From NCBI GenBank assembly GCA_040512455.1, contig JBEVFC010000288.1:1-47396 (forward strand): a DNA stretch of 47,396 nt. Direction: 5' to 3'. Shown piece after piece: positions 1 to 47,396 of the stretch (position 1 is the stretch's first letter; each line of letters begins with the position of its first letter). Origin of the DNA: Nocardioides sp. Its GTDB lineage: Bacteria > Actinomycetota > Actinomycetes > Propionibacteriales > Nocardioidaceae. A program made the position numbers and the translations under genes. The notes under the pieces were generated by a model that did not search any database, was not told the origin of the DNA, and was given only the letters and a program-made list of their open reading frames with translations.

Positions 1-2262
1 GAGAGCGTGGCTCTGCGAGCCGCGACCCAGCTTGCGGCGAACCTCATGCAGGTGTGTTCGGACCACACTCCCGAGGGCACCATCTGGCCGGTCGACGCCG
101 CGCTGCGCCCCGAGGGGACGGCCGGCCACCTGGTCCGCACCCTGGCCAGCCACCGCGGCTACTACGAGCGCTGGGCGAAGACCTGGGAGTTCCAGGCGCT
201 GCTCAAGGCCCGCCCGGTCGCGGGGGACATGGACCTGGGCCGGGAGTACCTCGCCATGGTCGCGCCCCTGGTCTGGTCGGCCGCCAGCCGTGACGGGTTC
301 GTCGGGGACGTCCAGGCGATGCGGCGCCGGGTGCTCCAGCATCTCCCCGCCCAGGAGGCCGAGCGCCAGCTCAAGCTCGGCTCGGGTGGCCTGCGTGACG
401 TCGAGTTCGCGGTCCAGCTGCTCCAGATGGTGCACGGCCGGGGCGACCCGAGCATCCAGGTGTCGACGACGTTGAGCGCGCTGGCCCGGCTGATCGAGGG
501 CGGGTACGTCGGGCGCGAGGACGGCCAGGCCATGCACGAGGCGTACGCGTTCCTGCGCCGGCTCGAGCACCGCATCCAGCTCTTCCAACTGCGCCGCACC
601 CACGTCGTACCCGACGACGACGAGGCGCTGCGCCGCCTGGGCCGCTCGCTGGGCCACCACAAGGACCCGGTCGTCGAGCTCGAGAAGGAGTGGCGGCATC
701 ACCGTCGCGAGGTGCGCCGGCTGCACGAGAAGCTGTTCTACCGGCCGCTGCTCAGCGCGGTCGCGCGGATCCCGGGGGAGGACGTGCGGCTGTCGCCCGA
801 GGCGGCGCGGGCCCGGCTCTCGGCGCTCGGCTACCAGGACCCGGCCGCGGCCCTGCGGCACCTCGAGGCGATGACCGCCGGCATCTCGCGGACCGCGGCG
901 ATCCAGCGCACCCTGCTGCCGGTGATGCTCGAGTGGTTCGCCGACGCCCCCGACCCGGACGCCGGCCTCTTCGGCTTCCGCCGGATCAGCGACGCGCTCG
1001 GCAGCACCCACTGGTACCTCGCGATGCTCCGCGACGAGGGCGAGGTGGCGGAACGGCTGGCCCGGGTGCTGGCCACGTCCCGCTACGCCACCGACCTGCT
1101 CCAGCGTGAGCCACAGGGGGTACGGGTGCTCGGCGGCGACCTCACGCCCCAGTCCTCCGAGTCCCTCACCAAGGAGATGCTGGCCGCTGCCGGTCGCAAG
1201 GAGTCCGCCGACGACCGGGTCCGCGCGGTCCGTGCCGTCCGCCGCCGGGAGCTGCTGCGGATCGCGGTCGGCGAGCTGGTCGGCGAGCTCGACGTCATCG
1301 CGGTCGGCGCCGGCCTGTCCAACCTCACCGACGCCACCCTCGAGGCGACGCTCACCGTGGCCGGCGAGACCGTCGCTGCACAGCGTGGCCTGGACGAGGC
1401 GCCCACCCGGATGGCGGTCATCGCGATGGGCCGCTACGGGGGGTTCGAGCTGTCCTACGGGTCCGACGCCGACGTGATGTTCGTGCACGACCCGGTGGAG
1501 GGCACCGACCCGCAGGTCGCGACGACGTACGCCGCGGCGGTGGCCAACGAGCTCCGCCGGATGCTCGCGATGCCGGCCTCCGACCCGCCGCTGGAGGTCG
1601 ACGCCGGCCTCCGCCCGGAGGGCAAGCAGGGCGCGCTGGTGCGCACCATCGACTCCTACGCCGCCTACTACGCCAAGTGGTCGCAGCCGTGGGAGTTCCA
1701 GGCCCTGCTGCGTGCCGACGCCGTGGTCGGCGACGAGGACCTCCGCCGGCGGTTCACCGAGCTGGTGGACCCGTTGCGCTTCCCGGAGCACGGCATCACC
1801 ACCGACGACATCACGGAGGTACGCCGCATCAAGGCGCGGGTGGACGACGAGCGGCTGCCCCGGGGAGCCGACCCGCACCTGCACCTGAAGCTCGGCCGCG
1901 GCGGTCTCGCCGACATCGAGTGGACGGTCCAGCTGCTCCAGATGCGGCACGCCGGGCAGCACCCGGGGCTGCGCACGCCGCGCACCCTGGACGCGCTCCG
2001 GGCCGCCGCCGAGGCCGAGCTGCTGGAGCCCGAGGACGCGCAGACCCTGGCCCGCGCCTGGCGGTCGGTGAGCGCGGTCCGCAACGCCGTCACGCTGGTG
2101 CGCGGCAAGCTCGCCGACCAGCTGCCGCGCGACACCCGCGAGCGCGCCGCGGTGGCCGCGGTGCTGGGCTACAAGCCGGGGGAGACCGACGCGATGCTCA
2201 ACGACTACCTGCGCACCACGCGGCGCGCGCACGCGGTCGTCGAGCGCGTCTTCTGGGGCTGA
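1..2262 (+). CDS. glnE: bifunctional glutamine synthetase adenylyltransferase/deadenylyltransferase (5'-truncated by window edge)
   Basis: Two NTase repeats (VDAALRPEG, WEFQALLKAR, LKLGSGGLRDVEF; second copy MGRYGGFELSYGSDAD, LRPEGKQG, KLGRGGLADIEW). The frame is open from position 1. Confidence 0.95.
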   Translation, partial: ESVALRAATQLAANLMQVCSDHTPEGTIWPVDAALRPEGTAGHLVRTLASHRGYYERWAKTWEFQALLKARPVAGDMDLGREYLAMVAPLVWSAASRDGFVGDVQAMRRRVLQHLPAQEAERQLKLGSGGLRDVEFAVQLLQMVHGRGDPSIQVSTTLSALARLIEGGYVGREDGQAMHEAYAFLRRLEHRIQLFQLRRTHVVPDDDEALRRLGRSLGHHKDPVVELEKEWRHHRREVRRLHEKLFYRPLLSAVARIPGEDVRLSPEAARARLSALGYQDPAAALRHLEAMTAGISRTAAIQRTLLPVMLEWFADAPDPDAGLFGFRRISDALGSTHWYLAMLRDEGEVAERLARVLATSRYATDLLQREPQGVRVLGGDLTPQSSESLTKEMLAAAGRKESADDRVRAVRAVRRRELLRIAVGELVGELDVIAVGAGLSNLTDATLEATLTVAGETVAAQRGLDEAPTRMAVIAMGRYGGFELSYGSDADVMFVHDPVEGTDPQVATTYAAAVANELRRMLAMPASDPPLEVDAGLRPEGKQGALVRTIDSYAAYYAKWSQPWEFQALLRADAVVGDEDLRRRFTELVDPLRFPEHGITTDDITEVRRIKARVDDERLPRGADPHLHLKLGRGGLADIEWTVQLLQMRHAGQHPGLRTPRTLDALRAAAEAELLEPEDAQTLARAWRSVSAVRNAVTLVRGKLADQLPRDTRERAAVAAVLGYKPGETDAMLNDYLRTTRRAHAVVERVFWG

Positions 2263-2348
2263 TCAACCGGCCCTCGCGGGAGTAGGCTGAAGGCCTTCCT
2301 CACTCCTGCGCCCCGGCCCTCGGCGCTCCACGTCGATGCTCGCCGAGG

Positions 2349-3419
2349 ATGGCCATGGACGCACCCCGATCGACCGCCGTGCTGGTGCGCCACCAGAGTG
2401 GCTACACCGACCTGGCGCGCGAGATCCGCGAGACCGACCTGCTCGACCGGCGGTACGCCTGGTACTGGTCGCGCATCACCCTCGCGGTGGTCGCGTTCGT
2501 CGCGGTGTGGGTCGGGCTGTTCTGGCTCGGCAACTCCTGGTTCCAGCTGCTCATCGCCGGATTCCTCGGGGTGCTCAGCACCCAGTTCGGGTTCCTCGGC
2601 CACGATGCCGCGCACCGACAGATCTTCCGTTCGGCGGCCTGGAACGACTGGACCGCCCGAGTGCTGGCCGGGGTGTTCGCCGGCCTGAGCTACGGCTGGT
2701 GGCGCGGCAAGCACAACAGGCACCACGCCGCGCCCAACCAGGAGGGCAGGGACCCGGACGTGGCCGCCGGCGCCATCGCGTTCACCGCCTCCGCGGCCGC
2801 GAAGCGCAGCGGCTTCACCCGGTGGGTGCTGCTTCGCCAGGGCTGGCTGTTCTTCCCGCTGCTCACCCTCGAGGGAATCAACCTGCACATCGCCAGCGTC
2901 CGCACGCTGCTGACGCGTGGGTCCGTCCCGCACCAGCGTCTCGAGGCGGCGCTGGTGGTGGTGCGGCTGGTCGCGTTCGTGGTGGTGCTGCTCCTGGTGC
3001 TGCCGCTCGGCAAGGCCTCGGCGTTCCTCGCCCTCGAGCTGGCGGTCTTCGGACTGTGCCTGGGCACGTCGTTCGCCCCGAACCACAAGGGCATGCCGAT
3101 CGTGCCGCCCGGGGGCCGGCCGGACTTCCTGTCGCGGCAGGTGCTGATGTCCCGCAACGTCCGCGGCGGCCCGCTGGTGGATCTGGCCATGGGCGGCCTG
3201 AACTACCAGATCGAGCACCATCTGTTCCCGAGCATGCCGCGGCCGAACCTCCGCCGCGCGCAGCCCCTCGTCCGGGCTCACTGCGAGCGCCTCGGGGTGA
3301 GCTACGCGGAGGTCGGGCTGGTGGAGTCGTGGGGGATCGTGGTCCGCCACCTCAACGCCGTCGGACTGCGTGCCGAGGACACCTTCGCCTGTCCGATGGT
3401 GCAGCTGGCGCGCGCCTGA
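2349..3419 (+). CDS. membrane fatty-acid (acyl-CoA/acyl-lipid) desaturase
   Basis: Three His boxes (HDAAH, HNRHH, QIEHH) and TM helices. Confidence 0.92.
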   Translation: MAMDAPRSTAVLVRHQSGYTDLAREIRETDLLDRRYAWYWSRITLAVVAFVAVWVGLFWLGNSWFQLLIAGFLGVLSTQFGFLGHDAAHRQIFRSAAWNDWTARVLAGVFAGLSYGWWRGKHNRHHAAPNQEGRDPDVAAGAIAFTASAAAKRSGFTRWVLLRQGWLFFPLLTLEGINLHIASVRTLLTRGSVPHQRLEAALVVVRLVAFVVVLLLVLPLGKASAFLALELAVFGLCLGTSFAPNHKGMPIVPPGGRPDFLSRQVLMSRNVRGGPLVDLAMGGLNYQIEHHLFPSMPRPNLRRAQPLVRAHCERLGVSYAEVGLVESWGIVVRHLNAVGLRAEDTFACPMVQLARA

Positions 3420-3453
3420 GGCGACGTACGTCGACCACTTGCCGCGTCTGCGA

Positions 3454-3473
3454 GGATCGGTTGCGACCGATCC
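3454..3473. other. intergenic hairpin (possible terminator or leader structure)
   Basis: GGATCGGT-tgcg-ACCGATCC, 8-bp perfect stem between the desaturase and the next gene. No U-tract. Confidence 0.4.
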
Positions 3474-3497
3474 ACCGACCACCACCGGGAGCGAGAC

Positions 3498-4280
3498 ATG
3501 GCCGACGAGAAGACCGTTGCGAAGGGTGCCGAGCTGCTCCGCCTGCACCAGGACCCGTCGCTGCTGACGGTGGTGAACGTGTGGGACGTGATCAGCGCGC
3601 GAGTCGTCGCCGGCACCGAGGGCACCACGGCGCTCGCCACGGCGAGCCACTCGATCGCGGCCTCGCTGGGCTACGAGGACGGCGAGAACATCCCGGTCGA
3701 CCTGATGCTCGAGGCGGTCGGGCGGATCGTGAAGGCCACCGACCTGCCGGTGACCGCGGACCTCGAGGGCGGGTACGGCAACGCCCCGGAGACGGTCCGG
3801 CGCGCGATCGGGCTGGGCGTCGTCGGCGCCAACATCGAGGACCAGATGAAGCCGCTCGCCGAGGCGGCCGGTCAGGTCGAGGCGATCATGAAGGTCGCCG
3901 AGCAGGAGGGTGTCGACTTCGTGCTCAACGCCCGCACCGACGCGTTCCACCTCGGGCGCGACAAGGACCCGGCCGAGAACCTGAAGGAGGCCGTCACCCG
4001 CGGCAAGGCGTACCTCGATGCCGGAGCCCCCGTGGTCTTCGTGCCCGCCCGGCTGAAGGAGGACGCGGTGCAGACGCTCGTGGACGCCTTCGGCCCGCAG
4101 CGGCTGACGCTGATCGCGATCCCCGGCAACCCGCCGGCGGCCCGGCTCGAGGAGCTCGGGGTCGCCCGGGTCTCGTTCGGCCCGCTGTCGCAGAACGTCG
4201 CCCTCACCGCCCTCCAGGAGCTCGTCGAGGAGGCACTGCGCGGCGGCGGGGTGCCGAAGAACCTGCGCATCCTGAACTGA
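3498..4280 (+). CDS. isocitrate lyase/PEP mutase family protein
   Basis: NVWDVISAR, ATASHSIAASLGYEDGE, PVTADLEGGYG, GANIEDQ, LNARTD motifs. Confidence 0.9.
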   Translation: MADEKTVAKGAELLRLHQDPSLLTVVNVWDVISARVVAGTEGTTALATASHSIAASLGYEDGENIPVDLMLEAVGRIVKATDLPVTADLEGGYGNAPETVRRAIGLGVVGANIEDQMKPLAEAAGQVEAIMKVAEQEGVDFVLNARTDAFHLGRDKDPAENLKEAVTRGKAYLDAGAPVVFVPARLKEDAVQTLVDAFGPQRLTLIAIPGNPPAARLEELGVARVSFGPLSQNVALTALQELVEEALRGGGVPKNLRILN

Positions 4281-4334
4281 GTCCCGGGGCAGGCGCCCTG
4301 CGCCGGCCGACGTGGCGACTGGCATCATGACGCC

Positions 4335-5039
4335 ATGCGTCCGGGGACCTCGTTGCGGTGGCCACGCGCCCTCGCGCTGGCGGCGGTCGCGACGACCACC
4401 GGTGTCGCCGCCCACGGGTACGCCGACGGGCTGCTGCCCTCGGTCCCGGTCCTGGTGTCCATCTTCGCGCTCTGCACCGCGGGGGTGGCCGCCCTGCTCG
4501 GCGGCCCGGCCTCCACGCTCCGGGTGGTGCTGCTGACCGTCGGCGGCCAGACCTTCATCCACGCGGCCCTCACGATGACGGCCGGCCACGCCGGTGACCG
4601 GCCGGTCGCGACCCCCGCGCGGGTGGCGCCGCCGCTCCCGGTCGACGCCGGCGGTGGCCGACGGACCGGGTCCCTGCTCGACCAGTACACCGCCGCCCAG
4701 CCGGCCGCCGACACCGAGCTGGTGCTGCCCGTGGGGGTCCGCCACCTGGTGGCCGACCTGACCGGAGCGCACGCCCCGATGATGGTCGTCCACCTGCTCG
4801 CTGCCGCCCTGGTCGGGCTGTGGCTGGCCGTGGGGGAGCAGGCCCTGTGGGCGCTGGTCGCCCTCGCCGCCGGAGCCGTCGTACCCCGCCTCGGGCTGCT
4901 GCTCGCCGCCGTCCTGGCCCGTCCCCACCTCCCGCGCACCGTTCCGGTCGCGGCCGTGCGCCCGCCCGCTCCGCCGCGGCTCGCCGTCCTCGCACGGTGC
5001 GTCGTACGCCGCGGGCCGCCGGCTCTCCTCGCCGCCTGA
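4335..5039 (+). CDS. membrane protein with His/Met residues in TM segments and a C-terminal RRGPP arrest-like motif
   Basis: Several hydrophobic helices (AAHG, FIH, MMVVH). Ends VVRRGPPALLAA. Lies upstream of the PepSY-TM gene. Confidence 0.75.
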   Translation: MRPGTSLRWPRALALAAVATTTGVAAHGYADGLLPSVPVLVSIFALCTAGVAALLGGPASTLRVVLLTVGGQTFIHAALTMTAGHAGDRPVATPARVAPPLPVDAGGGRRTGSLLDQYTAAQPAADTELVLPVGVRHLVADLTGAHAPMMVVHLLAAALVGLWLAVGEQALWALVALAAGAVVPRLGLLLAAVLARPHLPRTVPVAAVRPPAPPRLAVLARCVVRRGPPALLAA

Positions 5040-5150
5040 CCGACCCCGAGGGAGGGGCCGGTCCGCGGCAGCGCGCACCACCCGCGACCACGCGGCGCCT
5101 CGGCGTACCCGCGTGCAGTCGCGCTTCCCGCGACCCCTCGAGGAGAGACC
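5021..5150 (+). promoter_or_regulatory. putative SD-sequestering stem controlling PepSY-TM translation
   Basis: CTCTCCTCG (5023-5031) is the exact reverse complement of CGAGGAGAG (5139-5147, SD of the ATG at 5152). A nested stem 5053-5060/5131-5138 has one mismatch. Confidence 0.6.
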
Positions 5151-5151
5151 C

Positions 5152-6552
5152 ATGACCGACCTCCGCACGCCCAGCCGTGCCCGCACCACCACCGCCCGCC
5201 GTCCAGGCCTGTTCCGCGCGTTCTGGCGGTGGCACTTCTACGCCAGCTTCCTCGTCGCCCCGGTGCTGCTGGTGCTGGCCACCACCGGGCTGATCTACCT
5301 GTTCCGCTTCCAGCTCGAACCGCTGCTGACCCCCGAGCTGCTCACGGCCGAGGCGCCGTCGGAGAGCACCATCGCCCAGCCGTACGCCGCGCAGCTCGTC
5401 GCCGTCGAGCGCGCGTTCCCCGACGCCACGGTGCTGTCGATGGCCGAACCGCGCGAGGACGGCCGCCCGACGGTGTTCTCCGTGGTCACCGCAGCGGGCG
5501 AGGGCCGCGACGTCTACGTCAACCCGTACGGCGCGGAGGTGCTCGGCTCCCAGGACCCGGACGGCACCCTGTCCGGCACCGCGGTCCGGCTGCATGCCGA
5601 CCTGATGTCCGGCACGGTCGGAGACCGGGTGATGGAGCTCGGTGCCTGCTGGGCGATCGTGATGGCGCTGACCGGCTACTACCTGTTCTCCCGGGGGCGG
5701 CGGGCCCGGCGCCGGAGCCGTGCGGCCGGGGCGAGGCTGCGCTCGCGGCACGCCGCGGTCGGCTCCGTGGTGGGGCTCGGGCTGCTGCTGCTGCTGGTCT
5801 CCGGGCTGCCGTGGACCGGGGTGTGGGGCGCCAAGGCCCAGGAGCTCGCGTCCGGCCGGGGCTCGTCGCTGTGGAGCACCGACCCGGGGGCCGCGTCCGA
5901 CCCGGCATCGACGCTCGACGAGTCGCTGCCGCACAGCCACGCGCACGAGGTGCCGTGGGCGCAGGGCGACACGGAGGTGCCGTCGTCCAGCGGCGCGGGA
6001 CACGACGGCAGCGTCGCCAACCTCGACACCGCGATCGAGATCGCCTCGGACGAGGGGCTCCGGCACCCGATGACGGTGGCGCTGCCGGCGTCCGAGGACG
6101 GCGTGTTCTCGGTGATCGGCTACGCGTTCGACGCGCCGTCTGACGAGCGGACCGTCCACGTCGACCGGTACGGGGGCGAGGTGGTCTCGACGTACGGCTA
6201 CGACGACTACCCGGCGCTGGCGAAGGTGGTGAGCCAGGGCATCGGCCTGCACGAGGGTCGCAGCCTCGGGCTCTGGTCGTTCTGGGGGTCGACGCTGATG
6301 TGCCTCGCCGTCATCTTCTCCTGCGTGACGGGGCCGCTGATGTGGTGGCGACGGCGCCCGACCCGCGCCGGCTCGATGGCAGCGCCCCGCGGCCGGATGC
6401 CGCTGCGGTCGTCGCCGCCGCTCGTGATCGGCCTGGTGGCGCTGGGCGTGTGCCTGCCGCTGTTCGGCTTCTCGGTGCTGGTCATCCTGGCGCTGGACCA
6501 GCTCGTCGTACGTCGGGTGCCGGTGCTGGCGGGCTGGTTCGACGCCGCCTAG
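5152..6552 (+). CDS. PepSY-associated TM helix domain protein (iron-regulated membrane protein-like)
   Basis: WRWHFYA, VYVNPY, RLHADL, RHAAVG, SGLPWT, GLHEG motifs. SD AGGAGA precedes ATG 5152. Confidence 0.9.
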   Translation: MTDLRTPSRARTTTARRPGLFRAFWRWHFYASFLVAPVLLVLATTGLIYLFRFQLEPLLTPELLTAEAPSESTIAQPYAAQLVAVERAFPDATVLSMAEPREDGRPTVFSVVTAAGEGRDVYVNPYGAEVLGSQDPDGTLSGTAVRLHADLMSGTVGDRVMELGACWAIVMALTGYYLFSRGRRARRRSRAAGARLRSRHAAVGSVVGLGLLLLLVSGLPWTGVWGAKAQELASGRGSSLWSTDPGAASDPASTLDESLPHSHAHEVPWAQGDTEVPSSSGAGHDGSVANLDTAIEIASDEGLRHPMTVALPASEDGVFSVIGYAFDAPSDERTVHVDRYGGEVVSTYGYDDYPALAKVVSQGIGLHEGRSLGLWSFWGSTLMCLAVIFSCVTGPLMWWRRRPTRAGSMAAPRGRMPLRSSPPLVIGLVALGVCLPLFGFSVLVILALDQLVVRRVPVLAGWFDAA

Positions 6553-6688
6553 CGCCGGGGTGTCGTCGGTCGAGCGAGTCGTCCCGGAACAGGTGGCTCG
6601 GAGACGGCACGACAGGGAGGCGGAGCGGTAACGTTGACGGCAGGACAATACTCATCTCGCCACCCCGGATCCCGGTGGCCCGAGCCGG

Positions 6689-7441
6689 GTGGTGACGGTG
6701 GTGGAGCGCGAGCCTCTGGACCGCTACGAGCGGGCCCGGACGCTGGTCAGGACAGCGGAGCCCGAGGTGCTCCGCACCGGGATCGCCGGTGTGCTGGACC
6801 GGGTGTGCACGGCCGCGACCGGCGAGGTCCGGCTCTTCGGTGCGTCGGTGCACCTGATGAGTGGCGCGGGCCACGAGGGAGTGGCCGCCTGTTCGGACCA
6901 GCGGGCGCTGGAGTGGGGCGAGGTGGCCTTCACCGCGGGCGAGGGCCCGTGCCTCGATGCCTGGCGGAACCGGGGCCCGGTGCTGGTCCCGGACCTGGCC
7001 GCGCAGCAGGAGAGGTGGCCGGGGTACTCCACCACGCTCCTCGGCAGCGGAGTCGGCTGCGTGCTGGCGTTCCCGCTCTCGATCGGTGAGGTCGACCTCG
7101 GCGTCCTCGAGGGGTACGACGCGCCGCGCTGCAGCGTCGACACCGGGACGACGGGGATGATGTCGGCGTTCGCACGCGTCGCCACCGAGGCCCTGCTCGA
7201 CGGTCCCGCTGCGGACGGCTCGATGGTGAACGGCTCCAGTGCGAGCCAGCTCTCGGCAGCGCTCGAGCACCGGATCGAGATCCACCAGGCCCAGGGAATG
7301 GTGATGGTCTCCCTCGGGGTGACCCTGCCCGACGCACTGGTCAGGATGCGCGCCCACGCGTTCGCATCCGACGTACCCCTGCTCGTCCTCGCGCAGGACG
7401 TCGTCACCCGGAGAGCGGACCCACGTGAGTGGACCACATGA
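6689..7441 (+). CDS. GAF and ANTAR domain protein
   Basis: GAF motif GEGPCLDA, WPGY, LAFPL. ANTAR motif IHQAQGMVM...DALVRMRAHA. Confidence 0.88.
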   Translation: MVTVVEREPLDRYERARTLVRTAEPEVLRTGIAGVLDRVCTAATGEVRLFGASVHLMSGAGHEGVAACSDQRALEWGEVAFTAGEGPCLDAWRNRGPVLVPDLAAQQERWPGYSTTLLGSGVGCVLAFPLSIGEVDLGVLEGYDAPRCSVDTGTTGMMSAFARVATEALLDGPAADGSMVNGSSASQLSAALEHRIEIHQAQGMVMVSLGVTLPDALVRMRAHAFASDVPLLVLAQDVVTRRADPREWTT

Positions 7442-7489
7442 CTGCCCGATCCGCCGCGAGCGCGACATACTTGAGGTGGGAGAGGACTG

Positions 7490-8233
7490 GTGACCATGAT
7501 CGCCATTGAGAGGCTGGCCGATGTGTTCGTCGACGTCGCGGACACGTTGGTGACCGACTTCGACCTGATCGACTTCCTGCACACGGTCGCCGGTCACGCC
7601 GCCGAGATCACCGGCACCGCCGCGGTCGGGCTGATGCTGGCCGACAGCAACGGGCGGCTGCACTACATGGCGGCCTCGAGCGAGAGCGCGCGGCTGCTGG
7701 AGCTGCTGCAGCTCCAGAACTCCGAGGGTCCGTGCCTCGAGTGCTTCAACTCCGGCGAGCCCGTTGCGCAGCCGGACCTCCGGGCGGCGTACGACCGCTG
7801 GCCCGTGTTCGCTCGGCGAGCGGTGGCGTCCGGGGTCCTCGCGGTGCACGCCCTGCCGATGCGTCTGCGGGACACGGTGATCGGTGCCCTGAACGTCTTC
7901 CAGTCGGAGAGCGTCGCGCTGCCCGCGGAGGACCAGCGGGTGCTGCGGGCGCTGGCCGACCTCGCGACGATCGCGATCATCCAGGAGCGGGCGATGGCCC
8001 GCGCCGAGCTGCTCAACGAGCAGCTGCAGTCCGCGCTGACCAGCCGGATCGTGATCGAGCAGGCGAAGGGTGCGATCGCCCAGACGTACGGCGTCAGCGT
8101 GGAGCGGGCCTTCGAGATGCTGCGCGGCCACGCCCGGTCCCACCAGCTGCGCCTCTCGGAGCTGGCGCACACCATCGTGACGCAGCCGGGTGCCGCCGCG
8201 ATACTGAGGGACCCGGGCGCGCCGCGCTCCTGA
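7490..8233 (+). CDS. GAF and ANTAR domain protein
   Basis: EGPCLEC, RWPVF, ALPMRLR. ANTAR motif ALTSRIVIEQAKG...AFEMLRGHAR. Confidence 0.93.
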   Translation: MTMIAIERLADVFVDVADTLVTDFDLIDFLHTVAGHAAEITGTAAVGLMLADSNGRLHYMAASSESARLLELLQLQNSEGPCLECFNSGEPVAQPDLRAAYDRWPVFARRAVASGVLAVHALPMRLRDTVIGALNVFQSESVALPAEDQRVLRALADLATIAIIQERAMARAELLNEQLQSALTSRIVIEQAKGAIAQTYGVSVERAFEMLRGHARSHQLRLSELAHTIVTQPGAAAILRDPGAPRS

Positions 8234-8260
8234 GCCGGCAACGGCCTCGAACCGCATGTG

Positions 8261-8367
8261 GATGGGCACTTCTGGTGGTTGTCAGGGGTTGCAGTGCCCG
8301 TCAACCACGGGTTTCCCCGGCCGGCCGGGGAAACCAACGTCCCCCCGCCGGCCAGACCAACGTCCCC
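8261..8367. repeat. structured intergenic element: hairpin, 26-bp perfect palindrome and 12-bp direct repeat
   Basis: GATGGGCACT(8261-70)/AGTGCCCGTC(8293-302); GGTTTCCCCGGCCGGCCGGGGAAACC (8310-8335); ACCAACGTCCCC at 8333 and 8356. Confidence 0.7.
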
Positions 8368-8412
8368 GGCGCGCTCCGACCGGATCGCGACGGCGTGCGG
8401 CACAGTGGGGCC

Positions 8413-10005
8413 GTGACCGACCCGCATGACTGGCTGCTCAGCGCGACCGAGCGCGGCAACCCCAGCACCCGTCTCGACGACCAGCACCCCGGGGACGAGG
8501 CCTGGTCCACCGGCAACCTGGTGCGCCCGCTGGTCCACGGCGCGACGTACTTCGCCGAGCTGTACGACCGCCTCGAGGCCACCCGCCCCGGCGACCTGGT
8601 GTTCTTCACCGACTGGCAGGGCGACGCCGACGAGCGGCTGACCGGCGAACCGGGCAGCGAGGTCTCCGAGGTGCTCGCCCGCGCCGACGAGCGCGGCGTC
8701 GACGTCCGCGGGCTGGTGTGGCGCTCCCACTGGGACGGCGTCGGCTTCACCTCCGAGGAGAACCGCCGCCTGGGCCGCGTCCTCCAGCGCCGGGGGGCCG
8801 AGGCGCTGCTGGACATGCGGGTCCGGCTCGGTGGGTCGCACCACCAGAAGATGGTGGTGATCCGGCACCGCGACGACCCCGCCCGCGACGTCGCGTACGT
8901 CGGGGGGATCGACCTGTGCCACGCGCGCCGGGACGACGCCGACCACCACGGCGACCCGCAGCCCCAGAGGATGGCGGACGAGTACGGCGACACCCCGCCG
9001 TGGCACGACATCCAGGCGGCGATCAGCGGCCCGGCCGTCCACGACGTGGAGACGGTGTTCCGGGAGCGCTGGCTGGACCCGACACCTTTGAGCCGCAGCC
9101 CGCTGCGCTGGGTCGCGGACAAGATCTCTCGCATGGACCTCGACCCGGACCCGCTGCCGGAGCAGGCGCCGCCCCCGCCGCCGGTGGACGGCGGCACCCA
9201 CATCGTCCAGCTGCTGCGGACCTATCCCGACCTGCGGCTGAACCGCGACTACCCGTTCGCCAACGGCGGCGAGCGCAGCGTCGCGCGTGGCTACAGCAAG
9301 GCCCTCGAGCGGGCCCGCCGGATCGTCTACGTCGAGGACCAGTACCTCTGGGGCCACCACGTCGGCGACGTGTTCACCCGGGCGTTGAAGGAGCACCGCG
9401 ACCTGCACGTCATCGCGGTGGTGCCGCTGGTCCCGGACCTCGAGGGCGCGCTGGGCCGCACCCCGCAGCTGCTCGGTCGTCGGCGGGCGATGCTGCAGAT
9501 GGCCGAGGTGGCACCCGACCGGGTCGCGATCTACGGGATCGAGAACCACGCCGGCACCCCGGTCTACGTGCACGCCAAGACCTGTGTCATCGACGACACC
9601 TGGGCCACCATCGGCTCCGACAACTTCAACCGGCGCTCGTGGACGCACGACTCCGAGCTGTCCGCGGTGGTCGTGGACGAGGCGGGGGAGTACGCCCGCC
9701 GGCTGCGCCTGACCCTGGCCGCCGAGCACCTGGACCGAATGCCCTCCTCGGCCGACGACCTGCTGGACGAGCTGGCCGACTGCGTGGAGCCGGCCGGGAT
9801 GTTCTCGGCGTACGCCGACTGCGCGGCCGCGCTGGACGCGTGGCACGCCGGCGGCCGGGTCGGCCCCCGCCCGCCGGGACGGCTGCGGCGCATCGACCCG
9901 CCGTCGCTGGGACGGGCCACACGGGCGCTCGCGACGGTTCCCTACCTGACCATGCACGACCCGGACGGACGGCCGCGGTCGCTGCGTCGCCGCGACGCCT
10001 TCTGA
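8413..10005 (+). CDS. phospholipase D family protein
   Basis: Two HKD-type motifs (HHQKMVVI...GGID; VHAKTCVIDD...GSDN). Start placed at GTG 8413; the ORF track's upstream extension overlaps the ANTAR gene. Confidence 0.9.
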   Translation: MTDPHDWLLSATERGNPSTRLDDQHPGDEAWSTGNLVRPLVHGATYFAELYDRLEATRPGDLVFFTDWQGDADERLTGEPGSEVSEVLARADERGVDVRGLVWRSHWDGVGFTSEENRRLGRVLQRRGAEALLDMRVRLGGSHHQKMVVIRHRDDPARDVAYVGGIDLCHARRDDADHHGDPQPQRMADEYGDTPPWHDIQAAISGPAVHDVETVFRERWLDPTPLSRSPLRWVADKISRMDLDPDPLPEQAPPPPPVDGGTHIVQLLRTYPDLRLNRDYPFANGGERSVARGYSKALERARRIVYVEDQYLWGHHVGDVFTRALKEHRDLHVIAVVPLVPDLEGALGRTPQLLGRRRAMLQMAEVAPDRVAIYGIENHAGTPVYVHAKTCVIDDTWATIGSDNFNRRSWTHDSELSAVVVDEAGEYARRLRLTLAAEHLDRMPSSADDLLDELADCVEPAGMFSAYADCAAALDAWHAGGRVGPRPPGRLRRIDPPSLGRATRALATVPYLTMHDPDGRPRSLRRRDAF

Positions 10006-10041
10006 GCGGTCCAGTGCCGGCACGCGTGGCACGATGACGGG

Positions 10042-10470
10042 GTGGGATCGCACCCGACAACCCGTCACCTCGTCCGCGCCAAGGACCTGATCGACGCGCG
10101 CTTCGCGGAGCCCCTCACGGTGGCCGACCTCGCCGCCGCGGCCGGCCTGTCGCCCGCACACTTCAGCCGCGAGTTCCGTCGCGCCTTCGGAGAGAGCCCG
10201 CACGTCTACCTGCTCACGCGGCGACTCGAGCGGGCCGCGTCGATGCTGCGGAGGACCGACCGCAGCGTGGCCGACATCTGCGTCGCGGTCGGACTGTCCA
10301 GCGTCGGCTCGTTCACCAGCACGTTCACCCGGGTCTACGGCGAGTCACCGACGGCCTACCGCACCAGCCGACCACCGGCCTCGGCGTACGCCATCGTGCC
10401 GGCCTGCGTCGTGCGCGCCTACGGCCGTCCGCAGAACCGCACGTTTCGAGAAGACACCCGCCCGGCCTGA
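10042..10470 (+). CDS. AraC family transcriptional regulator (HTH only)
   Basis: LSPAHFSREFRRAFGESP...RRLERA...VADICVAVG...GSFTSTF. Confidence 0.92.
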   Translation: MGSHPTTRHLVRAKDLIDARFAEPLTVADLAAAAGLSPAHFSREFRRAFGESPHVYLLTRRLERAASMLRRTDRSVADICVAVGLSSVGSFTSTFTRVYGESPTAYRTSRPPASAYAIVPACVVRAYGRPQNRTFREDTRPA

Positions 10471-10511
10471 TCCCTAACGTCGGAGCATCACCAACGAACC
10501 CGGGAGGCAAG

Positions 10512-10934
10512 ATGTACAGGATCGGCAACGCGCAGGTGTGGGTGCACGACCAGGATGAGGCACTCGACTTCTACACCCGCAGGCTCGGCATGGAGGTCCG
10601 CTCCGACGTGACGATGGCCGAGATGGGCGACTTCCGCTGGCTGACGGTCGGGCCGGTGGGCCAGGACGACTTCGCGATCGTGCTGATGGCGATCCCGGGA
10701 CCGCCGGTCTTCGACGCCGAGACCTCCCAGCAGATCCGCACCCTGCTGGCGAAGGGCGGCACCAGCACGGTCTTCCTCGTCACCGACGACTGCCGCAAGG
10801 CCTACGAGGAGTTGTCGTCGCGGGGCGTCGAGTTCCAGGAGGCGCCGGAGGACCGTCCGTACGGCGTCGACGCCGGCTTCCGCGACCCGTCCGGCAACAA
10901 CTTCCGGCTCACCCAGGTCAAGGACCTCGACTGA
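10512..10934 (+). CDS. VOC/glyoxalase family protein
   Basis: VHDQDEALDFYT...LG, RWLTV, RGVEF, FRDPSGN. SD GGAGG. Confidence 0.92.
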   Translation: MYRIGNAQVWVHDQDEALDFYTRRLGMEVRSDVTMAEMGDFRWLTVGPVGQDDFAIVLMAIPGPPVFDAETSQQIRTLLAKGGTSTVFLVTDDCRKAYEELSSRGVEFQEAPEDRPYGVDAGFRDPSGNNFRLTQVKDLD

Positions 10935-10940
10935 GCGGCC

Positions 10941-12428
10941 TCACTGCAGGGCCGCGGTCAGCCGCATCACGTTGTCGACGTACGCCGCGCCGCGGCCGCG
11001 CTGCTTCCAGTCGGCGAGGGTGAGCTCCGCGGAGAGGGAGCGGTAGGTGTCCTGGACGGCATGCAGGCGCTCGACGATCTCGCGGCCGGTGAGCATCACC
11101 ACGACCTCGTAGTTGAGCGCGAACGAGCGCATGTCCATGTTGCTGGAGCCCACCACTGCGAGCCAGTCGTCGACGCTGAAGTGCTTGGCGTGCAGGACGA
11201 ACGGCTCGGGGTACAGCCAGATCCGGACGCCGGCCTCGAGCAGCGCCTGGTAGTAGGAGCGCTGGGCGTGGTGGACCATGAACTGGTCGGCGGTGGCGCT
11301 CACGAACAGCTCCACCTCCACGCCCCGCTGGGCGGCGGTGGTGACGGCGTACAGCAGTGACTCGTCCGGCACGAAGTACGGGCTGGTCAGCGAGAGCCGG
11401 TCGCGGGCGGCGTAGATCATGCTGTTGAAGAGCCGCAGGTTGTTCTCGGTGGCGAAGCCGGGGCCGCTCGGCACCACCTGGCATCCCACCCCCTCGACCG
11501 CGTCCGGGCGGGCCTGCCCCTCGACGACGGGGTCGGGCATGGTGGACGAGAGGTCCTCGCCGGTCTCGCTGAACCAGTCGGTGGCGAAGACGACATTCAG
11601 CTGCCGGACCACCGGCCCTTCGAGCCGCATCATCAGCTCCACCCACTCGCGGCCGAGCTCGTGGTTCTTGGGCTTGTCGTAGCCGGCCTCGATGAGGTTC
11701 TGCGAGCCGGTGAAGGCGACCCGTCCGTCGACGACCAGGATCTTGCGGTGGTTGCGCAGGTCCGGCCGGCGCAGCTGACCCTTCAGCGGCCGGATCGGCA
11801 GCATCGGCGCCCAGGCCAGGTCGGAGGCCTCCAGCCTCTTCACGAAGTCCTTGTAGCCCGGGATGCCGCGCGAGCCGAGGTGGTCGAACATCAGACGCAC
11901 GGCGACGCCTCGGGACCGGGCGCGCAGCAGGGCATCGAAGAAGCCGGAGGTCACCTCGTCCCACGCGGAGATGTAGAACTGCACGTGCACGAACGACTCG
12001 GCCCGGTCGACCTCCGCCAGCATCTCGGCGAACACCCCGCGGTAGTCGCTGAGCATCTCGACCCGGTTGCCCGCGGCCAGGGGCAGCGCGCCCAGCGTGC
12101 TGCTGAGCCGGTCGAAGCCCCGCAGCGTCTCCTCCCGCACGACGTCCCCGACACCCGAGGACGGTTCGTCCCGGACCACCGCCATCACGCGTTCGTTCAC
12201 CTGGCGCTGCAGCTCCCGGCGCTTGCGACCGACGGTGGTGCTCCCGAAGAGCAGGAACGCGAGGATCCCGAAGTAGGGCACGGCCAGGATCAGGATCAGC
12301 CAGGCCATCGCGGTCGACGGCTTGCGGTTGCCCGGCAGCACGCCGAGGGCCAGCACGCAGAAGACCACATGGACCAGGACCAGGGAGGTGGCGAGGACGA
12401 TCGGCAGGGACAGCACCCAGTCGGTCAT
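10941..12428 (-). CDS. cls: cardiolipin synthase
   Basis: N-terminal PLDc_N TM segment (PSTAMAWL), RNHRKILVVDG, SPYFVPD, LHAKHFSVDD...GSSNMDMRS. Confidence 0.93.
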   Translation of the reverse strand: MTDWVLSLPIVLATSLVLVHVVFCVLALGVLPGNRKPSTAMAWLILILAVPYFGILAFLLFGSTTVGRKRRELQRQVNERVMAVVRDEPSSGVGDVVREETLRGFDRLSSTLGALPLAAGNRVEMLSDYRGVFAEMLAEVDRAESFVHVQFYISAWDEVTSGFFDALLRARSRGVAVRLMFDHLGSRGIPGYKDFVKRLEASDLAWAPMLPIRPLKGQLRRPDLRNHRKILVVDGRVAFTGSQNLIEAGYDKPKNHELGREWVELMMRLEGPVVRQLNVVFATDWFSETGEDLSSTMPDPVVEGQARPDAVEGVGCQVVPSGPGFATENNLRLFNSMIYAARDRLSLTSPYFVPDESLLYAVTTAAQRGVEVELFVSATADQFMVHHAQRSYYQALLEAGVRIWLYPEPFVLHAKHFSVDDWLAVVGSSNMDMRSFALNYEVVVMLTGREIVERLHAVQDTYRSLSAELTLADWKQRGRGAAYVDNVMRLTAALQ

Positions 12429-12502
12429 GTCGGCGTCCCCTCTCGCTGACGGTGCTGCACCATCGCGACCGTCACGCTAGGGCCGCACGCGCGGCGGCCG
12501 CG

Positions 12503-12519
12503 TCACCTGTCCCGGGTGA
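12503..12519 (-). promoter_or_regulatory. TCACC-N7-GGTGA operator upstream of cls
   Basis: TCACC-TGTCCCG-GGTGA. Minus-strand TAGCGT at 12479-12474, 23-nt gap. Confidence 0.75.
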
Positions 12520-12569
12520 CCTCGGCCGGTCACCTCGGCCGGGCACCTCAGTCGGGCACCTCAGTCGGG
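12518..12569. repeat. 4 x 13-bp degenerate tandem repeat
   Basis: GACCTCGGCCGGT / CACCTCGGCCGGG / CACCTCAGTCGGG / CACCTCAGTCGGG. Confidence 0.8.
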
Positions 12570-12761
12570 GATCGTGACGATCTCGATGACGCTGATGCCG
12601 AGGGAGTTGAGCAGGCTGAGCACGCCCTGCAGCTCCTCCTGGTCGGCGAGGTCACCGGTGAGCGTCGTCTGGGCCCGGTGGTGATGGGTCGTGAGCTGGG
12701 GGAACGCGCCCGAGAGCTCGTCCGACAGCTCGGCGTCGACTCGGATCATCAGCCTGGTCAT
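12561..12761 (-). CDS. small conserved hypothetical protein (66 aa)
   Basis: MTRLMIRV...TTLTGDLADQEELQGVLSLLNSLGISVIEI resembles a common small actinobacterial protein. SD GGAG. Directly downstream of the GAP gene. Confidence 0.75.
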   Translation of the reverse strand: MTRLMIRVDAELSDELSGAFPQLTTHHHRAQTTLTGDLADQEELQGVLSLLNSLGISVIEIVTIPD

Positions 12762-12777
12762 GGGTGTGCTCCCTCCG

Positions 12778-13449
12778 TCACAGTCCACCCAGCCCCTTGC
12801 CCAGGATCGCCACACCGATCACGAGCAGGAGCACGGACATGACAGTTGCGTTGTTGGCAGTGAGCCACCGACGCATGTCGTCGAGTGGCTCCTGCATCCG
12901 GTCGTGGGCGAGCAGGAAAGCGAGCACCGGTACGACGACGCTGCTGGACGCGATCACCACGAACACGACCAGCACCACCACCGTGTCGGTCGTCGAGAGG
13001 TCGGTGCCACCGATGATGGCGCCGCCCGCCAGACACAGCGTCAGGTTCTTCGGGTTGGCGGCCGAGAGCAGCGCCCCCAGGCCGAGGGCCTTGCCGGCGG
13101 TCATCCTGTCGATGGCGGCCATCCAGGTAGGCAACGACGGCTCGTCGCCGGGCTTCGGCCGGGACCGCCACTGCAGCACGCCCAGCACGATGGCGGCCGC
13201 GCCCAGCAGCAGCTGGAGGACCGAGGCGACCGTCGACGGACCGGAGGTGTCCGAGGTGCTGCTGGGCTGCACGAGCATCGTCACCACCGTGACCACCACG
13301 GTGACGCCGGCGACCCAGCCCACCATGAACGCCACGCTGGCTGCCCGGGCCTGGGGGGCCAGCAGCATGAGGATGACCGCGATCACCGGAACCGGGGAGA
13401 TCGCCACGCCGAGCGCCACCGGGAGGATGTCTCCGATGACGGATCCCAT
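12778..13449 (-). CDS. GAP family (Sap/Gap lipid-addressing) membrane protein
   Basis: ALGVAISPVPVIAVILML, NPKNL, WLTANN. About 6 TM helices. SD GGGAG before ATG 13449. Confidence 0.88.
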   Translation of the reverse strand: MGSVIGDILPVALGVAISPVPVIAVILMLLAPQARAASVAFMVGWVAGVTVVVTVVTMLVQPSSTSDTSGPSTVASVLQLLLGAAAIVLGVLQWRSRPKPGDEPSLPTWMAAIDRMTAGKALGLGALLSAANPKNLTLCLAGGAIIGGTDLSTTDTVVVLVVFVVIASSSVVVPVLAFLLAHDRMQEPLDDMRRWLTANNATVMSVLLLVIGVAILGKGLGGL

Positions 13450-13531
13450 GAGAACTCCCGGCACGACGTGATGGGTCGGCCGACCGGCCGGACCTCGCGT
13501 CGAGGTTAGGTTCGCCTACCGGTGCGGTGCC

Positions 13532-13548
13532 TCACCGGTTTCGGGCGA
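13532..13548 (-). promoter_or_regulatory. operator upstream of the GAP gene
   Basis: TCACC-GGTTTCG-GGCGA. Minus-strand TAACCT at 13508-13503, 23-nt gap. Confidence 0.7.
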
Positions 13549-13604
13549 AGCACGGGGAGGGTCTCCGGCGGCTCGGCACGACGTACGCGGACGGCGTCCG
13601 GACG

Positions 13605-13621
13605 TCACCTGTATCGGGGGA
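13605..13621 (+). promoter_or_regulatory. operator upstream of SulP-1
   Basis: TCACC-TGTATCG-GGGGA. TACGGT at 13645, 23-nt gap. Confidence 0.7.
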
Positions 13622-13679
13622 GCCCGGGCACGGCCGCGCGGTCCTACGGTCGCGCCGATCCGCAGGACGGAGGAGTGCC

Positions 13680-15440
13680 GTGTCGGAGACCGATCCGCCC
13701 GCCGACGGGAAGGGCACCGCCGCTCCCGCGCACCCGCGAACCCGCCTCCTCGCCCCGTCCTTCGTCGGGTTCCAACGCTCATGGATCAGGCCCGACGTGA
13801 TCGCCGGGCTGACCGTCTGGGCGGTGCTGGTCCCGGAGTCACTGGCCTACGCCACCATCGCGGGGGTCCCGCCGGTGGTCGGCCTGTACGCCGCGATGCC
13901 GGCGCTGGTGCTCTACGCGCTGGTCGGCTCCTCCCGCCACCTCGTGGTGTCACCGATGTCGGCGACGGCCGCGCTGTCCCTGGGCGTGGTCTCGACGGTC
14001 ACCGACGACCCGGGGGAGTTCGTCGTCCTCACCGCCGCCCTCGCGCTGGCCACGGGTCTCGCGGCGCTGCTCGCCGGCGTGCTGCGCCTCGGGTTCCTGG
14101 CCGCGTTCATCTCCGAACCCGTGCTCAAGGGGTTCATCATCGGCCTGGCCCTGACGATCATGGTCGGCCAGCTTCCGTCCCTGATCGGCGTCGACAAGGG
14201 CAGTGGCAACTTCTTCGAGAAGCTCTGGGACCTGCTGAAGAACCTCGGTGACGCGGAGGCGCTGGCCACCGTGGTCGGCCTCAGCAGTCTCGCCGTGCTG
14301 CTCGGGCTGCGGCGCTGGGCGCCCCGGGTCCCGGCGTCCCTCGTGGTGGCCGCGCTCGGCATCGCCGCCGTGGCGGTGTTCGGGCTGGACGACGACGGGC
14401 TGGACATCGTCGGCACCATCGACTCCGGCCTCCCGTCGCTCGGGCTCCCCGACGTCGGCAGGTCCGACTTCGTCGAGCTGTTCGGCGCGGCGATCGGGGT
14501 GATGCTGGTCGGCTTCGCCGAAGGGCTCGGCGCCGCCAAGACCTACGCGGCTCGCGAGGGCTACGACATCGACGCCAACCGGGAGCTGCTCGGGCTGGGC
14601 GCGGCCAACGTGGGGGCGGGCCTGACCAGCGGCATGGTCGTCAACGGAAGCCTGTCGAAGACCGCGGTCAACGGCAGCGCCGGCGCCAGGTCGCAGCTCT
14701 CGGGGACGACCGCCGCCGTCCTGACGCTGGTCACGCTGCTGCTGCTCACCGGCCTGTTCGAGCAGCTGCCGGAGGCGACGCTCGCCGCCATCGTCATCGC
14801 GGCCGTCCTCGAGCTCGTGGACGTCGAGTCGCTGCGCCGGCTGTGGCGGGTCCGTGGGGGCGTGCTCGGCCGGGCCAACCGGGTCACCAACCGGGTCGAC
14901 TTCCTGGCCGCGGCGGCCGCGCTGCTCGGGGTGCTGCTGCTCGACACGCTGCCCGGCCTGGTGATCGGCATCGGGGTGTCCCTGGTGCTCCTGATCGCCC
15001 ACGCCTCCCGGCCCCACGTGGCGGTGCTCGTGCCGGTCACGCACAATGACGGCGGGACCGAGGGTCGCGTGTGGGTGGACGCGTCCCGCAACCCGGGCCT
15101 GCCCGGGGCGCCCGGAGCACTGGTGGTCCGGGTCGAGGCCCCGCTGCTGTTCGCCAACGCCGACTACGTCCGCGAGCGGGTCCGTGGTCTCGTCGCGGCC
15201 ACCCCCGGCGTACGGATCGTGGTGCTGGACGGCGAGGCGACGCCCTCGATCGACGTCACCGCCTCGGCGATGCTGGTCCAGCTGCGCACAGACCTGCGGC
15301 GCTCGGGCGTGGAGCTGGTGCTGGCGGAGGACGTCGGCCAGGTCCGGGACGTGCTGGCCCAGGCCGAGCCCGACGGCGTCCCGCCGGTCTACGTCACCAT
15401 CGAGGACGCGCTGCGCTCCACCCCGCCACCGCCGCCCTGA
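13680..15440 (+). CDS. SulP family anion transporter with STAS domain
   Basis: DVIAGLTV...VPESLAYA...GLYA, GSSRHL, NRELLGLG, GSLSKT. STAS motif LLFANA...IDVTA. SD GGAGGAG before GTG 13680. Confidence 0.93.
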   Translation: MSETDPPADGKGTAAPAHPRTRLLAPSFVGFQRSWIRPDVIAGLTVWAVLVPESLAYATIAGVPPVVGLYAAMPALVLYALVGSSRHLVVSPMSATAALSLGVVSTVTDDPGEFVVLTAALALATGLAALLAGVLRLGFLAAFISEPVLKGFIIGLALTIMVGQLPSLIGVDKGSGNFFEKLWDLLKNLGDAEALATVVGLSSLAVLLGLRRWAPRVPASLVVAALGIAAVAVFGLDDDGLDIVGTIDSGLPSLGLPDVGRSDFVELFGAAIGVMLVGFAEGLGAAKTYAAREGYDIDANRELLGLGAANVGAGLTSGMVVNGSLSKTAVNGSAGARSQLSGTTAAVLTLVTLLLLTGLFEQLPEATLAAIVIAAVLELVDVESLRRLWRVRGGVLGRANRVTNRVDFLAAAAALLGVLLLDTLPGLVIGIGVSLVLLIAHASRPHVAVLVPVTHNDGGTEGRVWVDASRNPGLPGAPGALVVRVEAPLLFANADYVRERVRGLVAATPGVRIVVLDGEATPSIDVTASAMLVQLRTDLRRSGVELVLAEDVGQVRDVLAQAEPDGVPPVYVTIEDALRSTPPPPP

Positions 15441-15446
15441 CGCGGT

Positions 15447-15463
15447 TCACCTGCAACGGGGGA
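15447..15463 (+). promoter_or_regulatory. operator upstream of the DUF1269 gene
   Basis: TCACC-TGCAACG-GGGGA. CAGCGT at 15486, 22-nt gap. Confidence 0.7.
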
Positions 15464-15522
15464 GGATTCCCCCGCGCCCTGGCCGCAGCGTGGGTCATGA
15501 GACCGACAGGCAGGAGTCGCCG

Positions 15523-16008
15523 ATGGCCACGCTGACCGTGTGGAAGTACGACACGACGTACGGCGCCGACCAGGCGTCCGAGAGGCTCCAGGAGCTCTCG
15601 CGCGCGGGGCTGGTCCAGGTCCACGACGCCGCCACGGTGGTCTGGGAGGAGGGGAAGAAGAAACCGAAGACGCACCAGCTGGCCAGCCCCACCGCCGCCG
15701 GCGCCCTCGGTGGCGGATTCTGGGGGCTGCTGTTCGGCCTGATCTTCTTCGTCCCGCTGCTCGGCGCCGCGATCGGGGCCGCCACGGGCGCGCTGGCCGG
15801 TTCGCTCACCGACGTGGGCATCGACGACGAGTTCATCAACAAGGTTCGTGACCAGGTCACCCCGGGCACCTCGGCGCTGTTCGTGATGACCTCCGACGCC
15901 GTGGTCGACAAGATCAAGGAGGCCTTTGCCGGTCTGGACAAGGGCGAGCTGATCTTCACCAACCTGGACAACGAGCAGGAGGCGGCGCTGCGCGAGGTCT
16001 TCACGTAG
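15523..16008 (+). CDS. DUF1269 domain membrane protein
   Basis: MATLTVWKY, glycine zipper GALGGGFWGLLFG...GAAIGAATGALAG, DVGIDDEFI, PGTSALFV. SD AGGAG. Confidence 0.9.
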   Translation: MATLTVWKYDTTYGADQASERLQELSRAGLVQVHDAATVVWEEGKKKPKTHQLASPTAAGALGGGFWGLLFGLIFFVPLLGAAIGAATGALAGSLTDVGIDDEFINKVRDQVTPGTSALFVMTSDAVVDKIKEAFAGLDKGELIFTNLDNEQEAALREVFT

Positions 16009-16132
16009 ACCGGTGACCACGCTCGCGGCCGGGGTGGCCGCTTGCCCCTTCGTGGTCCGGCCCGTCAGACTCGAGGACCAGACACGCCGCCGTGCGCACT
16101 CGGGAGATGCGCACGACGCAGGGAGGGCCATC

Positions 16133-18766
16133 GTGGGTGCCAGGTGGGACGAGCTGGGGGAGGGTGCGCGTCCGCTCCAGCCCCCGAACGGCACCTTCCG
16201 TTCCCTGGTTCCGCGGCCTCCGCCGGTCCTGGTGACCCGGCCCGCAGTCGACGCGTTCCTGTCCGGCGTACGGCGCTCCCCGGTCAGCATGGTCGTGGCA
16301 CCGGCCGGGTCCGGCAAGACCGCGGCCGCCGCGGCCTGGGTGCGTGCGGAGCTGCGCCGCGGCGGCAGGGTGGCCTGGGTTCCGGCGCTCGAGGCGCGGC
16401 GACACGCGTCGGCACTGTCCGCCGCGCTGTCCTCCGGCGTCGCTGCCGACGACCGGTCGCCCGACCGGCCGGTGATCGTCATCGACGACGCGCACGAGCT
16501 CGCGGAGGGCGCCCGGGCACTGGTCCGGCGCCACCTGGAGGCACGTCCGGACTCGGCGCACCTGCTGATCCTCAGTCGTGAGGAGCTCGACCTGGTCCCT
16601 CCCGAGCTGGTCGGCCCCGGGCCGTCGATGGTCCTCACCCCCGCGGAGGCCGCCGCCCTGCTGAAGCTCCACCACCCGGCCGCCACCCCCGCCGAGGTCG
16701 CCCGGGTCGTCGACGGGACCGAGGGCCGGGCCGCCGCGGTCATCCTCGCGGGGTGGCTGCTGAGCACCGGCCTGCGCGAGGCCGACGACGTGTTCCGGGA
16801 CGACGGGCGCCCCGTCGTCGTCCGCCTCATGGAGCGGGCCTTCCGCTCGTGCCCGGAGGAGCTCCGGGAGGTGCTGCTGAGCATCTGCCACGAGAGCGAG
16901 GTGGACGACGAGGAGGCGACCGCGCTCTCGGGTGACCCCCGGGCGGGACGGATGCTCGCCCGGGCGGCCGACTACGGGCTGCTCGTGACCGCGTACGCCG
17001 ACGAGTCCGGCGACGAGACCGACGCGCAGGCGGAGGAGACCACCCGGTGGCGGGTGCACCCGTTGCTCCGCGAGTTCCTGGTGGACCGGACGGAGGGGTG
17101 GGCGCCGTTCCGCGGCGACGCTGTGGTGGCCGACGCGCGCGCCGCCCGCCACTACGCGGCCGCCGGTGACCCGGCCCGGGCCGCCCGCTATGCCACCCGG
17201 GCCGGGGATCCCGAGCTGCTGGGCCAGATGCTCGTCGAGGTCGGCGTCGACCTCATCATGCTGGGCGAGTCCGCGCTGGTCGACACGGCGCTGGCCAGGA
17301 TGGACCTGACCGGGCGGGGCAGCACCGGACCGGCGGCCGACCCCGAGCTGGCCGCTTTGCGGGGCCTCCTCCTGCGTGGCCGGCATCGCGACGCGGACGC
17401 GAAGGCGGCGGCGGACCTGGCCTGGTCTCTGGGCGCCGGTACGACAGACGTGAGCCGCTCGCTGCGGGCCGACCTGGCCGTCCTGGGCGCCTGGCAGGCG
17501 CGGTACGGCTGGCGGGATCCGGTCGAGGCGCTGGCGGCCGCCCGCACCGTGCTGCACTGCCGCCACGGAGGGGACGGCCCCGCCCTGCACGACCTCACCG
17601 ACCTCCCCGCGATGCGGGCCGGTTCGCTGCTGGCGGAGCTCGCGGCGCTGGAGGTGTGGACCGGTGACCTCGCGTCCGCGGCGGACCACATCCACGCGGC
17701 GACGACCCTGGCGCACGTCCTCGACGCGCCGCGGTTCACCGCGGCGGTCCTGTCGCTGCGCGCCACGGTGGAGATGATCTCGGGCGCCTACCAGACCGCA
17801 CTGGCCACGGCGGAGGAGTGCCTGGAGGTGTGCGACCTCTGGGGCCTCCGCGACACCGCCCGGAGCCGGGCCCTTCTCGCCCGGGGCTGGGCGCGGTTCC
17901 ACGCGTTCGAGCTCGATGCCGCCGAGCGGGACCTGGCGCTGGCGCGCCTCTACGGCGAGGACATGGCGGACCCCTTCCTGCTCACCTACACCCGGCTCCT
18001 CGAGGCGTGCGCCCTCACGGCGCGGGGGGACGCGACCGCGGCGGTCCGGGTGCTCGACGCGCAGGGGGTGGTCACCGCCCACCCGCCAGGCTTCGTCGCC
18101 CGGCACACCGCGATCATCCGGCTGCTCGGCGACGCCCACCTGGGTGACCACGGCAGCATCCGCGCCGAGGCCGTCCGGCTCACCGACAGCGGCTGGCCTC
18201 TGGACGCGGCGCTGGCGAGCGCGATCGCCGACGGGCTCGACGACCGCCCCGACGCCGGGCTGGCCGCTCTCCGGCGGGTCGAGGACGACCTGCCCGCCGA
18301 GGGCACGCTGGGCGCCGCCGCGTCGGTCACCCGGGTAGCGCTGCTCCAGCTCCTCGGGACTCCGGAGGCCCTCGAGGCCGCCCGGGCCGGCGTACCGGAC
18401 GTGCTCGGCCGGACCGGCCGGCACCGCCTGCTGTGGATCCTGTCCATGGGCTGGTTGCTGTCCCCGGACTTCGGTGCGCTGCTGGAGCCGTCGGCCCGCA
18501 CCGGTCCCCACCAGGAGTTCGCCCGCGCCGCGCTGGTCGCCTTCGACCGCGGACCGGTGGGGGAGGCGGCCGAGCACGACCTCACCGACCGTGAGCTCGA
18601 CGTGCTCCGTCAGGTCGCCCTGGGCGGCAGCAACGCCGACATCGCCGGGGCACTGTTCATCACCGAGAACACGGTGAAGACCCACCTGGCCGCGGTCTTC
18701 CGCAAGCTCGGGGTCGACCGCCGGTCCGCGGCCGCCCGGGTTGCGCGGGAGCGGCACCTGATCTGA
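16133..18766 (+). CDS. MalT-like large ATP-binding LuxR (LAL) transcriptional regulator
   Basis: Walker A APAGSGKT, Walker B VIVIDDAH, RVHPLLREF, C-terminal HTH LTDRELDVL...ITENTVKTH. SD GGGAGG before GTG 16133. Confidence 0.88.
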   Translation: MGARWDELGEGARPLQPPNGTFRSLVPRPPPVLVTRPAVDAFLSGVRRSPVSMVVAPAGSGKTAAAAAWVRAELRRGGRVAWVPALEARRHASALSAALSSGVAADDRSPDRPVIVIDDAHELAEGARALVRRHLEARPDSAHLLILSREELDLVPPELVGPGPSMVLTPAEAAALLKLHHPAATPAEVARVVDGTEGRAAAVILAGWLLSTGLREADDVFRDDGRPVVVRLMERAFRSCPEELREVLLSICHESEVDDEEATALSGDPRAGRMLARAADYGLLVTAYADESGDETDAQAEETTRWRVHPLLREFLVDRTEGWAPFRGDAVVADARAARHYAAAGDPARAARYATRAGDPELLGQMLVEVGVDLIMLGESALVDTALARMDLTGRGSTGPAADPELAALRGLLLRGRHRDADAKAAADLAWSLGAGTTDVSRSLRADLAVLGAWQARYGWRDPVEALAAARTVLHCRHGGDGPALHDLTDLPAMRAGSLLAELAALEVWTGDLASAADHIHAATTLAHVLDAPRFTAAVLSLRATVEMISGAYQTALATAEECLEVCDLWGLRDTARSRALLARGWARFHAFELDAAERDLALARLYGEDMADPFLLTYTRLLEACALTARGDATAAVRVLDAQGVVTAHPPGFVARHTAIIRLLGDAHLGDHGSIRAEAVRLTDSGWPLDAALASAIADGLDDRPDAGLAALRRVEDDLPAEGTLGAAASVTRVALLQLLGTPEALEAARAGVPDVLGRTGRHRLLWILSMGWLLSPDFGALLEPSARTGPHQEFARAALVAFDRGPVGEAAEHDLTDRELDVLRQVALGGSNADIAGALFITENTVKTHLAAVFRKLGVDRRSAAARVARERHLI

Positions 18767-18784
18767 GCCCGGCGCTCCGGGGTT

Positions 18785-18801
18785 TGGTCCGTTCCGGGTG
18801 A
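18785..18801 (+). promoter_or_regulatory. operator upstream of the DUF7144 gene
   Basis: TGGTC-CGTTCCG-GGTGA (left half degenerate). TAGCGT at 18824, 22-nt gap. Confidence 0.6.
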
Positions 18802-18869
18802 GCCCTGCAGCCCGGTGCCCTCCTAGCGTCGGCGGCCGGAGCACAACCGTGCGTAGTCAGGGAGGACCC

Positions 18870-19280
18870 ATGAGCAATCCGCGCAGTTCCTACGGTGAGT
18901 CGACGTCGCTGGCGTACGGCGTGACCGTCTTCGCTGGCGTCATGCTCGCCACGCTGGCGTGCCTCCAGTTCCTCCAGGGCCTCGCGGCCGTCCTCAAGGA
19001 CGACGTCTTCGTCCGGGGCATCAACTACACGTACAAGTTCGACGTCACCACCTGGGGCTGGATCCACATCGTTCTCGGGGTGATCGGCGTGGCGGTCGGC
19101 CTCGGCATCCTGGCCGGCCAGACGTGGGCGACCGTCGGCGGACTGGCGATCGCCGTGGTGTCGTTGCTCAGCCAGTTCATGTTCATGCCCTACTACCCGT
19201 TCTGGTCGATGCTCGTGATCTTCATGGACATCGTGGTGATCTGGGCGCTGGCCACCCGTCTGAGCGACTCGGGCGCGTAA
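18870..19280 (+). CDS. DUF7144-like 4-TM membrane protein
   Basis: GVTVFAGVML...FLQGLAA...DVTTWGWIH...PYYPFWS. SD GGAGG. Confidence 0.82.
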   Translation: MSNPRSSYGESTSLAYGVTVFAGVMLATLACLQFLQGLAAVLKDDVFVRGINYTYKFDVTTWGWIHIVLGVIGVAVGLGILAGQTWATVGGLAIAVVSLLSQFMFMPYYPFWSMLVIFMDIVVIWALATRLSDSGA

Positions 19281-19344
19281 GGGTCATGCCCACCGCCACC
19301 TGCACAGGCGGTCCTCCGTAGCCCGGCCGGACTCGCCCGGTCCC

Positions 19345-19361
19345 TCACTCGCAGAGGGTGA
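19345..19361 (+). promoter_or_regulatory. operator upstream of the second LAL regulator
   Basis: (CC)TCACT-CGCAGAG-GGTGA(GG). TAGCCT at 19384, 22-nt gap. Confidence 0.72.
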
Positions 19362-19577
19362 GGCGGCCCCCCTCGCCGCTCCCTAGCCTTCGGAGTGCAG
19401 CAGGGCATGCCCCGACTGCACTGCACGACCAAGGGCAGACCGATGTGGGAGCGTCGATCTGGGAGGCGAATGTCGTACAGCGGCTGCATGCACCCCGGGC
19501 GAGGCGAGCACCCCGGGTGCCGTCCATCTCGGGACAGGTGTGTGGGCCTGCCCCGCGTTTTCGGACCGGAGGACAGC

Positions 19578-22178
19578 GTGACCGCCACCTCGCAGCCGCA
19601 CCCGACCCAGACCAACCATCCCGACGACCTCCCGCGGCTGCCGCGGGTCTACGTGCCTCGGCCCCGCCTCTGGGAGCGGCTGGACCGGGGCACCGAGAGC
19701 TCGCTCACCATGCTCGTCGGCCCGATCGGTGCCGGGAAGTCGCTCGGCGCGAGCGGCTGGCTCCGCGACCGACGCCTCGACGGCGTGGTCTGGGTCCAGG
19801 CGCGCAGCGACCTGGGCGCCGAGACGCTGCTCGACCTGATCGCGTCGACGCACGAGGAGGACCCGACCCTCCCGCCCCGGCTCCTGGTGGTGGACGACGC
19901 GCACCTGCTGCCCCCGGCGTCCGTCCACGTGCTCGACAGGCTGGTGAACGACGACCCCGACCGGATGCGCGTGCTGCTGCTGTCGCGCTGGGACCTCGGC
20001 ATCACCCGGCTGGCGGCGGAGCTCCGCGGCCACCTGACGATCCTGCGCGGCGAGCTGCTTCGTCTCGACGAGAGGGAGTCGGCCGCCCTGGTCACCGAGC
20101 ACGCCCGGTCGACCGACCCGCGGGTCACCTCCATCGTCAGCCAGCGCACGCAGGGATGGTGCGGCGCGGTCGTGCTCACTGCGCGGGCGATCGGTGCGGC
20201 TCCGGACCCGGTGGCCGCGGCCGAGCGGTTGGCCGCCGCCCACACGGTCGTCGCCGACGCGGTGGCCTCCGAGGTGTTCTCGTCCCTCCACTCGCGCGAG
20301 CGACACCTCCTGCTGTGTGTCGCCGGCGACCCCGTCGTCTCGGTGGACACCGCGGTGCACCTCACCCGGGACCCGCGCTGCAGCGCCATCCTCGCGGACC
20401 TCGACACCACCGGCCTGCTGGTGAGCCGCCTGGGCGGGGACCCCTCCACCGTGGACAGGTCCAGCCGCTATCGCATCCACCCGCTGCTCGGGGAGGTCGT
20501 CCGCCGCAGGCTGGCCGCAGGGGGCGTGGACGTCGAACAGGCCCGGGCCACCGTGCTCCGGGCCGTCCGGGCCGACCTCGCCGGCGGCGAGATCGTCGCA
20601 TCCTTCGACCGGCTGCTCGCCGTGCAGCACATCGAGGCCGCAGCGGACCTGCTGCATGTGCACGGCGAGGCGCTGCTGGACGACGGTGGCGGTGCCTCGC
20701 TCCAGTGGTTCGTACGGCATCACCCCGAGGCCCTCCAGGACCGTCCCACGGCGTGGTTCACGGTCGCCCTCGAACGTTGGCAGGACGATGACGTGCACGG
20801 CGCCCTGGGGTGGCTCGACCAGCTGCTGCGGGAGGACGCCCAGGACGATGGCGCTCTCGTAGGTGAGGCTGCCTGCGCCCGGCTGATGCGCGCGCGGCTC
20901 GGCTTCGACTCGATGACCCAGGCCGTGACGCACGCCCGGGCCCTGGTCGCCGACAGCGCCTTCACGGAGCGGGCGGCGCACCTGCTGCCCCGGCTCCTCT
21001 GCGAGCTCGGCACCGACCAGGTCTGGCTCGGTGACCTCGACGCCGCCGAGGAGAGCCTTGGCGAGGCGATCCGGCTCGGGAAGGCCGCGGGACTCACCAA
21101 CCTGCTGGCCACGGCCCTCACCCAGCTGGCGTTCACGCTCTACCTGCAGGGACACGAGCGGGAGGTCGCGCGCACCGCGACCCGGGCCCTGGCGGCCGCC
21201 GCTCCGCAGCACCCCGCGGGTGCCATGTCGGCTGCCGCCGCCGATCTCGTCCTGCAGCTCGGCACCCTGGCGGACCTGCCGTGGCCCGACGGTGTGCAGG
21301 AGATCGAGGTGCGCCCGGGCAGGTTGCACACCGCCGACGTCAGCGCCCGGTTCTGGGCGCGGATGCGCGACGCGCGTCTGGCTCTGGCCGCCGGCTCCGT
21401 GATGCGTGCGGAGCGGATCCTGCGGTCCCCGGCCGACGTGCCGCCGCTGCCTCGTCACCTCCGGATCGTGGTGCTCGTCGAGCTCGCCTTCCTCGCGGCG
21501 CTCGCCTCCGACGAACCCGGGCTCGAGACACTGGCCGGGCAGCTCGGAGACCTGGAGTCGGCGGGGGAGGCCGAGCTGGTCAGGGGGCTGCGCGCGGACC
21601 TGCGGGGCAACCGCCGCGCCGCGGTCGAGCACTTCGTCGGCGCGACCACCCACGCGATGACGCCGCAGCCCGCGGCACTGCCACTGGCTCTCGCCTGCGC
21701 GGCGCAGCTGTACGACGCGCTGGGCGACCGGGAGGAGGCACTGCGGGCGCTGCAGGCGGCGGTGACGGCCACCGAGGTCCGGGGCAACGCGGTGCCGTTC
21801 CTGGGCTGGACCCGCCAGGGCGCCCCCCTGCACCCGCTCCTGGCCAGGCTCGCCGAGCACTCCTCCGATCCCTGGGCCCGGGACCTCACCCAGGCGACCG
21901 CCGGTCATCCGGGGGTGGCGGCCGTGCTGGCACCGTGGACCCCGTCGACCCGGGAGCGGGCCTCGGCCGAGGAACCCGTCATGCGTCCCGACCTCAGCCC
22001 CCGCGAGCGCGACGTGCTGCACGAGCTGGCGCGCGGCTCGACGTACGCCGACATCGCGGCGAGCCTGTTCGTGTCGGAGAACACCGTGAAGACACACGTG
22101 TCCAGCCTCTACGGGAAGCTCGCGGTCAACCGGCGCAGCGAGGCACTGGCGGTGGCGCGGAACTTCGACCTGCTCTGA
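19578..22178 (+). CDS. MalT-like large ATP-binding LuxR (LAL) transcriptional regulator
   Basis: VPRPRLWERL, Walker A GPIGAGKS, LLVVDDAH, RIHPLLGE, HTH LSPRERDVL...VSENTVKTH. SD GGAGGA before GTG 19578; alternative in-frame ATG at 19470. Confidence 0.9.
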   Translation: MTATSQPHPTQTNHPDDLPRLPRVYVPRPRLWERLDRGTESSLTMLVGPIGAGKSLGASGWLRDRRLDGVVWVQARSDLGAETLLDLIASTHEEDPTLPPRLLVVDDAHLLPPASVHVLDRLVNDDPDRMRVLLLSRWDLGITRLAAELRGHLTILRGELLRLDERESAALVTEHARSTDPRVTSIVSQRTQGWCGAVVLTARAIGAAPDPVAAAERLAAAHTVVADAVASEVFSSLHSRERHLLLCVAGDPVVSVDTAVHLTRDPRCSAILADLDTTGLLVSRLGGDPSTVDRSSRYRIHPLLGEVVRRRLAAGGVDVEQARATVLRAVRADLAGGEIVASFDRLLAVQHIEAAADLLHVHGEALLDDGGGASLQWFVRHHPEALQDRPTAWFTVALERWQDDDVHGALGWLDQLLREDAQDDGALVGEAACARLMRARLGFDSMTQAVTHARALVADSAFTERAAHLLPRLLCELGTDQVWLGDLDAAEESLGEAIRLGKAAGLTNLLATALTQLAFTLYLQGHEREVARTATRALAAAAPQHPAGAMSAAAADLVLQLGTLADLPWPDGVQEIEVRPGRLHTADVSARFWARMRDARLALAAGSVMRAERILRSPADVPPLPRHLRIVVLVELAFLAALASDEPGLETLAGQLGDLESAGEAELVRGLRADLRGNRRAAVEHFVGATTHAMTPQPAALPLALACAAQLYDALGDREEALRALQAAVTATEVRGNAVPFLGWTRQGAPLHPLLARLAEHSSDPWARDLTQATAGHPGVAAVLAPWTPSTRERASAEEPVMRPDLSPRERDVLHELARGSTYADIAASLFVSENTVKTHVSSLYGKLAVNRRSEALAVARNFDLL

Positions 22179-22207
22179 GCCTCCTCCGGACAGGAGCCGT
22201 CGGGGCG

Positions 22208-22224
22208 TCACCCTGTTCGGGGGA
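22208..22224 (+). promoter_or_regulatory. operator upstream of SulP-2
   Basis: TCACC-CTGTTCG-GGGGA. No clear -10 hexamer at the usual spacing. Confidence 0.6.
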
Positions 22225-22284
22225 GGTTCGTCGCGGCGCGTGCGCGATGGGGTGAGGCATCGTCGACCGACCCGTGGAGGCGCC

Positions 22285-23952
22285 ATGGCTGAGTCCGGCA
22301 CCCACACGTGGCTGCCCTCGCTCCACGGCTACCGGCGGACCTGGCTGCGCGGCGACGTCCTCGCCGGCCTGGCCGCGGGCTGTGTGGTGATCCCGCAGGC
22401 GATGGCCTACGCGACGATCGCGGACCTGCCCGTCGAGGTCGGGCTCTACACGTGCATGCTGCCGATGTTGGCGTACGCGTTGCTCGGCGGTGCCCGGGCC
22501 CTCAGCGTCTCGACGACGTCGACCATTGCGGTGCTGGTCGCCACGACGCTGGCCGATCTGAGTGGCCGCGACGCCGACGAGCTGCTCGGGGCCGCGTTCA
22601 CGCTCACGTTCCTCGTCGGCCTGTGCCTGCTGGCGATGCGGCTGTTCCGCCTCGGCTCTCTCGTGGAGAACATCAGCCCGGCCACCCTGACCGGGATCCG
22701 CCTGGGTGTCGGGTTGACCGTGGCGGCCAGCCAGCTGCCGAACCTGCTCGGCGTCGAGGCGTACACCGGTGACGGTGGCTTCTTCGCCGAGGTCGTCGAC
22801 GCGCTGCGACAGCTGCCGGACGCCAGCGGGGTGACGACCGCGGTGTCGGCGACGGCGATCCTCGTGCTGCTCCTGGTGCGCCGCTTCCTGCCGACGCTGC
22901 CGGGGCCGCTGCTCGTCGTCGCCGGTGGGATCGCGCTGGTCGCGTTCACCGGCGTGGAGGAGCGCGGGCTGGCGCTGATCGACCGGGTGCCGACCGGGCT
23001 CCCGTCGGTCTCCCTGCCGGTGCCGTCGGACCTGGTCGACCTGCTGCCCGGTGCGGTCGCGATCGCGGTGATGTCATTCCTCGAGACGGTCCTGGTCGCC
23101 AGGACGAACCGACAGCGCTCGGAGCCGCCGATCGACACCGACCAGGAGCTGTTGGCGACCGGCGTCGCGTCGCTGGCCGGCGGCCTCACGCAGACGCTGC
23201 CGCCGGCTGGCGGCTTCTCCCAGAGCGCGGTCAACCTGCGCTCCGGTGCGCACACCCAGGTCGCCGGCATCGTGACCGCGGCGCTCGCGGTGCTGGTCGC
23301 GCTGCTGCTGGCGCCGCTGCTCGACGACCTGCCCCGCGCGGTGCTGGCGGCGATGGTGCTGGTGGCGATCATCGGGCTGCTGGACCCGAGCGACCTGCGC
23401 CGCTTCGCCCGCATCGACCGGGCGGAGCTCTGGGTGGCGGTCGTCGTCGCCGCCATCAGCCTGGCGGGCGGCATGCTGCTCGGCGTGGCGGTCGGAGTCG
23501 GCCTCACCCTGGTCCTGGTGCTGCGCGCCGTCAACCAACCCCGGGTCCGGCCGCTCTACGCCCGCCCGGGTGGCGGCTGGACCGCCGTACCCCAGGAGCC
23601 GGCGGAGCCGGTCCCGTCGCAGCTCCTGCTGCTGCACCTGGACGGGGGGCTCTACACCGGCAACGCCCAGGCCACTCACGACGCCATCGTGGCCACGGCC
23701 CTGGCCGCCGAGCCGCGACCCACCACGGTCGTGCTGGAGGGGACCGCGGTGCGGATGGTCTCGGTGACCATGCTCGACACGTTCCGGGCCCTGACCGAGG
23801 AGCTGGAGACCGAGGGCGTCCGCCTGGTGATCGCCGAGCTTCCGCCGGCGACGCTCGAGATGCTGCGCCGGTCCGACTGGTTCGTGGGGTTCGAGGAGAG
23901 CGGCGCTGTGTACCCGACCGTGGACGACGCCGTGGCCGCCGCCCGGACCTGA
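22285..23952 (+). CDS. SulP family anion transporter with STAS domain
   Basis: DVLAGLAAG...IPQAMAYA...GLYT, DQELLATG, GGFSQS, C-terminal STAS-like domain. SD GGAGG. Confidence 0.92.
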   Translation: MAESGTHTWLPSLHGYRRTWLRGDVLAGLAAGCVVIPQAMAYATIADLPVEVGLYTCMLPMLAYALLGGARALSVSTTSTIAVLVATTLADLSGRDADELLGAAFTLTFLVGLCLLAMRLFRLGSLVENISPATLTGIRLGVGLTVAASQLPNLLGVEAYTGDGGFFAEVVDALRQLPDASGVTTAVSATAILVLLLVRRFLPTLPGPLLVVAGGIALVAFTGVEERGLALIDRVPTGLPSVSLPVPSDLVDLLPGAVAIAVMSFLETVLVARTNRQRSEPPIDTDQELLATGVASLAGGLTQTLPPAGGFSQSAVNLRSGAHTQVAGIVTAALAVLVALLLAPLLDDLPRAVLAAMVLVAIIGLLDPSDLRRFARIDRAELWVAVVVAAISLAGGMLLGVAVGVGLTLVLVLRAVNQPRVRPLYARPGGGWTAVPQEPAEPVPSQLLLLHLDGGLYTGNAQATHDAIVATALAAEPRPTTVVLEGTAVRMVSVTMLDTFRALTEELETEGVRLVIAELPPATLEMLRRSDWFVGFEESGAVYPTVDDAVAAART

Positions 23953-24082
23953 CCCGCCAGCTTGTCCATGGGGGAAAGGCGTTCGCCCGCCATGGGTGGC
24001 TCTCCGAACGTCGGGCAGGACTCCCAGAACTGGGGTCGATCGGGGATGGGCATCGGCGTTTCTGCGTCGTAACATCTCGCCC

Positions 24083-24700
24083 ATGAAAAGCGGTTGGTCC
24101 CCGCCTCCACGCCTGCTGATCGTCAGCGAGCAGGACGTCGTCGCCGCCGGCGTGCGTGCACTGCTCGAGGTGCATCCCGAGCGCGTGGAGGTGCTGGACC
24201 CTCCGGAGGGTTCCGCGCCTGCCGGTGACCCCGACGTGGTGCTCTACGACGTCCTGCACCTGATGACCGGTGGCAACGACGAGCTCGAGCACCACCTGGT
24301 CCACAGCAAGGGGGTGGTGGCCCTGGGCCGAGACCTGCGCCCGGAGCTGGCCCTCCGTGCCTGGTGGCTGGGTGTCGACGCGGTCGTGTCGATAGGGGCG
24401 CCGGCCGAGGAGATCCTGGCGGCCGTCGAGGCCGTCTACACGGGCCAGGCCCACGGCATGCGCCGCGACGACGGCTGGCTCGGCCAAGCCCAGGACCTGT
24501 CACAGCGCGAGGGGCAGGTGCTCCAGCTCATCGCGCACGGCAGGAGCAACCAGCAGATCGCCGAGGAGCTCTCGCTCAGCATCAACTCGATCAAGACCTA
24601 CATCCGCAGCGCCTACACGAAGATCGGTGTCACCTCGCGTGCTCAGGGCGTCGCCTGGTCGATGGATCACGGCTTCGGAAAGGCCACGGACGAGGCCTGA
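24083..24700 (+). CDS. NarL/LuxR-type response regulator with atypical receiver domain
   Basis: PDVVLYD receiver remnant. HTH LSQREGQVL...SNQQIA...SINSIKTYIRSAYTKIG. TAACAT at 24070 suggests a leaderless start. Confidence 0.82.
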   Translation: MKSGWSPPPRLLIVSEQDVVAAGVRALLEVHPERVEVLDPPEGSAPAGDPDVVLYDVLHLMTGGNDELEHHLVHSKGVVALGRDLRPELALRAWWLGVDAVVSIGAPAEEILAAVEAVYTGQAHGMRRDDGWLGQAQDLSQREGQVLQLIAHGRSNQQIAEELSLSINSIKTYIRSAYTKIGVTSRAQGVAWSMDHGFGKATDEA

Positions 24701-24736
24701 CGCGACGCCGCGCGCGCGGCAGGGCAGGATGGAACC

Positions 24737-25021
24737 ATGCAGACCGTCACCGGCTCGATGGCCGCCGAACGTCCCGGCCGCTATGCCAAGCAGCTCGCCA
24801 GTCACTGGGCCACCCGCGGACCGGTCACGGAGGAGGACGGCGCGACCGTTCTCCGGTGGACCACCGGTCAGGTGATTCGCATGCGTCCGGTGGAGGGACA
24901 CCTCGCCATCGAGGTGGAGGTGGCCGACGACGCGGACGCCGCGCAGTTCGCCGAGGTGGTCAAGACTCACCTGGAGCGTTTCGGGCAGCGCGACGAGCTG
25001 CACGTCGTCTGGGACGCGTGA
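24737..25021 (+). CDS. DUF2218 domain protein
   Basis: RPGRYAKQLASHW...VVKTHLERFG...W. Confidence 0.88.
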   Translation: MQTVTGSMAAERPGRYAKQLASHWATRGPVTEEDGATVLRWTTGQVIRMRPVEGHLAIEVEVADDADAAQFAEVVKTHLERFGQRDELHVVWDA

Positions 25022-25806
25022 CCGGTCCGCACCCGGCGGCGTACTTCGTCCGCGTCGCACCGCACCGGTTCCTGCCGACCCGGCACACCAGTGGTGCCTG
25101 GTCGGAGACCGAGCAGCACATCAGCCCGCTGGCCGGGCTGGTCGTGCACGAGATCGAACGGCACGCGACCGCCGCCTCCGGAGCCGACGGCAAGGTCGTC
25201 AGCCGGGTGACCTTCGACATCCTCGGTGTGGTTCCCATCGAGGAGTTCGAGATCGAGGTGACCACGGTCCGCCCGGGCCGCACCGTCGAGCTGGTCGATG
25301 CCGTGGTGACCTCCGGATCGCGCACGGTCCTGCGCGCCCACGCCTGGCGTATCGCCACCACGGACACGGCGTCGGTCGCCGGCGGTGAGGCGCCGCCGAT
25401 CCCGTTCGCCGTGCCGGCCTGGTCGATGACCTCGGTGTGGCCGGGCGGCTACATCGCCTCGCTCGAAGTACGCCGGCACCCCAGGAGCAGCCCGGGCCGC
25501 GCCGTCGTCTGGGTCGACACGGACATCGCGCTCGTCGAGGCCGAGGAGGTCAGCACGCTGGCCAGGTACGTCGCCCTGGTCGACACCGCGAACGGCATCG
25601 GCGTGCGCGAGTCACCTGACGAGTGGCTGTTCCCCAACCTCGATCTCTCGATCCACCTGCACCGCCAGCCGGGGCGGGGTCCCGTCGGTCTCGACACCAC
25701 CGTCGTGTTCGGTGCCGAGGGCCAGGGTCTGACCAGCAGCATCCTGCATGACGGCGCCGGTCCCGTCGGTCGGGCGGCCCAGATCCTCACCGTCCGACGG
25801 CGCTGA
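25018..25806 (+). CDS. thioesterase family (TesB-like) protein
   Basis: GAWSETEQH, VRPGRTVELV, DTANG, FPNLDLSIHLHRQP. GTGA overlap with the DUF2218 stop. Confidence 0.88.
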   Translation: MTGPHPAAYFVRVAPHRFLPTRHTSGAWSETEQHISPLAGLVVHEIERHATAASGADGKVVSRVTFDILGVVPIEEFEIEVTTVRPGRTVELVDAVVTSGSRTVLRAHAWRIATTDTASVAGGEAPPIPFAVPAWSMTSVWPGGYIASLEVRRHPRSSPGRAVVWVDTDIALVEAEEVSTLARYVALVDTANGIGVRESPDEWLFPNLDLSIHLHRQPGRGPVGLDTTVVFGAEGQGLTSSILHDGAGPVGRAAQILTVRRR

Positions 25807-25821
25807 GCCCGCCGCCGTACC

Positions 25822-26640
25822 TCAGGCTCCGGGGGCGTCGCCGAACCACGTCCCGAAGATCTTGTCGTACCCGCCGTTCTCCTTGAGATCGACGAGCACG
25901 TCGTTGATGGTCCGGAGCAGGTCGACGTTGCCGTCCTTCTTGACCGCCATGCCGTACTGCTCGCCGGTGTCGAACTCGGCCGCCACCGCGAGCCCGGGGT
26001 TGTTCGCCACGACGTCGCCGACCACCGTGTTGTCGTAGACGGCCGCGTCCACCTGACCCTTCTCGAGCGCGGCATCCATCGCCGCGGAGTCCTCGAACGG
26101 GACGATCTCGGCGTCGTCGGGAGCGTTGTCGGTGACGTAGAGCTCACCGGTGGTGCCGCCCTGGACGCCGATCCTCTTGCCGGCGAGGTCGGCGAGCTCG
26201 TCGACCCCGCTGCCCTGCTCCAGGACCAGGGCCTGGGAGGCGTTGAAGTAGGGGCGGGAGAAGTCGAGCACCCGGGCCCGGTCGCCGGTGATGGTCATCG
26301 CCGAGATCGCGACGTCGCACGCGTCGGAGTTGAGGGCCTCGCCGGACTGGATGGCGTCGAAGTCGGTGTCCACGATGGCGGGCTCCAGGTCGAGCCGGTC
26401 GGCCACCTTGTCGACCAGCTCGATGTCGAAGCCGACGGGCTTGCCCTTCCTCATGAACTCGAAGGGCTCGTACGGGATGTCCGTGCACACCGTCAGGGTG
26501 CCCTTCTTGACCAGGATCGGGGCGGTGGACACCGAGCCGGTCTCGGCGTTCGCAGCGCAGCCCCCGGCGAACGCGGAGAGCAGCAGCAGGGCGCCGGCCG
26601 AGCGTCGGGCGCGGCGCCGGTGGCTGGTGGAGGTCGGCAT
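25822..26640 (-). CDS. polar amino-acid-binding protein (SBP family 3), probable lipoprotein
   Basis: Lipobox-like AFAGGC, TDIPYEPFEF, GFDIEL, AMTITGDR...DFSRPY, GVQGGTTG, EQYGMAVKK. Confidence 0.9.
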   Translation of the reverse strand: MPTSTSHRRRARRSAGALLLLSAFAGGCAANAETGSVSTAPILVKKGTLTVCTDIPYEPFEFMRKGKPVGFDIELVDKVADRLDLEPAIVDTDFDAIQSGEALNSDACDVAISAMTITGDRARVLDFSRPYFNASQALVLEQGSGVDELADLAGKRIGVQGGTTGELYVTDNAPDDAEIVPFEDSAAMDAALEKGQVDAAVYDNTVVGDVVANNPGLAVAAEFDTGEQYGMAVKKDGNVDLLRTINDVLVDLKENGGYDKIFGTWFGDAPGA

Positions 26641-26641
26641 G

Positions 26642-27238
26642 TCAGTTCGCCTTCACTGAGAGGGACTGGGTGAGGCGCTCCAGGGCGTACTCGGCGACGC
26701 GGACCAGCGCCTGCTTCGCGGACTCACGGTCGCGGGCGTCGACCTGGATGACCGGGACGTGGGCCGGGAGGGCGAGGGCGGTCGCGACGTCCTCGAGGGA
26801 GTAGCGCTCCGCGCCGTCGAACTGGTTGACGGCCACGATGAAGGGCAGGCCCTTGGACTCGAAGTAGTCCAGGGGCGAGAACGAGTCGTCGAGCCGCGCG
26901 GTGTCGACCAGCACGATGGCCCCGATCGCGCCCAGACAGAGGTCGTCCCACATGAACCAGAAGCGTCGCTGCCCGGGAGTCCCGAACAGGTACAGCACCA
27001 GGTCCTCGGCCAGGGTCAGCCGCCCGAAGTCCATGGCCACCGTGGTGGTCGCCTTGGTGGGGACGGCCCCGAGGTCGTCCACGCCCTCGGACTCGTTGGT
27101 CACCAGGGCCTCGGTCCGCAGCGGCACGATCTCGGACACCGAGCCCACCAGCGTGGTCTTGCCGACGCCGAAGCCTCCGGCGACGACGATCTTGGTAGAC
27201 GCCGCCCTGCGCGAGGCACTAGTAGGTACGTAGTCCAC
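26642..27238 (-). CDS. cvnD: conservon small GTPase (ATP/GTP-binding, MglA-like)
   Basis: GGFGVGKTT, TTTVAMDFG, LFGTPGQRRFWFMWDDL, NQFD, DAR. Confidence 0.92.
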   Translation of the reverse strand: MDYVPTSASRRAASTKIVVAGGFGVGKTTLVGSVSEIVPLRTEALVTNESEGVDDLGAVPTKATTTVAMDFGRLTLAEDLVLYLFGTPGQRRFWFMWDDLCLGAIGAIVLVDTARLDDSFSPLDYFESKGLPFIVAVNQFDGAERYSLEDVATALALPAHVPVIQVDARDRESAKQALVRVAEYALERLTQSLSVKAN

Positions 27239-27599
27239 GGAGAGTCCTTTCGATGAGCTCGATCCGCTCGTCCCTCGACGAGCTCTCGGTGATGGTGGCC
27301 TGCACCTGGACGAGACCCTGCTCGACGAGGTCGCCGAGCAGGACCCGGACGACCCCGATCGGCATGGAGACCAGGGCGGAGACCTCGGCCACGGAACGGG
27401 TGTCGCAGGTGGCCAGGATGTGCCGCGCGGCCGCACTCAGGTCGGACGTGGGGTCTCCCGGCTGCCGGAGCAGGGTGGCCTCCATGGGGAGGTCGACCGA
27501 GGACCGGGTGCGGCCGGCCGTGATGGTGTACGGGCGGATGAAGCGGGCCGACGGTGTCCCGAACAGCTCCTCCGCGCCGGCGGGGTTCTCAAGCGCCAC
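27219..27599 (-). CDS. cvnC: conservon DUF742 protein
   Basis: IRPYTITAGRT, SVAEVSA...PIGVVRVLLGDL, LIERTLRGLR. Confidence 0.92.
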   Translation of the reverse strand: MALENPAGAEELFGTPSARFIRPYTITAGRTRSSVDLPMEATLLRQPGDPTSDLSAAARHILATCDTRSVAEVSALVSMPIGVVRVLLGDLVEQGLVQVQATITESSSRDERIELIERTLRGLRTY

Positions 27600-27611
27600 T
27601 GCTGCTCACCG

Positions 27612-28046
27612 TCAGGCGCCGGTGGCGACGCGGGCCCTGGCCTGGACCGTCCGGCCGACGCGGTCGACCAGCAGTGCCATCTCGTAGCCGACCTGGCCGA
27701 TGTCCGCGGACTCCTGGGTCAGTACGGCGAGGTTCGACCCGTCGCCGACGCTCATCAGCATCAGGTAGCCGTGCTCCATCTCCACGACGGTCTGCAGCAC
27801 GGCGCCCCCGTCGAAGAGCCGGGCGGAACCGACGGCCAGGCTGGCGAGCCCGGAGGAGACGGCGGCGACCTGCTCGGCCCGTTCACCGGGGATGCTGGCG
27901 CTGGCCGCCATGAGGAGGCCGTCTGCCGAGACGAGGATGGCGTGCGCTGCGTCCGTCACCTGGTCGACGAAACGGGTGACGAGCCAGTCCAGGTTGCGCT
28001 CGTCGCCCCCGGACGGGGCGATGCGGCGGCCGTCGTAGTCGTTCAT
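27612..28046 (-). CDS. cvnB: conservon roadblock/LC7 (MglB-like) protein
   Basis: LDWLVTRF...VSADGL...[10 protein letters not shown]...QTVVEM...GYEMALLV. Confidence 0.93.
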
Positions 28047-30667
28047 GCTGGGCCTGCTTCCGTGTGCTGCGGGTGGGGGGATTGTGTTGCGGCGGAGCGA
28101 CCGCGGGAGACGCCCTGGGCGTGGGCCGCGAGCCGCTTCCGGATGGCCTCGGGGTCACGCGGTGCGACCGTCGTGGGCTTGCTGACGCCACCGGGGACGA
28201 GCAGGGTGCCGGGGCGTCGTACGGGGAGGCCGGTCGGCGTGACCTGGGGCTCGCTCGGCGTCGCGGCGACCTCGTCCGCCCGGTCCCAGCCTGCTTCGAC
28301 CTCGGAGGAGCTCCAGGGCTGCTCGCTGCCGTTGGCGCTGAGCCAGGCCGACCGCATGGCCCTGAAGATCGGGGTGTCGGACTCGTCCTCCCAGTCGGCG
28401 GGGTTTGTCGGGCCGTCGAGCGCGTCCTCCGTGGCTGCGGGCGGCGCCGCCACGGATGGCGCCTGGACCGCGCGCAGCGGGATCACCTCGGCGTGGATGT
28501 CGGGTTCGGCGGCGACGGGGGCGGCGGGTGTCCGCTGGGGCACGAGCGCCGCGGGCGACGCCGAGGCGGGCACCGGTGCGGGTGTCGGTGCAGGCGGGGC
28601 CGGCGCGACGGCCGGGGCCGGCGCGACGGCCGGGTCGGGCCGCGGCGCCGCCGGCGGCGGGAAGGAGGCGCCGGGCCGACGTCGCGGCAGCCCGAGGGCT
28701 CCGTTGATCCGGTCCTCGATGCTCCCGGCCGATTCGGCCTCCCGAGGACCCGTCGTCGACGCAGTGGTCGGCGTCGGCGCGGCCTGGACCTCCGGAACGA
28801 CCACCGATCGTCGCTCCGGGCCCGCGGCCGGCGAAGCCGTCTGCGCCATCGTCGGGAGGATGGCGATCGGCAGGAACACCGTCGCCGTCGTACCGCCCTT
28901 GTCGCTGCGACGAAGGGCCACGCCGATGCCGTGCCGCTGCGCGAGACGGCTCACCACGAACAGACCCATACGGCGGGCCGTGTCGGGCGTGACGTCGTTG
29001 CCGGAACGGAGCGTCTCGTTCATGGCCTCGAGCGCGGACGCGGGGATGCCGAGTCCCTCGTCGGTCACCTCGATCTGGATGCCGTGGCGACGGGTGATGG
29101 AGGTGAGCACCACGTAGGTCGTCGGGGACGAGTACGACAGCGCGTTGTCGACCAGCTCGGTGAGAAGGTGCACGACGTCGGCGGCCGCGGCGTCGTTGAT
29201 CCGCTCGCTGCTGGTCACGCCGACCCGCACCCGCTGGTACTCCTGGACTCCGGCCGTTGCGGCCTGCAGGGCGTCGGCCACGGTGAGCTCGCCCTGTCCG
29301 GCGGCGGGGGCAGGCGCATCGGCGAGGATCAGCAGGCTGTCGGCGGTACGGCGCATCCGTGAGGCGAGGTGATCGAGGCGGAAGAGGCTCTCGAGGCGGC
29401 GTGGGTCCTCCTCGTCCTTCTCGAGCGCCTCGATGAGGCTCAGCTGCTGGTTGACCAGCGCGGTGTTGCGCCGCGACAGGGTGACGAACATGTCGCCGAC
29501 CTGGGCGCGCAGGCTGGCCTCGCCCGTCGCCAGCCGCACCGCCTGCTGGTGCATGTCGTCCACGGCCCGGGCCAGCTGGCCCATCTCCTCCTCGGTGGTG
29601 ACGTCGATCGGCTTGATCTCGCCGGGTGCCTCGCCCGCCCGGATCCGGGCGACCGCCTGGGGGAGCTCCTCGTGCGCCACGGCCAGGGCGCCTTCGCGGA
29701 CCTTGCGGATGGGGGTGAGCAGCAGACGGGAGACGAGGAAGGCCAGGAGCAGGGCGGCCAGCAGGGCACCGAGAGTGAGGGCAGCGTTGGCGAAGGCCCG
29801 GGCCCGGGCGTCGCCGGCCGAGGTGGACAGCTGCTCGTCGATGCCGTCCATCAGCGTCGTGACGAGGCTGTCGTACTGCTTGTACGCTCCGGCACCGCCC
29901 AGGTCGCTGCCCCCGGTGCGGATCTCGCGGGAGCGCTGGGCGTTCTCGGTGCGCAAGGCCGCGACGGCGGGCTCGGAGGAGCCGAGGGCACCGGCGAGTC
30001 GGTCGATGGCCGCACCCTCGACGCCGAGCTCGGCGAAGAGCTCCTGCGACCCGGTGTCGCCGGTGCGGTCGGTGGCGGCGAGCGCCTGCTGCATGGCCAG
30101 CGAGAAGCGACCTCCCAGGGTCTGGGCGAGCAGCTCGAGACGGGGCTCGGGGTCGATCTGGGCGTTGACGATGGTGCCGATGAGCCGGGTCGTGGCGGAC
30201 TGGAGCTGACGCAGCTGGGCCACCCAGGTGCCGGGGCTCAGCGTCTCGGTCCCCGCCTCCCGCAGGGAGCGGCTCAGATCCAGGACCACGTCGACCTGGT
30301 TGCTCTGCTCGGGGGTGAGACCGGCGGCGGTGCGTGCCTCGGTGAGCTTGTCCGCGGCCGTCCCGAGGCCTGTGACGGCCTTCGCGAGCGCGGCCTTGTC
30401 GGCCGTGGTCGCCGACTGTGCGGCGACCATCGCGCGCTCGGCGATCGTCAGGTACGTGACCGCGGGACGCAGCACCGTGACCTGCTCGCTGGTCGCCGAC
30501 GAGTTCGAGGCCTCGGTCAGGTCGCTGCGCACGCGCAGGCCGCCGAGCGTCGCCGCCAGCAGCAGGGGAATGGTGAGGGCGAGGGCGAGCTTGCGGCGTA
30601 GCGGCCACCCGGAGACGTGGAACAGTGAGCGATGTCCGGGGCGGGAGGTGGGGGGTGTCTCACGCAT
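28043..30667 (-). CDS. cvnA: conservon membrane sensor (HAMP + HATPase, histidine-kinase-like)
   Basis: 2 TM helices flanking an extracytoplasmic domain, [34 protein letters not shown], Pro/Ala-rich tail with LPxRRPG motifs and RDPEAIR. Confidence 0.92.
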
Positions 30668-30851
30668 GGTGCTCCCGTGAACTCGAGACAGACGCTGCCG
30701 AGTCGGCGTCCGGTCGATTGGAAAGGGGTGATCGGCAATCTAGGGATCGAGCGCCCCGCCCACGTACGTTTTCCGGACAAACGGCGGAACGACGGGCGAT
30801 TTCGTCGCTGCTGGTCTAGATGCCTGATCGGCCCGAACGCGTCGGTCACGT

Positions 30852-30868
30852 TCACCCTCCGCAGGTGA
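30852..30868 (+). promoter_or_regulatory. operator upstream of the DUF2254-antiporter operon
   Basis: (T)TCACC-CTCCGCA-GGTGA(A). TAGCCT at 30891, 22-nt gap. Confidence 0.75.
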
Positions 30869-30913
30869 AGAACGGGCCGCGGGCCTCTTCTAGCCTCCGT
30901 CAGGAACGCGACC

Positions 30914-32341
30914 GTGCGGGGCGCATCGGGCGTCTCACGAGTGTCGATGAGGGCGGCGGATGCGATGGGGGTCGACGCGGCTGCTGGTGGCGGATCCGAC
31001 GCCACCGCGGCAGCTGACCGTGGCGGCTCGACCGTCCGTGCCCTGCGGACCGGGTCACGCTGGACGCACCGGGTCGTCCGTGTCCACGAGTGGGTCCGTG
31101 ACCGGTTCTGGTCGATCCCCGTCGTCCTGGTGGTCGCCGGGGTTCTCGTGGCGGTCGTGGTGTCCCGCCCGGACCTGCTCGGCCTCCCCACGGACTGGGA
31201 CCTGGGCCAGATCGTGCGCCTGCGCACCGCCGACACGATCCTCCAGGTGATGGCCTCGTCGATGCTCACCTTCGTGGGTGTCGTCTTCGCCCTCACCCTC
31301 GTCGGGCTCCAGCTGGCCAGCTCGCAGCTGTCGCCACGCGTCATCCGCACCTTCGTGCGCTCGGGGGTGACCAAGGCCGCCTTCGGCGTCTTCCTGGCCA
31401 ACTTCGCCTTCGCCGTCACCGCCCTCGCCATCGACAACCTCGGCGTCAGCGCGGCGGCGTCGCGGACCGTCGGTGCCGCCGTCGCCCTCCTGGGGGTCGC
31501 CGTCGGGGTGTTCGTCGTCTACGTCACCTCCACCATGCGGCTGCTGGAGGTGGGGTGGGTGATCACCGCGGTCGCCAACGAGGCCCGGGGTGCGCTGAGG
31601 AGCGCCTCGCCGCGCGAGGAGCGGTACGTCGTCGCCGCCGCGCCGCAGCTGACGCGGGACCCGCACCTGGTCCACCTTCCCTCCGTCGACCGCCGCGGCT
31701 ACAAGGGAGAGCTCGGGACTGTCCTCGGCATCGATCGGGCCCGGCTCGTGCGTCTGGCCGCGGCCCACGGCTGCGTCATCGAGGTCCTTCCGCGGATGGG
31801 GGAGTACGTCCCCACCGGCGGAGCGGTCTTCGCGGTGCACGGGGGCTCGTCCCCGGGCGACGACCGTCTCCGTGCCTGCCTGGACCTCGGCCGCTCGCGC
31901 ACCCTCTACCAGGACCCGTCGTTCGGGATCCGGCAGCTCGTGGACGTCGCCACCCAGGCCCTGTCGCCGGCGATCAACCAGCCCTCGACCGCGGTCCAGG
32001 TCATCGACCGTCTCCACGACCTGCTGCTCCGGGTCGCGCGGGCGCCGGTGCCCACCGGCTTCCACGTGGACGAAGCCGGTGTGGTGCGCGTCGTCGAGCC
32101 GACCCTGACGCCGGATCGGCTGCTGCTGCTCGCGTTCCAGGAGGTCAGCCAGCTGGGTGCCTCGTCGTGGCACGTGACCCGGCGCCTGGCCGCGGCGTAC
32201 GACGATCTCGGCACCGAGGCCCCGGAGAGCTGGCAGCCCATGCTCACGCGACTGCGGGAGGCCCTCGAGCATCGGTGCCGGGCCCAGGACTCGTGGGAGG
32301 ACGGCGCCGGTGTGCAGCCCGACCGTCTGGGGCTCGGGTAG
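30914..32341 (+). CDS. DUF2254 family membrane protein (start uncertain)
   Basis: LQLASSQLSPRVIR, RTLYQDPSFGIRQLVDVA.QALSPAINQPSTAVQ. Confidence 0.88.
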   Translation: MRGASGVSRVSMRAADAMGVDAAAGGGSDATAAADRGGSTVRALRTGSRWTHRVVRVHEWVRDRFWSIPVVLVVAGVLVAVVVSRPDLLGLPTDWDLGQIVRLRTADTILQVMASSMLTFVGVVFALTLVGLQLASSQLSPRVIRTFVRSGVTKAAFGVFLANFAFAVTALAIDNLGVSAAASRTVGAAVALLGVAVGVFVVYVTSTMRLLEVGWVITAVANEARGALRSASPREERYVVAAAPQLTRDPHLVHLPSVDRRGYKGELGTVLGIDRARLVRLAAAHGCVIEVLPRMGEYVPTGGAVFAVHGGSSPGDDRLRACLDLGRSRTLYQDPSFGIRQLVDVATQALSPAINQPSTAVQVIDRLHDLLLRVARAPVPTGFHVDEAGVVRVVEPTLTPDRLLLLAFQEVSQLGASSWHVTRRLAAAYDDLGTEAPESWQPMLTRLREALEHRCRAQDSWEDGAGVQPDRLGLG

Positions 32342-32347
32342 GCCGCG

Positions 32348-33532
32348 ATGGACATCCTGAACGAGCTGTTCGAGCTGAGCGTCGTGGTCGCCGTGGCGGC
32401 GCTGGCACCCGTGATCTCGGCCCTGATCCCCAAGGTCCGGGTGCCCCAGGTGGTGATCCTCATCTTCGGCGGGATCGCGATCGGCGAAGCGGGCCTCGAC
32501 GTCGACAAGACCTCGGCGATCCAGCTCATCTCCTATGTCGGTCTCGGGTTCGTCTTCCTCCTCGCCGGCTTCGAGATCGAGCCCGAGGTGCTGCTGGCAC
32601 GACCCGGTCGCCTCGCCCTGGTGAGCTGGCTGGTCTCGGCGGTCCTGGCCACCGCCACCGTGGGGGTCCTGGCGGCTCTGGGGTTCGTGAACGCCTTCGT
32701 GCCGGTGGCCCTCGCGCTGACCACCACCGCGCTGGGCACGGTCCTGCCCATCCTCCGGGAGCACGACCTGGTGCGTGGCGCGGTGGGCCGGTACTTCGTC
32801 GCGTCGGGGGCCATCGGAGAGCTGTTCCCCATCCTCGCGATCGCCATCTTCCTCGGTGTCGACAGCCGACTGACCGCGCTGGTCTCCATCGTGGCGATCT
32901 CCCTGATCGCGCTCGCACTGGCCGCGTCCCGCCGCCTCCTCGAGGGCGGACGGCTGCACGCCATCGTCAGCAGGGGCGCCGACTCCACGGGCCAGACCAC
33001 GCTGCGGTTCTCGATCCTGCTGCTGCTCGTCCTGCTGGTGCTGGCCGGCGCGTTCGGACTCGACGTCGTCCTCGGAGCCTTCCTTGCCGGGGCAGTGCTG
33101 CGGCGCTGGGCGCCGGGCGACACGCACTCCCTCGAGGGCAAGCTCGACGCCGTCGGCTACGGCTTCTTCATCCCGGTGTTCTTCGTCAGCTCCGGCATGA
33201 GTGTCGATGTGAACTCCATCGTCGAGGCGCCGGCCCGGATGTTCGTCTTCCTCGCCCTGCTGCTCGCCGTACGCGGGCTTCCGGTGCTGGCCGTCTACCG
33301 GAAGGCCCTGCAGATCCGGCAACGCACCCAGCTGATGCTGTGCACGGCCACCACGCTCCCGCTGATCGTGGCGCTCACCGAGATCGGTCTCGCCAACGGC
33401 ACCATGCGGACCGAGAATGCGGCCGCCCTCGTGGGCGCCGGCGTCCTCTCGGTGTTGGTCTTCCCCGCGATCGCCGTCCCGCTGGCGCCTCCCGCTCCGA
33501 GGGACGAGGCCCCGGCGTCACCGGAGCACTAG
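32348..33532 (+). CDS. cation:proton antiporter (CPA2/Kef-like)
   Basis: About 12 TM helices. GLGFVFLLAGFEI, TTALG, LGAFLAG, GFFIPVFFVSSG, TTLPL. Confidence 0.9.
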   Translation: MDILNELFELSVVVAVAALAPVISALIPKVRVPQVVILIFGGIAIGEAGLDVDKTSAIQLISYVGLGFVFLLAGFEIEPEVLLARPGRLALVSWLVSAVLATATVGVLAALGFVNAFVPVALALTTTALGTVLPILREHDLVRGAVGRYFVASGAIGELFPILAIAIFLGVDSRLTALVSIVAISLIALALAASRRLLEGGRLHAIVSRGADSTGQTTLRFSILLLLVLLVLAGAFGLDVVLGAFLAGAVLRRWAPGDTHSLEGKLDAVGYGFFIPVFFVSSGMSVDVNSIVEAPARMFVFLALLLAVRGLPVLAVYRKALQIRQRTQLMLCTATTLPLIVALTEIGLANGTMRTENAAALVGAGVLSVLVFPAIAVPLAPPAPRDEAPASPEH

Positions 33533-33807
33533 GAGACGGCGGAGGGGTGCGTGGCTAGTGGGGTGACCGTGATCGCCATGTAGGGGAACAGCGGAAGGTT
33601 CGACAGCAGGTCGTGCAGCTGGTCGTGGCTGTCGACGTCGAAGATGCTGATGTTGGCGTACTCGCCGGCGATCCGCCACAGGTGCAGCCAGGTGCCGGCG
33701 CGCTGGAGCTCCTGACTGTAGGCCTTCTCCCTGGCCACGACCTCGGCCCGGACGCCCGGGTCGAGGTCGTGGGGGACGCGGACGTCCATCCGCACGTGAT
33801 ACAGCAC
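33529..33807 (-). CDS. catC: muconolactone delta-isomerase
   Basis: MLYHVRMDV...REKAYSQELQR.G.W.HLWRIAGEYANISIFDV...LPLFPYM...PLATHPS. Confidence 0.96.
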   Translation of the reverse strand: MLYHVRMDVRVPHDLDPGVRAEVVAREKAYSQELQRAGTWLHLWRIAGEYANISIFDVDSHDQLHDLLSNLPLFPYMAITVTPLATHPSAVS

Positions 33808-33812
33808 CTCGG

Positions 33813-34673
33813 TCAGCCCCGCACCGGGTCGAGGACGAAGTCGTACTGCACGGTGACGCCGGAGCCGTCGGCCGCGGGCTTCGGGTCGAGGATCAGCTCG
33901 GGCTTCACCGCCGAGGCGATGTCGTCGTCATTGTGCTCGTCGCCGGGGAAGTAGAGCTGGGCGGTGAGCAGCTCGTGGCCCGCCGCCGAGGCCTTGACGT
34001 GCAGGTGGGCGGGCCGCCAGGCGTGCCACCCGGCCGCGGCGACGAGCTTGCCGCAGGAGCCGTCCGTCGGGATCTGGTACGGCGCCGGCTGGATCGTGTG
34101 GATCTCGAACGCGCCGTCGTCGCCCACGGTGAACGAGCCGCGCAGGTTCCACTCGGGGATGTTCGGGGCGAACTGCGAGTAGAAGCCGTCGTCGTCGGCG
34201 TGCCAGACCTCCACCTTGGCTCCGGCGAGCGGGGTGCCGTCGGTGGACCTCACCGTCCCGGTCCAGGTCAGCGGCGTGCCGGGCTCGTCGTCGCGCATGG
34301 GGATGGTGCCGTTCGCGCCCTGCTCGGGCGCGTCGGGCACGTAGTACGGCCCCTCGATCGAGCCCTTGTTGCCCTCGCGGTGCTCGGTCGCGACCTCCTC
34401 TACGACGTGCTCGAGCCACACGTCGAGGAAGAGCGGCCACTCCCCGTCCTGGCCGACGCCGATCAGCCACGCCTTGAGCGCGTTGAACTCGTCGTAGCTG
34501 ACCTTGTGCCTGCGGATGGTGGCGTAGACGGCGTCGAGCACCTCGCGGGCGAGCAGGTCCACCCGCTCGGCCGGGGTGTCGCGGACGGCGTCGTACGGCG
34601 ACTTGTCGTGGATGAAGTGGTCGGTGGCGCTCGCGCCGGAGGCGGCGGCGGTGGCGGACTCGGTGACGGTCAT
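33813..34673 (-). CDS. catA: catechol 1,2-dioxygenase
   Basis: GEWPLFLDV, IEGPYY, WHADDDGFYSQ, PYQIPTDG, WRPAHLH. SD AGGAG. Confidence 0.95.
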   Translation of the reverse strand: MTVTESATAAASGASATDHFIHDKSPYDAVRDTPAERVDLLAREVLDAVYATIRRHKVSYDEFNALKAWLIGVGQDGEWPLFLDVWLEHVVEEVATEHREGNKGSIEGPYYVPDAPEQGANGTIPMRDDEPGTPLTWTGTVRSTDGTPLAGAKVEVWHADDDGFYSQFAPNIPEWNLRGSFTVGDDGAFEIHTIQPAPYQIPTDGSCGKLVAAAGWHAWRPAHLHVKASAAGHELLTAQLYFPGDEHNDDDIASAVKPELILDPKPAADGSGVTVQYDFVLDPVRG

Positions 34674-34720
34674 GTCGGTTCTCCTCGGGTGGTGCGGTTG
34701 CGGTCGGGTGTGGGTCGTGC

Positions 34721-35821
34721 TCAGTCGGTGCGGTAGTGCGCGAGCTTGTCCTCGTCGATCTGCACGCCCAGGCCTGCGCCCGGGCGGACGGCGAGCTCGC
34801 CGCCGCTGATCTCGATCGGTTCGGTGAGCAGGTCGTCGCTCATGTCCAGGAAGTTCGAGAGCTCCCCTGCACGGCGGGAGGTGAGCTCGAAGGCGGAGCC
34901 GAAGGCCACGGTGGCCATCGAGCCGAGCTGGCCGTCGATCTGGTTGCCCATGACGACCTCGAGGCCGAGCCCCTCGCACAGGTGATGGGTGCGGCGCGAC
35001 ACGGTGAAGCCGGTGCGCGACACCTTGATGCTGACCGCCGTGGCGGACCCGCCGAGGATCTCGCGGGTGACGTCCGCGGGGGTGACCGCGCTCTCGTCGG
35101 CGATGAACGGGATCGGGCACCGTTGCACCAGCCAGCGCCGGCCGAGGACGTCGTCCGCCGGGCAGAGCTCCTCGGCGAAGGTGAGGCCGAGGTCGGCCAT
35201 CTCGTCCAGGGCCCGGGCGGACTCGGACGCGGACCACCCGCGGTTGCCGTCGACGTACAGCTCGACGTCGTCGCCGAGGCCCTCGCGCAGGGCCCGCACG
35301 ACAGCCGTGTCCAGGGTGAACGGGCGACGTCCGACCTTCACCTTGTACGTCGTGATGCCGTACGTCGCACGCATGCGCAGCGCCTCGTCGACCATGGCGG
35401 CCGGCTCGTCGAAGCCGAGCATGTGCGAGACCCGCATCCGGTCCGTGAAACCGCCGAGCAGGGTGCTCACCGGCTGGTCCACCGACTTGCCGAGCGCGTC
35501 CCAGACGGCCATGTCGACCGCCGACTTCGCGGCCGGGTTGCCGACGGTCCGGCCGAGCCGGGCCTGCATCTGCTCGCGCTCCCACAGGCTCAGGCCGACC
35601 AGCGCCGGGGCGAAGATGTCCTCGACCGCCGCGATCACGCTGGCCTGGGTCTCGCCGTAGGTGAACGGCCGCGGGGGTGCGTCGGCCACCCCGACGACAC
35701 CGTCGTCGGTGTGCACCCGCACCAGCACGTGCTCGGCGACGTGCACCTCGCCGCTGGCGAAGCGCAGGGGCTTGCGGTAGGCGATCGCGTAGGGGATCGC
35801 CTCGATCCGGTTGATCTTCAT
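34721..35821 (-). CDS. catB: muconate cycloisomerase
   Basis: Enolase superfamily (KVKVG, VDGN, EE, ADES, SIK). KPLRFASG N-terminus. Located in the cat cluster. Confidence 0.92.
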   Translation of the reverse strand: MKINRIEAIPYAIAYRKPLRFASGEVHVAEHVLVRVHTDDGVVGVADAPPRPFTYGETQASVIAAVEDIFAPALVGLSLWEREQMQARLGRTVGNPAAKSAVDMAVWDALGKSVDQPVSTLLGGFTDRMRVSHMLGFDEPAAMVDEALRMRATYGITTYKVKVGRRPFTLDTAVVRALREGLGDDVELYVDGNRGWSASESARALDEMADLGLTFAEELCPADDVLGRRWLVQRCPIPFIADESAVTPADVTREILGGSATAVSIKVSRTGFTVSRRTHHLCEGLGLEVVMGNQIDGQLGSMATVAFGSAFELTSRRAGELSNFLDMSDDLLTEPIEISGGELAVRPGAGLGVQIDEDKLAHYRTD

Positions 35822-36735
35822 GGCAGCGCCTCCGCCGGGTCGGGGGTGTCGGTGTCGAAGAGGCGGTCGGCGTCGAGGACGCCGAGGATGCTCGCGACGA
35901 GCGGTGAGGCGTCCTCGGTGCGCCAGGCGAGGGCGAGGTCGGTGGTGGCGGCATCGGGCACCTCGCGGAAGACCACGCCGCGCAGCGGTGAGGCCTGGAC
36001 GGACTCGGGGGCCAGGGCGACACCGAGGCCCGCGGCCACGAGGGCGAGCAGCACGGCGGTCCCGGGCGCCTCGTGCTCCCGGTGCGGGATGAAGCCCGCG
36101 TCCCGGCAGCTGCGGAGCACGGCCTCGTTCACGGCCGAGTGGCTGTCGGCGTACATCACGAACGGCTCGACCCGCAGGTCGGACATCGCCAGGCCGGGCT
36201 CGTCGACCAGCCGGTGGTCGGCAGGCAGGACGGCGACGAGGCGCTCGCGGGTGATGGTCCGGGTGGTGATGCCGTCCCGCCCGACCGGAGGGCGCAGCAC
36301 CCCGAGGTCGAGGTGCCCGTCGTCGAGGCCGTCGAGCTGGGCGGGGGTCAGCAGGTCCGCGTGGATCTCCAGCGCGACGCCGGGCAGCTCGGCCTTGATC
36401 AGCCGCGCGATCCGGGGGAGCCACGTGTTGGCGGCGGTGCCGGTGAAGGCGATCCGGACCAGACCCTGCTTGCCGTCGGCGATCCGGCGTACGCCGCGTG
36501 CGCTGTCGTCGACCGCGGCCAGCACGCGCCGCGCCTCGCGGTGGAGGAACTCGCCGGCCGGGGTCAGCTGCACCTGGCGGGTGGTCCGGGTGAACAGCGA
36601 GACGCCGAGCTCGGCCTCGAGCTGGCGCACGGACTGGGAGAGCGCGGGCTGGGCGAGGTGCAACCGCTCGGCGGCCCGTCCGAAGTGCCGGGTCTCGGCC
36701 ACGGCGGCGAAGTAGCGCAGGTGGCGCAGCTCCAT
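35818..36735 (-). CDS. LysR family regulator (CatR/BenM-like)
   Basis: MELRHLRYF...HFGRAAERLHLAQPALSQ. Divergent from benA. ATGA overlap with catB. Confidence 0.93.
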   Translation of the reverse strand: MELRHLRYFAAVAETRHFGRAAERLHLAQPALSQSVRQLEAELGVSLFTRTTRQVQLTPAGEFLHREARRVLAAVDDSARGVRRIADGKQGLVRIAFTGTAANTWLPRIARLIKAELPGVALEIHADLLTPAQLDGLDDGHLDLGVLRPPVGRDGITTRTITRERLVAVLPADHRLVDEPGLAMSDLRVEPFVMYADSHSAVNEAVLRSCRDAGFIPHREHEAPGTAVLLALVAAGLGVALAPESVQASPLRGVVFREVPDAATTDLALAWRTEDASPLVASILGVLDADRLFDTDTPDPAEALP

Positions 36736-36793
36736 GCCTTCCTCCTCCTGGGTGTGCCGCCGGTCACTCCCGGCTGCATTCATCGACGGTAAG

Positions 36794-36807
36794 TCTGAAT
36801 ATTCAGA
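36794..36807. promoter_or_regulatory. AT-rich perfect palindrome in the LysR/benA divergent promoter
   Basis: TCTGAATATTCAGA within an AT-rich intergenic patch. Confidence 0.5.
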
Positions 36808-36953
36808 GAACACAAGGACGAAAAAGCGGCCCATTGATAAGCGGCAGTGATGAAAGCCCCCCTGGGTCGGGCCTAGGCATTCGCCCCGTGTGACCGGCGC
36901 CACGCCGTGCGACGGTCGGTGGAACCCGCAGCAACCCGACCCGGGAGGAACCC

Positions 36954-38309
36954 ATGACCGAGACCCTGGCTCACGTGCAGTCGGTGCTCGCCGACGCCGT
37001 CGTCGACGACCCCGCCACCGGCGTCTACCGCGCGAACCGGCGCATCTTCACCGACGAGGAGATCTTCGAGCTCGAGATCAAGCACATCTTCGAGGGCAAC
37101 TGGATCTACCTCGCCCACGAGAGCCAGGTGCCGGACCCGGGGGACTACTTCACCACCTACATGGGCCGGCAGCCGGTGGTCATCACCCGCGACAAGGACG
37201 GCGAGCTCCACCTCCTGATCAACGCGTGCGCGCACCGCGGCGCGATGATCTGCTGCCGCAAGACCGACAACCGCACCACCCTGACCTGCCCCTTCCACGG
37301 CTGGACGTTCCGGAACGACGGCACCCTGCTGAAGGTCAAGGACCCCGACGGCGCCGGCTACCCCCCGAACTTCGACACCGAGGGCTCGCACAACATGACC
37401 AAGGTCGCGCGGTTCGACAGCTACCGCGGGTTCCTCTTCGGGAGCCTCAACCCCGACGTCAGCTCGCTCGAGGAGCACCTCGGGGACACCACGACGGTCA
37501 TCGACATGCTGGTCGACCAGTCGCCCGACGGCCTCGAGGTGCTGCGCGGCTCCTCGACGTACACCTATGACGGCAACTGGAAGGTCCAGGCGGAGAACGG
37601 CGCCGACGGCTATCACGTCACCGCCACGCACTGGAACTACGCGGCCACCACCTCGCGGCGCGACAGCGGGGAGTCGAAGAACCAGACGAAGACCCTGGAT
37701 GCCGGCAGCTGGGGCAAGTCGGGCGGCGGCTACTGGTCCTACCCGAACGGTCACCTGTGCCTGTGGACCTGGGCCGGCAACCCGCAGGACCGCCCGCTCT
37801 GGGACCGGATGGACGAGCTGAAGGAGAGGTTCGGCGACGCCAAGGGCGAGTTCATGGTCAAGGGCTCCCGCAACCTGTGCCTCTACCCGAACGTCTACCT
37901 GATGGACCAGTTCTCCACGCAGATCCGGCACTTCCGCCCCATCGCCCCTGACCAGACCGAGGTCACCATCTACTGCATCGCCCCCAAGGGCGAGAGTGCC
38001 GACGCGCGGGCCTGGCGGATCCGGCAGTACGAGGACTTCTTCAACGCCTCCGGCATGGCCACCCCGGACGACCTGGAGGAGTTCCGCTCCTGCCAGCTCA
38101 CCTTCCGGGCCACCGCGGCCCCCTGGAACGACATGAGCCGGGGCGCGCAGCACTGGCTCAGCGGACCCGACGAGGTCGCCGAGTCGCTGGGCATGACCGG
38201 CGTCATCTCCGCCGGCCTCAAGAACGAGGACGAGGGTCTCTACCCCGTCCAGCACGGCTACTGGCTGGAGACCATGCGCACCGCCGTCGCGAAGGAGGAG
38301 CAGCAGTGA
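36954..38309 (+). CDS. benA: benzoate 1,2-dioxygenase alpha subunit
   Basis: Rieske CAHRG...[42 protein letters not shown]. Confidence 0.96.
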
Positions 38310-38833
38310 CCACGACCGAGACCCCCCCGGACCAGGGCGCGAGGCTGATCACCCAGAACGCCATCGAGCAGTTCCTCTACCGCGAGGCGCGCCATCTCGA
38401 CGACCGCGAGTTCGAGCAGTGGCTGGAGTGCTACGCCGACGACTGCGAGTACTGGATGCCCTCGTGGGGGGACGACGACCAGCTCACCGAGGACCCGCTC
38501 ACCGACATCTCGCTGATCTACTACGCCAACAAGGGCGGCCTCGAGGACCGGGTCTTCCGGATCCGCACCGAGCGCTCCAGCGCCACGTCTATCCCGGAGC
38601 CGCGGACCAGCCACAACATCAGCAACGTAGAGGTCGTCGAGCGGCGCGGTGACATCGTCGACGTCCGCTTCAACTGGCACACGATGTACTTCCGCTACAA
38701 GACCATCGACCCGTACTACGGCACGTCGTTCTACACGATCGACTTCTCCGGCGCGTCGCCCCTCATCCGTCGCAAGACCGTGGTGCTGAAGAACGACTAC
38801 ATCCACCACGTCGTCGACGTGTACCACTTCTGA
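38306..38833 (+). CDS. benB: benzoate 1,2-dioxygenase beta subunit
   Basis: [17 protein letters not shown]...[19 protein letters not shown]. Confidence 0.96.
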
Positions 38834-38846
38834 GACGGGGACTGCC

Positions 38847-41420
38847 ATGAGCAACCAGGTCGCCCTGACGTTCGAGGACGGGGTCACGCGCTTCATCCGG
38901 TGCGCCCCCGACCAGACCGTCGCCGACGCGTCGTACCGCGCCCGGATCAACATCCCGCTCGACTGCCGCGACGGGGCCTGCGGGACCTGCAAGGCGTTCT
39001 GCGAGTCCGGCGAGTACGACGGCGGCACCTACATCGAGGACGCCCTGTCCGCCGACGAGGCCGCAGCCGGGTACGTGCTGCCGTGCAGCATGAAGCCCCG
39101 GTCGGACCTGGTGCTCCAGATCGCCAGCACGTCGGCGGTCGCCAAGACCCGGGCCGCGACGTACGCCGCGGTCGTCACCGGGCTCGACCGGCTCTCCCCG
39201 ACCACGATGGAGCTGAAGCTCGAGACCGATGCGCGGGCGGACCTCGCCTTCCTGGCCGGGCAGTACGTGAACATCGCCGTGCCGGGCACCGACCAGACCC
39301 GGTCCTACTCGTTCAGCAACGCCCCCGACGACAAGATGCTGAGCTTCCTGGTCAAGCTGACGCCCGGCGGGGTGATGTCGACGTACCTCGACGAGCGGGC
39401 CGCGGTGGGGGACGAGCTCACGTTCACGGGTCCCAACGGCAGCTTCTTCGTCCGGGAGACCGAGCGACCCGTCCTGCTGCTTGCTGGTGGCACCGGTCTG
39501 GCGCCGATCCTGGCGATCCTCCGCAAGCTGCGTGACGAGGGCGCCACCCGCCCGGTGCACCTCGTCTACGGAGCGAGCACCGACGACGACGTGGTCAAGC
39601 TCGACGAGGTCGCCGAGCTGGCGGCCGTGCTGCCGTCGTTCACCTGGGAGCTCGTCGTGTCCGACCCGGGCAGCACGGCCGTCAACAAGGGCTACGTGAT
39701 GAGCCTGATCCGAGACGAGCACCTGTACGGCGGCGATGTTGCGGTCTACCTGTGCGGCCCGCCGCCGATGGTGGAGGCGGTCCGCTCGCACTTCGCGGAC
39801 AGTGGCGTGGAGGTGACCGGCTTCTACTACGAGAAGTTCGCCCTCTCCGGCACGTCCCCGGCGGCCGAGGCTCCCGCCGCGCCCCCGGTCGAGACGCCCG
39901 CCGCACCCGCGGTCGAGGCGCCGCCCGTGGAGACGCCCGTCGAGACGCGTGCGGCGGCCGGTGTCCCGGTCCAGCGTCCCGAAACGCTGCTCGATCCCGA
40001 CGAGGACGAGGCGCTGGTCGAGGGGGCCGGGCGTGCGATCGCCGGCCGGGAGGTCTTCGTCGGACGTGTGGTCGAGCCACTGGCGCCGCCGACGCCCACC
40101 CCGGCGCCGGTCGAGGTTCGCGGACCGGTCGGGCACGTCGCGGCTTCCGGTGCCTACGAGATCGGCGAGGAGCACCCGTCGGTGCACCAGTCCGACGCCA
40201 TCTTCGAGGCCCGTCAGGCCCTCGAGCTCGGCGCTCTCGAGCTCGTGCTCGGCCGGCTCACCTCGCAGCAGGTCGCCGGCTACCGGCTGCTCGCCGAGTC
40301 GACCGTGCCGTACGTCGAGGGCGACCACTTCGTCGACGCCGCGGCGTACACGGAGACCAACGCCGCCTTCCACGACTACCTGTTCACGCTCACCGGCAAC
40401 GAGCACCTGCTGCAGGCCTACCAGGCCCTCGGCGTGCGGGGGCACATGGAGGAGGTGCTGCGCCATGCATCGTGGTGCGACCCCCGCTGCGCCCAGGACC
40501 ACCTCGACATCGTCGACGCCATCGAGTCCGGCGACCGCCAGGCCGCCCGCTCGCTCGTCGCGGAGCACGCCCACCGCTCGAAGGTGACCATGCGCCGGGC
40601 GATGGCCGACGCCAGCGCGCGTTCGCTGCCCGGTTTCGTCACCCCCGGCCGGTTCGACGGCCAGGTGGTCCTGGTGACCGGGGCGGCCCAGGGCATCGGC
40701 GAGCGCACCGCCCGCCGGATCAGCGCCGAGGGCGGCACGCTCGTGCTCGCCGACCGCTCCGACCTGGTGCACGGACTGGCCGCCGAGCTGGCGGCGACCG
40801 GGCGTCGCGCCCAACCGGTGGTGGCCGACCTGGAGACCTGGGAGGGGGCGTCCGCCGTTGTCGAGGCTGCCATCGCGGCGTACGGACGGGTCGACGTCGC
40901 CATCCACACCGTCGGCGGCACCATCTGGGCCAAGCCCTTCCACCGCTACCCGCCCGAGCAGATCCAGGCCGAGATCAACCGGTCCCTGTTCCCGACGCTC
41001 TGGTCGTGCCGCGCCGTCGCCGCGCACATGGCCGAGCGGGGCCGGGGCACCATCGTCAACGTTTCGTCGGTCGCCACGCGTGGCCTCCACCGGGTGCCGT
41101 ACGCCGCGGCCAAGGGCGGGGTCAACGCGATCACCACCTCCCTGGCGCTCGAGCTGGCGCCGTACGGCGTCCGCGTCGTGGCCACCGCACCCGGCGGCAC
41201 GGACGCGCCCGAGCGCCGGATTCCGCGGGGACCGGCGCCGGAGTCCGAGGAGGAGCAGGAGTGGTACCGGACCATCGTCGACCAGACCGTGGACTCCTCC
41301 CTCATGAAGCGCTACGGAACGCTCGACGAGCAGGCCGCGGCGATCACCTTTCTCGCCTCCGCCGAAGCCTCCTACATCACCGGCACGGTCCTGCCCGTCG
41401 CCGGCGGTGACCTGGGCTGA
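38847..41420 (+). CDS. benC: fusion: benzoate dioxygenase reductase BenC + FCD domain + cis-diol dehydrogenase BenD
   Basis: CRDGACGTC [2Fe-2S], RSYS, AGGTGLAP, YLCGPP, EKF; Pro/Ala linker; FCD-like segment (FEARQALE...NAAFH...DH...EH); SDR TGAAQGIG, VGGTIWAKP, YAAAK. One uninterrupted frame. Confidence 0.92.
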   Translation: MSNQVALTFEDGVTRFIRCAPDQTVADASYRARINIPLDCRDGACGTCKAFCESGEYDGGTYIEDALSADEAAAGYVLPCSMKPRSDLVLQIASTSAVAKTRAATYAAVVTGLDRLSPTTMELKLETDARADLAFLAGQYVNIAVPGTDQTRSYSFSNAPDDKMLSFLVKLTPGGVMSTYLDERAAVGDELTFTGPNGSFFVRETERPVLLLAGGTGLAPILAILRKLRDEGATRPVHLVYGASTDDDVVKLDEVAELAAVLPSFTWELVVSDPGSTAVNKGYVMSLIRDEHLYGGDVAVYLCGPPPMVEAVRSHFADSGVEVTGFYYEKFALSGTSPAAEAPAAPPVETPAAPAVEAPPVETPVETRAAAGVPVQRPETLLDPDEDEALVEGAGRAIAGREVFVGRVVEPLAPPTPTPAPVEVRGPVGHVAASGAYEIGEEHPSVHQSDAIFEARQALELGALELVLGRLTSQQVAGYRLLAESTVPYVEGDHFVDAAAYTETNAAFHDYLFTLTGNEHLLQAYQALGVRGHMEEVLRHASWCDPRCAQDHLDIVDAIESGDRQAARSLVAEHAHRSKVTMRRAMADASARSLPGFVTPGRFDGQVVLVTGAAQGIGERTARRISAEGGTLVLADRSDLVHGLAAELAATGRRAQPVVADLETWEGASAVVEAAIAAYGRVDVAIHTVGGTIWAKPFHRYPPEQIQAEINRSLFPTLWSCRAVAAHMAERGRGTIVNVSSVATRGLHRVPYAAAKGGVNAITTSLALELAPYGVRVVATAPGGTDAPERRIPRGPAPESEEEQEWYRTIVDQTVDSSLMKRYGTLDEQAAAITFLASAEASYITGTVLPVAGGDLG

Positions 41421-41682
41421 GGGTCGCGCCGTGATCGTGTGCCACTGCCGCGTGGTGTCCTCGGGCGCCGTCGACGCCGCCGTCGCGGGGGGCGCGGCGA
41501 CCCTCGCCAAGGTGTGCCAGGCGACCGGCGCCGGCCGCGACTGCGGGTCCTGCGTCCTCGCGGTCAAGGAGCTGATCGTGGCGCGGCGCGCCACGCTCGC
41601 GACCACCGCCCTCCCCACCTCCACGGAGGTCCCGCACATCCCCGGCACGGTGCTCGCCGTCGTCGGCGGTGACCCGGGCTGA
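41374..41682 (+). repeat. diverged 47-bp direct repeat (benD 3' end and bfd 3' end)
   Basis: 41374-41420 vs 41636-41682, 41/47 identical by manual alignment. Both copies end in the stop codon. Confidence 0.8.
41431..41682 (+). CDS. BFD-like [2Fe-2S]-binding protein
   Basis: MIVCHC...GAGRDCGSC. Confidence 0.82.
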   Translation: MIVCHCRVVSSGAVDAAVAGGAATLAKVCQATGAGRDCGSCVLAVKELIVARRATLATTALPTSTEVPHIPGTVLAVVGGDPG

Positions 41683-41729
41683 CACCGACGTCGCCTGTCC
41701 ATCCCTCACTCACACCCTTCGGAGTCGCT

Positions 41730-43079
41730 ATGTCCGACCTGTCCGAGAACACCCCTGCCCTGGAAGCCCGGCGCCGCCGAAGCATCTTCTGGGTCGTCGC
41801 CCTGTCGACGGCCGCGCTCGTCTTCGATGGCTACGACCTCGTCGTCTACGGCACCGTCGTGCCCACCCTGCTCGCCGACCCGACCCAGCTCGGTGCGATC
41901 TCGCCCGAACGGGCCGGCACCCTCGGCAGCTATGCCCTGCTCGGCGTCCTCGTCGGTGCCCTCGCGGCCGGTGTGGTCGGGGACCGGATCGGCCGCCGCA
42001 AGGTGATGCTGGTCAACCTCGCCTGGTTCTCCGTCGGCATGGCGGTCACCGCCACCACCGAGTCCGTCCAGACGTTCGGCCTGTTCCGGTTCCTCACCGG
42101 GATCGGCGTCGGGGCCCTGGTGGCGACCGTCGGCGCCCTGGTCGCCGAGTTCGCGCCGGCCGGGCAGCGCAACCGCTACAACGCGATCGTCTACAGCGGC
42201 ATCCCCGCCGGAGGCGTGCTCGCCGCCCTGGTCGCCCTCGGCTTCGCCGACACGATCGGCTGGCGCGGCCTGTTCTGGGTCGGCGCCCTGCCCATCGTCG
42301 TCGTGCTCCCGCTGGCCGTCCGGTACCTGCCGGAGTCCCCGAAGTGGCTGGTCGCGCGTGGCCGCCTCGAGGAGGCACAGCGGGTGTCCCAACGGACCGG
42401 CATTCCCGTGCCGGTCGCCGAGCCCACCCAGGACCGGGTCGGGTTCCCCGCCCTTGCGACGCGCGAGTACGCCGGCCCCACCCTGCTGCTCGGCCTGATG
42501 AGCTTCGCCGGCCTGCTGCTCACCTACGGGCTCAACACCTGGCTGCCGCAGATCATGGGGGAGCAGGGGTACGGCAAGGGCTACGCGCTGGCCTTCCTGC
42601 TGGTGCTCAACCTGGGCGCGATCGCCGGAGGCCTGGCAGCGTCGTACGTCGCGGACCGGGTCGGCGCCCGCCGGGTCGTGGTGACCACGTTCGTCCTGGC
42701 CGCGATCACGCTCAGCCTGCTGCCACTGCACCTGCCGTTCGGGCTGCTGCTCGCTGCGGTCGCGGTGGCCGGCCTCGGCACCATCGGCACGCAGGTGCTG
42801 ATCTACGGCCTGGTGTCCAACTACTACCCGACGACCGCGCGGGCGGCAGGCGTCGCGTGGTGTGCCGGGTTCGGCCGCCTCGGCGGCATCGTCGGCCCGA
42901 TCATCGGCGGGGTGCTGGTCGGTGCCGGTGTGGCCGGCACGACCGCGTTCTACCTCTTCGCCGGAATCTCGCTCGCCGGCGCCGCCGTGACCAGCCTGGT
43001 CCCGCGGCCCCGGAGCCTCGCGGTCGCCGGTCAGGACAGCGGCGCGCTCGTCGTCGGGCGGTCTACCGTGAGCGCGTGA
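41730..43079 (+). CDS. benK: aromatic acid:H+ symporter (MFS), benzoate transporter
   Basis: FDGYDLVVYG, GDRIGRRK, LPESP, WLPQIM, 12 TM helices. Located in the ben cluster. Confidence 0.88.
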   Translation: MSDLSENTPALEARRRRSIFWVVALSTAALVFDGYDLVVYGTVVPTLLADPTQLGAISPERAGTLGSYALLGVLVGALAAGVVGDRIGRRKVMLVNLAWFSVGMAVTATTESVQTFGLFRFLTGIGVGALVATVGALVAEFAPAGQRNRYNAIVYSGIPAGGVLAALVALGFADTIGWRGLFWVGALPIVVVLPLAVRYLPESPKWLVARGRLEEAQRVSQRTGIPVPVAEPTQDRVGFPALATREYAGPTLLLGLMSFAGLLLTYGLNTWLPQIMGEQGYGKGYALAFLLVLNLGAIAGGLAASYVADRVGARRVVVTTFVLAAITLSLLPLHLPFGLLLAAVAVAGLGTIGTQVLIYGLVSNYYPTTARAAGVAWCAGFGRLGGIVGPIIGGVLVGAGVAGTTAFYLFAGISLAGAAVTSLVPRPRSLAVAGQDSGALVVGRSTVSA

Positions 43080-45754
43080 GTCCCGCGCCCCTCGTCGCCC
43101 GCGACGACCTGGTGGCGGACCTCCGAGCACGCGTGCTCCGGGTCCGCCACCAGGGACCGTCCGTGCTCGTGGTGGCCGGCGCGGCCGGGGTCGGCACCTC
43201 CGCACTCGTGGACGAGATCGCCGACGGGCACCGCGGACCGACCCTCCGCGCGCGCGGGGCCGCCTGGGAGACGGGGCACCCGTACGGCGTGCTGTCCCAG
43301 CTGCTGGGCACATCCGTCGACGCGGCCGACCCCGTCGCCGCAGCCGCCGTACTCCTTGACGCACTGGCGGCGGACACCACCACGCTGGTCGTCGTCGACG
43401 ACGCGACGTGGAGCGATGGCGAGTCCCTGCAGGCGCTGTCCTCCGCGGCCCACCACCACCGGGACGTCGCGTTCCTCGTGCTGCTGGTCGCCCGGTCGGG
43501 AGACCCGACGGTCCCGCCGGCCACGCTCCGGCTGCTCTCGGGGTACGAGCGGCTCGTCGTACCTCCGCTGGACGCGCCCGGAGTACGTCGGCTGGCGGCG
43601 GCCCGGGGGGTCCACCTGCACCCGTCGCTCGCCGACCGGTTGTGCCGGCACACCGGCGGGCTTCCGGCGCACGTCGTGGCACTGCTCGAGGAGCTGCCCG
43701 CGGAGACGTGGGACGAGTTCGACCCGGAGCTGCCGGCACCGTCCGGGGTCGCTGCCGAGGTGGTGGAACGGCTGGCAGCCGTGAGTCCCGACACCCGCGC
43801 TCTCGTGGAGGCGGTCGCCGTGCTGGGGACGGCCGCCACCCTGGCCGAGGCGGCCGCCGTGGCCGGACTGGATGAGCCGCTCGCCGCGCTCGACGAGGCC
43901 GTCCGGGCCGGCCTGGTGCATGCGGTGGAGCGGCGTGGCGCCAGCCTCGTCGAGCCGGCCGACCCGATGCTGGCCGCCGCGGTCCTCGCCAGCCTGGGCA
44001 ACGTCTGTCGGGCGGCCGTGCACACCCGCGCGGCCGAGGTGGTGTCGGACCCGGCGCGGCGGCTCGGGCACCGGGTCGCCGCGAGCCCGCTCCCGGACCC
44101 GTTGCTCGCCGACGCGCTGGAGGAGCTGGCGGGCGAGCGGGCCGGCTCCGGCGCGTGGGGCGCGGTGGCGGGGCTGCTGGCCCAGGCGAGCCGGCTGACC
44201 GACGACCGTCGGCGACGGGAGGACCTGCTGGCCCGGGCGGCGGACGCGCTGGTCGGGGCCGGTGACGCGCTCGGTGCCGCGGCTCTGCTGCCGGAGCTCG
44301 AGAGCCTGCGGGAGACCCCGCTGCGCAATGCCGTCCTGGGCTACCTCGCCGTGGTTCGCGGTCGCCCGTCCGAGGCGGAGGCCCGACTGCGGCGGGCCTG
44401 GGACATCGTCAACGTCGAGCGTGACCCGGAGGCCGCCGCGACCGTCTGCCAGCGGTGGGTGCTGCACGGGCTGGGCCGGTGCCGCGGCGACGACGTGGTC
44501 GAGTGGGCGGACCGGGCGATCTCGCTGGCATCGCCGGACTCGCCGGCCGCGGTCGAGGCGGCGGCGATCCGCGGGCTGGGCGTGGCCGCGGCGGGCCGGC
44601 CTCGGGAGGCCCTGGAGGGGTATGCCCGGCTGGCCGAGGAGGTCGGGCACGGGGCGCAGGCCCAGCGGATCGCGATGGGCTGGGGGTGGCTGCTCCTCGC
44701 CGAGGACGATCTCGACGCGGCGACCGCGGCCCTGGAGTCGGCGGTACCCACGGACTTCCTCGGCGGCTCGACCCGGATCTCGCTGTGGGCGAGGGCCTGG
44801 CTGGCCCGTGCGCAGTTTCAGGCGGGCCTCTGGGACGAGGCGCTGCGGACCGCACAGGAGGGGCTCGACCTCGTCGAACGGTCGGGCATGCGGCTGGTCG
44901 GGCCGCTCCTCGGCTGGACCCAGGCCCAGGTCCTCGTCCTGCGTGGGGACGACGACGCCGCGTCCGAGGTGCTGCGCACGGTCGCCGAGGCGGGACCGCG
45001 TGACTACGAGATCATGCGCGTGCCCGCCTGCCTCGCACGGGCGGCGTACGCCGAGGCCCATGCCGACTACGCCGGCGTGGTGCGCGCCCTCTCCCCGCTG
45101 CGGCAGCCCTGGGCTCACGGGTCGGTCGACGAGCCCGGCGCCTGGCCCTGGCCCGACGTGCTCGCCAACGCGCTCGTCGTCGAGGGCCGGCTGGAGGAGG
45201 CCGACCGGGTGCTCCTGCCGCACGAGCAGCTGGCCCGTGACCGCGGCCACCGGTCGGCCCAGGCCCGGCTGGGCTACGCGCGCGGCCGCCTCCAGGGCGC
45301 GCAGGGCGACATCGACGCAGCCCGGGCGACCTTCGGTGAGTCCCTCCGCCTGCTGGAGGACCTGCCGCTCCGCTACGACCGGGCCAGGGTCAATTTCGCC
45401 TTCGGCCAGACCCTCCGCCGAGCGGGCAAGAGGCTCGAGGCGGACGCCGTGCTGTCCGCGGCGCGCGACCTCTACGCGTCGATGGGAGCGACGACGTACG
45501 TGCTCCGCTGCGAGCGCGAGCTCAAGGCCGGCGGCGTGCACGCCGTCCGTGTCGACCGCGGAGTGGACGAGCTGACGCCACAGGAGGAGGCGGTCGCCGC
45601 CCTGGTGGCGCAGGGCCGCACCAACCGGCAGGTGGCCGCCGAGCTGTTCCTGTCGACCAAGACAGTCCAGTACCACCTGACCCGGACCTACGCGAAGCTC
45701 GGCATCCGGTCCCGCAGCGAGCTCGCCGCGCTGCGCGCCACCACGGACGGCTGA
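43076..45754 (+). CDS. large AAA-LuxR transcriptional regulator (BenR-like by context)
   Basis: GAAGVGTS P-loop remnant, VVVDDA, TGGLP, C-terminal HTH LTPQEEAVA...STKTVQYHL. GTGA overlap with benK. Confidence 0.88.
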   Translation: MSPAPLVARDDLVADLRARVLRVRHQGPSVLVVAGAAGVGTSALVDEIADGHRGPTLRARGAAWETGHPYGVLSQLLGTSVDAADPVAAAAVLLDALAADTTTLVVVDDATWSDGESLQALSSAAHHHRDVAFLVLLVARSGDPTVPPATLRLLSGYERLVVPPLDAPGVRRLAAARGVHLHPSLADRLCRHTGGLPAHVVALLEELPAETWDEFDPELPAPSGVAAEVVERLAAVSPDTRALVEAVAVLGTAATLAEAAAVAGLDEPLAALDEAVRAGLVHAVERRGASLVEPADPMLAAAVLASLGNVCRAAVHTRAAEVVSDPARRLGHRVAASPLPDPLLADALEELAGERAGSGAWGAVAGLLAQASRLTDDRRRREDLLARAADALVGAGDALGAAALLPELESLRETPLRNAVLGYLAVVRGRPSEAEARLRRAWDIVNVERDPEAAATVCQRWVLHGLGRCRGDDVVEWADRAISLASPDSPAAVEAAAIRGLGVAAAGRPREALEGYARLAEEVGHGAQAQRIAMGWGWLLLAEDDLDAATAALESAVPTDFLGGSTRISLWARAWLARAQFQAGLWDEALRTAQEGLDLVERSGMRLVGPLLGWTQAQVLVLRGDDDAASEVLRTVAEAGPRDYEIMRVPACLARAAYAEAHADYAGVVRALSPLRQPWAHGSVDEPGAWPWPDVLANALVVEGRLEEADRVLLPHEQLARDRGHRSAQARLGYARGRLQGAQGDIDAARATFGESLRLLEDLPLRYDRARVNFAFGQTLRRAGKRLEADAVLSAARDLYASMGATTYVLRCERELKAGGVHAVRVDRGVDELTPQEEAVAALVAQGRTNRQVAAELFLSTKTVQYHLTRTYAKLGIRSRSELAALRATTDG

Positions 45755-45891
45755 CGCGACCCGGCTCACCGGGCCATTCGCCTGCGCGATCGCGGTGAGG
45801 TCGGACACAGTGGCGTCATGAGGCATCGGGCGAACCGTCCGCTCCTTGTCGGACGGTTGACGCTCACGATCAAGAATCAGGATGGACATAC

Positions 45892-46164
45892 ATGACGAAG
45901 TTCAGGCACCTCTCCCTGGCCGCCGTGGTCACGCTCGCCGGGACGGCGCTGGTGCTGGGTGGCGCCGGTGCCGCACAGGCACAGGCCAAGGAGTTCAAGA
46001 ACTGCACCGCGATGCACAAGGTGTACAAGCACGGTGTCGGCAAGCCCAAGGCGCACGACAAGACGAGCGGCACTCCGGTGACGAACTTCAAGCACAGCCT
46101 GGCTCTCTACAAGGCGAACAAGAAGAGCGACCGGGACGGCGACGGGATCGCCTGCGAGGCGTGA
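45892..46164 (+). CDS. secreted excalibur calcium-binding domain protein
   Basis: Signal peptide AQAQA, FKNC, C-terminal DRDGDGIACE. Confidence 0.9.
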   Translation: MTKFRHLSLAAVVTLAGTALVLGGAGAAQAQAKEFKNCTAMHKVYKHGVGKPKAHDKTSGTPVTNFKHSLALYKANKKSDRDGDGIACEA

Positions 46165-47039
46165 GGCGCAGGCGCGAGGCAGCTCGCTTCCGCCGGGCGG
46201 GCCTGACGGCGGCGCTTGCCGGCGCGGTGACGGCGCTGGTGTGGGCGGGCCCGGTCGGTCCGGTCTCGGCGGCGGGCAGTGCTCCCGCCGCCGACCCCAG
46301 CCCCCGGGTGGTCAGCAAGCACCTGCGGGCGGCGGTGAGGCAGCTGCCGGTCAAGGCCGAGACACCCGGCGGCTACGACCGAGACAAGTACCGGCACTGG
46401 ATCGACGCGAACGGCGACTGCCAGGACACCCGCGACGAGGTGCTCGCCGCCGAGTCGACGACAGCGGTCAGCGGTTGTGACATCCGCTCCGGGACGTGGC
46501 GCTCCTACTACGACCGGAAGACCTGGACGAGGTCCTCGGACGTCGACGTCGACCATCTGGTGCCGTTGAAGGAGAGCTGGGACTCGGGCGCGAAGAGGTG
46601 GGACGCGGCCACGCGCACCCGGTACGCCAACGACCTCGGGGACCGCCGGACCCTGGTCGCGGTGACCGACAACGTCAACCAGTCGAAGTCCGATCGTGAC
46701 CCCGCAGAGTGGATGCCGACCTACGGGAAGTGCCGGTACGTCCGGCAGTGGACCGCGGTCAAGATGCGCTGGAGCCTGGGCGTGAACCGCGCCGAGAGGA
46801 AGAAGCTCGTCAAGCTCGCCTCCGGGTGCCCCAACGTGGTCCTGAAGGTCACCAAGGCCAGGATCGGCACGTCCGCATCGTCAGGCACGACCGCCATCGG
46901 TGGTGGCGGCACGCTCGATCCCCGCTTCGACTACTGCTACCAGGCCAAGGAAGCCGGGTACGGGCCGTACTACGAGGGCACCGACCCTGAGTACGCCTGG
47001 TACACCGACGGCGACAGCGACGGAGTCGTCTGCGAGTAG
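46161..47039 (+). CDS. secreted HNH nuclease (DUF1524/GmrSD C-terminal-like) with C-terminal excalibur domain
   Basis: Arg-rich signal, YDRDKYRHW, CQDTRDEVL, DVDHLVPL, NQSKSD.DPAEW, DGDSDGVVCE. Confidence 0.88.
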   Translation: MRRRREAARFRRAGLTAALAGAVTALVWAGPVGPVSAAGSAPAADPSPRVVSKHLRAAVRQLPVKAETPGGYDRDKYRHWIDANGDCQDTRDEVLAAESTTAVSGCDIRSGTWRSYYDRKTWTRSSDVDVDHLVPLKESWDSGAKRWDAATRTRYANDLGDRRTLVAVTDNVNQSKSDRDPAEWMPTYGKCRYVRQWTAVKMRWSLGVNRAERKKLVKLASGCPNVVLKVTKARIGTSASSGTTAIGGGGTLDPRFDYCYQAKEAGYGPYYEGTDPEYAWYTDGDSDGVVCE

Positions 47040-47057
47040 TCGCAGTTCATCGGACAC

Positions 47058-47086
47058 CTGAGGCGATCCGTGGTGGATCGCCTCAG
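47058..47086. terminator. probable bidirectional terminator hairpin
   Basis: CTGAGGCGATCC-gtggt-GGATCGCCTCAG, 12-bp perfect stem between convergent genes. Confidence 0.7.
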
Positions 47087-47128
47087 CTCATTTCGGATTC
47101 TCGTCAGCACTCCGCCCGCGACTCCGCG

Positions 47129-47396
47129 TCAGGTGCGCCGGTGCTTGCCAGGAGAGTCGGGGCCGGTGGGAGCCTGGCTCGTGATCCGGCGGATCAGCGC
47201 CGCGACATCGGTCCCCAGCTGGCCGACGTCCATGCCCAGGCGATCGGCGATCTCACTGTTGGTCAGCCCGTCGAGGACGTAGGTGAGCAGCTGCTGCTCG
47301 TGGTCGTTCAACGGAGGAATGGGCTTCTGCGCTCTCAGTCTTTCGATCACGGGCTCGGCCTGCGCCGGGTCGACCATCGACCGGCCGCCGCTCAGC
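47129..47396 (-). CDS. NarL/DevR-like response regulator, C-terminal part (5' end outside the window)
   Basis: LSGGRSMVDP...LNDHEQQLL...GLTNSEIADRLG. The frame is open to the window edge. Confidence 0.75.
   Translation of the reverse strand, partial: LSGGRSMVDPAQAEPVIERLRAQKPIPPLNDHEQQLLTYVLDGLTNSEIADRLGMDVGQLGTDVAALIRRITSQAPTGPDSPGKHRRT

What the first reader, a model, noticed from the sequence alone, without database searches (positions are those of the whole stretch)
12474..30896. Candidate regulon: a 17-bp TCACC-N7-GG(T/G)GA operator at fixed spacing before eight transcription units
Seen in sequence: eight intergenic copies. 12503 TCACCtgtcccgGGTGA (cls), 13532 TCACCggtttcgGGCGA (GAP + small protein), 13605 TCACCtgtatcgGGGGA (SulP-1), 15447 TCACCtgcaacgGGGGA (DUF1269), 18785 TGGTCcgttccgGGTGA (DUF7144), 19345 TCACTcgcagagGGTGA (LAL-2), 22208 TCACCctgttcgGGGGA (SulP-2), 30852 TCACCctccgcaGGTGA (DUF2254-antiporter). 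In seven copies a -10-like hexamer (TAGCGT, TAACCT, TACGGT, CAGCGT, TAGCGT, TAGCCT, TAGCCT) lies 22-23 nt away on the strand of the downstream gene. Established: a site abutting the -35 region is the geometry of class II activation. Inference: the embedded MalT-like LuxR proteins activate a membrane-lipid and ion/pH-homeostasis regulon made largely of DUF proteins. I know of no description of this regulon but cannot check the literature.
Basis: partly seen in the sequence, partly recalled or inferred. Interest (0 to 1): 0.88.

Follow-up and report, generated by a model that had tools for sequence, protein, structure and literature searches.

The report
MalT-type activator boxes at eight promoters
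A 17-base palindrome sits in front of eight gene units here, at a fixed distance from a promoter-like element in seven of them, and is likely the docking site of the two neighbouring MalT-like activators; the same kind of box and regulator were shown by gene deletion in Actinoplanes in 2020, so this is a new example of a known system.

Summary
All eight sites are at the stated coordinates, and seven have a -10-like hexamer 22-23 nt downstream. Genome-wide, 9 of 280 near-perfect sites have TANNNT at that gap; each other gap has 0-1. The exact composite occurs 141 times in 61 of 250 genus genomes, against 2 for the reversed control. It tracks MalT-like genes: 55 of 109 genomes with one carry it, 6 of 141 without.

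The system is not undescribed. Droste et al. 2020 (PMC7567727) reported TCATCC-5nt-GGATGA, ending 34.4 nt before 17 start sites, in an Actinoplanes region with two MalT-like genes and DUF1269 and AI-2E targets; deleting malT lowered 42 of 51 genes. Here the box reads TCACCC-N5-GGGTGA, and both forms mix in another Actinoplanes and in this genome. This scan met the same system before on other DNA; one of those notes led me to the paper.

Added here: further targets (cls, SulP, ClC, cydAB), the spread of the box, and a conserved 66-residue ferredoxin-fold gene beside the regulator. Direct binding, the inducing signal and the 'pH-homeostasis' role are unshown.

The parts
12503..12519 (-). operator before cls
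   Evidence: the same composite before cls in 7 loci of other genomes
12474..12479 (-). -10-like TAGCGT of cls, gap 23
10941..12428 (-). cardiolipin synthase (cls)
   Evidence: TIGR04265 311.5 bits, cut-off 290
12561..12761 (-). 66-aa conserved protein, predicted ferredoxin-like (RAM/ACT-like) fold, downstream of GAP; site-preceded in 10 loci of relatives
   Evidence: 285 homologues; model pLDDT 83; best Z 8.0, many folds tied
12778..13449 (-). GAP/SfLAP membrane protein
   Evidence: PF11139; ATG read
13532..13548 (-). operator before GAP and the small gene; -10 TAACCT at 13503-13508
13605..13621 (+). operator before SulP-1; -10 TACGGT at 13645-13650
13680..15440 (+). SulP-1 anion transporter with STAS domain (start approximate)
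   Evidence: PF00916, PF01740
15447..15463 (+). operator before DUF1269 (and possibly LAL-1); -10 variant CAGCGT at 15486-15491
   Evidence: CANNNT also peaks at gap 22/23 in relatives
15523..16008 (+). DUF1269 protein
   Evidence: PF06897
16133..18766 (+). LAL-1, MalT-like STAND-LuxR regulator (start uncertain, 16013-16232); Walker A, DDAH Walker B, helix ENTVKTH
18785..18801 (+). asymmetric operator before DUF7144; -10 TAGCGT at 18824-18829
18870..19280 (+). DUF7144 membrane protein
   Evidence: PF23636
19345..19361 (+). operator before LAL-2 (predicted positive autoregulation); -10 TAGCCT at 19384-19389
   Evidence: MalT-like genes are the commonest downstream family in relatives
19578..22178 (+). 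LAL-2, MalT-like STAND-LuxR regulator, the more widespread paralogue (start approximate)
22208..22224 (+). operator before SulP-2, without a -10 at 22-23 nt
22285..23952 (+). SulP-2 anion transporter
   Evidence: PF00916
30852..30868 (+). operator before DUF2254 and the antiporter; -10 TAGCCT at 30891-30896
30914..32341 (+). DUF2254 membrane protein (start approximate)
   Evidence: PF10011
32348..33532 (+). cation/H+ antiporter
   Evidence: PF00999

Best explanation
The 17-bp palindrome ends 22-23 nt before a -10-like hexamer and is likely bound by the MalT-like regulators encoded among the sites, which would activate these promoters from a position abutting the -35 region. Shown by sequence and computation: the sites, the fixed gap, the lack of any -35 consensus in the spacer, conservation before the same gene families in relatives, and co-occurrence with MalT-like genes. 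Inferred from Actinoplanes MalT and from AlkS: activation rather than repression, two HTH domains on the two half-sites, and positive autoregulation through the site before LAL-2. Inferred from E. coli MalT (recalled): a ligand sensed by the TPR region and ATP-dependent oligomerisation. LAL-2 is likely the main activator and LAL-1 auxiliary. The targets are mostly membrane proteins, ion and anion transporters, lipid enzymes and sulfatases, so an envelope and ion-balance adjustment to late growth is my preferred physiological reading (about 0.45). The signal is unknown.
For: Composite enrichment. In 26 loci picked by the protein alone, 19 of 113 oriented matrix sites have TANNNT at gap 22/23 and none at gaps 10-21 or 24-45; CANNNT is 26 there against 12 over the 34 other gaps. 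The hexamer behaves like the primary -10: in this genome 326 of 384 TANNNT-to-ATG starts lie 6-7 nt apart, and after the training sites ATG peaks at +6 (10 of 27). That puts the box end 34-36 nt upstream, matching the 34.4 +/- 1.0 nt measured in Actinoplanes. Spacer information is at most 0.15 bits over the -35 zone. Co-occurrence: 55 of 109 genus genomes with a MalT-like gene carry the exact composite, against 6 of 141 without, and all 38 genomes with two or more sites have one. 14 of 20 loci picked by motif hold an NT[VIL]KTH LuxR gene. In a pattern-only scan, 11 of 123 loci have the site 6-108 nt after the stop of an NT[VI]K[TS] LuxR gene: 6 Chloroflexota, 2 Bacillota, 3 Actinomycetota. The LAL-2 model matches STAND proteins first (6mfv; the maltose-system complex 8bob). 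Deleting Actinoplanes malT lowered 42 of 51 genes and overexpression raised 39.
Against: No binding assay, start-site map or mutant exists for this organism, and the Actinoplanes main text names no EMSA, footprint or ChIP. The profile A1 was built partly from 15 of the motif-positive genomes (without them: 40 of 94 against 6 of 141), and kin are not independent. 54 of 109 genomes with a MalT-like gene lack the exact composite; 10 of 20 protein-picked loci had no TANNNT-type site, one of them only 3.8 kb long. At phylum level the link is weak: 7 of 51 against 4 of 169, with 6 control matches. The NT[VI]KT helix is not unique: 4 of 30 LuxR domains printed from this genome have it, two of them outside the LALs. 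The window's LALs are only about 24-30% identical to the Actinoplanes pair examined, over local alignments, and the one Actinoplanes row in a quick tree falls in another clade. Acid as signal: the Actinoplanes region rose at controlled pH 6.7.
Confidence: 0.85

Rival explanations
1. A NarL/FixJ-type response regulator (a BldM relative, or the one at window 23996-24700) reads the box, and the LAL genes are only targets.
For: The BldM box TCACcCgnncGgGTGA has the same half-site, and the asymmetric site before DUF7144 resembles the BldM-WhiI box TGnnCCGnnCGGGTGA. Two non-LAL LuxR domains in this genome share the NTVKT helix.
Against: The BldM box is 16 bp, and the 6-nt spacer shows no composite here. 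Close relatives of the window's response regulator occur in 13 of 250 genomes, only 2 of them motif-positive (weaker paralogues not counted). The box follows LuxR genes with the same helix in Chloroflexota and Bacillota. In Actinoplanes the MalT-like gene is required. I did not search for a BldM orthologue in this genome.
Confidence: 0.06
2. The composite is the promoter of an alternative sigma factor, with GGTGA as its -35 and CCTAGCGT as its -10.
For: The promoter-proximal half is the better conserved one, and CC precedes the hexamer in 66 of 98 sites against 89 of 326 ordinary leaderless promoters.
Against: The element is a full palindrome, and one site serves a -10 on each side at 5 divergent promoters of relatives and at C48 and C341 of this genome. 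The hexamer is the genome's general TANNNT. A 22-23 nt spacer is too long for one sigma-70-type factor (own knowledge). No sigma gene is among the families shared by four or more of the 30 large loci that were annotated. The proximal-half bias is partly made by my search pattern.
Confidence: 0.03
3. The LALs bind the box as repressors that block the -35 region.
For: The box abuts the -35 zone; another LAL, SCO6993, is reported as a repressor.
Against: The spacer has no -35 consensus, so these promoters would be weak without an activator. The Actinoplanes deletion lowers and overexpression raises the targets.
Confidence: 0.04
4. The palindromes are RNA hairpins or terminators after stop codons, or chance matches in 72% GC DNA.
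For: Four window sites lie 6-64 nt after an upstream stop codon, and the palindrome alone is not enriched in the genome.
Against: No covariation between paired positions in 103 sites (p 0.12-1.0); 54 of 102 sites with an upstream gene call are in divergent gaps; 3 of 103 have a T-rich tail; folding energies are -1.9 to -6.4 kcal/mol. The fixed distance to a -10 is not explained.
Confidence: 0.02

Closest known systems
[quoted passage not shown] SE50/110 (Droste et al. 2020, PMC7567727)
   Same: 17-bp palindrome of two hexamers and 5 nt; 3' end about 34-36 nt before the start; two MalT-like genes with a membrane-protein gene between them; shared target families. DUF1269 is in the window; AI-2E and a class II glutamine amidotransferase-like gene are on other contigs of this genome; SHOCT, DUF308 and BrkB are in relatives. 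A syntenic region of Actinoplanes sp. CA-252034 holds 10 perfect boxes, 5 of them with a TCACCC-type half, and DUF7144 between its two LALs.
   Different: The dominant half-site is TCACCC, not TCATCC (131 against 1 of 196 half-sites in the training set, which my pattern biased; 57 of 70 perfect boxes in genus loci are TCACCC on both sides). The regulators are distant (about 25% identity). cls, SulP, GAP, DUF2254, antiporter, ClC, cydAB and sulfatase are not in its gene table by name; its arginine deiminase operon is not in the window. Targets here are spread over several contigs. Maltose dependence is untested here.
AlkS of Pseudomonas putida GPo1 (LuxR/MalT family; review PMC8784404)
   Same: MalT-family activator, inverted-repeat operator next to the -35 region, positive feedback on its own gene.
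   Different: 20-bp repeat, alkane inducers, alkane-oxidation targets.
E. coli MalT
   Same: STAND-TPR-LuxR architecture; half-site GGGTGA/GGGGGA resembles the MalT box GGA[TG]GA; box at the -35 region.
   Different: Far below the MalT family cut-off (96 and 93.5 bits against 537); no maltose genes among the window's targets; a single palindrome instead of several repeated boxes (repeat layout as quoted).
BldM and BldM-WhiI of Streptomyces venezuelae (PMC4125116)
   Same: Identical half-site TCACCCG and a LuxR-type HTH.
   Different: 16-bp site with one base less between the halves; an orphan response regulator; developmental targets.

Membership tests
MRLGR-type MalT regulon (Droste et al. 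2020) | 17-bp palindrome TCA(T/C)CC-N5-GG(A/G)TGA | tested here: met
   Consensus TCACCCG-N3-CGGGTGA; mixed TCATCC/GGGTGA boxes in this genome and in Actinoplanes sp. CA-252034. The published consensus has T/A where this one has C/G.
MRLGR-type MalT regulon (Droste et al. 2020) | 3' end of the box about 34 nt upstream of the transcription start | tested here: met
   By proxy only: gap 22-23 plus hexamer plus 6-7 nt to leaderless starts; no start sites were mapped.
MRLGR-type MalT regulon (Droste et al. 2020) | MalT-like regulator gene(s) inside the regulated region | tested here: met
   Two, flanking DUF7144 as in the Actinoplanes sp. CA-252034 region; full-length profile match to its LAL, E 7e-38, 25% identity.
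MRLGR-type MalT regulon (Droste et al. 2020) | Shared target families | tested here: met
   DUF1269 in the window; AI-2E and GATase-II-like on other contigs.
MRLGR-type MalT regulon (Droste et al. 2020) | Regulators are orthologues of ACSP50_3915/3917 | tested here: inconclusive
   SE50/110 sequences were not fetched. The syntenic stand-in from a congener falls outside the window's clades in a FastTree with long-branch warnings.
MRLGR-type MalT regulon (Droste et al. 2020) | Targets fall on regulator deletion and rise on maltose | not testable with these tools
   Needs mutants and expression data.
LAL / MalT-like STAND regulators | About 900 aa, N-terminal Walker A/B NTPase, TPR region, C-terminal LuxR HTH | tested here: met
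E. coli MalT equivalog (NF003420) | Score above the curated cut-off of 537 | tested here: not met
   96 and 93.5 bits.
BldM regulon | 16-bp box (6 nt between TCACC and GGTGA) | tested here: not met
   The composite is specific to 7 nt.
BldM regulon | BldM orthologue present in the genome | not tested
   No search was run for it.

The most novel reading that the evidence does not exclude
These STAND regulators run a widespread envelope and ion-balance programme that senses something other than maltose, and the 66-residue ferredoxin-fold protein, encoded behind the same box and often next to the regulator gene, is a dedicated feedback partner that binds the STAND, as MalY does for MalT. LAL-1 and LAL-2 may also form mixed oligomers that read the asymmetric box before DUF7144.
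Probability: 0.12. Interest if true: 0.6.

Novelty: new member of a known kind. Interest (0 to 1): 0.22.

Why it matters
It confirms a real, precisely placed operator and extends a regulon shown by experiment in one Actinoplanes strain to at least a quarter of the genomes sampled from a large soil genus, with traces in Thermoleophilia, Chloroflexota and Bacillota. The box-plus-minus-10 rule assigns many unannotated membrane genes (DUF1269, DUF7144, DUF6325, DUF2254, GAP) to one regulator and predicts their start sites. What the regulon is for, and what the STAND senses, stay open; the wider target list (cls, ClC, SulP, antiporters, cydAB, sulfatases) points away from maltose use. The box type, geometry and regulator class are published, so a specialist would not be surprised.

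Tried and rejected
No RNA holder was listed for window 12400-20400; this says nothing on expression.

A complex prediction of LAL-2 with the small protein could not be queued because the queue was full; there is no result either way.

No plasmid match for LAL-2 at E 1e-15. The Atlas gave only unnamed clusters for the small protein; its fold search is a tie among ferredoxin-like folds with best Z 8.0, so no family is assigned.

Literature searches that missed the Actinoplanes paper: (six spellings of the TCACC form, gave 0 papers). Passages of PMC13683440 (RazD), PMC9628970 (SCO6993), PMC3282765 (SCO0877/SCO7173) and PMC12803058 (TetR DAP-seq) describe other sites or none. PMC8914203 reports the 16-bp BldM-like motif.

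A second promoter class one helical turn further out (gap 33-34, which would suit SulP-2) has only weak support: CANNNT 4 of 113 and 10 of 159 oriented sites, TANNNT none. In Actinoplanes, cytochrome bd genes were not lowered by malT deletion, so cydAB is not a general target. The first tree run did not finish and was replaced by FastTree. The first genome scan timed out and was rewritten.

Rows dropped: 12 of 107 sites were left out of the matrix training set (5 window sites, 3 from another family, 4 judged chance) and 4 of 107 out of the covariation test.
Full report
Observation. All eight 17-mers stand at the coordinates given, and seven have the stated hexamer 22 or 23 nt downstream on the strand of the next gene; SulP-2 has none. 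The palindrome by itself is not over-represented in this 72% GC genome. The composite is: 9 of 280 near-perfect sites have TANNNT at gap 22/23, against 0-1 at each other gap from 12 to 33. A matrix trained on 95 sites from other genomes finds 9 composite hits in the genome, 6 in this window, against 0-2 for seven control gap pairs. The genome is a 63% complete assembly; names of close homologues point to Nocardioides.

Is the hexamer a real -10? In this genome 326 of 384 TANNNT-to-ATG starts are 6-7 nt apart, the pattern of leaderless genes. After the training sites ATG peaks at +6 (10 of 27), and three further sites of this genome have an ATG 7 nt after the hexamer. In 26 loci chosen by the regulator protein only, 19 of 113 oriented sites have TANNNT at gap 22/23 and none at any other gap from 10 to 45; CANNNT peaks there too (26 against 12 over 34 other gaps), which supports the CAGCGT before DUF1269. 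The spacer has no -35 consensus. The box therefore ends about 34-36 nt before the inferred start. No start site was mapped.

Spread. The exact composite occurs 141 times in 61 of 250 genus genomes, against 2 for the reversed control. The genes behind 107 sites fall into recurring families: MalT-like regulators (15 rows), the small protein (10), cls (8), DUF7144 (7), DUF6325 (7), SulP (5), sulfatase (4), AI-2E, GAP, SHOCT and ClC; 15 rows had no gene call. A stricter pattern over the species collection returned 123 loci from 5 of 64 parts, about 1,900 stretches in all by the tool's estimate. Most are Actinomycetota, some Chloroflexota, and a share is chance: my rough uniform estimate is about 550. 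39 of the 123 have one of the same families downstream; five more have ClC channels. A phylum-wide draw found it in only 11 of 220 genomes, so it is patchy.

Which protein reads it. LAL-1 and LAL-2 have Walker A and B motifs, a helical repeat region and a LuxR HTH with the helix ENTVKTH. The LAL-2 model (pLDDT 88) matches STAND proteins first, among them the maltose-system complex 8bob. In the same 250 genomes, 55 of 109 with a MalT-like gene carry the composite, against 6 of 141 without, all six as single matches; all 38 genomes with two or more sites have a MalT-like gene. Fifteen positive genomes helped build the profile; without them the count is 40 of 94. Kin are not independent. 14 of 20 loci picked by motif hold such a gene. 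11 of the 123 collection loci have the site 6-108 nt after the stop of a LuxR gene with the same helix, eight of them outside Actinomycetota; 43 of the 123 had only short flanks. Against: 54 of the 109 genomes lack the exact composite, 10 of 20 protein-picked loci show no TANNNT-type site, and the phylum tally is 7 of 51 against 4 of 169 with 6 control matches (one count each rests on unpublished G334 and G402). The helix also occurs in two other LuxR domains of this genome. The window's response regulator does not track the motif (2 of 13). LAL-2 relatives outnumber LAL-1 relatives 33 to 8 in my loci, a set partly fetched around LAL-2-type hits, and LAL-1 relatives in the genus sit beside a LAL-2 relative. 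I therefore take LAL-2 as the likely main activator.

Not an RNA element. Paired positions do not covary in 103 sites, about half of the sites are in divergent gaps, 3 have a T-rich tail, and 5 serve a hexamer on each side.

What is known. I read the abstract, parts 2-5 of 6 of the main section, and Tables S3 and S4, and ran two searches in the spreadsheet; I did not see the figures or the PDF supplement. The paper reports TCATCC-5nt-GGATGA ending 34.4 +/- 1.0 nt before 17 start sites in a 51-gene region with two MalT-like genes; deletion of ACSP50_3915 lowered 42 genes and overexpression raised 39. Its table lists DUF1269 three times, AI-2E, SHOCT, BrkB, DUF308 and a class II glutamine amidotransferase. 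The main text names no direct binding assay. I checked the link on DNA. A syntenic region of Actinoplanes sp. CA-252034 has two LALs around DUF7144, as in the window, with DUF1269, AI-2E, DUF6325 and SHOCT, and 10 perfect boxes of which 5 have a TCACCC-type half. This genome has 5 mixed boxes. The two spellings are thus one motif family. The regulators are homologous over their length (E 7e-38, 25%) but not shown to be orthologues. Other precedents, read as passages only: AlkS (PMC8784404), the MalT box (PMC9628970) and BldM, whose half-site is the same but whose box is one base shorter (PMC4125116). Seven earlier findings of this scan hold all my search words and an eighth most of them; their summaries describe the same system in other genomes. 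These are leads, not independent support.

Function. The targets in this genome include cardiolipin synthase, two SulP transporters, a cation/H+ antiporter, a ClC channel, AI-2E transporters, cydAB and a sulfatase. That fits adjustment of the envelope and ion balance, by inference only. In Actinoplanes the region is higher on maltose than on glucose and rose through a culture that was held at pH 6.7 and 30% oxygen (PMC7682106, passages), so outside acidity or low oxygen is not required there. The signal is open.

What may still be new. The 66-aa gene at 12561-12761 has 285 homologues, no Pfam or NCBIfam hit and a predicted ferredoxin-like fold. It follows the box in 10 loci and lies next to or near the LAL-2 relative in several protein-picked loci. 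A role as partner of the STAND is untested; the complex prediction could not be queued.

Verdict. A real operator with the right geometry, and likely the right regulator; a new member of a published regulon type. Interest 0.22.

Noticed in passing
G000 C173:817, C341:12433, C240:14970, C313:9829, C48:1816, C19:963, C173:3993 (loci L222-L227): Further box-plus-hexamer promoters in the same genome, before two AI-2E transporters (each divergent from a GAP gene), cydAB, a ClC channel, a bestrophin-like membrane protein, a glycosyltransferase and a sulfatase. Several have an ATG 7 nt after the hexamer.
   Followed up: yes
G000 C313:7564 (L222:7564): A mixed TCATCC/GGGTGA box before a class II glutamine amidotransferase-like gene, a family also in the Actinoplanes region; no hexamer at 22-23 nt.
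   Followed up: partly
window 12518-12569: Four imperfect 13-nt tandem units between the cls operator and the stop codon of the small gene.
   Followed up: no
window 18785-18801; L012, L058, L060, L066, L194: The strongly asymmetric box (TGGTCC-, TCGTCC- or TGGCC-type distal half) recurs in five loci of relatives, four of which carry both LAL paralogues; shared descent could explain it.
   Followed up: partly
window 23996-24700: NarL-like regulator with no Pfam receiver-domain hit, right after SulP-2.
   Followed up: partly
window 26642-30667: Sensor kinase, roadblock, DUF742 and ATP-binding genes, a conservon-like operon (name recalled), divergent from the DUF2254 operator.
   Followed up: no
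window 6689-8233: Two tandem GAF-ANTAR proteins, followed by a phospholipase D-like gene to 10005.
   Followed up: no
window 33529-43079: Aromatic degradation cluster: muconolactone isomerase, catechol dioxygenase, ring-hydroxylating dioxygenase subunits, reductase and dehydrogenase, MFS transporter.
   Followed up: no
window 45882-47039: Protein with GmrSD C-terminal-like and Excalibur domains.
   Followed up: no
L217 (Actinoplanes sp. CA-252034): The MRLGR-like region holds arginine deiminase, ornithine carbamoyltransferase and an amino-acid permease. The 2020 paper reads the equivalent operon as arginine biosynthesis; by own knowledge this set is the arginine deiminase catabolic pathway.
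   Followed up: partly
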